Shown here: positions 1-64,000 of the stretch, one piece after another
Layout: each line of letters begins with the position of its first letter
Numbering within the stretch: the first letter of the stretch is position 1
Assembly (NCBI RefSeq): GCF_963921235.1
Contig: NC_086097.1
Coordinates: 26,166,001-26,230,000, forward strand
Direction of reading: 5' to 3'
Source: Mobula hypostoma
Taxonomy: Eukaryota
Length of the DNA stretch: 64,000 nt
Position numbers and translations under genes: made by a program
The notes under the pieces: generated by a model
What the model was told of the DNA's origin: nothing
The model's database searches: none
The model's input: only the letters and a program-made list of their open reading frames with translations

Positions 1-329
1 CGTTGCTTAATTTTGATTTCATTTTGTTAACTACGTCTTTTAAATTAAGCCAATACTTCACATTTGAATGCCGACGAACAAAAATCAATAATCGCTTTTC
101 TAACTACTCCTTGAACGTGATTTAAGTCTTTGTACGGATTAATGTGTTCACAGTTTGATTGTCCAAATACGATTAACTTGAGAGGAGTTTTGGAGTTGAG
201 TAAACTGAAGAGGGAGGTGCACTAGGACCACAGCCCCCTCGGCACAGATGGCGTAACCTGCTCCCACAAACAAACACAAACAGACAGGGTGGGGAAAGGA
301 AATGTTTTCCCTCTAACATTTACCTCGGT

Positions 330-707
330 CTCAGCACTGGATCAGGCCGGGCTCCATCGCCACTCACGGACCGGGTGCCCAGTAGCAGCTCACGGGGAAA
401 CCACTCCTCAAAAACATTTCAAAAGCAGAGCGTGCGCTGCATCTCCCAACCCGCTCCAACACCGCACGCGCCGCTTGTTGCCTTGACTCCCAGTAGCCGA
501 GCGCTCCCATTGGTCTCGCGCCTTATGGTTCTCGATTGGTCAACGCATCAACCCCCTTCCCTCCCTCCGGATTTCATTGGCCTAATGGCTTGCCTCTCGG
601 TTCTGTGATTGGCCAATGTCCTGCCCGCTCGCCACATTTGTCAAAGCGTTCAGCCAATCGTTCTCCGACCGCGTCGACTTTACCTGGTTAAGGTGTGTCA
701 GGTGAGT
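330..707. promoter_or_regulatory. CpG-rich promoter-like region with six CCAAT boxes, possibly bidirectional
   Basis: CpG density is high compared with the rest of the window. ATTGG at 509, 535, 576, 608 and CCAAT at 613, 654. TTTGAA (CHR-like) on the minus strand at 418-423. Donor-like sites face outward: minus GAG|GTAAAT at 324/323 and plus CAG|GTGAGT at 701/702. Confidence 0.65.
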
Positions 708-774
708 GACTTTAAAGGAAATGTCAACATGCAGGGTCAAATTCAAAAGTAAATATATTATCTAACTACGTATG

Positions 775-2490
775 TGACACAAAAGTTGGGTGTGGTGGAT
801 AGTCTAGAGGGTTGTCAGCTGAAAAGGGGCAGATGGAGTTCAACCCAGATAAGTGTGAAGTGGTTCATTTTGGTAGGTCGTATTTGAAGACTGAATATAA
901 CTCTAAGACTCGAGGCAGTGTGGAGAATCAGCGAGGTCTTGTGTCCAATGGACACTCAAAGCTGCTGCGCAGGTTTGTTAAGAAGGCTTATGGCGTGATA
1001 GCCTTCATCCTGTGAGGTAATGTTACAGCTACATAAAGCCTTAGTTAGACCCCCCACTTGGAGTACTGTGTTCAGTTCTGGTCACCTCACTACAGGAAGG
1101 ATGTGGATACTATATACAGAGTGCAGAGGAAATTTTCAAGCCTGGATTGAAGAGCGTGCCTTATGAGAATAGGTTGAGTGAACTTGGCCTTTTCTCCTTG
1201 GAGCAATGAAGATGAGAGGTGTATAAGATGGATGAAAAGAGGCATTGATCGTGGGATAGCTTGAGGCTTTTTCCCAGAGCTGAAATGGTTAACACTGGGG
1301 GGCATAAAACTTTACACTTAATTGTCGCCAAACAATTGATACTAGAACGTCCAATCATCACACCGATATTTGATTCTGCGCTTCCCGCTCCCTGGATTAC
1401 AAATATTAAATATTAAAAATAGTGAAAATTAGTAAATATTAAAATTTAAATTATAAATCGTAAATAGAAAAATGGAAAGTAAGGTAGTGCAAAAAAACCG
1501 AGAGGCAGGTCCGGATATTTGGAGGGTACGGCCCAGATCCAGGTCAGGATCCGTTCAGCAGTCTTATCACAGTTGGAAAGAAGCTGTTCCCAAATCTGGC
1601 CATACAAGTCTGCAAACTCCTGAGCCTTCTCCTGGAGGGAAGAGGGATGAAAAGTGTGTTGGCTGGGTGGGTCGTGTCCTTGATTATCCTGGCAGCACTG
1701 TTCCAATAGCGTGTGGTGTAAATTGAGTCCAAGGACAGAAGATTGGTTTGTGTGATGTGCTGTGCCGTTTTCACGATCTTCTGCAGCTTCTTCCGGTCTT
1801 GGACAGGAAAACTTCCATACCAGGTTGTGATGCACTCTAGAAGAATGCTTTCTACAGTGCATCTATAAAAATTAGCGAGGGTTTTAGGGGACAGGCCAAA
1901 CTTCTTTAGTTTTCTCAGGAAGTGAAGGCGCTGGTGGGCCTTCTTGGCAGTGAACTCTGCTTGGTTGGACCAAGTCAGGTCATTTGTGATATTGACCCCG
2001 AGGAACTTAAAGCTCTTGACCTGTTCCACTTGCGCACCACCGACGTAAATTGGGTTGTGCGGTCCGCTACTCCTTCTGAAGTCAACAACCAATTCCTTCG
2101 TCTTGATGACGTTGAGGGATAGGTTATTGTCTTCGTACCATGCCACCAGGTTCTTAATTTCCTGTCTGTACTCAAACTCATTAGTACCCGAGATACGGCC
2201 TACAATTGTTGTGTCTTGATAATTTTAAAGTGCTTGGAAGTAGGTACAGGGGGGATGTCAGAGATAAGTTTTTCACAGAGGGTGGTGGGTGCATGGAATG
2301 CACTGCCAGCAGTGGTGGTAGAGGAGGATACAATAGGGTCTTTTGAGAGACTCTTAGGTAGGTGCATGGGGCTTAGAAAAATAGAGGGCTATGCAGTAGG
2401 GAAATTCTAGGCAGTTTCTAGAGTAGGTTACTTAGCCAGCAAAACGGGACTGAAGGTCCTGTAATACGTTGTAGGTTTTTATGTTCTATG
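775..2490 (+). mobile_element. Degraded CR1 LINE 3' portion, split by a Rex1 insertion (1305-2215)
   Basis: Peptides QMEFNPDKCEVVHFGRS (812 ORF) and FSQRVVGAWNALP (2216 ORF) match the CR1 ORF2 C-terminus; TTCTATG tail near 2485. Confidence 0.85.
1305..2215 (-). mobile_element. Rex1/Babar-type LINE, 5'-truncated (RT C-terminal ORF 1544-2146)
   Basis: 200-aa ORF with LSLNVIKTKELVVDFRR, FKFLGVNITNDLTW, KKAHQRLHFLRKL and SFFPTVIRLLN. Confidence 0.9.
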
Positions 2491-2935
2491 TCACCATATA
2501 CTACCCTGAGTTTCATTTTCTTGCAGGCATTTACATGAAAAATAAAGAAATACAATAAAATCTATGAAAAACATACATAAAGAGAGCTATGCAAATATAA
2601 AAAATAGAAGAGTAGGAATTTCACGTACTGTATACATTCTCTGATATTAAATTGAACTATTGAAAGACTGAAAACGTGAGTTCTTGAAAGTGAGTCAGTA
2701 ACTTGTAGAATCTGCTCAGAGTTGTGTGAAGTGAAGCTATTCACACCATTTCATGTGCCTGATTGCTATAGGGTAATAACTGAACCTGGTGGTGTCAGAA
2801 CTAAGACTTCTATACCTTCGAGCAAGAAGAAAACTTGGCCTGAATGGTGGGGATCTTTGATACTGGATGCTGCTTTCGTGTGGCAGCATTCCATGTAAAT
2901 ATATTTAATGGTGGAGAGGAATATTTCTGGCAGTG
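2490..2935 (-). mobile_element. Rex1-type LINE 3' end (degraded)
   Basis: Similar to the 3' UTR copies at 30215-30760, 51490-51940 and 52740-53112. Confidence 0.65.
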
Positions 2936-2974
2936 AGAACAATTATCTTTATTATCTATATTAAATGCCAAGAT

Positions 2975-3642
2975 CAAGGGTGTCAAGATCTCTGAGGATC
3001 TAACTTGGTCCCAACATATTGATGCAGTTATAAAGAAGGCAAGACAGTGACTATACTTCATTAGGAGTTTGAAAAGGTTTGGTATGTCAACAAATACACA
3101 CAAAAACTTCTATAGATCTACCATAGAGAGCATTCTGACAGGCTGCATCACTGTCTGGTATGGGGGTGGGGAGGGGCTACTGTACAGGACTGAAAGAAGC
3201 TGCAGAAGGTTGTAAATCTAGTCAGCTCCATCTTGGGTACTAGCCTACAAAGAACCCAGGATATCTTTAGGGAGCGGTGTCTCAGAAAGGCAGCGTCTAT
3301 TATTAAGGACCTCCAGCACCCAGGGCATGCCCTTTTCTCACTGTTACCATCAGGTAGGAGGTACAGAAGCCTGAAGGCACACACTCAGTGATTCAGCAAC
3401 AGCTTCTTCCCCTCTGCCATCAGATTCCTAAATGGACATTGAACTCGTGAACACAACCTCACTTTTGTAATATATATTTCTGTTTTTTGCATGATTTTTA
3501 ATCTATTCAATATATGTATACTGTAATTGATTTACTTATTTTTATTTTTTTTCTTCTATATTATATATTGCATTGAACTGCTGCTGCTAATTTAACAAAT
3601 TTCATGACACATGCCGGTGATAATAAACCTGATTCTTATTCT
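2975..3642 (+). mobile_element. Rex1/Babar LINE 3' fragment
   Basis: Near-identical to the reverse complement of 26566-27260; ends in the AATAAACCTGATTCT tail. Confidence 0.85.
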
Positions 3643-4996
3643 GCCTTCATGATTTTAAATAGTTCTAATATAACTCCCTTTAACTTTCTCCACTATTAGA
3701 ATGACATTGATGCTTTTATTACAAGGGATTGCGATACAGAATGCAGGAGGTCATGAGTTAGCTGTGCAGAATGATGGTCAGACCTTCATCAATATTCATT
3801 TTGGACCGTTTTTATAAAGGGTATCATAAAATTAGGTTGAGTGAACATTCAATGCGAAAAAATAGGTTAACTTTTTGAGTCATTGAGACTTGGGAACTGA
3901 TTTTGGTGGTTGTGAAACCAAATGCAATATATCAAGAAAATTATCAGTCGGAATACTGTGGAGAATTTTACAACCTTCAGATTGTTCATTTAAAAGAAGC
4001 CACCTATGACAGTCTATCATCCTCCATTAAGTACTTATCTCCAGCATAAGGCTCAAACCCACATCTTTCTGACTAAGTGACAAGAATGCTGCCACGAAAC
4101 TAAGTCTGATTCCAATGGAAATTTAAAATAATTTCAGTAATTAATGGATATGTTTTTCCTTTTCCTTAGATGTGGGAAATTATCAAGTCATTCCCAAATA
4201 ATGAGAGATTTGACAAAGGCCCGTGATTGTAACATATATACTAGCTGATATTTCCCTTGTGTCTCTGAATAAGTTTATCATTTTGTACTGAGATAAATTT
4301 TCTCATTTGAGCCTATACAAATTCCTTTTAGATGTCATTAATATCAGAAGAATTCTTTTTATTTTTCCCTTATTATTCAATAAATGCAAACTAAGATCCT
4401 GAAATCATTAGCACATTAATATCCTGTCTTAATACTTCCCAGGATTTTGTAAAGTCCTAACCATTTAGCCACATGTGACCAATGCACTTAAATCACCATT
4501 AACGCTGCCACTTCATCAACTGCCTGTTTTGCAGTTGAGTTAGCTGAGCAGAGATTTATTTCCGAGAGCTGTAAGAGAATCTACTTAAAAAGGCAGACTG
4601 ATAATACACTAAATGATTCAGGATTGACCATAACATCTGTCCTGAGACTGTATTCTGGATAAGTACATGGATTGGGGAGGAGTATGGTCCAGGTGTGGAC
4701 TGATGGGACAAGAGAGAATAACAGTTGGCTCGGACTAGACCAAAAGACCATAAGATATAGGAGCAGAATTAAACCATTCAGCCCATTGAGTCTGCTCCAC
4801 CATTCCATCATGGCTGATTTATTATTGCTCTCAACCCCATTCTCCTCCCCTCTCCTGTAATCTTTGACACACTTCCTAATCAAGAACCAATCAATTTCCT
4901 CTTTAGATATACCCTGTGACCTGGCCTCCACGGCTTTCTGTAGCAGTTATGAATTTCAAAGATTCACGACATCTGGCTAAAGAAGTACTTCCTCAC

Positions 4997-5257
4997 AAAC
5001 AAGAGAAAACCTGCAGATGACGGAAATCCAAGCAACACACACAAAATGCTAAAGGAACTTAGCAGGCCTGGCAGCATCTATGAGCATGTACTTATCCAGA
5101 ATAGAGTTTCAGGAGAGATAATTTGATCAAATCTGAATCATTTAGTGTACAATTTGTCCTGATGAAGGGCCTTGGCCTGAAACATTGACTATTACTATTT
5201 TCCATAGATGCTGCCTGGCCTGCTGAGGTCCTCCGGCATTGTGTGTGTGTGACTTCC
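4997..5257. mobile_element. ORF-less inverted Penelope terminal-repeat unit
   Basis: Minus-strand arm 4997-5082 and plus-strand arm 5156-5257. Flanked by AAGTACTTCCTCAC (4983-4996) and AAGTACCTCCTCAC (5258-5271). Sits inside a CR1 3' end. Confidence 0.75.
5156..5189 (+). ncRNA. Minimal type I hammerhead ribozyme motif (helix III mutated)
   Basis: GTC-CTGATGA-AGGGCCTTGGCCT-GAAA-CA-TT-GAC: core intact, stem I GTC/GAC, stem II AGG/CCT. Confidence 0.65.
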
Positions 5258-5309
5258 AAGTACCTCCTCACCTCAGTTCTGTACATGTATATACTGTATA
5301 TAGTGAAGT

Positions 5310-5926
5310 AGCATACAGGGGTTCATTGTTTGTTCAGAAATCTGTTGGCAAAGAGGAAGAAGCTGTTCCTAAAATATTGAGTGAGTGTCTTCAGGCTCCT
5401 GTACCTTCTCTCTGATGGTAGCAATGAGGAGAAGGCATGGCATGCATGATGGGGGTCCTTATTGATGGATGCCACCTTTTTGAGGCATCACCTTTTGCAG
5501 ATATCCATGGTTTGTTTGGTAGCTAGTGCCATGATGGAGCTGGCTGAGTTTACAACCCTCTCAGCTTTTTCTGATTCGTACAGTGACCCCTCCCCTCCTG
5601 ACCAGACAGTGATGCAACTAGTTAGGTTGCTCTTCTGCAGAAATTTGCTCAAGTTTTTGGTGGCATACCAAATCTCCTCAAAATCCAAATGAATATAGCT
5701 GCTGGTATGCCTTCTTTGTAATGGCATCAATATGTTGAGCCCACGATAGATCTTGTACGACGTTGACACCCAGGAACTTAAAACTGCTCACCTTTTCTAC
5801 TGTTGATCCTTCAATAAGGACATGTTTATTTGGAACTATGGTATTGAAGGTGGAGCTACAGTCAATAAATAGTAGTCTGCATCGATGTCTTTATTGTCCA
5901 GATTCTCCAGAGATAATTATTGGGCC
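5310..5926 (-). mobile_element. Old Rex1-type LINE fragments (host of the Gypsy insertion)
   Basis: Degraded RT C-terminal peptides (ORF 5488-5769); LINE-like sequence resumes after 11316. Confidence 0.7.
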
Positions 5927-6365
5927 TGACGTGGTGTTCAGTGTTGGCTCTGGTCTAAAGGGAGAGACAGAGACAGAATGAGCAGTTCACTGATTAATAA
6001 GATCTGTAGAGAACCAAAGGAAAAAACATCAATGCTAGACCAACAGGACCTTTAGCTCAAACTCTCAAACTAAAATCTAATGCTGTCTCTGTGGCTCGGA
6101 AGCAATAACTTAATACTAAACTAATACCACTTTTTCGCAGCATCAATCTAGATTGTAATGTCCTAGAATGTGGACTGAAGAAGCAGGGAGCATTGCCATT
6201 GCTATGCTTCAGTCAAGACTCAACAAGAATGGAATGAGAGGAATGGAATTAAATGAAACACTAATTGGCTGGGATCTACATACTCATGAGTGTGATTGCT
6301 AACACTGTTCAGCTGCCTGCCTGTGAGAACACCCAGATTCTGTGGCAGAGTTTGTGGTTGTGACA
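5927..6365 (-). repeat. 3' LTR of Gypsy element
   Basis: TG...CA termini; directly follows the polypurine tract; homologous to 10541-11316. Confidence 0.85.
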
Positions 6366-6379
6366 GGACCCCCTTCCCT

Positions 6380-9300
6380 AGATGCAGCTCCCAAGGTGCC
6401 AGAATCCTTGCCTGCTGGAAGTCCCAGATGACAGAGTTGTCCAGGATGTCATGGTCTGGAACCCAATCCTCAGGGACATACCCCTCCTAATCCACAAGAT
6501 AATGGACCCTGCCCCGCACCCAGCAAGATGCCAGAAAGTGGCGCACAGCCAGGGACCGATCCACCAAGCAGGGAGGAAGTGGGGGGGAAGGAACTGGAGC
6601 ACAGGGGGAGGAAGTCACCGGCTTGATAGCTTTTTCCACTATGAATGGTTCCATATAGCATAGAGCCAATGCAAAGCTCTTAGATTTCAAACGAAGATCT
6701 CTAGATGCCAACCAGACTTCCTCCCCCCCCCCACCCGGTCAAGCCAATCAGTCTGCCGGACATATTGTTTCTGAGGCTTGGCCCATCTCTACATGCACTT
6801 GTAACTGTTCAGCAGCAGGAACTCCCACATCAATCTCTTGGACAGGAAAGAGTGGTGACTGGAATCCCCTCTGGCATTCAAGGTGGACATGCCAGTGGAG
6901 AATGACTGAAGGCTAATGTGGGCAGTCTCTGCCCAAATCATTTGGAAGCTCCAAGTCTTAGGGTTGGAAGAAACAAGGCAGTGCAGGGCTGCCTCCAGCT
7001 CCTGATTCACTCTTTCAGTCTGATCATTAGATTGGGGGTAAGAACGAGATGAGAGGATGGCTGTAGCTCCCAAAAGAGAACAGAAAGCCTTTCAAAAACA
7101 GGGTGTGAAATATTGTCCTCGATCAGACACTATCTTAAGGGCGGCAGTCTCACGAGCCGACAAGAGCTGGGGAACAACAATGAAGTGGGCAGCTTTGGAG
7201 AACAGGTCCAAAAGCACCAGAATGGTTGTGTTTCCATTGGAGGGGGGAAGACCAGTGATGAAAGCACAGGCAGCAGGCAGAGTAAACCCATAGGGCACTG
7301 ATGTGATATCTTGTTCTGGGCACAAGTGACAAAGTCATGGGTATCCTGGGACACAGAATGTCACCAAAATCATCTCTTTATGAATTCCAGGGTCTGTTGA
7401 ATTCCCAGATGGTCAATCAGATGGGAAGAATGACCCCACTCCAACACTCTGGGGAGCACAGTGGCAGGGTCAAACAGCTGGTTGAAATGATCCCACCTGG
7501 GCCTGGATCTGACTTTTGGGCAGCCCTCACCTCTGCCTTTATCCCCCAAATCACCAGAGCAGCAATGCATGAGTGAGGAAGGTCGGGCTCTGAATTGGTG
7601 TTGTCCTCAGAGATGTCAAGCTAGAGGGACAGAGCACCCACCTTGGTATTCTTGCTGCCAGGTGGTAGGTGAGGGTGAAATTTATCTGCATAAAGAAAAG
7701 ACCCCAACAGGCTTGATGGGAGTTGAGTCCCTTGGTTTCCAAATTTAAGAGAGGTTCTTGTGATCTGTTCAAACCAGAAGGAATGCTCTTCCCCTCCAGC
7801 CAGTGTCACCATGCTTTCAGAGTCTTCTTAACAGCTAAGAAGTTCTTGGTTCCCAGCATCATAGTTAAACTCAGCAGGAGTCAAGCAATGGGAAATTAAA
7901 ACCCAGGGACGCAGCTGATAATCCACAGAAGAGCACTGGGAGAGTACAGCTCCAATGCCAGCATCTGATGCATCAACCTTAATGATGATTGGACAGGATG
8001 GGTCTGGATGTTGCAGGTCCGGGGCAGTGGTGAAGCATCATTCTAGTTCTGAGAATGCTTGGTCTGCTTCATTTGTCTGTAGGAATGCTGCAGAGGTCCT
8101 CTTGGTGGGAGCATTAATGGGGGCCACAATGGAACTGAAGTTCTTGATGAAGCAACAGGACAAGTTTGCAAATTTCATTAAGCGCCTTATCTGTTTGACC
8201 TTAGGTGGTTTGGGCCACTCTGTGACTGCTTGAACTTTCCATGGATCCATTTGAACACTGGAATGAGTGACTAAATAGCCCGAGAAAGGCACCTGCTCTT
8301 TTTGGAACTCACTCTCCTCTGATTGGCATAAAGGTTGTTCTTGAGGAGCCATCTGAAACCCTCCAGACATGCTGAATGTGTTCCCAGCAAGAACGGGAAT
8401 AGATAAGAATATCAACTACGTGCATAAAAACAAACTGATTCAGTATTTCCTGAAGCACATAATTGATCAGGGCCTGAAAAAAGAGCAGGGCGTTGGCCAG
8501 ACAAAATGGCATCATGAGAACTCTCAGTGGAACGCTGTCTTCCACTCGTTCCCTTCTCGGATATCTTGGAGAATATGGTTGCTCCTTGGAGATGTTCTAA
8601 CGCAATGGCAAGCAGGGGAAGAAGGTAGCGGTTCCACTCTGTGATTGTTGTCAGGAGCCAATAATCAATGCAGGGACAGAGTTTGCCATCCTTCTTGCTC
8701 ACAAAAAAGAAATCAGTCTCTGCTGGCGAGGTTGGCAGATGGATAAATCCTAAGGACAATACCTCCTTGATGTATTCTTCCATGGCCACCGTTTCAGGAC
8801 GAGAGAGGGAAAAGAGACAGTGTGGAAGCAGCAAGGTGGCCTTCTTCTTACTGAAGACCTCAAGAAAGTCAGAATATTCAGTTGGAATACAAGACAGGAC
8901 CACACTAGCAATTGGCACAGAAGAGGATATGCAGACAGGTAGACCGGCATGCCGGTCTCCATTCTTGGAGTGTCTTTAGGGACCAATCAATCCATGGGTT
9001 GTGTCAAGCTAACCAGGAAAGGCCAAGTATCAGCAGCAGTTCAGATGAATCAACAAAATAGAAGGACAGCTGTTCCCATAGTTGCCTTCTACCACATGTT
9101 GGAGTGGTTCTGTGGAAAGGTAGATCTTGCCGGTGCCCAGAGACCAACTGTCCAGAGCCTTGACATCGATATTCTGTCTCAATTACTGAGTCAAAACTCC
9201 CCACCTTTAAGCAGAGGTGTCCATGAGATTCCCGGCTGCCCCAGAGTCAGTAAATGCCTGAAGCTCATGGGTCTGGGATGTCCACAACAAAGAAGCTTGG
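6380..9300 (-). pseudogene. pol: Gypsy pol remnant (RT, RNase H, integrase, chromodomain)
   Basis: [17 protein letters not shown] (RT); [41 protein letters not shown] (integrase); VRGRVHYLVD (chromodomain). Many stops and frameshifts. Confidence 0.85.
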
Positions 9301-9329
9301 ATCATTATGCCATGAGGGTGAGATGCTTG

Positions 9330-10521
9330 CAGGGAAAATCAATCCATCAGAATTTCCCTTCCTGTTGACAGGGATCGTCTTTTGCTGGGTGCTTGGGACA
9401 TGATCCCCGGAAGTGTCCTGGATTGTCACAGTAGAGGCAGGAAGCTGTTTCCTGTGTTTCTCGTTCCTCCTAAGGTAGGTGCACGTGCCCCACCTGCATA
9501 GGCATCTCTGCAGATTGTATACTTGGTGAAGGGGGAGAGAATGAGGACAGACAGTGATCTAGAGAGTAGCAAGCTCTTGGCATCTTACTCTGCACCACTC
9601 AGTTGTCCGGTTGTCAATTCAAATGGCCAGATTTACCAGCTCATCCGGGCCGTCCTGCTGATCATGCACTTCGACCTCAGCCATCCACAGAGCTTGCTTA
9701 AATGCTAAAAAGCAGTGATGAGGGTTCTCTTATTCCACTCGTCTCAAATTCAAGCATGTGGAACTTTGCTGCGTAATCCTTCACTGTCCCTTTCCATTGG
9801 CGCAGGTCCAGGAGTTGGTGGGCTGCTTCCTGACTCCATGCTGAAGATCAAACACTTCTTGAACTCAACTATGAATCCAAGAAGGACTGGGTTGCAGAGG
9901 AACCCTGTTCTCATAGAGTGTTGAAGAGGCTGAGTGGGGGTCTATCTAAGAGTCACCATGTAAGCCAGTTTACACGCATCATCACTGAACCAATCTGGCT
10001 GGGCTTGGATAGTCAGCTCATACTGGGTAATAAGGTTTCTGTAGCTGTTGGGGTTACCAAAGTATCTGCCTGGTGGAAGTATATTTGGTTCTGACCCAGA
10101 AGCTTCGAAGGGAATTGGGGCATTAGTGTCTGAGGCTGATGAGACTGTTACAGAGGAAGATGTGGGAGATGCTGGGTGTGGAAATGTCCTGGCTGAAATC
10201 TGCTGCTACCGTATTGTGGTAGTGAGAGCATTAATGGCTGCCATCTGACTCTAGCTGTCTGTGGTGAGTTGCTGAACCGTCGCTGTCCGTGCTGAGAACT
10301 GTTCTTCCTGGTAGGACTGAGCTTGCTGCTCTGAAAGCAATTGTTGCTCTTCAACTTCTCCTCCATCTGACCCAGTCTGGACTGGGCTTGCTGCTCTGCG
10401 AGTAGTTGGTGCACTGCATGAGCCACTTCTGCCAATCCATCCCCTACTGACTTTAGCTTCTCTCCTACCTGCCCAGTGAAATTCAGGGTGAGATCAGCCG
10501 TTCTGTCTCTGCTGGGTCCAC
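9330..10521 (-). pseudogene. gag: Gypsy gag remnant
   Basis: GTG-GAC-CCA-GCA-GAG (MDPAE-like start of fish Gypsy gag) just inside the 5' LTR; glutamine-rich ORF 10148-10435; disrupted. Confidence 0.6.
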
Positions 10522-10540
10522 TTTAGAGGTCAAGTCTTGC

Positions 10541-11316
10541 TGACGTGGTGTTCATTAATGGCCCAAGTGCAGAGGGAGAGGATGCTGTCCAAGTTGCATG
10601 CCATCTTGGACAATGTCTCCCATCCACTACTTAATGTACTGGGTGGGCACAGGAGTACACTCAGCCAGAGACTCATTCCATCGAGATGCAACACAGAGCG
10701 TCATAGGAAGTCATTCCTGCCTGTGGCCATCAAACGTTACAACTCCTCCCTTGGGGGGTCAGACACCCTGAGCCAATAGGCTGGTCCTGGACTTATTTCC
10801 TGGCATAATTTACATATTAGTATTTAACTATTTATGGTTTTATTACTATTTAATTATTTATGGTGCAACTGTAACGAAAACCAATTTCCCCTGGGATCAA
10901 TAAAGTATGACTATGAGAGACAGAGTGGCAGAATGAGCAGATTACTGAGGTTTAATAAGAAAAATAATAAATGCTAAGCCAACAGAGCTGGTAGCTCAAA
11001 CTCTCAAACTAAAATCTAACACAATCACTGCGGTTTGGAAACAGTAGCTTAAGACTAAACTAATACTGCGCCTTTGCAGCATCAATCTAAATTTTAATCT
11101 TTCCTGGAACGTGGAGTAAGGAAGCAGCAGGGAATGTTGCCATCACTATGCTTCAATCAAGACTCCAGTAGACTGAAATGAGAGGGAATTAAATACAATC
11201 ACAATGAAACACTAATTGGTGGGAACATGCATGCTCACGAACGTAATTGCGGACACTGTAGAGCTGCCCACCTGCGAGGACACTCACACTCCATGGTAGA
11301 GTCCATGGTTGTGACA
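10541..11316 (-). repeat. 5' LTR of Gypsy element, interrupted by a Rex1 3' fragment
   Basis: 10915-11316 and 10541-10570 align with the 3' LTR. Confidence 0.8.
10570..10914 (+). mobile_element. Rex1-type LINE 3' end inserted in the LTR
   Basis: RCNTERHRKSFLPVAIKRYNSS peptide; AATAAAGTATGACTATG tail. Confidence 0.85.
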
Positions 11317-11349
11317 GGGTTACGGAGATGGCATCCATTGTAGACTTGT

Positions 11350-12650
11350 TGAATTGAATTGACTGTATTACTTACATCCTTCAAATACATAAGGAGTAAA
11401 AATCTTTACATTACATCTCCACGCAAATATGCAATGTGCAATTATAGTAATTTATAATAAATATTATGTATAACAGGACAGTCAATATAACATAGAAATA
11501 TAGTAGCATCAGCATGAACTAAGCAGTCTGATGGCCTGGTGGAAGAAGCTGTCCCAGAGCCTATTTTATGCTGCGGTACCATTTCCCAGATGGCAGCAGC
11601 TGGAACAGTTTGAGTTTGGGGTGACTCGGTTCTCCAATGATCCTTCAGGCCCTTTTTACACACCTGTCTTTGTAAATGTCCTGAGTAGTGGGAAGTTCAC
11701 ATCTACAGATGCACTGGATTGTCCGTACCACTCTCTGCAGAGTCCTGTGATTAGGGGAAGTACAGTTCCCATACCAAGCAGTGATGCAACCAGTCAGGAT
11801 GCTGTCGTGCCCCTATAGAACATTCTTAGAATCTGGGGGTCATACCAAACTTCTTCAACCATCTGAGGTGAAAGAGGCGCTGTTGTGCCTTTTTCACCAC
11901 ACAGCCGGTATGTACAGACCACGTGAGATCCTGGGTGATGTTTATGCCAAGGAATTTAAAGCTGTTCATCCTCACAACCTCAGATCCACTGATGTCTATA
12001 GGGATTAGCCTGTCTCCATTCCTCCTGTCGTCCACAACCAGCTCCTTTGTTTTTGCAACGTTGAGGGAGAAGTTGTTTTCTTAACACCACTGTGTCAGGG
12101 TGATGACTTCATCTCTGTAGGCTGCCTCATTATTATTTGAAATTAGGCCAATGAGTGTAATGTTGTCAACAAATTTAATTAGCAGATTGGAGCTGTGGGT
12201 GGCAACACAGTCATGGGTATAGAGAGAATAAAGCAGGGGCTTAGTACACAGCATGAAGGGCATCTGTGTTGAGGGTCGGAGGGGCAGAGGTGGGGGAGCC
12301 CACTCTTACCACCTGCCGGAGATCTGACAGGAAGTCCAGGATCCAGCTACACAAGGCAGGGTCAAGTCCGAGGTCTCTGAGCTTCAGCAGTAGGGGAATT
12401 GCATTGGGGTGAGGTTGTCTGGGAAGCTGAAGTCGATGAGTGCTATGACCAGCCTCCCAAAGCATTTCAAGATGGTGGGTGTCACAGCTACCAGGCAGTA
12501 GTCACCAAGGCACACTACATTATTTTTCTTTGGTACTGGGATGATAGTGATCTTCTTAAAACAGGCAGAAACCTCAGATTGAAGAAGGGAGAGATTTTAA
12601 ATGCCTGCAAGTACCCTTACCAACTGATCTGTACAGATTCAACAGCATGG
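11350..12650 (-). mobile_element. Rex1/Babar LINE RT fragments
   Basis: PLLYSLYTHDCVATHSSNLLIKFVD, FKFLGINITQDLTW and LCSWILDFLSD peptides. Confidence 0.85.
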
Positions 12651-12764
12651 TAGGCTATGGACCAAGTACTGCTAAATGGGATTAGTATAGACACTTGATG
12701 ATTGGCATATACATGGTGGACTGAAGGGCCTTGACTCTGGGCTATATAAATTAATGACATTTTA

Positions 12765-13070
12765 AAGATTAAAGATTATCTTTATTTATCACATTTACAT
12801 CAAGCATACAGCGAAGTGCATCACTTGCATCAATGACCAACACAGTACGCGGATGGCTGGGGGCAGCCCGCAAGTGTCGCCATGGTGCTGGCGCCAACAT
12901 AGCAGGCCCACAACCCACCAATCATAATCCGTACATCTTTGCAATGTGGGAGGAAACTGGAGCACTCAGAAGAAACCCACCTAGTCAGGAGGAGAACATA
13001 CAAGCTCCATGCAGACAGCAGTGGGAATCAAAACCCTGATCACCAGTGCTGTAAAGCATTATGTTAACTG
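12765..13070 (-). mobile_element. V-SINE/HE1-like tRNA-derived SINE
   Basis: Minus strand carries the core GGGTTTCTTCTGAGTGCTCCAGTTTCCTCCCACATT and the AATAAAGATAATCTTT tail shared with other copies. Confidence 0.7.
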
Positions 13071-13171
13071 TACAGATAGGCACTTGATGGTCGGCATATA
13101 CTGTATATAGTGTACTGAAGGGGCTGGCTCTGGGCTATCTGAGTCTATGACACATAACTAATATTGTTCCT

Positions 13172-13285
13172 TTGCAGTGTCAATCTAAATTTCAGTATTC
13201 TTTCCTTGAACGTAGACTAAGGAAGCAGGGAGTGTTGTTGTCGCTATGCTCCAGTCAGAACTCCACAAGACTGAAATGAGAGGAT
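13172..13285 (-). repeat. Isolated fragment of the same Gypsy LTR family
   Basis: Aligns with 6135-6240 and 11075-11185 (GCAG..TCAATCTAAATT...GCTATGCT..AGTCA...GAAATGAGAGG). Confidence 0.75.
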
Positions 13286-13419
13286 AGGAGCACAGTGATA
13301 CAGTGAATCAGCGTACTGTCAACTCACATTGCTAAAAGCCCAATTCATTTTCCACATTTGGAGTGCTCACTATTCCCATCATAAAATGTGTTCATACAAG
13401 CTGGCAAAGCACATAAACT

Positions 13420-13518
13420 GAGTAATACACACAAAATGTTGGAGGAACTCAGCAGGCCAGGCAGCATCTATGGAAAAGAGTACAGTCGACATTTCAGGCC
13501 GAGTCCCTTCATCAGGAC
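13420..13518 (-). mobile_element. Solo Penelope terminal-repeat fragment starting at the hammerhead motif
   Basis: Homologous to 21946-22046; ACATAAAC at 13411 and 13517 may be a TSD. Confidence 0.75.
13485..13518 (-). ncRNA. Minimal type I hammerhead ribozyme motif
   Basis: Minus strand reads GTC-CTGATGA-AGGGACTCGGCCT-GAAA-TG-TC-GAC. Confidence 0.72.
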
Positions 13519-14941
13519 ATAAACGAAGTTCAGTATACAGTAACACTTGCAAAAGGCCTTGTTACTGAGGTAAAGCAAAACCTTCTGCTTAATTAAAACT
13601 GAGGAAGTTTCCAGAAAGAACAATGGTCATAAGCCACTAACAAAGCACAGTTCCAAATAAAGAGAGCAAAATCCTTCCAGCTCCCACACTGCTTCTATCA
13701 CCTGAGGAGGAATGTGGGGGAACTGCTTCATTCAGAGGGTGGTGCGAGTGTGAGGATTGGATAAGTACATGGATGGGAAGGGTATGGAGGGCCATGGTCT
13801 GGGCAGAATAATAGTTCAGCATGGGCTAGATGGACTGAAGGTCCTGTCTGAGTGTTGTAGCGCTCTATGACTTGGAAATTATTCACTAACCTAAAGACTT
13901 GATGTTCTTGAAAATGCAACATCAGTGATGTGTTCATTCAGAACACTCATTTGGCTCTCACTCCAGTCTATACATATTGTTCAAGACATAAAATATGAAC
14001 GTTCTTACTGTTGAAACTATGTATTAATGCCCTCATTATATTCAATCATATGTTGTGGCTTCAGCTAGTTTAATGTTGCTTTACAATCTGACAGGTTGTT
14101 GCATTTTCTGATACATAACAAACAACTATCACACTTCTGTAAGAGGCTGAAATTGTGTTTTCAGTTTGTAACCTCTGAAATCTGAAGAAGCCAAGCCTAT
14201 GATTAAACAAGAATATTTCAATTGTACTTTTGACTCCTTCTTTAAAGCCATAAACCAGCATCTTACCTGCCCCTCCACAATTAGACTTTGATCCAGAAGC
14301 CATACTGACCACTTATATTTACTGTTTGCCTGAAGTTCAAGTCTCCATGGCAATAGAAAAGAATTCCCATCAAGGGAAAAAAACAAAAGCATAATATTGG
14401 GTGAGACAGACTGCTTAGTATATTGACTAAATTTCCCACCAACACTGCTGGCTGCAAGCCACTCCACTTTGTCTCTGCACTATTCAGTTGGACCATTAGG
14501 AGCAATTAGCAACCATGATAGAATTGTGGGCCTCATTACTATCGTTATTATCTTAACATTAGCATGCTACGGGATAACTGCATGGTCATAATCACAAAAC
14601 TCAGAGGGGAAGTACATAGGTTTAATGGCACTCTTACTATGAATTACTTACTATTTCTGCTCATATTAAGTCTTATAACAAGTAGTTGTAAGACTCTTCC
14701 TTGCTGATTAACAGGGCGACATTTGAAAAATGGCTTGAAAATAGGGATTAATGTCTTACTTTCCATTCCCCAATTGATCTGACATATGATCAAAACATTC
14801 TTACAATGCCTAGCTCTAGATTGCTACCAACTGACAACGCTATTTGCAAAGTAATTAGGAGCCAAACTTTATTCAACTTAACAAATTTTGAAAACAGAAC
14901 TTTAATTCAGTTGGACCGTTAGGAGCAATTAGCAACCATGA

Positions 14942-16200
14942 AAGTAAAGTTCAAAGTAAATTTATTACTGAAGTACATATATGTCACCATATACTACCCT
15001 GAGATTTGTTTTCTTGTGGGCATACTCAGTAATTCCAAGAACCATAATGGAATCAGTGAAAGACTGCACCCAACAGGGTGGACAAACAAACAATAAACTC
15101 TGCAAATACAAATGCAGAATCAGAATCAGTTTTAATATCACTGGCATATGTTGTGAGATTTTTGTATTATGCTGCAGCAGCACAGTGCAATACATAGTAA
15201 TAAAACTGTAAATTACTGCAAGAAGTATACATATATCTAAAAAGTTAAATAGGTAGTGCAAAAAGAAAAAAAAATGATGTATTAAGGTAGTGTTCATGGT
15301 TTCAATGTACATTCAGAAACCAGATGGCAGAGGGGAAGAAGCTATTCCTTCCTGATGGTAGCAATGGGAAGAGGGCATGTTGAGGGTGAAGGATGTCCTT
15401 AATGATGGATGCCACTTTTTTGAGGCATTGCTACTTGAAGGTGTCATGGATAATGGAGCTGGCTGAGGTTGTAGCTTTCTGCAGCTTATTTCGATCCTGT
15501 GCTGTGGCCCCCCTCCAATACTAGATGGTGATGCATCCAGTCAGAATGCTCTTCGTGGTACATCTGTAGAAATTTGCAAGTGTCTATGGTGATGTACCAA
15601 ATCCCCTCAAACTCCTAATGAAATATAGCTGCTGTCGTGCCTTCTTTGTAACTGTATTGCTATGTCAGGATAGATCCTCAGAGATGATGAAACCCAGGAA
15701 CTTGAAATTGCTCAGCCTTTCCACTTCTGATCCATAGATGACAACTGGAATGTGTTCCCTCGTCTTACCCTTTCTAAAGTCCAAAATCAATTCTATGGTC
15801 TTACTGACACTGAGTGCACGGTTTGTGTTGTGACACCACTCAAACAGCTGATCTATCAAAAAGAAATAATAATAATAATAAACAAATAAGCAATAAATAT
15901 CAATAACATGAGATGAAGAGTCCTTGAAAGTGAATCCATAGGTTGTGAGAATGGTTCAGTGATGGGGCAAGTGAATTCGCATGAAGTTATCCCCACAGGT
16001 TCAAGAGCCTGATGGTTGAGGGGTGATAACTGTTCTTGAACCTGGTTGCAAGAGTCCTGAGGCTCCTGTACCTTCTTCCCGATGGAAGAAGCAAGGTGAG
16101 AGCATGACCTGGGTGGTGGGGGTCCGAGATGATGGATGCTGCTTTCCTGTGACAGCGCTCATTGTAGATGTGCTTTACCCATAATGGACTGGGCTGTATC
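14942..16200 (-). mobile_element. Nested Rex1-type LINEs (15117-15860 inside another Rex1 3' end)
   Basis: KTIELILDFRKGK...FKFLGFIISEDLS; tails (CTTTGAA)n and (TTCTGA)n. Confidence 0.75.
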
Positions 16201-16339
16201 CGCTACTTAGCCACTACAGTTAACCAAGAGAAAACCTTCTTCCTCTCCTGATGTCAAGATGTGCAGTAGAGAAGTTCATTTCATATTTTTCTGAGGAATT
16301 CCTCAACTAAGGTGTCTTAAATATTTTGAGACAGTCTTA

Positions 16340-16765
16340 TTGACTGCAAGAAACTGCAGAAAGTTGCTGACACCGCTCAACACATCACAGAAACCAGTCT
16401 CTACTCCACAAACTCTGTGTCTACTTCTCATTGCCTCAGTAGTCAGCAGCGTTAAAAACCCTACCCATCGCAGACATTCCCTCCTCTCCCCACTCCCATC
16501 AAGCAGAAGATATGAAAGCACATACCACCAGGCTCAAGGACAGCTTCTATCCCGCTGTTATAACACCATTGAATGGTCCTCTGGTATGATAAGATGGGAT
16601 CTTAACCTTACAATCTATATCGTTATGACCTTGCACCTTTCTGTCTGCATTGTACTTTCTCTGTACTGTAACACTTTACTCTGCACTCTGTTATTGTTTT
16701 ACTTTGTACCACCTGAGTGCATAGTTATATGAATAGCAAGCAAGACAGGTTTTTCACTGCACCTC
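16340..16765 (+). mobile_element. Rex1-type LINE 3' fragment
   Basis: HSLLSPLPSSRRY peptide followed by LINE 3' UTR. Confidence 0.7.
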
Positions 16766-17918
16766 AATATACACTCAGTGGCTAATTTATTGGATTCACC
16801 TGTACACCTTGTTAATATAAATATCGAATCAGCCAATCATGTGGCAGAACTCAATGCATAAAAGCATCCAGACATGGTCAAGAGGTTTACTTGTTGTCTT
16901 GTTGTTTGGACCAAATATCAGAATGGGAAAGATATGTGATCTCAGAGACTTTGACCCTGGAATGTTTGTTGGTGCCGTGGAAAGATTGTTGGTGGTTTGA
17001 GTATCTCAGGAACAGCTGATGGAAGCTGCAGAAAGACGTAAACTCAGCCAGCTCCATCATGGGCACCAGCCTCCCAGCATGGAGGACAACTTCAAAAGAT
17101 GATGCCTCAAAAAGGTGGCAACCCCATCATTAAGGACTCCCATCACCCAGAACATTCCTTCTTCTCATTGCTACCATCAAGGAGAAGGCACAAGAGCATG
17201 AAGACACATACTCAACATTTCAGGAATAGCTTCCACCATCAGATTTCTGAATGGACAATAAACCCAACCTCACTAATTTTTGCTCCTTTTTTTTTGCCCT
17301 CTTTTGCACTACTGATTTAATTTAAATTTTTGTACATACAGTGGATTCCTTTTATTTGGGACACATCGGGAACAGTACATTTTGGCTCAATTAAGCGGCT
17401 GCTCCTATTAGCCGAAATTTCATGGAAACATTTAAAAGGGTATAAAAAAGACAAACTACCATTTAGGGTGAATAACAAATTATGTTTTTAAATGAAATAC
17501 AGAACAAATTAAGACACCAGCGATACAACTACAGTACTATAAAACTGTGTATTGGCTCCCAATAGTTATCGATGGAGGAATTCATCCAGTGTATGTGGCT
17601 GTGTGCTTTCAATTGACTGTAAATGAATCCTCCGTCCTGATCAAAAAGGCACAGCAGCGCCTTTATTTCCTGCGGAGCAGCAAGAAAGCTCACCTCTGTC
17701 CCAGGATACTGACGGACTTTTACCGCTGTGCCATTGAGAGCATACTCACCAACTGCATCCCAGTGTGGTATGGTAATTGTCCCGTATCAGACCACAAAGC
17801 ACTGCAGCGTATGGTGAAAACTGCCCAGCAGATTATCGGCACCCAATTGCCCACCATTGAGAACATCTACCATAAACGCTGCCTAGGCAGGGCGAAAAGC
17901 ATTATCAAGGATGCATCT

Positions 17919-18453
17919 GAGCACTGGATCCCCACAAAAGAGGAGAGTGGTAGTGATAGGGGACTCGATAGTTAGAGGTGCAGATAGGAGGTTCTGTGGT
18001 TGTGACAGAGAATCCAGGATGGTTTGTTGCCTCCCAGGTGCCAGGGTCAAGGATGTCTCTGATCGGTTGCATGACATTCTGAAGTGGGAGGGTGATCAGC
18101 CAGATGTCACGGTGCACATCAGTACCAATGACGTAGTAAGGAAGAGTGAGGAGGTCCTGGAGAGTGAGTATAGAGAGCTTGGTAGGAAGTTGCAAAGCAG
18201 GACCTCAAGGGTGGTAATCTCAGGATTGCTACCTGTGCTACGTGCCAGTGAGGGTAGGAATAGGATGCTCTGGAGGATGAACAAGTGGCTGAGGAACTGG
18301 TGTAGGGGGCAGGGTTTCAGATTTCAGGATCATTGGGACCTCTTCTGGGGCAGGTGGGACCTGTACAAAAGAGATGGGTTACACTTGAACCACAGGGGGA
18401 CCAATATCCTTTCAGGGAGGTTTGTTAGTGCTATTGGGGAAGCTTTAAACTAG
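17919..18453 (+). pseudogene. CR1 ORF1 C-terminal SGNH/GDSL esterase domain (5'-truncated)
   Basis: VVVIGDSIVRG (block I), CLPGARV, HISTND, RDGLHLN (DxxH). Confidence 0.88.
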
Positions 18454-18455
18454 AC

Positions 18456-21380
18456 TTGCAGGGGGATGGGAACCAGAGTGCCAGAGCTGACAGTGTGGCT
18501 GGGGTGAAAATAAATTATGTTAAAAGTTCAAGCAAATCTGCTAATAGAAAGGTTGTGAGTGGTGGTAAAAATCTTCTGAGGTGTATATATTTCAATGCTG
18601 GGAGTATTGCGGGGAAGGTGGATGAGTTGAGGGTGTGGATTGACACGTGGAATTATGACGTTATAGCAATTAGTGAAACTTGGCTACAGGAGGGGCAGGA
18701 CTGGCAGCTTAATATTCTAGGGTTCCGATGTTTCAGATGTGATCAAGGCAGAGGAATGAAAGGTGGGGGAGTAGCATTGCTTGTTAGGGAAAATATTACA
18801 GCAGTGCTCAGGCAGGACAGATTAGGGGGCTTGTCTACTGAGTCCTTATGGGTGGAGCTGAGAAACAGGAAAGGTATGGCCACATTAGTGGGATTGTATT
18901 ACAGACCACCCAATAGTCAACGAGAATTGGAAGAGCAAATCTGCAGAGAGATAGCAGGCAACTGCAGGAAACATAAAGTTGTGGTGGTAGGGGATTTTAA
19001 TTTTCCATATATTGATTGGGACTCCCATACTGTTAGGGGTCTAGATGGTTTAGAGTTTGTAAAATGTGTTCAGGAAAGTTTTCTAAATCAATATATAGAG
19101 GGACCAACTAGAGGGGATGCAATATTGGATCTCCTGTTAGGAAACGAGTTAGGACAAGTGACAGAAGTCTGTGTAGGGGAGCACTTTGGTTCCAGTGATC
19201 ATAACGCCATTAGTTTCAACTTGATCATGGACAAGGATAGATCTGGTCCTAGGGTTGAAGTTCTGAACTGGAAGAAGGCCAAATATGAAGAAATTAGAAA
19301 GGATCTAAAAAGCGTGGATTGGGACAGGTTGTTCTCTGGCAAGGATGTGATCGGTAGGTGGGAAGCCTTCAAAGGAGAAATTTTGAGAGTGCAGAGTTTG
19401 TATGTTCCTGTCAGGATTAAAGGCAAAGTGAATAGGAATAAGGAACCTTGGTTCTCAAGGGATATTGCAACTCTGATAAAGAAGAAGAGGGAGTTGTATG
19501 ACGTGTATAGGAAACAGGGAGTATATAAGGTACTTGAGGAGTATAAGAAGTGCAAGAAAATACTTAAGAAAGAAATCAGGAGGGCTAAAAGAAGACATGA
19601 GGTTGCCTTAGCAGTCAAAGTGAAGGATAATCCAAAGAGCTTTTACAGGTATATTAGGAGCAAAAGGATTGTAAGGGATAAAATTGGTCCTCTTGAAGAT
19701 CAGAGTCGTTGGCTATGGGCGGAACCAAAGGAAATGGGGGAGATCTTAAATAGGTTTTTTGCGTCTGTATTTACTAAGGAAACTGGCATGAAGTCTATGG
19801 AATTAAGGGAAACAAGTAGTGAGATCATGGAAACTGTACAGATTGAAAAGGAGGAGGTGCTTGTTGTCTTGAGGAAAATTAAAGTGGATAAATCCCCGAG
19901 ACCTGACAGGGTGTTCCCTCGGACCTTGAAGGAGACTAGTGTTGAAATTGCAGGGGCCCTGGCAGAAATATTTAAAATGTCGCTGTCTACAGGTGAGGTG
20001 CCGGAGGATTGGAGAGTGGCTCATGTTGTTCCGTTGTTTAAAAAAGGATCGAAAAGTAATCCGGGAAATTATAGGCTGGTAAGTTTAATATCGGTAGTAG
20101 GTAAGTTATTGGAGGGAGTACTAAGAGACAGAATCTACAAGCATTTGGATAGACAGGGACTTATTAGGGAGAGGCAACATGGCTTTTTGCGTGGTAGGTC
20201 ATGTTTGACCAATCTATTGTAGTTTTTCGAGGAGGTTACCAGGAAAGTGGATGAAGGGAAAGCAGTGGATATTGTCTACATGGACCTCAGTAAGGCCTTT
20301 GACAAGGTCCCACATGGGAGGTTAGTTAGGAAAATTCAGTTGCTAGGTATACATGGAGAGGTGGTAAATTGGATTAGATATTGGCTCAATGGAAGAAGCC
20401 AAAGAGTGGTAGTAGAGAATTGCTTCTCCGAGTGGAGGCCTGTGACTAGTGGTGTGCCACAGGGATCAGTGCTGGGTCCATTGTTATTTGTCATCTATAT
20501 CAATGATCTGGATGATAATGTGGTAAATTGGATCAGCAAATTTGCTGATGATACAAAGACTGGAGGTGTAGTGGACAGTGAGGAAGGTTTTCAGAGCCTG
20601 CAGAGGGACTTGGACCAGCTGGAAGCATGGGCTGAAAAATGGCAGATGGAGTTTAATACAGACAAGTATGAGGTATTGCACGTTGGAAGGACAAACCAAG
20701 GTAGAACATACAAGGTAAATGGTAGGGCACTGAAGAGTGCAGTGGAACAGAGGGATCTGAGAATACAGATACAAAGTTCCCTAAGAGTGTCGTCACAGGT
20801 AGATAGGGTCGTAAAGAGAGCTTTTGGTACATTGGCCTTTATTAATCGTAGTTGAGTATAAGAGCTGGAATGTTATGATGAGGTTGTATAAGGCATTGGT
20901 GAGGCCGAATCTGGAGTATTGTGTTCAGTTTTGGTACCAAATTACAGGAAGGATATAAATAAGGTTGAAAGAGTGCAGAGAAGGTTTACAAGGATGTTGC
21001 CGGGACTTGAGAAACTCAGTTACAGAGAAAGGTTGAATAGGTTAGGACTTTATTCCCTGGAGCGTAGAAGAATGAGGGGAGATTTGATAGAGGTATATAA
21101 AATTATGATGGGTATAGATAGAGTGAATGCAAGCAGGCTTTTTCCACTGAGGCAAGGGGAGAAAAAAACCAGAGGACATGGGTTAAGGGTGAGGGGGGAA
21201 AAGTTTAAAGGGAACATTGCGGGGGCTTCTTCACACAGAGAGTGGTGGGAGTATGGAATGAGCTGCCAGACGAGGTGGTAAATGCGGGTTCTTTTTTAAC
21301 ATTTAAGAATAAATTGGACAGATACATGGATGGGAGGTGTATGGATGGATATGGTCTGTGTGCAGGTCAGTGGGACTAGG
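18456..21380 (+). pseudogene. CR1 ORF2 APE endonuclease + reverse transcriptase with few lesions
   Basis: IAISETWL, YYRPP, VGDFNFP, SSDHNAI (EN); QHGFLRGRSCLTNL, SKAFDKV, GVPQGSVLGP, KFADD (RT). In-frame TAG at 20220-20222; frameshifts near 20850, 20935 and 21220. Confidence 0.92.
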
Positions 21381-22010
21381 CAGAAAATGGTTCGGCACAA
21401 CCAAGAAGGGCCAAAAGGCCTGGTTCTGTGCTGTAGTTTTTCTATGGTTTCTATGGTTTCTAAGGCTGTGTGCTTAGCCCATTGCTGTTTACACTGCTAA
21501 CACATGACTGTGCAGCCAGATTCAAGGGGAACCTGATCGTTAAATTTGCAGATGATACCACAGTGGTGGGGCTCATCAGCAAAAATGATGAAACAATGTA
21601 CAGGGAGGAGGTCAAACACCTAGAGAGCTGGTGTAGGGATAACAACTTGATGCTTAATGTCACCAAAACCAAGGAGATGATCGTTGATTTCAGACGGTAT
21701 CAGCCTGAGCACACACCCCTCAGCATCAGCGGCTCCACAATGGAGAGAGTGGAAAACATCGTTCCTTGGGGTGCAGATCTCGGACAATCTCACCTGGTCC
21801 AGGAACACCACTTTGGGATTGTGAAACGGGCCCAGCAGAGATTGCACTTTCTGAGGAAGCTTAAACAAGCATCACTCCCCACTAACATCTTAGCTACATT
21901 CTACAGAGACAAAAACAACAGGAATTCTGCAGATGCTGGAAATTCAAGCAACACACATCAAAGTTGCTGGTGAACGCAGCAGGCCGGGCAGCATCTCTAG
22001 GAAGAGGTAC

Positions 22011-22046
22011 AGTCGACGTTTCAGGCCGAGACCCTTCGTCAGGACT
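22011..22046 (-). ncRNA. Minimal type I hammerhead ribozyme, consensus-intact
   Basis: Minus strand AGTC-CTGACGA-AGGGTCTCGGCCT-GAAA-CG-TC-GACT: full core, stems I and II, GUC triplet, palindromic minimal helix III (ACGT). Confidence 0.82.
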
Positions 22047-22393
22047 AACTGAAGGAAGAGTTAGTAAGAGATTTGAAAGTGGGAGGGGGAGGGGGAGATC
22101 CAAAATGATAGGAGAAGACAGGAGGGGGAGGGATGGAGCCAGGAGCTGGACAGATGATTGGCAAAGGGGATATGAGAGGATCATGAGACAGGAGGCCCGG
22201 GGAGAAAGACAAGGTTCCCCCCCGCCCCCGTCTTTCTCCCCGGGACTCCTGTCGCATGATCCTCTCATATCCCCTTTGCCAATCACCTGTCCAGCTCTTG
22301 GCTCCATCCCTCCCCCTCCTGTCTTCTCCTATCATTTTGGATCTCCCCCTCCCCCTCCCACTTTCAAATCTCTTACTAACTCTTCCTTCAGTT

Positions 22394-22429
22394 AGTCCTG
22401 ACGAAGGGTCTCGGCCTGAAATGTCGACT
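22394..22429 (+). ncRNA. Minimal type I hammerhead ribozyme motif
   Basis: AGTC-CTGACGA-AGGGTCTCGGCCT-GAAA-TG-TC-GACT. Confidence 0.78.
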
Positions 22430-24172
22430 GTACCTCTTCCTAGAGATGCTGCCTGGCCTGCTGCGTTCACCAGCAACTTTTATGTGTGTTGCTTACATTC
22501 TACAGAGGCGTGGTTGAGAGTGTGCTGATCTTTTGCATCACAGCCTGGCACTCCAGCTGCAGTGCTGTCGACAAAAATGCCTTGCAGAGTGTGGTTAGGG
22601 GAGCAGAGAAGGTTATTAGGGTCTCCCTACCTTCTGTCCAAGACCTCTTTCAGAGTCGATGCCTCCAGAAGACACAGTACATCATTAAAGACCCCTCACA
22701 CCCTCTCCATGAACTGTTTGTTCTTCTGCCATCAAGCAAACGTTACAGGAGCATCAAAACTAAAACCACAGGGCTACTAAACAGCTTCATCCCACAGGCA
22801 GTCAGACTGCTAAATAGCTGCTCTACCTGACTCTGCTTTGGACACTTTTAACTTGCACTGGACACTTATAACTTGATTTTAACTGACATGTGACTGTTGT
22901 GTTTTACTATTTATTGTTATGTTTATTAATTAGTGTTGCGTTTGTTATGTTATGATTGCACTGCTCCTGAGAAACGCTGTCTCATTCTGCCCTGCAGAAC
23001 TGATGTACGGTTAGAATGACAATGAAGTTTTTTGAATCTTGAATCTCACCTTAACCATGGACTTTTTACTCTCCTCCCATCCGGTAGGTGCTACAGGAGC
23101 CTCCGCTCCCACACCAGCAGGCACAGGAAGAGCTTCTTCCCTGAGGCTGTGACCCTGCTGAACCTCTCATCACAGCACAGCGCTAAGCAGTATTGCATCC
23201 GTATTGTACTGTCTCAGTACTTTTATATTTGTGTGCTGTAGCACTTTTTATTCGCAGTTATTTGTAAATAACTCTATTCTTTTTATTTCCAGTCAGATGC
23301 TAAATGCATTTCATTGGCTTTGTATCTGTACTCGGCACAATGACAATAAAGTTGAATCTAATTAAACTAATCTGAAATCATGCAGACACTGATGCTGATA
23401 ACAAACTGCCTTCGTACAATGCTTTCAATGATTGCATCCTCCAAATCTTCAATTTCATTGTAACGTTCAAGATGATTGTTAATACCTTCAAATTCTTTGT
23501 AGTATCTAACTTGTTGAAGTAGTAAAGTCATTTGATTTTCACTCATGGCTGTTTTGGGCATCTCCAAGCCTGAATGCTTGAAACTACAATAAGCAAAACA
23601 GTTCTAAATTGTTTTACTGCGACTCCTTGCCAACTACTGTTGATAAAAATTGCTGCTTTTTGAATACAAACTCACACAACTGATGCTATTTAAAAACTGT
23701 TCGCTCGAAGCACAGTGTTTGCGGCTGACGCAAGTTAGAAACTGGTAACAGTCTCCTTTTCCAATTAAGCGCCATAATGTCCCAAATAACTGAACAGAAT
23801 CCCAGATATTTTCTTAATTAGTTTTTGTTCTTTAAGTGTTGTCCTAAATATGCAGCTACCCCAATTAACCAGTGGCTCAATTAACTGGAATCCACAGTAT
23901 TTCTTATTGTAATTTTTGGATTTTTATTATTATGTGTTGCAATGTACTGCTACAGCAAACCAACAATTTTCACAGCCTACTGTATGACAGTGATACTAAA
24001 CCTGATTCTGAGTGTGATTTTCAACAGTCTCTAGAGTTTATAGAGAATGGAAAAACAAAAAAAATCCTGTGAGTGAAAATGTCTTGTTAATGAGATAGGT
24101 TAGATTAATAAGAAGGCATATGGTGTGTAGGCCTTCATCAACCATCGGATTGAGTTCGAGCCAAGAGGTAAT

Positions 24173-24877
24173 GAATTGAATTGACTTTATTTCTTACCTC
24201 CTTCACATACATGAGGAGTAAAAATCTTTATGTTACGTCACCTAAATGTGCCATGTGCAATCAGAGTAATTTAGAATACTTTATAATAAATAAGTAAAAC
24301 AGTCAATGTAATATAGAGTACACTCAAATCAGCATGAGTTCATCAGTCTGATGGCCTGGTGGAAGAAGCTGTCCCAGAGCCTGTTGGTCCTGGCTTTTAT
24401 GCTGTGGTACCAGTACCGCTTCCTGGATGGTAGCAGCTGGAATAGATTGTGGTTGGAATGCCTTGGGTGCCAGTGATCCTATGGGCCCTTTTTACACACC
24501 TGTCCTTGTAAATGTCCTGAGTTATGGGAAGCTCACGACTACAGATGTGCTGGGTTGTCCGCAATACTCTCTGCAGAGTCCTGCGATTGAGGGAAGTACA
24601 GTTCCCATACCAGGCAGTAATGCAGCCAGTCAGGATGCTCTCAACTGTGCCCCTGTAGAAAGTTCTTAGGATTTGGGGGCCCATACCAAACCTCCTCAAC
24701 CGTCTGAGGTGAAAGAGGTGCTGTTGTGACCACGTGATGTTCTCGGTGATGTGAATGCCAAGGAACTTGAAGACGTTTACCCTCTCAACCCCAGATCCAT
24801 TGATGTCAATAGGGGTTAGCCCATCTCCATTCCTCCTGTAATCCACAACCAGCCCCTTTGTTTTTGCGACATTGAGA
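24173..24877 (-). mobile_element. Rex1/Babar LINE 3' fragment
   Basis: ORF 24397-24846; same subfamily as 11350-12070 with (TCAAT)n tail. Confidence 0.85.
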
Positions 24878-24989
24878 GGTTACAGCTCTATAAGATCTTA
24901 GTTAGATCCCATGGAGTACTGTGTTCACTTCTGGTCACCTCACTATAGGAAGAATGTGAATACTATAGAGAGAGTGCAAAGGAGACTTA

Positions 24990-25675
24990 GATTATGAGAA
25001 CACTCAGTCCTCTTTTATTGTCATTTAGAAATGCATACATGCATTAAGAAATGATACAATGTTTCTCTGGAGTGATATCACAGAAAACAGGTCAGACCAA
25101 AGACTAACACCGACAGAGCTACATAATTATAACATACAGTTACAGCAGTGCAAAACAATACCATAATTTGATGAACATCAGATCATAGGCACAGTAAAAA
25201 AAAAGTCTCAAAGTCCCAAGTCGATCGACTCCCGAGTCCCCGATAGCAGGCGGCAAAAGGGAGAAACTCCCTGCCATAAACCTCCAGGCACCATCAACTT
25301 GCCGATACCTTGAAAGCACCCGACCACAGCCGACACTGAGTCCATCCGTCTGAAAACTCCGAGCTTCCGACTAGCCTTCCGATACAGCCTCCCGAGCACC
25401 ATTCTCTGCCGAGTGCCTTCAACCTCTCCCCAGCCACTGAAACACGCAAAGCCGAGGATTTCGAGGCCTTCAGCTCTGGAGATTCTGGTTACCACACAGT
25501 AGCAGCAGCAGCGAAGTGGGCATTTCAGAAATTTTCCAAATGTTCTTCCGTGCTCTCACGTCTATCTCCATCAAATCAGGATTGTGCACGGTCCCCTACT
25601 TGACAGATAACAGATATCATCACCGAAGTGGCCGCGCACGCTGTCGTTGCACTGCCATCTTCTCCCCCCTCCTGG
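24990..25675 (-). mobile_element. Non-autonomous LINE-like retroposon with CpG-rich 5' end
   Basis: Interrupts a CR1 with GGAGACTTA / GGAGGACTTA on either side. Minus strand starts GGAGAAGATGGCAG and ends with an AATAAAAG...CATAATCT tail. No RT ORF. Confidence 0.6.
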
Positions 25676-26326
25676 GAGGACTTACAAGATTGTTGCCTGG
25701 ATTGGAGAGCGTGCCTTTTGAGAATAGGTCCAGTGAACTTGGCCTTTTCTCCTTGGAGTGACAGAGGATAAGAGGTGACCTGATAGAGGTGTGTAAAATG
25801 ATGAGAGGCATTGATCGTGTGGATAGTCAGAGGCTTTTTCCCAGGGCTGAAATGGCTAACATGAGGGGACATAGTTTTAAGGTGCTTGGTAGCAGGTACA
25901 GAGGAGATGTCAGTGGGAAATTTCTCACACAGAGAGTGTTGGGTGCATGGAATGCACTGCCAGTGACAGTGGTAGAGGCAGGTACAAAAGGGTCTTTGAA
26001 GAGACTCTTAGATAGGTACATGGAGCTTAGAAAAATAGAGGGCTATGCAGTAGGGAAATTCTAAGCAGTTTCTAGAGTAGGTTATTATTGGTCAGCACAA
26101 CATTGTGGGCTGAAGGGCCTGTTCTGTTTTAGATAAAAATGGCTAGACAGGTTCAAACTGACAGGAAAGTGACAGTAACTCAGATAACCATGTGCTACAA
26201 CAGTGGTGTGCTGAAGAGCATCTGTGAATGTTGTAGTAGGCTCCTCAGCCCAATTAGTCCACACTGACTAATATCCCCATCTAAGCTAGTCCCCTTTGCT
26301 CGTATTTGGCCCATGTGCTTCTAAGC

Positions 26327-26407
26327 CAAGGGTTCCCAACTTTTTTTTATGCAATGGACCAATATCATTAAGCAAGGGGTCTATGGACCTCAGGTTGGGA
26401 ACCCCTG
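26327..26407. mobile_element. 81-bp hAT (Charlie-type) MITE
   Basis: TIRs CAAGGGTTCCCAAC / GTTGGGAACCCCTG; flanks TTCTAAGC / CTCTAAAC (6 of 8 match). Confidence 0.8.
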
Positions 26408-26565
26408 CTCTAAACCTTCCTATCTGCTGTGTGTACCTGTCTAAGTACCTTTTAAGTGTTATTAGCGTACCTACCTCAACCATTTCTTCTGGCAACTCAG
26501 TCCATATACTAACCTGGGTGAAAAAGCTGCCCCTGAGCCTCCTATTAAATCTGTTCCTTTCCCTT

Positions 26566-27625
26566 GAGTCAGAATCAGGTTTATAATCACCGGCATGTGT
26601 CATGAAATTTGTTAACTTAGCAGCAGCAGTTCAATGCAATACATAATATAGAAGAAGAAGGAAAAGATAAAATAATAATAAACAAACAAACAACTAAATA
26701 AATTACAGTATGTCTATATTGAATAGATTAAAAATTATGCAAAAAACAGAAATAATATATATTAAAAAAGTGAGATATTATTCACGTTCAATGTCTATTT
26801 AGTCCATTTAGGAATCGGTTGGCAGAGGGAAAGAAGCTGTTTCTGAATCGCTGAGTGTGTGCCTTCAGGCTTCTGTACCTCCTACCTGATGGTAACAGTG
26901 AGAAACGGGCATGCCCTGGGTGCTGGAGGTCCTTAATAATGGATGCTGCCTTTCTGAGACACCGCTTCTTGAAGATGTCCTGGATACTTTGTAGGTTAGT
27001 ATCCAAGATGGAGCCGACTAAATTTATGACCCTGTAGCTTCTTTCAGTCCTGTGCAGTAGCACCCCCCACCCCCATACCAGACAGTGATGCAGCCTGTCC
27101 GAATGCTGTCCACAGTACATCTATAGAAGTTTTTGAGAATATTTGTTGACATACCAAATCTCTTCAAACTCCTAATGAAGTATAATCGCTGTCTTGCCTT
27201 CTTTATAACTGCATCGATATTTTGGGACCAGGTTAGGTCCTCAGAGATCTTGACACCCAGGAACTTGAAACTGCTCACTCTCTCCACTTCTGATCCCTCT
27301 ATGAGGATTGGTATGTGTTCCTTCATCTTACCCTTCTTGAAGTCCACAATCAGCTCTTTCGTCTTACTGATGCTGAGTGCCAGGTTGTTGCTGCAACACC
27401 ACTCCACTAGTTGGTATATCTCACTGCTGTACACCCTCTCGTCTCCATCTGAGATTCTACCAACAATGGTTGTATCAACAGCAGATTTATAGATGGTATT
27501 TGAGCTATGTCTAGCCACACAGTCGTAGGTATAGAGAGAGTAGAGCAGTGGGCTAAGCACACACCCTGAGGTGCACCAGTGTTGGTCGTCAGTGAGGAGA
27601 TGTTATCACCAATCCACACAGATGG
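26566..27625 (-). mobile_element. Rex1/Babar LINE, 5'-truncated
   Basis: ORFs 27024-27560 and 26788-27120 with RT motifs; (TTCTGA)n tail. Confidence 0.9.
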
Positions 27626-28169
27626 GTGTAACTGGGCGGTGTGGGCTCATTGGGACGGAAAGTCCTGTTACTGCACTGTATCTCTAAAAAAATATCTGAG
27701 CAGATGCCCTGACCATGTACTGAGGGAGTGCTTTTCTGTTGCTGTGAATTGAAGAGAGAGTCAAACAAAGGCCTGCTGGTCTGCTACTCAAATGACATCT
27801 CCTGTTACTACTCAAACAAGAGCAGGTGAGCTAGTATCTGGGTCAATATGTGTGCCTCATTCAGTGTCACAAACAGGCCATTTGGTCCTTTTCACAGGAC
27901 TCTTGTTACACAAATTGATTGCTGTCTTTCCTGCTTTACAAATGTGATAGGACTTCAAAACTATTTAAGAGACTAAACCACTTTGGGGCTTTCCACGACC
28001 ATTAAATAGATTATATGAATGCAATGCCTTTCTGTACCTTTGAAAACTGTGTATTAATAATATAACAGCAATATTTAAGCAGTGTTTCCAATCAGTAAGG
28101 AGTTTGTACATACGCCCTGAGATTGCATGGGTTTCCTCCCACATTCCAAAGCTGTTCAGGTTACGATTA

Positions 28170-29529
28170 CAGACATCCCACCCTGCAAAAACTCATTTCA
28201 GGGAGGTAGCACCCCCAACCCCCACAACCCCATATCTCCCCGCCCCCCCCCGTCGACCTCCAAGGGTGTATGTAATACTTTGTTTAGTGATTTTGTCTAA
28301 TCTGTAAACCAAGTTGGGTCTATGCAGAAAATGTGACATTAAATATGTACTTATATTATATTATATTATCATGTTTATTCTATTACAACTTCAAACAAGT
28401 CTATAGAGAGTTTGGCCTCATCACGTAGGACATCAATAGAGTAGCTCCTTAGCAGCTAGCCAGCTAGTTTAAATAACGTTAGCTATGCTAATGAACGAAT
28501 GACACCTGTTAAACTCACCTCAAAATGTCTTTTACATTTTAACCCACCATGGGCAATAGAAAAGTCACTGTCGCAAACAGCGCAGCGAGCAACACTGTCA
28601 TTATTTTTGAGGTTGACTGTAAAGCCCGCCCACAGAGAAAACTGATAGGTCTACTTAGCAGGGGTCCCCAACCTTTTTGCACCGTGGACCGGTTTAATAT
28701 TGACAATATTCTTGCGGACCCGCCGACCGGGGGGGGGGTGTTAATCACGACCGGAATATAGCTGATAAGTCAACTATAAGTCACTTATAAGTGGCTAATA
28801 CACTCAATTTCATTTCTAAAAGGGTTTACCTAATAAATTTAATATTAAACACACAGCGCATATTTGCCTCGTATGAGCATTTAAAATCATTGCAACACAC
28901 CAATATCGCTGAATCAGTGGGAGCCCTGGGCTTGTTTTCCTGCAACAAGACGGTGCCATCGAGGGGTGATGGGAGACAGCGATACTCGAATGGGTTCCTT
29001 ATGTCCAGTCTATTCCTCAATTTAGTTTCTGTTACATTCATCGCAGAAAACTCCGCTTCGCAGAAATATGTTGGAAATGGAAGCAACGTTTTCAGTGCTT
29101 CCGTGGCTTCTCAGGATATTCGCCCTTGACTTTGATCCAGAATGCCAGCAGAGATGTTATGTCAAACATACTTTTCAGCCCGTCATCATTTGCAAACTCG
29201 AGGAGTTGATCTTCGCGCGCTGACATGGATGACGCGCGGGTAATGACCTCGCGCGCGTTCAAGTTCAACAGTCCGCGTGACAGGGAATGAGGAAAGGTGC
29301 AGCTGACTCATATTGTTTCATATCGCTAAATCATATTGTTTCCTCGCAGCCCGGTGGTTGGGGACCACTCTTAGCATGAAGAGAGACCAATCAGGATGCT
29401 CGCTCTCCCCCTCCCTCTCTTTCTCAAAAAAATCTATTTCCGGGATATTGTGTATAATTCCCGGGCATCAGGGAGCCACTATCAATATGAGGGAGACTCC
29501 TGGAACTTCCGGGAGAGGTGGGATGTCTG
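28170..29529. mobile_element. Non-autonomous DNA transposon, hAT-like, with apparent 6-bp TSD
   Basis: Perfect 13-bp TIR CAGACATCCCACC / GGTGGGATGTCTG; flanks CGATTA / CAATTA. Confidence 0.78.
28659..29370 (-). mobile_element. hAT Charlie/Buster-type deletion derivative nested in the previous element
   Basis: TIRs CAGGGGTCCCCAAC / GTTGGGGACCACT; CTTAG on both flanks; C-terminal dimerization remnant LPFPTYFCEAEFSAMNVTETKLRNRLD. Confidence 0.82.
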
Positions 29530-29799
29530 CAATTAGTGAGTTGTGGGGATGCTATGTTGGCATCAGAAGTGTGACAACACTTGTGTGCTGTCTCTAGCAC
29601 AGGTTGTGTTGGTAATTGATGCAAAATAACACATTTCACTGTATGTTTTCATGCTTCAATGTACATGTGACAAATAAAGCCAATTTTTAAAAAAGGAAAT
29701 CTCATCCAACTGTGTCTTCCAGATTTAGCTCACATCAAAGTTATGCCAATTAATTTACTGACCAGTAAGCCTTTGGACAGTGAGAGGAAACGGAGCATG

Positions 29800-30760
29800 C
29801 AGAGAAAACTACTTTCTCCACAGCATCAAGGACATCTTCAAAAGGCAATGCCTCAAAAAGGCAACATGCATCATTGAGGACCCTCATCACCCAGGACATG
29901 CCCTTTGCTCATTGCCACCATCAGGGAGGAGGTACAGGACCTGAAGACACCCACTCAATGTTTTCCGGTTCACTATTTTTTTTCTATTTTTGGTTTACTC
30001 TTTTTTGCACTATTTAATTTAATTTTTAATTTATATATTTCTTATTGTAATTTATAGTTTTATGTATTGTGATGTACTGCTTCTACAAAACAACAAATTT
30101 TACAACTTACTGTTCGTTATGTGCCATGTCTTCATAACATATGCCAGTGATATAAAACCTGATTCTAATTCTGAATTGTTGCTAGTTAATGTCTAGCAAT
30201 CAGTCCTGCTGTTTCAAAGTCAAAATAAATTTATTATCAAATTATGCACAGTATATGTTACTATATACTACTTTGAGATTCATTTTCTTGCAGACATTTA
30301 CAGGAAAATAAAGAAATACAGTAGTATTTATATTTTTAAAAATCTATACATCAACTGACAACCAATGTGCAAAAGAAAACAAATTGAGCAAATAAAAAAT
30401 AATTAATACTGAGAACATGAGTTTTAGAGTTCTTGAAAGTGAGTCCACAGGTTGTGGAATCAGTTCAGAGTTGTGGTGAGTGACACTAGTTCAAGAGTCT
30501 GATGGTTGTAATGTAATAACTGTTCCTGAACGTGGTGGTATGGGATGCAGGGCTCCAGTCCAATGATAAAAGAAAGAAAAGAGCATGGTCTGGATGGAGA
30601 GGATCCTTGATGATGTATGCTGCTCTCTTGTGGCAGTGCTCCTTATAAATATACTCAGTGGTGAGAAAGGCTTTGCCTGTGATAGATTTTGACTGTATCT
30701 TCTGTAGTCTTGTACGTTCCTGGACATGGTATGAGCATACCAGGGGGCATTGCAACCATT
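29800..30760. mobile_element. Two Rex1-type 3' fragments tail-to-tail (29800-30175 plus; 30215-30760 minus)
   Basis: IIKDP.HP.HALF-type coding remnants and family tails. Confidence 0.7.
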
Positions 30761-31474
30761 GACAAATAGTTTGCCATAAATTGTGATAAATTGTATAATG
30801 GCCGTGGTTATTGCAAAATGCCTATGGTTGAATAGCTACTCATCATCAAGGCACCTACATCCATAACAGCTATTTACACGAAGTATCAGTTTGACAGTAA
30901 TAATTAAATTACATGACTACATAAAATGACAAGGAAATGAGAGCGATAATCAGCATAATTGATGAGGAACTCATGCTCATCATCTACGTTATTAAAGCTA
31001 CATGCATGCAAGCACTTCCTTCCATCTCACACAATATGCTTACCGCAATATCTGAGGCAAATGTTTTGTGATAAAATATCTAACAAAACTTTCATTTGGA
31101 AATCTTGGACCAACCACTAAAGGAAAAGCCATGGAAACAGACTATTGTTTATCAGCAGAATAATAATATTTTAAATTCCTAACTCACGGAAGCAGTACAT
31201 CAGGAACTTCCTCAGTATTACTCAGAAGTGACTGTGCGATGTGCAGAAGTAAAAATTAAAATTGTAAATACAGAAGTTGCAGCTGCAGAAATTTCCCAAC
31301 TATTACACCAGCTGAAATCTGTGGACTCTCAGCAAGGGCTTGACAGCCCTTCAAAGTGAGGTGGAGTAAGAAGAAAATTAGTCAGGGGTAGATGAAACTT
31401 GCATATCATGTGTATTGATCAATAGACAACTATTCCTTAATGCTGTTACCCATTTCAGGATGGTTTTATTAATG

Positions 31475-32580
31475 CATCACGTTGAAGGAACAGGGAGATC
31501 TTGGGGTCCACATCCATCAATACCTCAAAGTTGCCTTGCAGGTTGCTAGGGTGGTTAAGAAGGCGTATGGTGTGTTAGCCTTCATTAGTCAGGGAATTGA
31601 GTTCAAGAACTGTAAGGGAAGGTTGCAGCTCTATAAAAAAAATCTGATTAGACCATACTTGGGAGTATTTTGTTCAGTTGTGGTCACCTCATAATAGGAG
31701 GGATGTGGAAAGTATAGAGGGGTAGATTTCTTTACACGGAGGATGGTGGATGTATGGAATACACTGCTGGGGTGGTGGTAGAGGTGGAAACATTAGGGAT
31801 ATTTAAAAGACTCTTACATAGGCACATGGGTGAAAGTGAAATGGAGAGCTATGTAGGAGGGCAGGGTTAGATTGATCTTATGGTAAGTTAAAGGTCAAAA
31901 GGGCCTGTGGTGTGCTGCAGTGTTCTGTGTTCTAACTGATTTGGGAGATACAATTCCAGGAGAAGGCCACTGGAAAAGAAAGCAACTATAAAGATACCAG
32001 GCAGTTTCATTAATATTCTACTTTTGGTTGGTTCTTTAAAGCTACGTACAGCACGATGCAAAGTTTGGATACAAAATTAGTTGGGTGGAAGGAGTCGGAG
32101 GATGGTAGTAAAGGAATGTTTTTCCAGATTGGAGGTCTGTGACCACTGGTGTACTGCGGGGATTGATGCTGGGTCCACTGTTGTTTGTCAAGTATGTTAA
32201 TAATTTGGAATGTAAGTGACTGATTAGCAAATTTGTGGATGATACAAAAGTTGATGGGGTGAAGGAGGTTGTCTAAGGTTACAATAGGATCTAAATCAAT
32301 TTGAAAAGAGAACAAAGATTGGCAACAGGATTTTAACTCAGGCAAGTGTGAAGTGATGCCTTTTGGAAATGTAAACCAAGTCAGAACTTACACAGTAAAG
32401 AATAGGGCTGTGGGGTATGTTTTAGAACAGAGACACCTTGGAGTACAAGGACATAGTTCCTTGAAAGTGGTGACACAGGCAGACAAGACAGTATAGAAGC
32501 TATTTGCCTTCCTTGAACAAGGCACTGAGTATAGGAATTAGGATGGCAAGTTACAGCTATATAAGACGTTGGTGAAACTT
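31475..32580 (+). mobile_element. Degraded CR1 fragments (31475-31935, 32050-32580)
   Basis: EQGDLGVHIH...KKAYGVLAFIS; degraded QG.VLGPLLF and KF.DDTK coding remnants. Confidence 0.75.
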
Positions 32581-33510
32581 TGTAGTTTTGTTCTAATTGT
32601 GTTCTTTCTTGTAAAAAATATGTTTAATTTATGTTTATAAATTTCTTCTGAATGTTTTTATATGATGCTATGTGCCTGTAATGCTGCTACATAAAATTCT
32701 TCAATGCGTTTGTGCAAACACGTAGAGCAAGATTAGCTTTATTTGAGTTATGAGGACAGGCTGGATAGGATGGAAAGGATGGGTTGCTGGCAAGATGGCA
32801 GTGTGCTCAGACACAGCAGCCTCTCTGGGTCCAATTCAAAGTTTCAATTGTACATTCTTTACATCTTTTTCACGATCGCAAGACACTGCTGGATATCAAA
32901 AACAACAGGTTCCACAGGTCTACACAACCAGCGTGTTGCTGGATAATAATGGAGCTGTACTTGCTGTCCACCGTGTTGCAGCCTGCTTCAGCCACCCAGA
33001 GGAGAAGGCGTCAGAGGCAGTGCATAGAGCACAGCCTAACAGTGCAGGTGACTGTCTTGGACATCTTTGTTGTGAGAACAAGACCCAGTTGGACATTAGT
33101 AATGCAGAATACTGCAGGTCCGAATCACTGTTCATTGGTGAGACTGACAGCAAGGGAGCTGCGTGGCCTCATTTGTGGCATGGACCAGGGCCTCAGGGTT
33201 GCCTGTTGTGGCTACAATGAGGTGGCTGTGTGCCACTGGATTCCATGATGGATTTGGGGTTGGCCCATCCCGTCGGTCTGCCTCCAGTGTTCACTCAGTG
33301 GAAGACAAGCTGGACTGCATTCGACTGTGGCTGCACTGCATGGTATGAGGAACTGCTACAGGCTGTTCTTGCAAAAATGTGGCTCCAAGACATAATCCAT
33401 ACACCAGCAATCTACAGGTCATGACGCTCAGGGACTTGGGCTATATTATCATTTTTTAAATATTATATATATTTTTGTAACTGTATGTTTCTTGTGCTAT
33501 CGTAATGATA

Positions 33511-34110
33511 TGAGGTTTCTTCAGGCTCTTATAGCCGGGGGTGATAGTGGGGGTAAGCTCCCACTACCTATTAAATGCTCCCAATGGCATGCATCTCAGA
33601 TAGCCTCTGACAACCAAGTGCAGCTCAGCTCCTGGCCTTCACGTGTAGCTTAGCTACTTACCCTGATGCAACCATTTCTTCTGACAGGAGAAGGGGCAAA
33701 AGTGATACTGGTGCTTTAAAACCAGTCACTTTGGGCATATACGGCTCGTCAGCCATAGTTGGCAGCTCATCTAGGAGAAGGAATACTCTGATCTCAACCC
33801 CCCATTCCCTTGCGGCTATACCCACTCATGGGGAAGGCTTCGGGAGTAAACCCCGAGGGAAAATCCGGAGCCGGACTCCCTAAGGCAGTCCTACATTGAG
33901 TTCAACGCTGACTGGCAACTCCTGCGACGCTGCTGGTGCCAAACTGTATTGGTCTCTGCTGTTCCTTTGGGTTCATCAGCTGTGTGGAGAAAGCTAGACT
34001 GCCACACGGGAAATGGCTTGCTCTCCATATCGTACTGCCCAGGCTTGTGTATCATGTCGACAGCTGGGATGCAACATTCATGGTCGACCCCGACCAACGC
34101 AGGGCCACAA
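33511..34110 (+). mobile_element. Non-autonomous RTE-type retroposon
   Basis: GGAGAAGGAATACTCTGATCTCAAC resembles an RTE 5' UTR motif (from memory); flanks TAATGATA (33503) / TAATCATA (34111); no coding capacity. Confidence 0.6.
33534..33690 (+). ncRNA. Degraded HDV-like ribozyme fold
   Basis: P1 GCCGGGG (33534) / CCCTGAT (33661); P2 CTCCTG (33629) / CAGGAG (33685); P3 GCC / AGC around loop TTCACGTGT; CTGA in J4/2. Order is correct but P1, P3 and P1.1 have mismatches. Confidence 0.5.
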
Positions 34111-34475
34111 TAATCATACACACTTTATGTACTGTGTGCTGTGTGTGTCTGTTGGTACTGTGTTTAGCACCTTGGCCTCAGAGGAACACTATTTTGTTTG
34201 GCTGTATTTGTGTGTGTGGTTGAATGAGAATTAAACTAGAACTTGTATTCCCTGGGCTGAAGGGGTCTGAGGGGTGATCTTGTAGAGGTTAATAAAATCA
34301 TGAAGAGCGTTGATAAGATAGATGGTCGCAACCTATTTCCCAGGCTGGAGAAATTTATAAATAGAGAGAATAAATTTAAGATGACAGGGGAAGGATTTGA
34401 AAAGACCTAAGAAGTACCTTTTTCACACAGTGGGTGTTGGGAATATTAACTTTGTTGCCTGAGGAAGTGGAGGAC

Positions 34476-34775
34476 TACTACATCGACTTAGGCCTAGGGG
34501 GCCGGCGTCGGGCACAACAAGTCAGGGCCTTGCCTTGCTGCTGGTATCACGTAGCCCAGTACTACCTGTCTCGGGTCGGGTTGTCGGCGACTGAACCGGC
34601 ACACCCCCGGTGCACTTCGGTTATCCAGAGAGGAGGGTGTGTAGGCACCCAGCAGGACTAAAAACAAAACCTGTCAAAGGGCGGATGAACTCTTTGTGGG
34701 TCGACGGCCACCTACTGTCTGGGTGAGGAGTGGCGCGCCACACAGTCTTTCCGTTTTGCGCCTTGTAAGGCATAA
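34476..34775. mobile_element. CpG-rich short retroposon (RTE/RTEX-like) inserted in a CR1 3' end
   Basis: Interrupts CR1 tail sequence (34255-34475, 34776-34995). 34716-34770 is similar to the reverse complement of 59630-59690. (CTA)n at the left end. Confidence 0.45.
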
Positions 34776-36328
34776 GAAGTGGAAGAGATGGACACAAGTA
34801 CAATGCTTAAAAGGCATTTGGACAGATACATCGCTAGGAATGGTTGAGAGTAACACAAGTTAAATAAATAAACTGACAAACAAATATATGACTGGATGAA
34901 CGAATAAACAAACAAACAAACAAATAAATAAATGGGATTCAATCAGGAAGGCATCTTGGTCGGCAGGGGTAAATTGGGCTGAATAGTCTGTTTCAGCCCA
35001 CTGAGTCAGCAACAACCATCAGCCACCCTTTTACACTAATTGTCCAATAATCCCAGCAAAGACTCAGCAAATCTATAGAATCCTGTTGTAGTTACTATTC
35101 AGTAGATTTGCAGAGTATGCCCACAAGAAAATGAATCTCAGGGTTGTATATGGTGATATATATGTACTTTGATAATAAATTTACTTTGAACTTTTTTCTC
35201 CACATATCCTTATTAATTCCTCCCAGATTCTACCACTTTCCTACATACTGGACGAAGAGCAATTTATAGAGGTCAAATAACCCAAAGAAACCAGGACACT
35301 TAAGAGGAAAGCCACATGGTCATAGGGAGAACGTGCAGACTCCACACAGACAGAAGCCAAAGTCAGGATTGAATCCATGTCTCTGGCTCTGCAGAGCAGT
35401 AGCATTTCTCATGAACCATTTCCTTGATCTGAGAAAGTCAAGAAGGGAGGTACAGAGAGCTGGCAGCAGAAGTGCTGGTTAATGAAATTATGAAATTTAA
35501 ACACCTTTCCTAAATCAAAACAACAAATGTGGAATCTCTCTGCATTGGGATAATAAGTGGCTGTTTGCCTAGTGGCAGCAAACAATGAGAGATTCACAAC
35601 TGAGAGTCTGCGTTAGAACAAATAAATTTGCCCAGGGAGCTACATTTTAAACAAGTAATCTGGTTCAAGGATGAAGAAACTGGAAAAAAATGTTCACATG
35701 GCACATTGAGCAGACAGTAGTCAGTAGCAGAGATTTTATGTTCTATCTCTGAACCAGAATCAGATTTAATATCACCAGCATAAGTCATGAAATTTGTTAA
35801 CTTTGCAGCAGCAGTATAATACAATACATGATAAACTTTTTAAAAAATGAATTACAGTAAGTATATATATGTATATTAAGTAGTTAAGTCAAAATAAGCA
35901 GTGCAAAAACAGAAATTAAAAGTCTGAGGTAGTGTTCATGGGTTCAATGTCCATTTAGAATGGGTTCAATGTCCATTCTGATGGCAGAGGTGAGGAAGCT
36001 ATTCTTGAATCGCTGAGTGTGAGCCTTCAGACTTCTGTACCTCCTTTCTGATGGTAACAATGAGAAAAGGGCACATCTTGGGTTACATGCGGAAGAAATT
36101 TCACTCTGCTGTAAACACTTCAAATGAGACTCTGGAGAATACATCACATAAGCAAGCATACTCAATCTGTATCAGCAAGAATCCTATGGCACAAGAGGTT
36201 CTCCAGATGCTGGAAATCTTCAGTAACACACCCAAAATGCTGGAAAAAACTCAACAAATCAGGGAGCAAAACACACAAGGAGCTGGAGGAACTCAGCAGG
36301 TCAGGCAGCATCTATGGAGAGGAATAGA

Positions 36329-36366
36329 CAGTCAATGTTTCAGGCTGAGGCCCTTCATCAGGACTG
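36329..36366 (-). ncRNA. Minimal hammerhead motif in the PLE 3' terminal repeat
   Basis: Minus strand CAGTC-CTGATGA-AGGGCCTCAGCCT-GAAA-CA-TT-GACTG. Confidence 0.68.
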
Positions 36367-36436
36367 GAAACAAAGGGGAAAGATGCCAGAATAAGAAGGT
36401 GAGAGGAGAGGAAGGAGTACAAGCTAGAAGCCCAGA

Positions 36437-37382
36437 AGACTATAGGACATAGGAACAGAATCAGGCCATTCAGCCCATTGACTCTGCTCCGCTATTCCAT
36501 CATGGTTGATCCTAGATCTGACTCAACCCCATACAGCTGCCTTCTCACCATATCCTTTGATGCCCTGACCAATCAGGAAAAGATCAACTTCCGCCTTAAA
36601 TATATGCACAGTCTCCACCGCAGTCTATGGCAGAACATTCCACAGATTGAATACGCTCTGGCTAAAAAATTCCTCCTTACCTCTGTTCTGAAGGGTTGCC
36701 CCTCAATTCCGAAGCTGTGCCCTCTAGTTCGGGATACCCCTACCATAGGAAATATCCTCTCCACACCCACCCTGTCTAGTCCTTTCAACATTCGGTAGGT
36801 TTCAATGAGATCCCCCTGCATTCTTCTAAATTCCAGTGAGTACAGGACTAAAGCTGTTAAACGCTTCTCAAATGGTAACTCCTTCATTCCTGAAATCATT
36901 CGTGAACTTTCTCTGGACTCTCTCCAATGAAAACATCCCTTCTGAGATTTGGGGCCCAAAACTGTTGACAGTATTGCAAATGCAGCCTGACTAGTGTCTT
37001 ATAAAGGCTCAGCATTATCTCCTTGCTTTTATATTCTACTCCCCTTGAAATAAATGCCAACATTGCATTTGCCTTCTTTACCACAGACTCAACCTATAAA
37101 TTAACCTTCTGGGAGCCTTGCATGAAGACTTTTAAATCCCTCTGCACCTCTGATGTTTGAATCTTCTCCCCATTTAGATAATTGTTTCTTTTACCAAAAT
37201 GTATTATCATACATTTCCCAACGCTGTAGTCCATCTGCCACTTTATTGACCATTCTTCCAATTTGTCTAAGTCCTGCTGCAACCATTTTGCTTCCTCTGT
37301 ATTACCTCTACTTATCTTTGTATCATCTGCAAACTTTGCCGCAAAGCCATCAATTCCATGATCCAAATCATTGACAAACAAT
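36437..37382 (-). mobile_element. CR1 LINE, 5'-truncated, inserted in the PLE
   Basis: KFADDTKI, KKANAMLAFISRG and GDLIETYRMLKG peptides; CR1 3' UTR and tail. Confidence 0.9.
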
Positions 37383-37599
37383 AAGTGAAGTCAGGTGCGT
37401 GAGGGAAGGGGGTTGAAGTAAGGACCTGGGAGTTGATAGGTGGAAAAGGTAAAGGGCTGGAGAAGAATGAATCTGATAAGAGAAGAAAGTGGACTTTGGG
37501 AAAAGGGGAAGGAAGAGGGGCACCAGGGAAAGGTGAGGAGAAGAGGTAAGAGGGAGGCCAAACTGGATAATTGAAGAAGAGGGAGGGAAAATTTACTGG

Positions 37600-39390
37600 A
37601 AATTGGAGAAATCGATGTTCATGCCTTCAGGTTGAAGACTACCTAGATGGATTATGAGGTGTTGCACTTCCAACCTGAGAGTGGCCTCATTGTGGCAGAA
37701 GAGGAGGCAATGGACTGACATGTTGGAATGGGAATAGAGATTGGACTTAAAATGGACCGAAAGTGCTCAACAAGTCAGTCCCCCGATCTATGTCAGGTCT
37801 CAGCAATGAAGAGTAGGCTACGTTGGGAGCATTGGACCCCAATAGATTTACAGGTTATGTGTTGCCTCACCTGGAAGGATTGTTTGAGGCCTTGAATGGT
37901 GGTAAGTGAGGAGATGAATGGGCATGTGTAGCACTTCTTCCGCTTGCAGGGATAAGAGCCAGGAGAGAGACTAGTGGGGAGGGACGAATAATCAATGGAT
38001 CACAGAAGGAGCAATTCCAGTGGGAAGTGGAGAGTGGGTGGAGGTAAAGATGTGTCTGGTGGTAGGGTCCCATTAAAGATGGTGTAAGCTGCAGAGAATG
38101 ATGTGTTGGATGAGGAGGCTCAGGGGTGGTACATAAGGACAAGAGAAACTCTCTCCCTATTAAGGTGGCAGGAAGATGGGGTGAGCATGGATGTTCAGGA
38201 AATGGAGGAGATGCAGGTGAGGGCAGTATCAGTAGTGGAGGAAGGGAAACCCCATTGTTTGAAGAAAAAGGATACCTCTGATGTGCTGGAGAGGGAAAAC
38301 ACATCCTGGGAACAGATGCGGCAGAGACGAAGGAATTGAGAAAAGAGATAGCATTTTTACAGGAGACAGGATGGGAAGAAGCATTGTCAAGATAGGCGTA
38401 GGTATCAGTAGGTTTACACGAGATGACAGTAGACGGTTTTTCTCCAGATATGGAGATAGAGATATCAAGAAAGAGGAGGGAGATGTCAGAAATGGACCTA
38501 GTGAATTTAAGGGCTGGGTGGAAGTTGGAGGCAAAGTTGATGAAATTGATGAACTCAGCATAAAGCAGCACTAATGCAGTTAGCAATGTAGTGCAGAAAG
38601 AGTTGGTGAGCACTACCTGAGAAGGTTTGGAAAAAGCAACATAGCCAATGAAAAGGCAGGCATAGCTGGGGCCCAGGTGGGTGCCCATGGCTATACCTTG
38701 AGTTTGGGGAAAGTGGGAGGAGCTGAAAGAGAAACTGTTGCGGTGTGAGGCCCAGTTCTGCCAGATGGAGGAGGATGGTGGAAGGGAACTGGTCAGAGTC
38801 TGTTGTTGAGAAAGAAGAGAGAGCTTTCAGGCCTTCTTGATAGGGGATAGGAGTGTATAAGTTATCCATGGTGAAAATGAAGTGATTGGGGCAAATGAAT
38901 TGGAAGTTGTTGAGGAGATTGCGAGCATGTGAAGTGTTGTGGGCCTACCTAGACAGTCAGGTTTGTAGGAGGTAGAAATGAGCAGTGCAGAATTAGGGAA
39001 CTGGTGGCAGTGGATGAGAGAACTACGGGGGTGATGGTGCAGAAAACAATGGCCTGATGGTCCTAAGGGAGGTGCCTGAGAGTTGCCGCCTGGCCTCAGC
39101 AAGGTAGACATCAGTCTGCCAGACTACAACAACACCCTCTTTGCAGGTTTGATGGTGAGGTTGGGATTGGTGTGGAGAGAGTGGAAGGTAGCGTGTTCAG
39201 AGGGGGCAAGTTATGAAGAAGAGAGAGGAGTGCTGAAAATAAGTGGGGTGCCCAAAAAGAGGAGCAGGTTTGGAGATGAGAGAATAGGTCATTGATGCGG
39301 GGTGTGGAATCCTGGCCAAAGAAGTGGGCTTGGAGACAGATGCGATGGAAGAAGAGCTCAGTGTTGTAGCGGGCACGGAACTCACTGAGG
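37600..39390 (-). pseudogene. Penelope RT + GIY-YIG endonuclease remnant
   Basis: MGTHLGPSYACLFIGY, FASNFHPALKFT, FLDISISI, KPTDTYAYLD, LYTPIPYQEGL and ELFFHRICLQAHFF match PLE ORF motifs; heavily frameshifted. Confidence 0.85.
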
Positions 39391-39619
39391 TGAGCAAGCA
39401 ACATCTATGGCGAGGAACAAGTTAGTCAACATCTCATGCCGAGACCCTGCATTCGGAATGGAAAGGAAGGCAGCAGACCCCATGATACGTTCCTTATAGA
39501 TCTAAGATTGTCAGCAGATAATTGCAGTTTTAGAGATTTTAGAGACTGAAGGACTTGTTCATCAGAGATCAGATTTTTTTGGGTAATTGGCTCTAGAATA
39601 AAGAAACAATTATTGCGGA

Positions 39620-40475
39620 AGAGGCATCACAGGTAGCTAGGACAGCTAAAGGTCTTTAGGTAGCTAAAGACAGCTTCTGGCACATTAGTCTTCATAAATC
39701 TGAGTACTGAGTACAGGAATCGCAATGTTATGTTGAAGTTGTAGAAGACGTTGCTGAGGCCTAATTTGGAGTATTATGTGCAACGAAAACCAATTTCCCC
39801 TGGGATTAATAAAGTATGACTATGACTATGACTATGACTAATTCTGGTCACCTACCTACAGAAAAGATATAAATAAGACTGAAAAAGTGGAGAGAAAACT
39901 TACAAGGACTTGAGGACCTGAATAGTGGGGAAAGTGCGAATAGGTTAAGACTTTATTCCCTGAGGCACTGAAGAATGAGGGGAGATTTGATCATGGTATA
40001 TAAAATCATGAGTGTATGAGATATTGGTAAGGCCTATTTGGAGAATTGTTTGTAGCTCTGGTTACCCACCTACTAGAACAATATCAATAAGATTGAGAAA
40101 ACATACAAGGATGTTGCTGGGACTTGTGGACCTGCATTGACTGGGTTGACTAGGTTAGGACTATATTCCCTGGAGGATAGGAGAATGAGTGGATATTTGA
40201 TAAAGGTATATTAAATTTTGAGTGGTATAGATAGAGTAAATGCAAGCAGGCTTTTTCCACCGAGTTTGGGTGATACTACAACTCGAGGCCATAATTTAAG
40301 GGTGAAAGGTGAACTGTTTAGGGGGAACATGAGAGGAAACTTCTTCACTCAAAGGATGATAGGAGTGTGGAAAAAGCTACCAGCAAAAATAGTGGATGTG
40401 GATTCAATTTCAGCATTTAAGATAAATTAGATAAGATTAAGATGAGATGTGCTGTAGTGCTCTATGACTCTATGA
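39620..40475 (+). mobile_element. Degraded CR1 3' fragments with a 60-bp Rex1 tail insertion (39781-39840)
   Basis: GIDRVNASRLFP...NFFTQR peptide; the insertion matches 10873-10914 with a (TATGAC)n tail. Confidence 0.75.
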
Positions 40476-41085
40476 AGCCACTCTTGAAAGTTGTAGCCAG
40501 CTTTGCAAACTGTGAGGTTATCTACAGCTAGACTTGCAATGCGGGATGGCCAAAAGCAGAGAGTACATACAGTGACCTGCTAGACAAGAAACACAAAAAA
40601 AAGTTCAGCTGAGATAGGTTAGATGTTGCAAATATGTTGCAACATGAGGGAGAATGTTCTACACTAGGAAAAGAATGTGTGGCATGTGTTCTGGAAGAAC
40701 TTCTACTGTAACAGCGCATAACAGGGTTGCCAACTTTCTCACTCCCAAATAAGGGACAAAAGGTGACGTGCCGTGGTGGTGTGGGTATGGTGCAGGCCTG
40801 GGATGAAGTGACTGAGGGGGCTGGCAGCCAGCAGGTGGTAACAGGGACCTTTTTCAAAAAAGAGAGAGAGAGAAAAAAAACACAACCCTAAATAGGTAAA
40901 CAAATCCAATATATGAACCATGTATACATATCTTCAGTGTTATATATGAAATGTAACACCAAATTATAACACAGCATAATCTACCAGTCAGACATGAAAT
41001 AACACCAAATAACCCTATCTGTATGTGCCTATAGAGTAGACATATAATCACTGCAAAAGAGGAAAAGAGGGGGCACTCACCAAGT

Positions 41086-42588
41086 CTACTTTTTCCATGG
41101 ATATTTCTTGCTGCTCTTGTCTGATTCAAGCAGTCCTTTGTCTTTTTGCACAGCCAGAGAGAAGTCCTTACACGACAAGTCACAGTTCACAGATATTTGA
41201 AGTTCATTTTTGATCAGCTATGTGCTGCATCTGTTTCTTGAGTCTGACCATTTCATGGTCATCAGACAGAAGATCCTCCCTACAAAGGCATTTGAGCCTG
41301 GCACACTGAGGACAAATGAGACAATCCTGAACATGTTGATCAAGTTGGCTTTCCCTGTGTTTTGGAAAACTGCCACCCACTTCTCACTGGTGGATTTTGT
41401 GGTATCCTGTCTAGCTTTCTGTATTTCCTCCCAGCTAGCACAAAACTCTTCATAGAGTTGGTCCATATTGACTGTCTCTGGCATTTTGGGGGGGCAGCCA
41501 CCACCTGCTCAAGGTCAGTGAAGGAGAGCTCCTCATAGAGGCCGATTGGTTTCAGTTTCATCATTACGGTTTCTGGTGAGAAATCAAACCACTTGTCAGT
41601 GTATGTAATGACAGAGTCATAGAACTTCACAAAGTCCTGTTGCTGCTTGGACCTTTGTGCTGGCACTTGTTTGTCCGTCACCTGCTTAGTCTGGTATCCA
41701 AAAAAACTGTCCTGTTTTTGCTGAAGCATCTTCATTTTGAACTTTCGGACTTCCTCATAAACATCTGTGATGCAGAGCTTTGTTTCCTCCAGCTGTTTTA
41801 CGAGTTGGTCAAAAACACACCCCACGTTGTGGAAAAAGCACAGACGAATTTCAGTAGCTCCAGTTTGTTCTTCATCCTCAAAAATCCTCTTCAGTGCCAC
41901 AGGACAGGTCTCAAAGGGACCTGAAGTATGACGTAAGAGCTGGCCAGCTCTGCAGGAGAAGTTCGACAGCTGGATGAAGAGAGAGCCATCGTGTGCAAAC
42001 ATGACGCAGAATTTCATGCCACTCAATGTCAACAAAGGCAAAAAATGAACACAGTTCCTCCCTTCGGGAGGCAAATATTAAGAAGTGGCTGTAGACCTTT
42101 AGAACAATTGTCTCAATATCCATTGACAGCTGATCACAGGCGTGCTTGCAGGCGTTGTGAGCTATGTGAGCTGGGCAATTAGCTTTCAGAATGTGATTGT
42201 TGGCACTGCTCAATAACTGGTAAACTGAGTAGGGTTTTCCAAAGTTTACATTGGCATTATCTGCTGCATAGGCTGTGAGGTGTCTAATATCCAGTTCATA
42301 CTTTTCCAGACAATTCATCAGAGCTTGATGTTTGCCATTTGCAGTTTCATCACTGTCTTCATAAAAGTCAAGTAACTTACACTGTACTCCATCAGACACG
42401 GAGAAATATCTCACGCACACTGGAAACATTTTTCTCTCCCTTGTTTGAGGCATCGGTGGCAACTGCGAAATACACGGGCTCCGCGAGCTCACCTTCTCCT
42501 GTCGGGCTGACGGGCTTAACCCACGTCTTTTTGCTTCCCATTGCTTGTTAAAGCTGCACAATCTTTTCTTTTTTGCAGGTTTATCCAT
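41086..42588 (-). pseudogene. hAT transposase (frameshifted, internally deleted)
   Basis: MDKPAKKKR start; AYAADNANVNFG; NCPAHIAHN (CxxH); CTRWLS; VPGSNAFVGRIF C-terminal motif; spread over three reading frames. Confidence 0.88.
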
Positions 42589-42814
42589 ATTTGCATATGC
42601 CAAACCGACCGAACAACACCAGACATTACTGAAACTTTTTGGTTTGGCAGGAATTGGCAAAATGTAGCACAGAACTGATGTGCATAAGGGGACCTCTGAT
42701 TGTATGACAGGTGAATCACTCATGCATGGCATCAACAGCACATGCAACATGCACGCACGCCGTTGCATCAGATCTGGGACCTGTCTGTAAGCACGCCTTC
42801 TGGTGATTACAGAG

Positions 42815-43260
42815 TAGTAGGTAGATAGACAGATAGATATACTTTATTAATCCCAAGGGAAATTTGGTTTCGTTACAGCTGCACCAACCAAGAATAGAGC
42901 GTAAATATAGCAATACAAAAACCACCAACAATCAAACAACAAAATGCAAACTATGCCAGATGGAAAATAAGTCCAGGACCAGTCTATTGGCTCAAGGTGT
43001 CTGACCCTCTATGGGAGGAGCTGCACGTTCGATGGCCACAGGCAGGAACAACCTCCCGTGCCGCCAAGTGTTGTATCACGGTGGAATGTGGCCGAAGTCC
43101 AACAGTAAAAAGTTCAATATCCAGTCTGCAAACACGTTCCTCGATCGTAATATGTCCCGGATTGCACCATCTGTTGTTAACCAGATCAGTAAGCACCCAA
43201 CTCCTTTACGCTTACCGCTCTCAGTGCACTTCCGGTGGTATTACCCACCGAACTCCTCTT
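42815..43260 (-). mobile_element. Internally deleted Rex1 fragment (EN piece fused to 3' end) inside the hAT
   Basis: VNNRWCNPGHITIEERVC..DIELFTVGLRP runs straight into ...GSDTLSQ*, then a 3' UTR like 10770-10910 and a (TATC)n tail. Confidence 0.75.
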
Positions 43261-43976
43261 TTCCATAAGTCTCTGTTGTCTCGACCTGGTCCTCTTTCCT
43301 TGCAGTCAAATATGGGACAAGGGCGGTCCCGTATGGGACAAAAAAATTTAGCCCAATATACGGGATGTCCCCCGAATATGGGACAGTTGGCAACCCTAGC
43401 GCATAATGAAGATGATGTTCAAAGGCCAAGGAATGATGAGATAATATGTATAGGAACAAGGACAGGATCAGACTACCAGTTGAACACAATCTATTCCAGT
43501 GTCATAAAGGTCAACTTAATTTAAAGAAGGCCCTTACACATAGCAGTGAGAATTGAAGCCTGATTGCTGGTGCAGTAAAGTATCACAACAACCACAACGC
43601 TACCATGCTGCCCATGTTTCATTATGTGTTGTCCACAAACTCACTTTCATGGCAGGTAACTTTGTGCAGTCCTCTAAAGGTTTAGTAGTCTGATCACTTT
43701 GGTCTCTACAGAGAAGTAAAAAGGCAGAGAGTGTTGTGAGAGTGGATAGGAACTGCAGAGGGAGTTAAATCAGCAGCTGGGCCCTTTCCTGAGCATTGGA
43801 GCCTCCAGTGTTTACAACCCAAGGGCTGACAAATAGTACTGTGCACAGACTTATGAACAGCCAACTGGCAAGGAAGTCAACTCGCATCATCAGAGAGGCT
43901 AGTAGAACCAGAAACAAAAACACACAGAGACAACTGAAGATGCCATTGCATTGCCCCACCAGGAGTTGGAGACAAA

Positions 43977-44429
43977 AGGCTGATTTATACTGCTGCGTCA
44001 AATCGACACGATAGGTACAGTATTGCCGTGAGCCCCACACAGAGCCTATGCAGATCCCTACGCCGAAGCCTGACGCGCACCTCTCCCAAAATGTAACTAC
44101 GCGTCGCGGCAACGCAGACCGCAACAACTGGACAAGGGCAGGGAAAGAACTCTGGCTGCAATGCTTTCCATAAAGCTTTACAGACCTCCAAAATTATGGA
44201 GGACACATTTCGCTTTTACGAAAAAAGACGCTCGCTTTAAGCTTGTTTACCCCAAGAAAGACTACCATGACCATGAAGCCTTGCACGGGCAGGTGTGTGT
44301 GCATGCACAACATGCCCGAATTACAGAGCGACACAGACACACCAACGCACAAGTATAAATGCTCACAACGTGCGTAAGCCACTTGCGTAGGTTATGGCGT
44401 CCATTTGACGCAGAAGTATAAATTAGCCT
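43977..44429 (-). mobile_element. PIF/Harbinger non-autonomous element
   Basis: TIR AGGCTGATTTATACTGCTGCGTCAAAT / ATTTGACGCAGAAGTATAAATTAGCCT; 3-bp A-rich flanks; transposase remnant SSIILEVCKALWKALQPEFFPCP. Confidence 0.85.
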
Positions 44430-45748
44430 AAAGGATGAAGCCCATTTTAGAGCAGGTTGTATGAAGATTGGAGAAGGGTGTCTCAAGGTGGCACATCTCA
44501 TTGAGATCTTTATTTATTTTACCTCCTGTACCTCATAAAGTGCCAGTGAGTGTACGTTCATGCTGCCGTAGCCCAACCACTTCAAGATTCAATGTGTGGT
44601 GCATTCAGAGATGGTCTTCTGCAATCACTGTTGCAATGCATGGTTATTCGAGCATTTTGTGTGTGTCGCTCTGGATTTTCAGCAATGGCAGAATTTCTTG
44701 TCTTTATGATTTACTCAATGCATGTGCTTATATTTGTCTCTCTCAAACACATACCCTATCTCTCTTATATACCTAAAGCCATTTGGAAGAAATCTTTGTG
44801 GTCAGCCATAACATTTCCCTTAAAGTAGGTTTTAAAATAGATTGCAGACTTTATACCCCTTTTAAGGACAACTGACAATCAGGAAAGTTGTTTTGGTTTG
44901 ATCACTAATTAGATTTCAAGTGCGAGCTGAGTTCTTTCAAGGTAAAAACAATTGGTCTTTAAATAACAAAAGGTTTTGAAAGCAAATTGTCCAGCAAAAG
45001 TATGCATAGATCCATGAAGTATGACACTCTTCTCTGCTCCAGGTTTCCGGCACTTCCTCATGGACTTTTAACCCTCATTGTGTTGCTCTGAATTTGAGCA
45101 GAACTCTTTCCACAACAATAAAGACTGTCATTGTGTGGATAACTTGTCTTTCCTAAAGTTTTCCCCAAGGAAAACTATCTATGTCAATCAACTTCTGAAC
45201 ACAGTAGTTGCTCTTCAATCTGACTTCTGGAAATGGAAGCATTTGATCCACACAAAAGCAAAGTCATTTCAATGTCTGACAGGATAATTTATGATTGTTC
45301 CAAGTTTGGAAATGGTCATTCAGTTCCTTAGACCTTTTCCATCGTTCAATACCAAGCTGATTGCTTTGTATCTTCATTGAGGTCACCTTTGAACAGCCTA
45401 CCTCTGTTTTTAGTGTCACGCAATACAGAAAGAAGCCCTTCGGCCCAACTCATTTGTACTGATCTTCTTGAGCCAGTCCCATTTGTCTACATTTGGCCCA
45501 ATTCCCTCTAAATAGAACAGCACAGCACAATACTGGCCCTTCAGCCCACAATGTTATGCTGACCCTTTAATGTACTCTAAAATTAATCTAACCCTTTCCT
45601 CCCCATAACCCTCCATTTTTCTTTCATTTTCTTAAACGTCTTTTAAACATTGTAATTGTTCCCATCTCTAAAGCTTGTTCCATATACCCACCACCATCTG
45701 TGTGAAGAAGTTGCCTCTCAGATCTCTGTAAATCTTTCCCATCTTTTC

Positions 45749-48268
45749 ATAAGACAAAGGAGCAGAAGCCGGCCATTCGGCCCATCGAGTCTGCTCTGCC
45801 ATTTTATCATGAGCTGATCCATTCTCCCAGTTAGTCCCACTCCCCTGCCTTCTCACCATAACCTTTGATGCCCTGGCTACTCAGATACCTATCAATCTCT
45901 GCCTTAAATACACCCAATGATTTGGCCTCCACTGCCGCCCGTGGCAACAAATTCCATAGATTCACCACCCTCTGGCGAAAAAAATTTCTTCGCATCTCTG
46001 TTCTGAATGGGCGCCCTTCAATCCTTAAGTCATGCCCTCTCGTACTAGACTCCCCCATCATGGGAAACAACTTTGCCACATCCACTCCGTCCATGCCTTT
46101 CAACATTCAAAATGTTTCTATGAGGTCTCCCCTCATTCTTCCAAACTCCAAGGAATACAGTCCAAGAGCGGACAAACGTTCCTCATATGCTAACCCTCTC
46201 ATTCCCGGAATCATTCTAGTGAATCTTCTCTGTACCCTCTCCAACGTCAGCACATCCTTTCTTAAATAAGGAGACCAAAACTGCCCACAGTACTCCAAGT
46301 GAGGTCTCACCAGCGCCTTATAGAGCCTCAACATCACATCCCTGCTCCTAGACTCTATTCCTCTAGAAATGAATGCCAACATTGCATCCGCCTTCTTCAC
46401 TACCGACTCAACCTGGAGGATAACCTTAAGGGTATCCTGTACGAGGACTCCCAAGTCCCGTAGCATCTCAGAACTTTGAATTCTTTCCCCATTTAAATAA
46501 TAGTCTGCCCATTTATTTCTTCTGCCAAGGTGCATAACCATACACTTGCCAACACTGTATTTCATTTGCCACTTCTTTGCCCATTCTTCCAATCTATCCA
46601 AATCTCTCTGCAGACTCTCCATTTCCTCAGCACTACCGGCCCCTCCACCTATCTTCGTATCATCAGAATACTTAGCCACAAAACCATCTATTCCATAATC
46701 CAAATCGTTGATATACAATGTAAAAAGAAGCGGCCCCAACACGGACCCCTGTGGAACACCACTGGTAACCGGCAGCCAACCAGAATAAGATCCCTTTATT
46801 CCCACTCTCTGTTTCCTGCCAATCAGCCAACGCTCTATCCACGTATGTAACTTTCCCGTAATTCCATGGGCTCTTATCTTGTTAAGTAGCCTCATGTGTG
46901 GCACCTTGTCAAAGGCCTTCTGAAAATCCAAATATACAACATCCACTGCATCTCCCTTGTCTAGCCTACTGGTAATTTCCTCAAAAAATTGTAATAGGTT
47001 TGTCAGGCAGGATTTTCCTTTAAGGAATCCATGCTGAGTTCTGCCTATCTTGTCATATGCCTCCAGGTACTCTGTAACCTCATCCTTGACAATCAACTCC
47101 AACAACTTCCCAACCATCGAGGTCAAGCTAACAGGTCTATAATTTCCTTTTTGCTTCCTTGCCCCCTTCTTAAATAGCGGAGTGACATTTGCAATCTTCC
47201 AGTCCTCCGGAACCATACCAGAATCTATCGACTTTTGAAAGATCATTGCTAATGCCTCCGCAATCTCCACAGCTACTTCCTTCAAAACACGCAAGTGCAT
47301 TCCATCTGGTCCAGGAGATTTATCTAGCTTTAGACTATTCAGCTTCCTGAGTACTTTCTCTGTCGTAATTGTGACTGCGCACACTTCTCTTCCCTGCCAC
47401 CCTTGAGTGTCCGGTATACTGCTGATGTCTTCCTCAGTGAAGATTGATGCAAAATACTTGTTCAGTTCCTCTGCCATCTCCTTATCTCCCATTACAATTT
47501 CTCCAATATTATTTTCTATTGGTCCTATATCTACTCTCATCTGTCTTTTACTCTTTATATACTTGAAAAAGCTTTTAGTATCCTCTTTGATATTTTTTGC
47601 TAGCTTCCTTTCATAATTAATCTTTACCCTCTTAATGACCTTCTTAGTTTCCTTTTGTAAGGTTTTAAAAACTTCCCAATCCTCTGTCTTCCCACTAATT
47701 TTTGTTTCCTTATATGCCCTCTCCTTTGCTTTAACTTTGGCTTTGCTTGTCAACCACGATTGTATCCTTTTTCCAATCGAAAATTTCTTCTTTTTTGGAA
47801 TATACCTGTCCTCCACCTTCCTCACTTCTCGCATAAACTCCAGCCACTGCTGCTCTGCCGTCTTTCCTGCCAGTGTCCCTTTCCAGTCAACTTTGGCCAG
47901 TTCCTCTCTCATGCCACTATAATTTCCTTTACTCCACTGAAATACCGACACATCAGATTTCGGCTTCTCTTTCTCAAATTTCACAGTGAACTCAATCATG
48001 TTATGATCACTGTCTCCTAAGGGTTCCTTCACCTCAATCTCTCTAATCACCTCCGGTTCATTACACAATACCCAATCCAGTACAGCCGATCCCCTAGTGG
48101 GCTCAACAACAAGCTGTTCTAAAAAGCCATCTCGCAGACATTCTACAAATTCTCTCTCTTGAGATCCAGTGCCGACCTGATTTTCCCAATCCACTCGCAT
48201 GTTAAAATCCCCCACAATTATCATAACACTGCCGTTCTGACAAGCCTTCTCTATTTCCTGTTGTAATC
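45749..48268 (-). mobile_element. Young 5'-truncated CR1 LINE inserted in an older CR1 3' end
   Basis: Long open EN-RT frame, 3' UTR and TCTTATG tail; older CR1 tail pieces at 45420-45745 and 48269-48440. Confidence 0.93.
45831..48268 (-). pseudogene. CR1 ORF2 (partial EN + complete RT), one stop near the C-terminus
   Basis: VGDFN, GDSDHNMI, QHGFLKGKSCLTNL, QKAFDKV, GVPQGSVLGP, KYSDDTK. Open from 48268 to 46107, then continues in frame as ORF 45831-46106. Confidence 0.9.
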
Positions 48269-48444
48269 TCTCCTTAAACTTATGCCCTCTAGGTTCAGAT
48301 TTAATTACCCTGGGAAAATTATCTTGTCCACCCACTTTATCTGTGCACCTAATTATCTTATGAACCTCCACAAGGTAACACTTTAACTTCTTTTGCTCCT
48401 GGGAGAACAGCCCCAGCATGTCCAATCTCATTATAACTCAAGCC

Positions 48445-48690
48445 AACCAGTTATGGCTGGCAAGTGTTGTTCGGTTCCAGCTGCTCACTGTAAGATGCTG
48501 TACATTCTCCCTGTGACCATGTGGGTTTCCTATTACATTCCAAAGATGTACAGTTTAGGGTTAGTTAGTTGTGGGCCTGCCATGATGGCACCAGAAACTT
48601 GCTGCTGCCCCCAGCATAATGCTCAGCCTGTGATGGATGCTGACACAAACAATGCACTTCACTGTGTGTTTCGATGCTTCAATGTAAATG
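48445..48690 (+). mobile_element. V-SINE-like SINE (degraded)
   Basis: TGTAAG...TGTACATTCTCCCTGTGACCATGTGGGTTTCC...ACATTCCAAAGATGTAC core. Confidence 0.65.
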
Positions 48691-48695
48691 TTCAG

Positions 48696-48886
48696 TGCTG
48701 GAGGAACTCAGCAGCTCAGGCAGCATCTATGAAAGTGAACAAACTGTCGGCAGTTGATGAAGGGTCCTGGCCCAATACTTAAACTGTTTATTCCCTTCCA
48801 CAGATGCTGCCTGACATGCTGAGCTCCTCCAGCATTTTGTGTGTGTTACTCTAGATGTCCAGCATCTGCAGAATTTCTTGTGTTTA
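48696..48886. mobile_element. Inverted Penelope terminal-repeat unit with degraded hammerhead
   Basis: TGCTGGAGGAACTCAGCA...GCAGCATCT arm faces AGATGCTGCC...GCTCCTCCAGCA arm; TTGATGAAGGGTCCTGGCCCAATA is a mutated core. Confidence 0.7.
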
Positions 48887-49699
48887 TGATTCTGGATTAC
48901 AAGTCTATAAGACACGGGAGCAGAATTAAGCCATTTGGCCCATCAAGTCTGCTCCGCCACTCCATTATGGCCGATCCATCATCCCTCTCAAACCCATTCC
49001 TATGCTGCTCCCTGTAACCTTTGACAGCCTGATTAATCAAGAGCCTATCAACCTTGCACTTTAAATATACCCAATCACTTGGCTTCCATAACTGTCTGTG
49101 GCAATTAATTTCACAGATTCCCCACCCTCTCTCTGGCTAAAGAAATTCTTCCTCATCTCTGTTTCAGATGGTCCTTCATTTCTAAGGCTGTGCCTTCCGG
49201 TCCTAGACCCCGCCCCCATAGGAAACATCCTCTCCACGTCCATTCTATACAGGCCTTTCAATATTTGATAGGTTTCAGTGAGATCCCCCACTCCTCCCCA
49301 TCTTGTGTCCATATTCTCAATCCTGATGCCCCCATCAGTGGAAAGAGTTTTTCTCTTTCCTTCATACTAAATCTTCCCTAACTCTAAACACCTCCATCAT
49401 GTTCAAGTCCTAAACTTCCGTGGAGACACATGAGACGGCGGGAAGTTGGTGCAAAGGTAGCACCAACTCCAAAGAGGGCAGAAGGTGAAACGTGGAGGAA
49501 CACACAATCTGCTGGAGGAACCCAACAGACTGAGCAGAACGTGTGGGAGGAAAGAAAGTGATGACCTTTCGGGTCAAATTTCTAAGCTGAGGAAAATAGA
49601 AGGATGTCACATAAGTTAATCCTTTTAACCATCATATCATTGGTAATCCTGCACTGCACCTTTACTTGAGCTATGGTACCCAGAGATGAACACTGGTAT

Positions 49700-49813
49700 T
49701 CAGAATCAGATTCAGGTTTAACTTAATGGTGGCAGTACAATGCAGTACATGGTAAAAAAAAAACTGAATTACTGTAAGTAAATATATACATATATATATA
49801 TACACGCACACAT

Positions 49814-49853
<40 letters not shown>

Positions 49854-50320
49854 GTGTGTATATATTTACTTCACAGGTTCAATGTCCATTTAGGAATCGG
49901 CTGGCAGAGGGGAAGAAGCTGTTCCTGAATCGCTGAGTGTGTGCCTTCAGGCTTCTGTATCTCCTACCTGATGTAACAGTGAGAAAAGGGCTGGTCCAGG
50001 GTGATGGAGGTTTGTTGATAATGGATGCCGCCTTTCTGAGGCACTGCTCCTTTAAGATGCCATGGATACTATGGAGGCAAATACCCATGATGGAGGTGAC
50101 TATTTTAACAACTTTCTGTGGCTTCTTTTGATCCTGCACAGTAGCCACCACACCCCTGTACCAGACGGTGATGCAGCCTGTGAGAATACTCTCCATAGTT
50201 CATCTGTAGAAATTTTCAAATGTTTTCAAGTGTTTTAGATGACAAACCAAATCTCCTCAAACTCCTGATGAAGCTGCAGTCTTGCCTTCTTTATAGCTGT
50301 ATTGATATGTTGGGACCATT
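49700..50320 (-). mobile_element. Rex1/Babar LINE 3' fragment
   Basis: ESILTGCITVWY...RFRNSFFPSASRFLN. Confidence 0.85.
49782..49865. repeat. Compound (TA)n/(CA)n microsatellite
   Basis: Directly visible, within a Rex1 3' UTR. Confidence 0.95.
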
Positions 50321-50420
50321 CATAGATTATATTCATTAACACATAATAAATGACAGAGTATTTCACAATTATACTTACATAGATTTCAAATTCATATTAA
50401 CAAATTATAAAATTATATTA

Positions 50421-51470
50421 ACATAGAAACACAGAAAACCTACAGCACAATACAGGCCCTTCGGCCCTCAAAACTGTGTCAAACATGTCCTTACCTTAGA
50501 AATTACCTAGGGTTACCCATAGTCCTCTATTTTTCTATGCTCCAAGTACCTGTCCAGGAGTCTCTTAAAAGACCCTATTCTATCTGCCTCCACCACCGTC
50601 GCTGGCAGCCCACTCCATGCACTCACCACTCTCTACGTAAAAAAACTTACCACTGACATCTCTTCTGTACCTACTTCCAAGCACCTTAAAACTGTGCCCT
50701 CTTGTGCTAGCATTCCAGCCCTGGGAAAAAGCCTCTAACTATCCACATGATCGATGCCTCTCATCATCTTATACACCTCTATCAGGTCCCCTCTCATCCT
50801 CCGTTGCTCCAAGGAGAAAAGGCCAAATTCACTCAACCTGTTTTCATAAGGCATGCTCCCCAATCCAGGCAATGTCCTTGTAAATCTCCTCTGCACCCTT
50901 TCTATGGTTTCAACATCCTTCCTGTAGTGAGGCAACCAGAACTGAGCACAGTACTCCAAGTGGGGTCTGACCAGGGTCCTATCTAGCTGCAACATTACCC
51001 CTTGGCTTCTAAATTCAATTCCACGATTGATGAAGGCCAATACACCGTATGCCTTCTTAACCACAGAGCCAACCTGCGCAGCTGCTTTGAGTGTCCTATG
51101 GACTCGGACCCCAAGATCCCTCTGATCCTCCACAGTGTCAAGAGTCTTACCATTAATACTATATTCTGCCATCATATTTGATGTACCAAAATGAACCACC
51201 TCACACTTACCTGGGTTGAACTGCATCTGCCACTTCTCAGCCCAGTTCTGCATCCTATCAATGTCCTGCTGTAACCTCTGACAGCCCTCCACACTATCCA
51301 CAACACCCCCAACCTTTGTGTCATCAGCAAATTCACTAACCCATCCTTCCACTTCTTCATCCAGGTCATTTATAAAAATCACAAAGAGTAGGGGTCCCAG
51401 AACAGATCCCTGAGGCACATCACTGGTCACCAACCTCCATGCAGAATATGACCCGTCTACAACCACTCTT
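50421..51470 (-). mobile_element. CR1 LINE, 5'-truncated
   Basis: 243-aa ORF with VPQGSVLGP, EFADDTK and RPHLEYC; 3' UTR and TTTCTATG tail. Confidence 0.92.
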
Positions 51471-51489
51471 TAGAAAAGATCTTCGGAGG

Positions 51490-53112
51490 TTCAAAGTTCA
51501 AAGTAAACTTGTTAGCAAGTTTATGTCAGCATATGCAACCCTAAGATTAATTTTCTTGTGAACGTACTCAATAACTCCACAATAGAATAATAACCATAAC
51601 AGAATCTAAGGAAGTCCTCACCAACTTGGGTGTTCAATCAGTGTGCAAATCACACAAACTCTGCAAATACAAAAAAAATAAGAATAATAATGAATAAATA
51701 AGCAATAAATACCAAGAGCATGAGATGAAGAGTCCTGAAAGTGAATCCATTGTGGGAACAGTTCAGTGATAGGGCTAGTGAAGTTGAGTGAAGTTATCCC
51801 TGTTGGTTCAAGAACCTGATGACTGGGTGGTAATAGCTGTTCCTGAACCTGGTGGTGTGAGTCCTGAGGCTCCGAACCTTCTCCCTGATGGCAGCAGCAA
51901 GAAGACGGCATGACCTGAGTGGTGCAGGTCCCTCATGCAATAATGGATACCGCAGCTGACGATGATGATGATGAGATAGAAGTTTATAAAATTACTAGGG
52001 GCAGAGATAGGGTAGATAGAGTGTTCTTTCTTCAGAGTAGACATGTCAAATACTAGAGGGTGCAGCTTTAAGGTGAAAGTGAAAGTTTAAAGGACAAGTT
52101 TTGTTTTACACGAAGTATGCTGGGTGCATAGAACTAGCCACTAGAAAGGTGGTGGAAGCAGATGCAATAGCATTGCCTCAGAAGAAATTAGATTTTAGAC
52201 ACATGGACAGGCAGGGAATGGAGGGACCACGTGAAGGCAGATGTACTTTGTTAGAGTGATATCACAGTCAGCGCAGACATGAAGGGCTAAAGGGCCTGGT
52301 CCTGTGCTGTAGTGTTTTATTGGTGGGAGAGGGACGGGGCTCAGTCAGAAACCTTACATTACTCAGTTCGGAGGACCCGTCCTGTGGCTAGCATGTAAGG
52401 GCAATTACAAAGAAAACACAGCAACACCTCTACTTCCTTAGGAGATTGAGAAGATTCAGCATAACATCTAAAACTCTGAAAAACTTCTATAGGGGTGTGT
52501 AGTGAAGAGTATATTAACTGGTTGCATCACAGCCTAGTATGGATACGCTAATGCCCTTGAAAAAACTCCTACAAAAAGTAGTGGATGCCGCCCAGTCCGT
52601 CACGGGTAAAGCCCTCCCCACCATTGAGCACGTCTACATGAAACGCTGTCACAGGAAAGCAGCATCCATCATCAGGGACCCCCACTTCCCCGGACACGCT
52701 CTCTTCTCGCTGCTGCCGTCAGGAAGCGGGTAGAGGAGCCTCAGGACTCACACCACCAGGTTCAGAAACAGTTATTATCCCTCTTGAACCAAAGGGGATA
52801 ACTTCATTCAACTTCACTTGCCCATCATTGAAATGTTCCCACAATGGACTCACTTTCAAGGACTCTTCATCTCATGTTCTTGATATTTATTTCTTATTTA
52901 TTGAGTTATTTATTATTATTTGTTCCGTATTTGCACAGTTTGTGTCTTTTGCACATTGGGTGAACACCCAAGTTTGTGCGGTCCTTTATTGATTCTGTTA
53001 TGGTTATTATTCTATTATGGATTTCTTGTGTATGCCCACAATAAAATGAATCTCAGGGTTGTGTATGGTGACATATATGTTCTTGGATAATAAATTTACT
53101 TTGAATTTTGAA
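51490..53112. mobile_element. Two same-family Rex1 3' fragments in opposite orientation (51490-51940 minus; 52410-53112 plus) around a CR1 tail
   Basis: Shared GGAGCCTCAGGACTCACACCACCAGGTTCAG sequence and CTTTGAA-type tails. Confidence 0.78.
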
Positions 53113-53119
53113 CTGCAGA

Positions 53120-54492
53120 ATCTCTTGTGTCAAACAGCCGTCTGTGAGTCAAGGCTGGCACCTGGTGGTGCCTGAGGGAAGTATTCCAGCCTGCCAAGCA
53201 TCCCTCGTTGGTTAAAATTTAGTCCAGAATTGCCACTTCGCCCGTGAGATGACTTTCCAGAGGTCGTACATGGACCTCTTGTACCTTTCTGTCTCCAGAC
53301 TTGAATACCTCTGATCTGACCCTCAGCAGACTGCAGATCTCATGGTTCATCCAGGGCTTTTGGTTGGGGAGGACTCTGAATGATTTTGTGGGGATACACT
53401 CATCTACAACAGTTTTGATAAAGTCTATGACAACCATGGTGTATTCATTCAGATTCACAGATGAGTCCTTGAACACGGCCCAGTCCGCTGACTTGAAACA
53501 ACCCCGTAGCTGTGCCTCTGCCTCCCTTGTTGTCCTAATCTCTGGAGCATTGCTCTTTAACCTCTGTCTGTATGAAGGTAGGAGAAGGACAGTCAAATTT
53601 ACTGAAATGTGGTCTGAGCATGCAACGGTAGGGATTCCTTATCTTAATATAACAGTGGTCTAGTGTGTTGGGACCTCTGGTTTTACAGGTTATATGCTGA
53701 TGGTAATTGGGCTGGGCTTTCTTCAAACACATCTGGTTGAAGTCCCTGACTATGATTTGAAATGCTTTGGGATGGACTGTTTCTTGTTTGGAGATGACAT
53801 CACGCAGTACCTCTTGCGCTTGAGTACAGTCACCTGCTGGTGGTACGTAAGCAGTGATCAGGATTATGGAGGAGAGCTCCCTTGGTAAATAACATTTGAT
53901 CATTAGGTGTTCAAAGTCAAGGGAACAGGGGTCCAACAAAAGTGCCAAATCAGAGCCCCATTGAGAGTTTATCACGAAACACACACATGAACCTTTTGCC
54001 TTTTGCAAATCAGCAGTTTGGTCCATTTGGTAAATCAAGAAGCTGCTCACGGCTTGATCGCTGTATCTGGTATGCTGGAAGAAAGCCACATCTCGCTCAA
54101 ACACAGAACACGACAATCTCTCATTCCCTCCGATACAGCAGTCTTGCCCTCAGGAGTTCAGTTTTGTTCACCAGCAACTGCACATTTGCTAGCGAGATGC
54201 TTGGTAGACGGTGCCTCATCCCTCTGCGTTTCAGCCCGGGTCAGAGTACCCCCCCCCCCGCCCTGCTTCTGGCCATGGCGACAGACCTTCATCCACTTAA
54301 AATGGCCATACCTGCTAGATCCACCGAGTCCTTCAGAAGGTCGTGAAATCATTCAGTTGATTTAAAAGCACGTTGCTTAAAGGAAATCTACATGTTGCAG
54401 ATTGCAGTGAGATTAATTCAAAATAGGTATATTCAGAAGTATTACATATAGCCCACATAATGTCACCATGGTTCACCAACGCCATCTTGCCA
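53120..54492 (-). mobile_element. Rex1-type LINE 5' half (5' end + APE endonuclease remnant)
   Basis: GGCAAGATGGCG start; YLPRELSSIILITAYVPP, IVRDFN, NTLDHCY and PNQKPWMN. Confidence 0.82.
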
Positions 54493-54524
54493 CGGAATCA
54501 CAGAATGACTCAGGACAACTTGTA

Positions 54525-54700
54525 TAAAATGCTGGAGGAATTCACAGGTCAGGCAGCATCTACGGAGAGGAATAAACAGTCAATATTTTGGGCCAAGACC
54601 AGCCCATCTCGAAATGTTGACTGTTTATTCTTCCTGAGTTCCTCCAGCATTTAGTATGTGTTGCTCTGGATTTCCAGCATTTGCAGAATCTCTTGTGTTC
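54525..54700. mobile_element. Inverted Penelope terminal-repeat unit (hammerhead 5' half deleted)
   Basis: AATAAACAGTCAATATTTT arm faces GAAATGTTGACTGTTTATT arm. Confidence 0.7.
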
Positions 54701-55014
54701 AGAACAACTTCTTCCCCTATGCCATCAGATTTCTGAACGGTCCATGAACACTGTCATTATTTATACTTTAATGTAAATTAGAGTGATTTTTATGCCTTGC
54801 AGTGTACTGCCATCATGGAACAGCAATTTTCACAACATGCTGTATGTCAGTGATAATAAATGTGATTCTGATTGAGGGGGATTGACCTTAGGCTTTACAT
54901 TTACCAAATAGCTTTACCCCACAAAGCGCTTTTGGAAGCAGTGTCTGTGCGTCAAATAATGGCTCCTGATAAACAATTTGCACATAGCAGGCTGCTGCAA
55001 ACAGCAAAGCAAAA

Positions 55015-55312
55015 GATAAAAGTGAGCTTTATTTGTCACATGTACAGAGAAATGCATCATTTGCATAAAATCAGCGAGGAATGTGCTGGAGGCAGCCCTC
55101 AAATGCCTTGCTTCTGGCACCAACGTAGCATCCCCACAACTCACTAACCCTAACCCCAACCTTTGGAATGTGGAAGGAAACCGGAGAACCCAGAGGAAAC
55201 CCACGTGGTCACGGGGAGAAGGTACAAACTCATTACAGATGGCGGTGGGAATTGAACCTTGATGCTATATCTAGCATTGTGCAGTTTTGCACTAACAGCT
55301 ATGCTACCATGC
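55015..55312 (-). mobile_element. V-SINE/HE1-like tRNA-derived SINE
   Basis: Minus strand GGCATGGTAGCATAGCTG (A box-like), GGTTCAATTCC (B box), GGGTTTCCTCTGGGTTCTCCGGTTTCC core, AATAAAGC tail. Confidence 0.8.
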
Positions 55313-55809
55313 CCCCTGGCCCAAAAAGCAGGTAGTCTATGTTTTAGTGATGGTTAAACTGCTCAGAACGCTAACGTCTTCTTTGCTAATAGTTTTGTGG
55401 GATCCTTTAAACATTAAGAGCAAATGGGTTGCAATTTCATTGTGAAATCAGAAGTTCTGACCATGTTGTTCTCCTTCCACTTGCACTGGGTGCATCAGCC
55501 TGGACTTTGTGAACACACTGCTAACAACTGGGTCACGGGACAGCTGACTCTGCGGTTAGGAACTACTTCGCCATAAAATGAAACTCCCAAGGAATGAACG
55601 CTTCACCACATACTCAGCGATGGAGGGCACAGGACACTGAGAAATAAAGAGCAAGCACTAAATGATAGCTCAAGCTTTGATAGTTCTGAAATTTCCTCAG
55701 TTTTTTTGTGTGTACATTTCTCAAACTCATCTCTCAATTATTGAAAGAGCTGCTGTCTCAAACTGCCAGAAAAAGTCAGCTTGGTTACATCCCACAGAAA
55801 GCAGGAGTT

Positions 55810-57790
55810 GGCATGTTCAGTTGAAGTTGTAGTAGACAATTTGAAGTTTTGTGTGCTGGTCTGGTCACATACTTACAGGAAAAAATATCGATAAGATTAA
55901 AAGAGTACAGAAAAAATTTACATGAAAGTTGTCGGAACGTGAGGACTGAATTTTAGGGAAAGATTGAATGGACTAGGACTTCATTCCCTGGAGTGCAGGA
56001 GAATGAGGGGAGATTTGAAAGAGGTATACAAAATCATGAGGTATAGAGAAGGGTAAATGCAAGCAGGCTTTTTTCCACTGAGGGTGGGCGAGACTAGACC
56101 TAGAGGTCATGGGTTAAGTGTCTCAGGAATCCCACTACCAGGTTCAAGAACAGTTACTGTCCCTCAACCATCAGGCTCTTAAACAAAAGAGAATAACTAC
56201 ATTCATCTATTGAGATGTTCCCACAACTGATTATCTCTGTTTAAGGACTCTTTCTCTTGTTATTTTATGTTCTTGTTATTTATTGCTATTTATTTATATT
56301 TGCATTTACACAGTTAGTTGTCTTCTGCACTCTGGTTGATCTTTTATTGATCCTGTTATAGTTACTATTCTATAGAGTTGCTGAGTATGCCCGGAGGGTT
56401 GTTATGTGATGACATGTATGTACTCTGATAATAAAATTTACTTTGCTATTTGAAAGATGAAATATTTAAAGGGAACATAAGTGGGAACTTCTTCACGCAG
56501 AGGGTGGCGAGGGGGTGAGTCAAGCTGCCAGTGCAAGTAGTGGATGTGAGTTCAATTTCATACCTTTAAGAGAAGCTTGGATAGTTACATGGAAAGGAGA
56601 AGTATGGAGGGCTATGGTCCAGGTCCAGGTAGATGGGACTAGGCAGAGTTACAGTTTGGCACTGGTGACTAAATGTGCCGAATGGCCTGTTTCTGTGCTA
56701 TAATACTTTATAACACTATGTCTCTATGAAACAGCACTTCAAATTTACAACTATTTGTACTCTTCCTTGGGCTGTCTATCCTCAGCAGTGCAACTGAAGC
56801 AAAGAACGTGCAGTGGATATCACGTCTGCAGACCTGTATCCTGCCATTCTGTGAGGCGGGCTTTTGAAGTCCCGTTGAGAGTTATTTGTCATTAAGGTGC
56901 TCAGTTCACTTCCCTAGACTGTTACCTAATGGTAACCAGCAACACTGCTGAACCCCATACAACACAGCTGCTATTCACATTAAATTCATGAAAACAGAGG
57001 TCATGGGAACACAGGGCAGTGCACACAACCCGCCCCCGCTCCCGGGCGATCGCAGGAGCAAACACATTCGAGGAGGAGAAGTAGTACGCAGGGATAAAAT
57101 GACAACACTATACTTGTTGTGGTGGGAGATTCGTCATTAAATACTGATGCTCCTAATAATGTAGGAGAATGTAGAATGTGAATCAGCCCCATACTGTGAA
57201 TCCGCCCCCTGCTGTAACAGTCAATATATACAGAGATTTATCAGGATGCTGCCTGGATTACAGAGCATGTCTTATGAGGATAGGTTGAGTGAGCTCAGGC
57301 TTTTCTCTCTGGGGTGAAGCAGGATGAGAGGTGACTTGATAGAGATGTATAAGATGAGAAACTTTACAGGACTAGAGGACCCAAGTTACAGGAATGGTTG
57401 AATAGGTGAAGACATTTTTTTTTACCTGGAGTGTAGCAGAATGAGGGGAGAATTTATAGAACTATAGATAGGGTAAATGCAAGCAGACTTTTTCCGCTGA
57501 GGTTGGGTGAGACCAGAATTAGAGGTCGTGGGCTCAGCATGAAAGGTGAAATGTTTAAGGAGAGCATGAGGGGGAACGTCTCCACTCAGAGGCCGGTATG
57601 TGTATGGAACAAGCTGCCAGCAGGAGTGATGAATGTGGGTTTGATTTTAACATACAAGAAAAGTTTGGATAGGTAGATGGATGGGTGGGTTACGGAGGGC
57701 TATGGTCCCGGTGCAGGTTGGTGGGACTAAGTAGAGTAGCAGTTTGGCACCGACTGGTTAGGCCGAAGGGCCCGTTTCTGTGCTCTCTGA
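55810..57790 (+). mobile_element. Degraded CR1 3' fragments (55810-56730 with a Rex1 tail at 56121-56453; 57230-57790)
   Basis: Repeated AGAATGAGGGGAGA...AAATGCAAGCAG...3' UTR similar to 21060-21460. 56730-57230 is unique sequence. Confidence 0.7.
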
Positions 57791-57865
57791 CTCTAATCTT
57801 TTGAGAGAATGGTTCCAGCTCTTGTAACATCTGTATTGTTTAAGGGTATTCTGCTGATGAAGAAT

Positions 57866-58087
57866 ACACACAAAATGCTGGAGGAACACAGCAGGTCAGG
57901 CAGAAACAAATAGTCAACATTACAGGCCAAGAAGGGACCCCTTCCCACTGTTTGCAGTCCTGATGAAGGGTCTTGGCCTGAAACATGACTGCTTGCTTCC
58001 AGTCATAGATGCTGCCTGACCTGCTGAGTTCATCCAGCATTTTGTGTGTGTGGCTCGACATTTCCAACATCTACAGAACTTCCTGCC
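57866..58087. mobile_element. Inverted Penelope terminal-repeat unit with 16-bp TSD
   Basis: TCTGCTGATGAAGAAT at 57850-57865 and 58088-58103; inverted arms in between. Confidence 0.85.
57954..57992 (+). ncRNA. Minimal hammerhead motif (1-nt loss at the cleavage triplet)
   Basis: GCAGTC-CTGATGA-AGGGTCTTGGCCT-GAAA-CAT-GACTGC with a 6-bp stem I. Confidence 0.58.
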
Positions 58088-58499
58088 TCTGCTGATGAAG
58101 AATGTGTGAAACCAACGTGGTTGCCATCAATAAATATTGTTTTCTTCAGGCAGTCCCATGGGGTCAGGGATGGCTTGCACTCTGTTGGTTTTGAGGTGAC
58201 TATGAGGCCAGATGGGAATTGCTGACTCCTCCACAGGTAGAACGGGAGGAGCCTGATAGATGAGTGGGTACGACCAATCATTAATACAACACTTTGCAGC
58301 CTGCTGTAATTAATATAACTCAACAGCAGGTAGCAGAATAACCTCAGCTATCATTGATGGCTTGAATAGCATCCATTCTAAATTAAACTGATAAATTAGC
58401 CTATTATTGTCCCCCTTACCAAGATTCAGTGAGAAACTTCGTTTTGCATACCGTTCATAACAGTGCATTGAGGGTAAATCGGTTTATTATTGTCATGTG

Positions 58500-58960
58500 C
58501 AGAATCAGAATCAGGTTTATTATCACCTACATAAGTTGTGAAGGTTGTTTTGTACAGTACAATACATAATAAATTACAAGAAGAAATATAAAAAATTAAG
58601 TAAGATAAGTAATGCAAAAGGAGAGGGAAAATAGTGAAGTAATGTTCGGGGATCATTGTCCATTCGGAAATCTGATGGTGGAGGGGAAGAAGCTGTTCCT
58701 AAAACGCTGAGTGTGTGTTGTTATGCTCCTGTACCTCCTCCTTAATAGCAGCAATGAGAAGCATGCACGTTCTGGGGAGGGGGGTCCTTAGTGATTGGTG
58801 CTGCGTTTTTAACCCATCACCTTTTGAAGATGTCCTCGATGCTGGTGAGGCTAGTGCCCTTGATGGAGTTTCTGCTGCTTTTTTCCAATTTTGTGCAGTG
58901 GCCCTTCCATACTGAACAGTGATGCAACCTGCGAGAATGCATCACCTACATCTGTAGAAA
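58500..58960 (-). mobile_element. Rex1-type LINE 3' fragment
   Basis: AGAATCAGAATCAGG tail and GAAGCTGTTCCT motif shared with other Rex1 copies. Confidence 0.75.
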
Positions 58961-59469
58961 TGTGCAGATCATTTCACTACAAGAGTGCATTAAGGTAATA
59001 ACAGAATAATCTCTTTTCCATAGATACTGCCTAGCCTGCTGAGTTCCTCCAGCATTTTGTGTACGTCAACAGAAAAATCATAATCATAAAGACAACTGCA
59101 TCCCTTGAGTTTGAAAGTATTTCCTTTCTCCAGAGGACTGTAAACCTTTGGGATTTACCATCCCAGAACATTTAGGGCACGGAGAATATTCTTAGTTTGC
59201 GGGAGTTTGAGAGAATCAAGGGAAATGTGCAACAGAAGAGAAAGAGAGCTAAATCTGGGTTCAAGACAGGTAACTTACATAGAACAGTACTACAGGGACA
59301 GGCCCCTCTGCCCACAGTGTTGTGCTGAACTAATTAAACTGAGATTTAAAGGCCTGCTAAACTAATCCCTTCTGCCTGCATAGCTAACAGGGAAACAAAT
59401 GGGGGAATAGGACTAATCAGAAAACACAAAATATGATCTTTTTTATGTTTTTTATATAAATAATAAATA

Positions 59470-60066
59470 TTAGCTTTATTTGTCACACGTACATCGAACA
59501 CACAGTGAAATGTGTCATTTGTGTCAAATCTTTTTTTTTGGTGTGTGCCTGCGTGCGTGTGAGCCTGTGCGTGTGTGTCTGCGTGTGCGTGCGCATTTGT
59601 GTGTCCGTGATGATGGATTTTTCGTGGCTTGTTTTACCAGGTGCGGAGCGAGAGGGAGACTGTGTGCTGCCCCACTCCTCACACAGACATTTCTGCAGTA
59701 TTTTCCCTTGATTTTACGAGGTCGAGTTGTGATCCCGGCACGGATGGAAAGCGTACTCAGGAGCGGACCCGACTAGTTTCAAACCCGGGAACCTCCTCTC
59801 CCAGGTTCGGCGCCGATGTCAAATCTAATCAGTGAAGATTGTGCTGGGCAGCCTGCGAGTGCAGCTATGCTTCCAGCGTCAACATAGCATGCCCACAACT
59901 CACTAACCCTAACCTGTGTGTCTTTGGAATGTGGGAGGAAACCAGAGCACCCAGAGGAAACCCACATGGTCACAGGAAGAACATACAAACTGCTGGCAGA
60001 CAACAGGGGAATCAAAGCCCGATCTTACTGCTGCAAAGTATTGCCCTGACCACTATCCTACCGTGC
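59470..60066 (-). mobile_element. V-SINE-like SINE with a second tRNA-derived SINE nested at about 59622-59822
   Basis: Outer copy has the GGGTTTCCTCTGGGTGCTCTGGTTTCCTCCCACATTCC core. Inner copy has GGGTTTGAAAC (B box-like) and a tail similar to 34716-34770. Confidence 0.7.
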
Positions 60067-60354
60067 TCTTAAATCTTTTCACATCATTCAGGACCCTCCC
60101 CCCCCCACACACACCCGAGTATGGGAGACCAAAACTAGGAGACATAGATTTAAGGTGAGAGGGCAAAGATTTAAAAGGGGCCAGGGTGGCACCATTTTCT
60201 ACCCAGAGGGTGGTGGGTGAGTAGAATGATCTGCCAGAGGCTGTGATAGAGGTGGGTACAATTGGAAGACATTTAGACAGGTTCATGGAGAAGAAAGGTT
60301 TAGAGGAATATGGGCCATATGCAGGCAAATGAGACTAGCTCCGGTGGCAAATCA

Positions 60355-60460
60355 TAAACACAAGAGTTTCTGCAGATGCTGGAAATCCAGAGGAACACAC
60401 ACAAAATTCTGGAGGAACTCAGCAAGTCGGGCAGCATCTGTGGAGAGGAATTTCGGGCTG
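60355..60460 (-). mobile_element. Solo Penelope terminal-repeat fragment
   Basis: CTGCAGATGCTGGAAATCCAG...GGAGGAACTCAGCA...GCAGCATCT. Confidence 0.75.
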
Positions 60461-61444
60461 AATCCAAATAAAGGGCAAATCCTTCCGACAGATGAACTGG
60501 TTCAGGGCATCTGGGACAAGGCAGCTGCTTGTCTCTTGTGATAGAAAATCGGACACAAAATATCAAGAATGCTGGAGGTCCCTGGGAAAACTCCTTGCCT
60601 TTGTATGAAACTTGTTATTAACTACATTTAGAAAATAGGATAAACAATTTTGGAAGATGTTATGGGCCTGTATTGTTCCACAATCCCAACACCCTCCGAG
60701 TGAAGAAGTTTGCCCTCAGGTTCCCCTCAAATATTGCACCTTTCACTCTAAACCTATAGCTTCCAGTCTCACTCAGTCAAGGAGAGGGAGCCTGGATGCA
60801 CTCCCCAGAACTGCACATAATACTCTAAATTTGCCCTCACCAGCATCTTAACAACTTCAGCATCACATCCCAACCCCAATATTCATTGCCCTGATTTATG
60901 AAGGCCAACTCCTTATGCCTCTTTCACAGAATTATATATCTGTATTCCCAGGTGTTTTTGCCCTCTGTGTCCCACCATTCACAATGCAAGTCCTACCCTA
61001 GTTTGTCCTCCCAAAGAACGACACCTCACACTTCTCTGCATTAAATTCCATCTCCCATTTTTCAGCCTATGCTTCCGGCTGGTCCAGATTATTTTGCTTT
61101 GATAGTCTTTCTCACTGTCCACTACTCCCCCAATCTTTCCATTCTGCATTATTCTCTGACTCTAACTGCAAAAAGGTAATTTCTGCGGCATTAAGGGGCA
61201 AAGGTCAGCGAGGGTTGGAGTGTTGTACAGGAGTAGCAGAAGAGGGCTGGGCTGGGTATTCTATTATTCTGAAGGTCATTAACAAACAAGCTGGGGTAAT
61301 GATGTAGCCTCAAGATTTGACCAAGTTTATTAAAACTAGAATTGATTGTCAGCAGGACTCTGTTGTTTGATTCAACCATTCAGTTTAGTGAGTCAATTGA
61401 TTTTTCAACTTTTAAACTTGTCTGAAAGTAAAACTGACAAAGAA

Positions 61445-61690
61445 GAAGTCAGCAAGTCAGGAAGTATCTACGCAAAGGAATAAATAATTGACATTTAGGA
61501 CCGAGACCCTTCATTGGTCTGAGTCGACGTTCCCCTACCTCCCCCCTTCATTGGGACACATCCCAATGAAGCATCTTGGCCCAAAATGTCGAATGTTTGT
61601 TCCCCTCCGTAGATGCGGCCTGACCTGCTGAGTTACTCCAATATTTTGCGTGTGTGCTCTGGATTTTCAGCATCTGCAGAATCTCATATT
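61445..61690. mobile_element. Inverted Penelope terminal-repeat unit, both hammerheads degraded
   Basis: TGACATTTAGGACCGAGACCCTTCATTGG arm faces CCAATGAAGCATCTTGGCCCAAAATGTCGA arm. Confidence 0.7.
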
Positions 61691-61724
61691 TACTATCAAA
61701 GTGGGCCGCGGAACAATACCGTAG

Positions 61725-61990
61725 GGAGTGGCCCAGTAGTACAGTGGTTAGTGCAATTGCTTTATAGTGCCACCGATAACCAATTCGGGCTCGAATCCTT
61801 TCACTGTCTGTAAGGAGCTTATTCATTCTCCCTGTGACCATATGCATTCCCTCCCACATTCTAAAAGATGTATAGGTAATGGTTAGTAAATAGTGGGCAT
61901 GTTATGTTGGTGCCCAAAGCTTGGGGACACTTGCAGGAAACACTGTATGTTTCAATGTACATGTGACTAATAAAGCTAAACTTTAATCTT
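61725..61990 (+). mobile_element. V-SINE-like tRNA-derived SINE
   Basis: GGCTCGAATCC (B box), TGTCTGTAAGGAG core, ACATGTGACTAATAAAGC tail. Confidence 0.75.
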
Positions 61991-63419
61991 TTTAACCTTT
62001 AATTCATTCCTTAAATTAAGTTTCAAAAGGGCTTCAATTGATCATTCAAATTTCACTTCAACACAAATACATTTATTACCATCCACTACTGAAAACTCAA
62101 ACACAATTCCAGAGAATCTTGTGCTTGCTGCATGAAAGTACCATGATGTTAGTGGAAGGAACAATGGTCCCGAGGTGGGCAGTGACTCTGTGAGACTGGG
62201 ATGGGGGGAGAGGTCTTGAAGTGAGTGCTGAGGGGTCCCAGTACCTGGGTAACAAGTTTTTTTACAGGTAAAATTAATAAAGGCTACATATTAGCACATT
62301 CTACGTATCATTTTGTATGGCAGGGCAGCATAGTAGTTAGCATAACGCTATTACAGAGATTTTAAATGACTGGCCCCTTTATTATTACCACTAGATGCAG
62401 GAGCAAAATTGGACCATTTGTCTCATCAAGTCTACTCTGGCACACTGTTGTCTTTTAACCCCATTCCTCTACCTTCTCCTTATTATCCTTTACCGTCTTA
62501 CCAATCAGAAAACCTATCAGGCTACATCCTTTTGTGACATTCCCACTACTGAAAACACCTCAACATCAGTATAATGTCAGCTTGTATCAGTTTCCTGTTT
62601 CAACCATCATCAGCCCATGTTAATATGAGAACATTAAAAACAACTTCCCTTGCCTTTCCTCTGTGTCGCTGCATCCCTGCAGCAAGACTTCAGTTAATCC
62701 CTTGATTGGCATCCAGGGGTATTAATCTATCCTTTGATCTCATTCCTTGCCAAGTGCATGTTCCATCTCTGGAGATTTGCTTGTAATCTTTTCGCCACTG
62801 CATGTTTTCTTTGTAGTTGCATCTTTCTTCTGTGGGGGCTTTCTGATCCATCTTTTTGATGTGATTCTGTAACATTGGTGATTTTTGGAACATTGGCTTT
62901 CAAGATTCAAGATGGTCATTCTTCAGTTCACAAGTGTAAAGGAAAATGAAATGATTGTTACTCTGTGTCCAATGAGGCATAAAAAACAGAAAGCATAACA
63001 CAATCAATACAAATATAAAAGAAATCCTATAGAACATAGTGCAAAAGTAATTATAAATATATTGTACCTAGACTGATTAAAGTGATGCTAGGTAAAGCAA
63101 ATGTAGTGGTGATGGGGGTTGGGATTTGTGTTAGTGGGTGGAGGTGTTGTTTAACCTTACTGCTTGGAGGAAGTACAGTAACTACTTTTGAGTCTGGTGG
63201 CCCTGGCATGGATGCTGCGAAGGCTCGTCCCTGATGGGAGTGTAATGAACAGTCCACGAGCAGGGTGGGTGCGATCCTTCGTGATAGTGCTGACAGAAAG
63301 CTGTTTTGTTCAAAGCAATAATAGTCTTATCAAACAAGGGACCAAAAGTTAACTACAGGTGCATCACTGGTGTTTCTCCTATAGTAAATTGTTCCAAGAG
63401 TGAACAGAAGCAAGTTTTA

Positions 63420-64000
63420 TAGCAAAAAATAGTGGGAAGTTAGTGCATTGGGAAGCTTCTTAAAAACAGCAGAAGGCAACTAATAAAGTCATAAGGAGAG
63501 AGAAGTTCAAATATGGAAGTAAGCTGGTCAATAATGTAAAAGAGGATACCAAAAATCGTGGATGAATTTAATAAGTATTTTGTGTCAGTCTTCACTATGG
63601 CAGTATGCTAGAAATTCAAGAGTGTCGGGGGCAGAAATGAGTGCAGTTTCTATTACCAAGGAGAAAGGTGCTTGGGAAGCTGAAAGGTGAAGGTAGATAA
63701 GTCACCTGGACCAGATGGATACAGCCCAGGGTTCTGGAAGAGGTAGCTGAAGAGATTATAGAGATCTTAGTAAAGAACTTTCCAGAATCACTAGATTCTG
63801 CAATGGATCTTGAGGACAGGGAAATTGCAAATGTCACTGCACTCTTTAAGAAGGGAGGCAGGCAGAAGAAATGAAATGATAGACCTGTTAGCCTGACTTC
63901 AGCGGTGAGGAAGCTGTTGGAGTCCATTTAGTAGGGTTGAGGTTTGGGTACTCAGAGGCACATGAGAAAGTAGTTCAAAGTCGGCATATTTTCCTGAAGG
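63420..64000 (+). mobile_element. Degraded CR1 ORF2 mid-region running off the window end
   Basis: Similar to the reverse complement of 47030-47700 (DKSPGPDG, IANVT.LFKKG). Confidence 0.8.

Follow-up and report, generated by a model that had tools for sequence, protein, structure and literature searches.

The window analyzed here, a 64,000-nt stretch of the Mobula hypostoma genome, contains 20 decayed arms of one repeat family at 12 loci (Table 1). The motifs they carry are probably hammerheads of the minimal type I kind, located in the end repeats (pLTRs) of a Penelope-like element (PLE) of Neptune type, whose fold-back copies are likely to derive from cDNA priming on both strands of a staggered cut, with two start sites and no need for ribozyme cutting. 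Class of element, motif, and fold-back arrangement all have published precedents. In the literature, supplements excepted, we found neither a shark or ray hammerhead of this PLE family nor any mention of PLE 5' ends at stem I; supplements, including the species lists of PMC4209133, may name the former. A genome with about one insertion per 5 kb, as in this window, preserves extensive natural evidence of where RT starts and stops and of how strands are paired.

Table 1. Coordinates of the PLE-derived features in the window.
Feature	Position	Strand	Remarks
Locus A fold-back	4983..5271		TSDs 4983-4996 / 5258-5271, 14 bp
Locus A minus arm	4997-5083	-	long 3' end
Locus A spacer	5085..5158	-	inverted copy of adjoining 4595-4669, 62/74 identical
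Locus A plus arm	5156-5257	+	hammerhead, short 3' end
Locus B single arm	13411..13529	-	short 3' end; 5' end on stem I 5' strand, abuts 11/13 TSD
Locus C young fold-back, distinct subfamily	21895..22507		perfect 14-bp TSD, 19-nt spacer
Locus C arms	21909-22210, 22230-22493	-, +	97% complementary
Locus C intact minimal type I hammerhead	22010..22047	-	stem I 22047-22043 / 22014-22010, C3 at 22042
Locus D+E, 3' pLTR of near-full copy	36190..36432	-	hammerhead 36366-36329, long 3' end near 36190
Locus D+E, LINE 3' fragment in 3' UTR	36433..37375	-	boundaries approximate
Locus D+E, decayed, internally deleted Penelope-like ORF	37596..39404	-	many stops, frameshifts
Locus D+E, 5' pLTR remnant	39395..39470	-	degraded hammerhead
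Locus F short 3'-end fragment	44643..44709	+	without hammerhead; possible 9-bp TSD
Locus G fold-back	48696..48889		minus arm from predicted cut site (~48746), plus arm from stem I 5' edge (~48749)
Locus H diverged arm	49478..49580	-	3' half of motif
Locus I fold-back	54510..54710		both arms begin in stem II; 11/12 TSD 54510-54521 / 54699-54710
Locus J fold-back	57850..58103		perfect 16-bp TSD
Locus K	59000..59079	+	56-bp insert 3' of motif; 11/12 TSD
Locus L single arm	60346..60481	-	long 3' end, motif internally deleted; 8-bp TSD candidate
Locus M old fold-back	61442..61689		both arms from stem I 5' strand; variant core common to both

Identity of the element family

A profile built from the arms recovers 20 arms at E<0.05 in the 64-kb window, whereas the reversed window yields none. 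Of the 20, 15 retain the hammerhead motif in whole or in traces; copies across the family range from 56 to 585 bp. The relaxed core pattern (16 matches, against a mean of 7.7 and a maximum of 13 in 30 shuffles) is not significant alone. The first-pass annotation had reported about 11 hammerhead motifs, and these are real: CUGANGA occurs at 5159+, 13515-, 22042-, 22398+, 36361-, and 57960+, and all five degraded or partial motifs (39424-, 48753+, 54578-54622, 61485-, and 61562+) are present. Its count requires revision to the arms and loci given here. The motifs at 36329- and 39424- prove to be the two ends of one decayed element.

That element, which had gone unrecognized, is a near-full PLE copy at 36190-39470 on the minus strand. 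It comprises, in order, a hammerhead, RT, CX4CxxC linker, GIY-YIG, and a second hammerhead, and its ORF is flanked by hammerhead pLTRs on the same strand. The 3' pLTR contains a partial tandem duplication without a second motif, and the interrupting LINE fragment is one that we take to be CR1-type. Within the ORF, an N-terminal remnant, DKG region, RT, thumb, CX4CxxC linker, and C-terminal GIY-YIG can be followed, with a candidate ATG about 17 nt 3' of the motif. For an in-frame 132-aa piece, seven of eight homolog matches are ray RT/GIY-YIG proteins at 54-67%. The ORF also matches RT plus GIY-YIG proteins of 880-950 aa, and alignment places it collinear with relatives bearing RVT_1 and GIY-YIG. 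The CX2-5CxxC linker near 37950 is present in 10/10 long relatives; the DKG region is frameshifted in the window copy and reads ADKG in all ten. Pfam returned no PLE domain match on the window's ORF pieces, and a frameshifted 319-aa frame had no homologs among 5249 candidates. By this alignment, the decayed ORF nonetheless corresponds to a single reading frame with a PLE-type RT followed by a C-terminal GIY-YIG, the arrangement that defines an EN+ PLE.

On sequence grounds, the arm family is the pLTR of a PLE, probably of Neptune type, a known kind of element present here in high copy number. Neptune is preferred over Nematis because it is reported in vertebrates; the CX2-5CxxC linker is common to both. 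As described in PMC8557442 and PMC3846280, Neptune and Nematis EN+ PLEs share with this family an RT with C-terminal GIY-YIG, the linker, hammerhead pLTRs, an adjoining inverted truncated copy with a 30-40 bp tail and variable TSD, and an ORF start that likely lies inside the pLTR. They differ in that the copies here are mostly 56-300 bp long, TSDs reach 14-16 bp against 8-10 bp in the rotifer cases described there, and 5' ends favor the stem I edge. A diverged arm (locus H) probably belongs to another subfamily. Pattern scans for further copies gave none in two metagenome scans, in viral contigs, or in prokaryote genomes, and no tRNA gene was found.

Integrity and decay of the hammerhead motif

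All 11 core bases are retained in six arms, and stem pairs are mostly kept. The palindrome with its GUC cut triplet (ACGUC) survives only at 22042-, where cleavage is predicted between 22015 and 22014. The motifs at 13515- and 22398+ read AUGUC (locus B keeps its 11 core bases with the palindrome AUGU), and the other three have lost palindrome or triplet through CpG decay or deletion. The earlier label of core-intact for six motifs goes too far: the palindrome and cut triplet are complete in only one. A palindromic 15.1-16.1 with a NUH triplet in place of helix III occurs in that one arm and in the majority of matching contigs. In two DNA runs, CpG variants amount to 9-13% where the CpG belongs to the cut site or the palindrome, and to 10-12% in loop II.

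These features follow metazoan PLE minimal type I hammerheads as described by Cervera and De la Pena (2014; PMC4209133): a short stem I, no helix III, an extra base after A9, G10.1-C11.1 in part of the family, a palindromic 15.2-16.2, and a mostly solitary occurrence with opposite-strand pairs 100-700 bp apart. Stem II differs, being only 3 bp long here. In the first half of PMC4209133, no cartilaginous fish is named among the carriers of such hammerheads. If the window is typical, an extrapolation, density here lies far above the 4,000-9,000 copies per genome given there for coelacanth and Xenopus.

After insertion, the motif decays neutrally. Core mismatches (13/127, 10%) match those of the 3' flank (85/752, 11%; p=0.88), and no compensatory pair changes occur among the 8-11 arms per pair, dead copies with low power. 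The first-pass annotation had named the lack of extra core conservation and covariation as a finding that would count against its reading, and on this point it does not stand; such a lack is expected because the copies are dead. Post hoc removal of three CpG-prone core positions gives 4/95 versus 85/752 (p=0.03), a count by which there may be some core conservation. The notion of a genome very rich in hammerheads is apt for motifs but not for working ribozymes, as one of 20 arms is fully intact. Nearly all copies are dead, and the genome is therefore not filled with active ribozymes.

No Rfam family reaches its gathering score in the window, and none of the 71 matches at E<=10 in 21900-22520 is a hammerhead model. 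The microRNA matches in that listing reflect only the long hairpin.

Geometry and origin of the fold-backs

Five or six fold-backs had been claimed, and six were found (4997-5257, 21909-22493, 48696-48889, 54522-54698, 57866-58087, and 61442-61689). In all six, 3' ends point outward and one arm is about 35-45 nt longer. Each pairs a long with a short 3' end, for which chance is 1/64 if the ends are independent at even odds. In locus C, a 37-nt tail is confined to the left arm and the insertion target is a LINE fragment. In locus J, the short end and a partial motif fall on the minus arm, the long end and a core at 57960 on the plus arm. The spacer of locus M holds a third short motif fragment. 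That of locus A terminates in short microhomology with stem I and is likely a templated insertion at the junction. Contig clips fall at 21913 in all four runs and at 21947-21949, 34-36 nt away, in two runs whose RNA status is a guess, and contigs cannot show RNA ends. Every fold-back thus has an adjoining inverted 5'-truncated copy and a one-sided tail, the layout of 30-40 bp tail plus TSD described for PLEs in PMC8557442 and PMC3846280.

The three long TSDs reported earlier are confirmed, at 4983/5258 (13/14), 21895/22494 (14/14), and 57850/58088 (16/16). Further ones occur at 54510/54699 (11/12), 59000/59068 (11/12), and 13411/13517 (11/13), with weaker candidates at 60346/60474 (8/8) and 44634/44716 (9/9). 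In an automated test against random flank pairs, 8 of the 12 loci have TSDs of 8-16 bp (p<0.03); D+E, G, H, and M yielded none. Among the six fold-backs, the partner arm is clearly the closest relative only in C and marginally in I; in the other, older ones it is no closer than other copies. Single-event origin hence rests on the TSDs of four of the six.

This geometry is consistent with a mechanism in which a dimer of the PLE RT-endonuclease would nick both target strands 8-16 bp apart. One cDNA would begin at the outer start site and the other about 35-45 nt inside; both would stop early and be joined via microhomology or a short templated filler. Purified PLE protein, predicted to be a dimer, is described as cutting and extending both strands, with RT from two sites bounding the tail and hammerhead cleavage unneeded (PMC11167929). 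Anolis Poseidon PAc (Frangieh 2024, PMC11167929) shares the two start sites bounding the tail, the cutting and extension of both strands, and a hammerhead near the ORF start. It belongs to another clade, and its ORF is described as starting inside stem II, unlike the ATG predicted here 3' of the motif.

Self-priming, in which nascent cDNA snaps back via stem I or a palindrome at the junction and serves as its own template, has been proposed for PLE inverted junctions (PMC3846280). It fits locus C equally well, since this fold-back is almost symmetric with both arms ending at the same base. Locus G, moreover, joins an arm from the stem I 5' edge to one from the stem I 3' strand, and in two contig joints 22045/22046 is paired with 22010. 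We nevertheless regard it as unlikely. As DNA, the antisense motif has a weak predicted fold (-2.8 kcal/mol) in which stem I is not formed, partners of the 22042-22046 edge vary (21936, 21956, 21987, 22003, and 22010), and self-priming alone leaves the one-sided tail and single arms such as B unexplained.

Retrozymes of animals derive from PLE pLTRs and are described in the one chondrichthyan sampled (bioRxiv 10.64898/2026.07.22.740005). As short, non-coding, hammerhead-bearing units of the same kin, such non-LTR retrozymes resemble the present copies, whose high number, short length, and motif could suggest a self-propagating retrozyme or SINE-like family spread via circular RNA. This reading is highly improbable. 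Retrozymes are head-to-tail tandems, whereas the copies here are truncated PLE ends with TSDs, standing singly or head-to-head; no head-to-tail hammerhead array occurs among the 20 arms, no unit length is apparent, helix III is missing, and 3' ends match PLE RT start sites.

Three other origins were rejected. A MITE or DNA transposon does not agree with ends that are the RT-type 3' ends of a coding PLE, and an assembly artefact is countered by TSDs, diverged arms, and matching contigs in two organisms. L1 twin priming, the third, is primed from both nicks and yields an inverted truncated insert between TSDs in two non-overlapping parts. The fold-backs are likewise inverted, truncated, and TSD-flanked, but their two arms overlap, each being a copy of one and the same 3' region.

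5' ends at stem I

Of 19 truncated arms, 11 start within the 38-nt motif, and five, from 4 of the 12 loci, start on the stem I 5' strand. Window breakpoints were set by eye to about ±3 nt. For a fixed 6-nt window, the stem I excess has p=0.002 (0.009 with locus M counted once); with any window allowed, p=0.09 (0.38 with M once). After scan correction, the excess within the window is thus not significant.

Among contigs from two organisms, clip sites likewise cluster at the 5' edge of stem I. In counts that exclude some loose ends, 248 and 262 contigs (X1) and 176 and 215 (X5) are 5'-clipped at 22044 and 22045, with long heterogeneous flanks (agreement 0.32-0.35). The row at 22046, and partly those at 22044/22045, includes contigs of another subfamily with divergent upstream sequence, which inflates the edge signal. 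There may accordingly be no true preference, only short 5' truncation combined with subfamilies that diverge just upstream of stem I and stop alignments there; the 22046 consensus resembles D-type upstream sequence, and the scan-corrected values agree. We find this improbable, as the upstream bases in A, B, G, and M are independently explained (local template, TSD, or partner arm), the 22044/22045 flanks are long and heterogeneous, and the edge occurs in two of the four opposite-strand joints shown. If upheld in a subfamily-matched count, the peak would point to a defined RNA end.

The ribozyme region had also been thought to define truncation and inversion points. This applies loosely, given the arms that start within the motif; the cut site itself is not favored. 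The suggested comparison of breakpoints with the cleavage site, carried out within the window, places one of 17 arms no more than 2 nt from the cut, where 0.77 would be expected. The cut site is likewise absent among the best 24 clip rows of contigs from two organisms, with 1270 further rows below them. In the youngest fold-back, the inversion point lies about 165 nt upstream of the motif. That self-cleavage produces the RNA end at which cDNAs stop, setting truncation and inversion points, is consequently very unlikely, even though the motif has the published features of minimal hammerheads and the minus arm of locus G begins at the cut site. Dimer cleavage of PLE hammerheads is covered in a review (PMC6765202), and two intact motifs are more stable together (-32.7 kcal/mol) than apart (2 x -12.2 kcal/mol), but the minimum-energy structure predicted for the dimer differs from the catalytic fold. 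Fold-back motifs lie on opposite strands, so no cis dimer can form. Anolis RNA reads are described as neither beginning nor ending at the cut, and catalytic mutants as still inserting (PMC11167929).

Ribozyme cleavage is a less likely source of this edge than a fixed RNA 5' end, be it a start site or a splice acceptor. We consider the chances evenly balanced that the stem I excess marks such an end, with transcription start a little ahead of a splice acceptor. In two subfamilies, the stem I 5' strand offers an initiator-like YYANWYY and a pyrimidine-tract AG; initiator-like heptamers are common (five in a 302-nt arm). As a 3' splice acceptor, stem I would close a pyrimidine-rich 3' UTR that is removed as an intron where copies stand in tandem, and spliced or splice-intermediate RNA would account for copies that end at stem I. 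Subfamilies C and D have a pyrimidine tract plus YAG immediately at stem I, TACTAAC occurs 12-16 nt upstream in subfamily C, and GTAA stands at the ORF stop. The D. virilis Penelope intron is described as ending at the helix I 5' end (PMC4209133) and as lying 46 nt after the start site (PMC2377424). The splicing account is still doubtful. Spliced templates should bring a common upstream exon, but at locus B the arm directly adjoins its TSD, and the clipped sequences give a heterogeneous consensus; introns are also described as usually retained by PLEs.

Short copies and a possible fixed RNA 5' end

A fixed RNA 5' end also leads to a tentative proposal that we rate as possible, though below even chance: ray PLEs may mass-produce mini-copies of 100-140 nt by run-off, with the RNA 5' end at the first bases of hammerhead stem I. 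RT would begin at the tail sites, which lie 100-140 nt farther downstream at the junction of pLTR and ORF, close to the mRNA front, and would run off that end to yield many tiny copies with one 5' boundary. Hammerheads occur almost throughout the canonical PLE clades, although the single in vitro system works without them. Under the run-off proposal, the motif would mark a transcription start or splice acceptor rather than a cutter, and the very many genomic copies would locate the RNA end with single-base precision and put the function of PLE hammerheads to the test. The fold-backs, for their part, may matter as a source of edited double-stranded RNA.

Element identity

The repeat family consists of pLTR copies from a Penelope-like element (PLE), presumably of Neptune type, in a ray-like genome, an assignment carried by a collinear RT/GIY-YIG reading frame, ray protein matches and a linker motif. 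A profile built from 11 arms (decayed pLTR copies, with or without the hammerhead motif) recovered 20 arms in 12 loci at E<0.05 across the window, whose DNA is vertebrate-type and rich in repeats; it recovered none in the reversed window. The six intact and five degraded motifs reported by the first-pass annotation were located at their positions. The description of the first six as core-intact holds for the 11 core bases, which six arms retain in full, and fails for the ACGUC palindrome and cut triplet, kept solely by arm 22042-; two of the six have AUGUC and the remaining ones have lost the palindrome/triplet. An Rfam search did not recognise the motif as a hammerhead. Its features agree with those of minimal type I hammerheads in metazoan PLEs; solitary copies and opposite-strand pairs of these are already described in excerpts of PMC4209133.

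A decayed ORF lies between motifs 39424- and 36329-, on the strand of both. A 132-aa in-frame piece of it gave eight protein matches at 50-67% identity, seven of which belong to Mobula, Hypanus and Amblyraja; at E<=0.001 it also matched 1859 cluster representatives. Pfam scans of eight long relatives returned GIY-YIG in 8/8 and RVT_1 in 7/8, several of these matches scoring under the Pfam cut-off, and the long relatives align collinearly with 39404-37596. A CX2-5CxxC linker, a feature of Neptune and Nematis elements (excerpts of PMC8557442), was seen in the window copy and in 10/10 long relatives. The near-full copy lacks ~190 N-terminal codons, and its 3' UTR is interrupted by a LINE fragment. 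In three of five arms, a frame starting at an ATG ~17 nt 3' of the motif runs without a stop through the tail, the stretch by which a long 3' end exceeds a short one; a sixth arm, read from another ATG, stands outside this count. This frame is consistent with an ORF start within the pLTR, an arrangement described for elements of rotifers and Anolis (excerpts of PMC3846280 and PMC11167929).

The element shows the PLE features of RT with a C-terminal GIY-YIG domain, hammerhead-bearing pLTRs on either side of the ORF, an inverted truncated copy with a one-sided tail, and target-site duplications of variable length; the family is not a retrozyme array. It is a known kind of element, at striking density. 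The article texts searched held no description of this family or of the stem I edge. Several matches of the 132-aa piece are host gene isoforms containing PLE-derived parts.

Fold-back structure and formation

Fold-backs make up six of the 12 loci, all with head-to-head arms and outward-facing 3' ends. In every one of them, one arm has a long 3' end and the other an end shorter by ~35-45 nt (chance 1/64, assuming independence and even odds); in young locus C the two differ by 37 nt. Three previously proposed target-site duplications were confirmed, with matches of 13/14, 14/14 and 16/16, and flanking duplications reached p<0.03 against ~4000 random flank pairs in 8/12 loci.

This anatomy is shared with published PLE layouts, in which an inverted 5'-truncated copy accompanies a one-sided 30-40 bp tail (excerpts of PMC8557442 and PMC3846280). 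When purified, the PLE protein of Anolis cuts both strands and extends them, initiates RT at two sites bounding the tail, and inserts equally efficiently with a dead hammerhead (excerpts of PMC11167929). Given this shared layout and priming on both strands, we infer that two-ended priming, with cDNAs joined mid-way, is the simplest reading. Self-priming is possible as the source of locus C. In old loci, an arm is no more similar to its partner than to other copies.

Junctions contain fillers: the 74-nt spacer of fold-back locus A is an inverted copy of DNA ~330 bp away and ends with microhomology to stem I. For all six loci, the predicted fold is more stable than that of shuffled sequences. 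According to excerpts of PMC4209133, minimal hammerheads probably require a dimer partner; the fold-back motifs are mutually antisense and stably folded, and therefore supply none. Two further motif fragments in the spacer of old locus M suggest repeated template switching around stem I, and both its arms carry the variant core CCAAUGA, possibly derived from a CCGAUGA subfamily.

Truncation points

The first-pass annotation proposed that the ribozyme region often sets the truncation or inversion point. The 5' ends of 19 truncated arms, placed by eye to ~±3 nt, fall on the stem I 5' strand in five cases (four loci), at the cut site in one, elsewhere in the motif in five, 3' of it in four, just upstream in two and ~165 nt upstream in two. 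Among the 17 arms that lie within 110 nt, the excess on stem I has p=0.002 if that window alone is considered and p=0.09 if any 6-nt window may count (0.009 and 0.38 with locus M counted once). The proposal is borne out loosely, at the stem I edge, and the cut site is not favoured (1 observed, 0.77 expected).

Contigs from four of 24 listed runs were aligned to the young arm; the two DNA runs contributed 144,330 (X1, organism A) and 123,633 (X5, organism B), totals that reflect high abundance and do not equal copy number. The best six clip rows of both DNA runs include the long 3' end at 21913 (at least 686 clips in A, 563 in B) and three consecutive 5' sites in stem I, 22044 (at least 248 and 176), 22045 (at least 262 and 215) and 22046 (at least 651 and 488). 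The cut site is absent among the best 24 rows (1270 further rows follow). In part, the 22046 row reflects a boundary between subfamilies, its consensus being similar to the upstream sequence of the 36.3 kb copy. Clips at 22044 and 22045 are long and of low agreement (0.32-0.35), like unique flanks, with some of the same subfamily contamination. One side falls at 22042-22046, joined to differing partners, in two of the four opposite-strand joints listed and in five of the 12 filler rows listed. A preference for the edge is probably real, and it is not due to cleavage.

Opposite-strand joints between long and short 3' ends (eight contigs in X1, one in X5) perhaps reflect an element inserting into its own end, or fold-back units in tandem or circular form. 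At four sites, plus-strand T>C, equivalent to A>G in the sense orientation of the element, occurs at 9-17% in two runs guessed to be RNA and at 0.1-2.6% in both DNA runs, the samples being unmatched; such a pattern would be expected from A-to-I editing of fold-backs or of paired copies.

Selection on the motif

Extra core conservation or stem covariation was not borne out: in window arms, 13/127 core bases mismatch, compared with 85/752 for the 3' flank (p=0.88), and no compensatory stem-pair changes were seen. Excluding three CpG-prone positions, after the fact, leaves 4/95 (p=0.03). CpG decay in the DNA contigs amounts to 9-13% for the palindrome and cut site, and to 10-12% for loop II; among the variants listed, those inside the motif are all CpG-type, and non-CpG variants lie on both sides. 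Copies decay neutrally, and the motif may be conserved between active lineages.

Proposed origin of the edge

YYANWYY is the initiator consensus. In two subfamilies, the 5' strand of stem I carries both an initiator-like heptamer of this form and a pyrimidine-tract AG; the 302-nt arm holds five such heptamers. In D. virilis Penelope, the intron runs up to the 5' end of helix I (excerpts of PMC4209133) and the start site lies 46 nt before that intron (excerpts of PMC2377424). The favoured, putative explanation is that the edge represents a fixed RNA 5' end, at which RT from nearby tail sites would run off; such run-off would also explain the dominance of tiny copies. Judged from sequence, a putative start site is a slightly better fit than a splice acceptor, given that a common upstream exon was not seen. 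Snap-back through stem I is weakened by the poor folding of the antisense motif as DNA (-2.8 kcal/mol) and by variable edge partners. The stem I edge is one testable detail of an otherwise known kind of element. In the young subfamily, stem I is immediately preceded by a perfect TACTAAC, then a pyrimidine tract with two AGs; these resemble a branch point and acceptor, and could promote exonisation as well.

Features of the window beside the hammerhead arms
Feature	Position (strand)	Remark
LINE	17887-21281 (+)	presumably CR1-type; Pfam: esterase-like ORF1, endonuclease, RT
LINE	46107-48437 (-)	presumably CR1-type; same Pfam matches; 776-aa open frame
Remnant	41340-42843 (-)	presumably hAT-type transposase-like; no Pfam match in pieces tried
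Remnant	8038-8975 (-)	presumably Ty3/Gypsy-type pol-like; no Pfam match in pieces tried
Duplication in 3' end of near-full copy	36190-36290	partial, tandem; connects short end to second tail-bearing stretch
Locus A junction	5085-5158	probable templated insertion, inverted, of neighbouring 4595-4669
Locus M spacer fragments	61517-61565	two, short
TACTAAC stretches	22348-22397, 22043-22090
Tail-to-tail joints	21913-21946
T>C sites	22106, 22109, 22134, 22147
79-nt family D18	12937-13015, 35272-35350, 55161-55239, 59922-60000	candidate V-SINE core resemblance, presumed

Follow-up and report, generated by a model that had tools for sequence, protein, structure and literature searches.

The 585-nt insert at 21909-22493 of the window (the whole 64,000-nt stretch of Mobula hypostoma DNA analyzed here) is a head-to-head insertion of the ordinary sort by a very common Penelope-like element (PLE) whose copies were cut short, an arrangement that is already in print. 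We are highly confident that it is a by-product, known in kind, of insertion by an endonuclease-bearing (EN+) PLE. Only a shade less firmly do we hold the full account, in which the insert is a single, young, dead-on-arrival insertion of an EN+ PLE of ray-like cartilaginous fish, Neptune-like by its linker, that left a head-to-head truncated pair.

Boundaries and layout of the insert

The insert splits a LINE remnant and is flanked by two exact copies of a 14-nt target site duplication (TSD). Its parts and immediate surroundings are as follows.

21464-22830, plus strand: truncated non-LTR (LINE) reverse transcriptase (RT) remnant split by the insertion, from Pfam and frame continuity
21895-21908, plus strand: left TSD, 14 nt, exact match to the right copy
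21909-21946, minus strand: one-sided PLE "tail", 38 unpaired nt at the left end with no counterpart in the right arm
21947-22210, minus strand: left arm, a 5'-truncated PLE 3' UTR end, sense on the minus strand
22211-22229, plus strand: centre between the arms, 19 nt, of which about 12-17 nt would be 3' UTR extending the right arm and 2-7 nt junction
22230-22493, plus strand: right arm, a 5'-truncated PLE 3' UTR end without tail, sense on the plus strand
22494-22507, plus strand: right TSD, 14 nt, exact match to the left copy

The exact 14-bp TSD around a 585-bp insertion, reported in the initial annotation, was confirmed: its repeat score was 14, whereas none of 150 random boundary pairs reached 9. 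When one TSD copy was kept, the host RT frame was continuous, and four paralogous stretches of RT sequence from the window could be aligned with it, showing that the repeat is a true TSD. The host remnant, which we take to be of the Rex/Babar type, matched Pfam RVT_1 (E 3.4e-10) and ALKBH8_N (E 3.1e-12) in its left piece and had no match in its right piece. The two inverted arms of about 265 bp with 19 nt between them, likewise described before, were recovered as 21946-22210 and 22230-22494 with 7 mismatches in 265 positions; after removal of the base common to the TSD (21947-22210 and 22230-22493), 257 of 264 positions were identical. Overlooked before was the unpaired left end of 38 nt, which is the diagnostic PLE tail. 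With a family terminus at 21913 (see below), it consists of 34 nt of family tail and 4 variable nt.

Long inverted arms and the lack of an ORF would also suit a MITE or Foldback DNA transposon, but the insert has asymmetric ends, a TSD that is 14 nt long here and 12-16 nt among the copies, and arms that come from a retroelement 3' UTR. Seven differences between the arms, together with an exact TSD, are not expected of an assembly fold-back. A DNA transposon or an assembly artefact is thus highly improbable.

Assignment of the arms to a PLE 3' UTR

A protein search with the decayed frame 37870-38826 as the query recovered 8 proteins out of 3,030 candidates. Five of the 8 are gene models from Mobula or Hypanus, which indicates a ray-like genome. 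P0006, a Mobula gene model, comprises an RT end, a C-x4-C-x2-C linker, and a GIY-YIG motif, and it runs 53 residues beyond the usual ORF end into the inner end of the arm, with an identical stop register. Its C-terminus shared 10 of 12 residues with the peptide translated from 22212-22259, with 4 codons inside the centre, and 8 of 8 with the left-arm translation; none of 1000 shuffles was as good in either case, and the link between arm and 3' UTR is one at the protein level, through translated gene models and partly through a low-complexity proline run. P0004 showed a weaker read-through likeness to the arm (1 of 1000 shuffles as good). The Pfam scores of P0001 (RVT_1) and P0006 (GIY-YIG, E 4.6e-4) lay under the curated cut-offs.

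Because P0006 reads into arm and centre and shares the stop register, each arm is assigned to the terminal ~300 nt of a ray PLE's 3' UTR, and the 19-nt "spacer" is probably for the most part the right arm reaching deeper into this UTR and not a loop by design. The read-through also bears out the PLE origin proposed in the initial annotation. Counted on P0006 (44 codons), the inner end of the arm lies ~130 nt past the ORF. A CX2-5CxxC linker between RT and endonuclease was present in P0003, P0004, P0006, and P0008 as well as in the decayed PLE ORF of the window, suggesting a Neptune-like source PLE; this linker is also reported from Nematis and hence is not decisive for Neptune (PMC8557442).

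Hammerhead motifs

One minimal type I hammerhead was located in each arm, on opposite strands, in agreement with the earlier claim.

22010-22047, minus strand: minimal type I hammerhead with a predicted cut after 22015 and an intact palindromic 15.2-16.2 pair
22393-22430, plus strand: minimal type I hammerhead, predicted cut after 22425, CpG decay at 22422

A motif descriptor, which had been proposed as a check, detected both. Only these two arm copies satisfied its strict rule among the six matches listed in the window, and in 30 first-order Markov resamplings there was no strict match, while loose ones numbered 0.5 per window. The descriptor found the conserved core and helices I and II in both motifs; the helix III loop was absent. 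Confirmation with Rfam, the other proposed check, failed: none of the 29 matches to Rfam models at E ≤ 1 was a hammerhead, although the descriptor finds both copies. Matches of Rfam miRNA hairpin models to the insert were all below gathering scores and were rejected as a generic long-hairpin effect. Both hammerheads carry G.U in place of G-C at 10.1-11.1 (register of PMC4209133), so that "consensus-perfect", as the minus copy had been called, is too strong. The C allele at the 10.1-11.1 position accounted for 32-40% of family depth in public contigs. In the plus copy, the palindromic 15.2-16.2 pair was lost through the CpG change at 22422.

Related copies in the window

About a dozen other fragments in the window derive from PLE ends that are older and related (69-81% alike). 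Five of these are fold-backs (4994-5257, 48696-48888, 54522-54698, 57866-58087, and 61446-61691). TSDs were identified for three of the five: 14 nt with 1 mismatch (4994-5257), 12 nt with 1 mismatch (54522-54698), and 16 nt without mismatch (57866-58087). In 48696-48888 and 61446-61691, the tail-less arm is degraded, and a repeat search at the boundaries revealed no TSD. All four TSD-bounded fold-backs, the focal one included, bear the tail on one arm only, and the other arm ends at or near a shared inner site. The junctions differ among all six fold-backs of the window, and none of the other five shares the focal one.

By eye, the TSD edge at tail-less ends (22494-22499, 57860-57865, and 54516-54521) resembles the family sequence that it replaces, which suggests microhomology at priming. 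About 60 nt of no assigned origin lie between the arms of 4994-5257. A lone tail-less PLE end at 13421-13528 has an intact hammerhead core (13518-13485, minus strand) and is truncated at the hammerhead 5' edge; its truncation point coincides with the site at which contig joints cluster (see below). TSD candidates with a score of 8 at the 13421 and 60353 copies were within the null (7 of 150) and were discarded.

The window also contains a decayed PLE ORF (39243-37596, minus strand; tblastn E 6e-89), which is flanked on either side by hammerhead-type ends, near 39400-39470 and 36190-36440. Alignment of the arm with 36150-36460 scored 165.5 against a maximum of 90 for shuffles, whereas the scores for 37340-37700 (94 versus 113) and 39250-39600 (83 versus 99.5) were not above those of shuffles. 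The region 39473-36190 (minus strand) has the appearance of a near-complete decayed PLE with RT, Cys linker, GIY-YIG, and 3' UTR. A LINE piece at ~37370-36440 apparently separates this element from its 3' end, which shows a partial direct duplication ahead of the tail at 36191-36265.

The family in public contigs

The reference 21700-22700 was compared with 4 of 24 listed public runs, i.e. the contig sets X1 and X2 and the raw-read runs X21 and X22. The sequences placed on it were 159,436 contigs from X1, 144,919 contigs from X2, no reads from X21, and 2 reads from X22; contig depth does not give copy number, and the organisms behind X1 and X2 may differ from the species of the window. Loose contig ends piled up at 21913 (474 contigs in X1 and 383 in X2) and at 22493 (106 contigs in X2), and these positions are thus two family-wide termini, 34 nt apart on the element. 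An exact 22-nt family motif had no match in metagenome and viral contig collections. The arms carry the identical letter at all 13 polymorphic family sites examined, so both are likely to come from one source element; the product of allele shares over the polymorphic sites was 0.01, a value that ignores linkage and is not a probability.

At least 1,022 joints occurred in X1 and X2 contigs. All 15 of those listed run from the left arm to the right arm at places other than the focal junction, and none of them dominates, the best depth being 780 versus millions. In eight of these listed joints, the starting point falls within 22043-22058, the hammerhead 5' edge, with the partner side at 22379-22400. 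A few recurred in X1, where 14 contigs had 22045->22395 and 8 had 22045->22396 (depths of 302 and 780). The cluster at the hammerhead 5' edge may be a real hot spot, an amplified mini-unit, or a detection bias, the last because older subfamilies lose their match to the reference there, with loose ends at 22046 and 22394.

These joints bear on the idea of a non-autonomous fold-back family, in which the 585-nt unit would be transcribed and re-inserted whole by PLE protein acting in trans. PLE ends can mobilize passenger DNA in trans, as described for an NRPS gene (PMC3846280), the depths of the recurring joints exceed the 10-30 of several single contigs, and about half of the listed joints (the eight given above) start at the same edge. 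The recurring joints, however, are not the junction of the focal element, and the cluster is possibly the detection bias just mentioned. Of 30 bins, the one at the centre had the least depth in X1 as well as in X2, with 2-5% of that of its neighbours, a deficit that could also stem from private changes there diverting family contigs to the left arm. In addition, all six fold-backs of the window have different junctions, and RT would have to pass through a hairpin of -566 kcal/mol. Such a family is improbable. Hardly more credit is given to a wider proposal, by which PLE protein would re-mobilize in trans some fixed-junction ray fold-backs, e.g. those turning at the hammerhead 5' edge, making them the inverted and MITE-like equivalent of retrozymes, the asymmetric arms recording separate priming of both nicked strands at two RT start sites.

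The distinct, protein-free mobile unit of the initial annotation is not supported, since the junctions are heterogeneous and the layout is that of published PLE insertions. The fallback that it had offered, a one-off product of PLE integration, and the youth that it had ascribed to the insertion were borne out.

Formation of the head-to-head pair

As a PLE by-product, the insert could have arisen in the following way. The GIY-YIG endonuclease of the PLE introduced a staggered cut of 14 nt into the old LINE, as the TSD shows, and reverse transcription would have proceeded from both target strands, starting close to the PLE RNA's 3' terminus. The top strand (21908) would have primed at the outer start site and given the left arm with its tail; the bottom strand (22494) would have primed some 34 nt upstream, at the inner of the two start sites, and given the right arm without tail. 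Both cDNA copies would have broken off at about 300 nt, with slightly more than 130 nt to go before the ORF, and joining of the truncated inner ends would have produced the head-to-head inverted pair. A hammerhead would be present in each arm only because the motif and the 3' terminus of the element are about 100-140 nt apart. In vitro, a PLE protein nicks and extends both target strands, two start sites delimit the tail, and the hammerhead ribozyme (HHR) is dispensable for insertion and inactive without protein (PMC11167929).

We lean slightly towards separate priming from the two nicked strands, because each arm contains sequence that is missing from its partner. Snap-back, in which one cDNA (or antisense RNA) folds back and primes its own copying, would equally make the insert a PLE by-product and is possible but rather unlikely as the mechanism. 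Self-priming by antisense RNA was proposed by Arkhipova et al. (PMC3846280), and a single template fits arms that are 97% alike and identical at 13 of 13 polymorphic sites. In three of the five older copies (57866-58087, 48696-48888, and 61446-61691), the tailed arm is at least as long as the other arm, as snap-back predicts, and these copies fit either model. Simple cDNA snap-back, however, makes one arm a subset of the other, whereas here the tail is found in the left arm only and extra inner sequence in the right arm only. Non-subset arms are also clear in 4994-5257 and probable in 54522-54698, and no palindrome was found at the focal junction.

Predicted folding of insert transcripts

RNA of the full insert was computed to form one hairpin of -566 kcal/mol (z -51). 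Both 3' ends of the arms point outward, so that on either strand the sense hammerhead is transcribed after its whole antisense. In an equilibrium model, which does not describe kinetics, the probability of stem I was 1e-42 to 1e-49 at all six prefixes tested on both strands. For single arms, the computed stem I probability did not exceed 0.49 and was usually near 0. The modelled dimer reached -12.1 (left) and -7.8 kcal/mol (right) versus -31.5 and -28.1 kcal/mol for free cofolding. Because the antisense is made first and the 264-bp hairpin zips first, the ribozyme in either full transcript is predicted never to fold. The fold model thereby agrees with the earlier suggestion that the long hairpin sequesters the ribozyme, and it speaks against the co-transcriptional switch suggested along with it, as stem I stayed below 1e-42 at each prefix. 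If transcribed, the fold-back RNA is a possible Dicer or ADAR substrate.

A functional co-transcriptional ribozyme switch or a retrozyme is a very unlikely role. The core letters are intact, and minimal PLE hammerheads are described as weakly active as dimers (PMC4209133) or with PLE protein (PMC11167929). Against this stand the position of each sense ribozyme downstream of its own antisense, with the stem I values given above, the lack of a same-strand partner for a cis dimer, the reported inactivity of single minimal HHRs (PMC4209133), and the location inside a dead LINE. The insert contains neither an ORF nor two ribozymes on the same strand.

Sequence neighbourhood

Pfam searches of 109 of 311 non-repeat frames revealed no host-gene exon, the matches being to retroelement domains or below cut-off; this is a weak test, and an intron location is compatible with it. 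At 17887-21281 (plus strand) lies a near-complete LINE, presumably of the CR1 type, in which an SGNH/GDSL esterase frame (Pfam E 3.8e-12) overlaps the first part of the endonuclease-RT frame but is read in a different frame. A decayed LTR-retrotransposon pol remnant occupies 7831-8975 (minus strand; RT_RNaseH_2 E 2e-15). Two long frames of 310 and 245 aa at 41340-42843 (minus strand) had no Pfam match and look like a decayed DNA transposase, which we assume to resemble that of hAT elements.

Comparison with known systems

A single locus carries little weight, and the useful point is the mechanism of PLE head-to-head insertion. This mechanism is unsettled: self-priming was proposed in 2013 (PMC3846280), and two start sites with nicking of two strands were described in vitro in 2024 (PMC11167929). 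Young ray insertions with arm-private sequence could discriminate between the models by counting, and the Mobula hypostoma genome appears to hold very many of them. A very large load of long hairpins could feed ADAR or Dicer. No described fold-back PLE family of rays or sharks was found in a search of openly accessible papers.

The insert combines a source with PLE RT and GIY-YIG (linked at the protein level), an inverted truncated copy, a 34-38-nt tail at one end, and a TSD. The rotifer element Pen2a_Av is reported with an inverted pLTR, a 31-bp one-sided tail, and a 9-10-bp TSD (PMC3846280); a head-to-head inverted copy with tail and TSD is called typical of EN+ PLEs (PMC8557442, Fig. 2), and the same pattern is given in a curation guide (PMC8969392). 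Common to these insertions and ours are the 5'-truncated inverted copy, the tail of 30-40 bp at one end, the single TSD around the insert, and the outward 3' ends (PMC3846280; PMC8557442). Unlike Pen2a_Av, both focal copies are truncated within the 3' UTR, so that no ORF is left, the TSD is 14 nt instead of the 8-10 nt given for the rotifer, and the junction lacks a palindrome.

The hammerheads share with the metazoan PLE minimal HHRs of Cervera and De la Pena (2014; PMC4209133) the core, an extra base between 9 and 10.1, a 4-5-bp helix I, the absence of loop 3, and, in the left copy, the palindromic 15.2-16.2 pair. That paper ascribes dual minimal HHRs on opposite strands, 100-700 bp apart, to truncated PLEs; the focal pair lies about 350 bp apart. 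The focal motifs differ by a short helix II (4 bp, two wobbles) and by the 10.1-11.1 G.U, and sharks and rays are not named in the accessible text of PMC4209133. PAc, a Poseidon element from Anolis (Frangieh et al. 2024, PMC11167929), likewise has two 3' start points that delimit the tail and an HHR near the 3' end. It belongs to another clade, the ray ORFs having a C-x4-C-x2-C, Neptune-like linker, and its HHR is described as overlapping the ORF start.

With metazoan non-LTR retrozymes (PMC7229834; bioRxiv 10.64898/2026.07.22.740005), the insert shares its non-coding nature, the type I HHR, and the relation to PLEs. Retrozymes are described as direct tandem arrays (PMC7229834; bioRxiv 10.64898/2026.07.22.740005; PMC6155905) with at least 2 same-strand HHRs, features absent from the insert, and assignment as a non-LTR retrozyme was rejected; the focal arms are inverted, with one HHR per strand.
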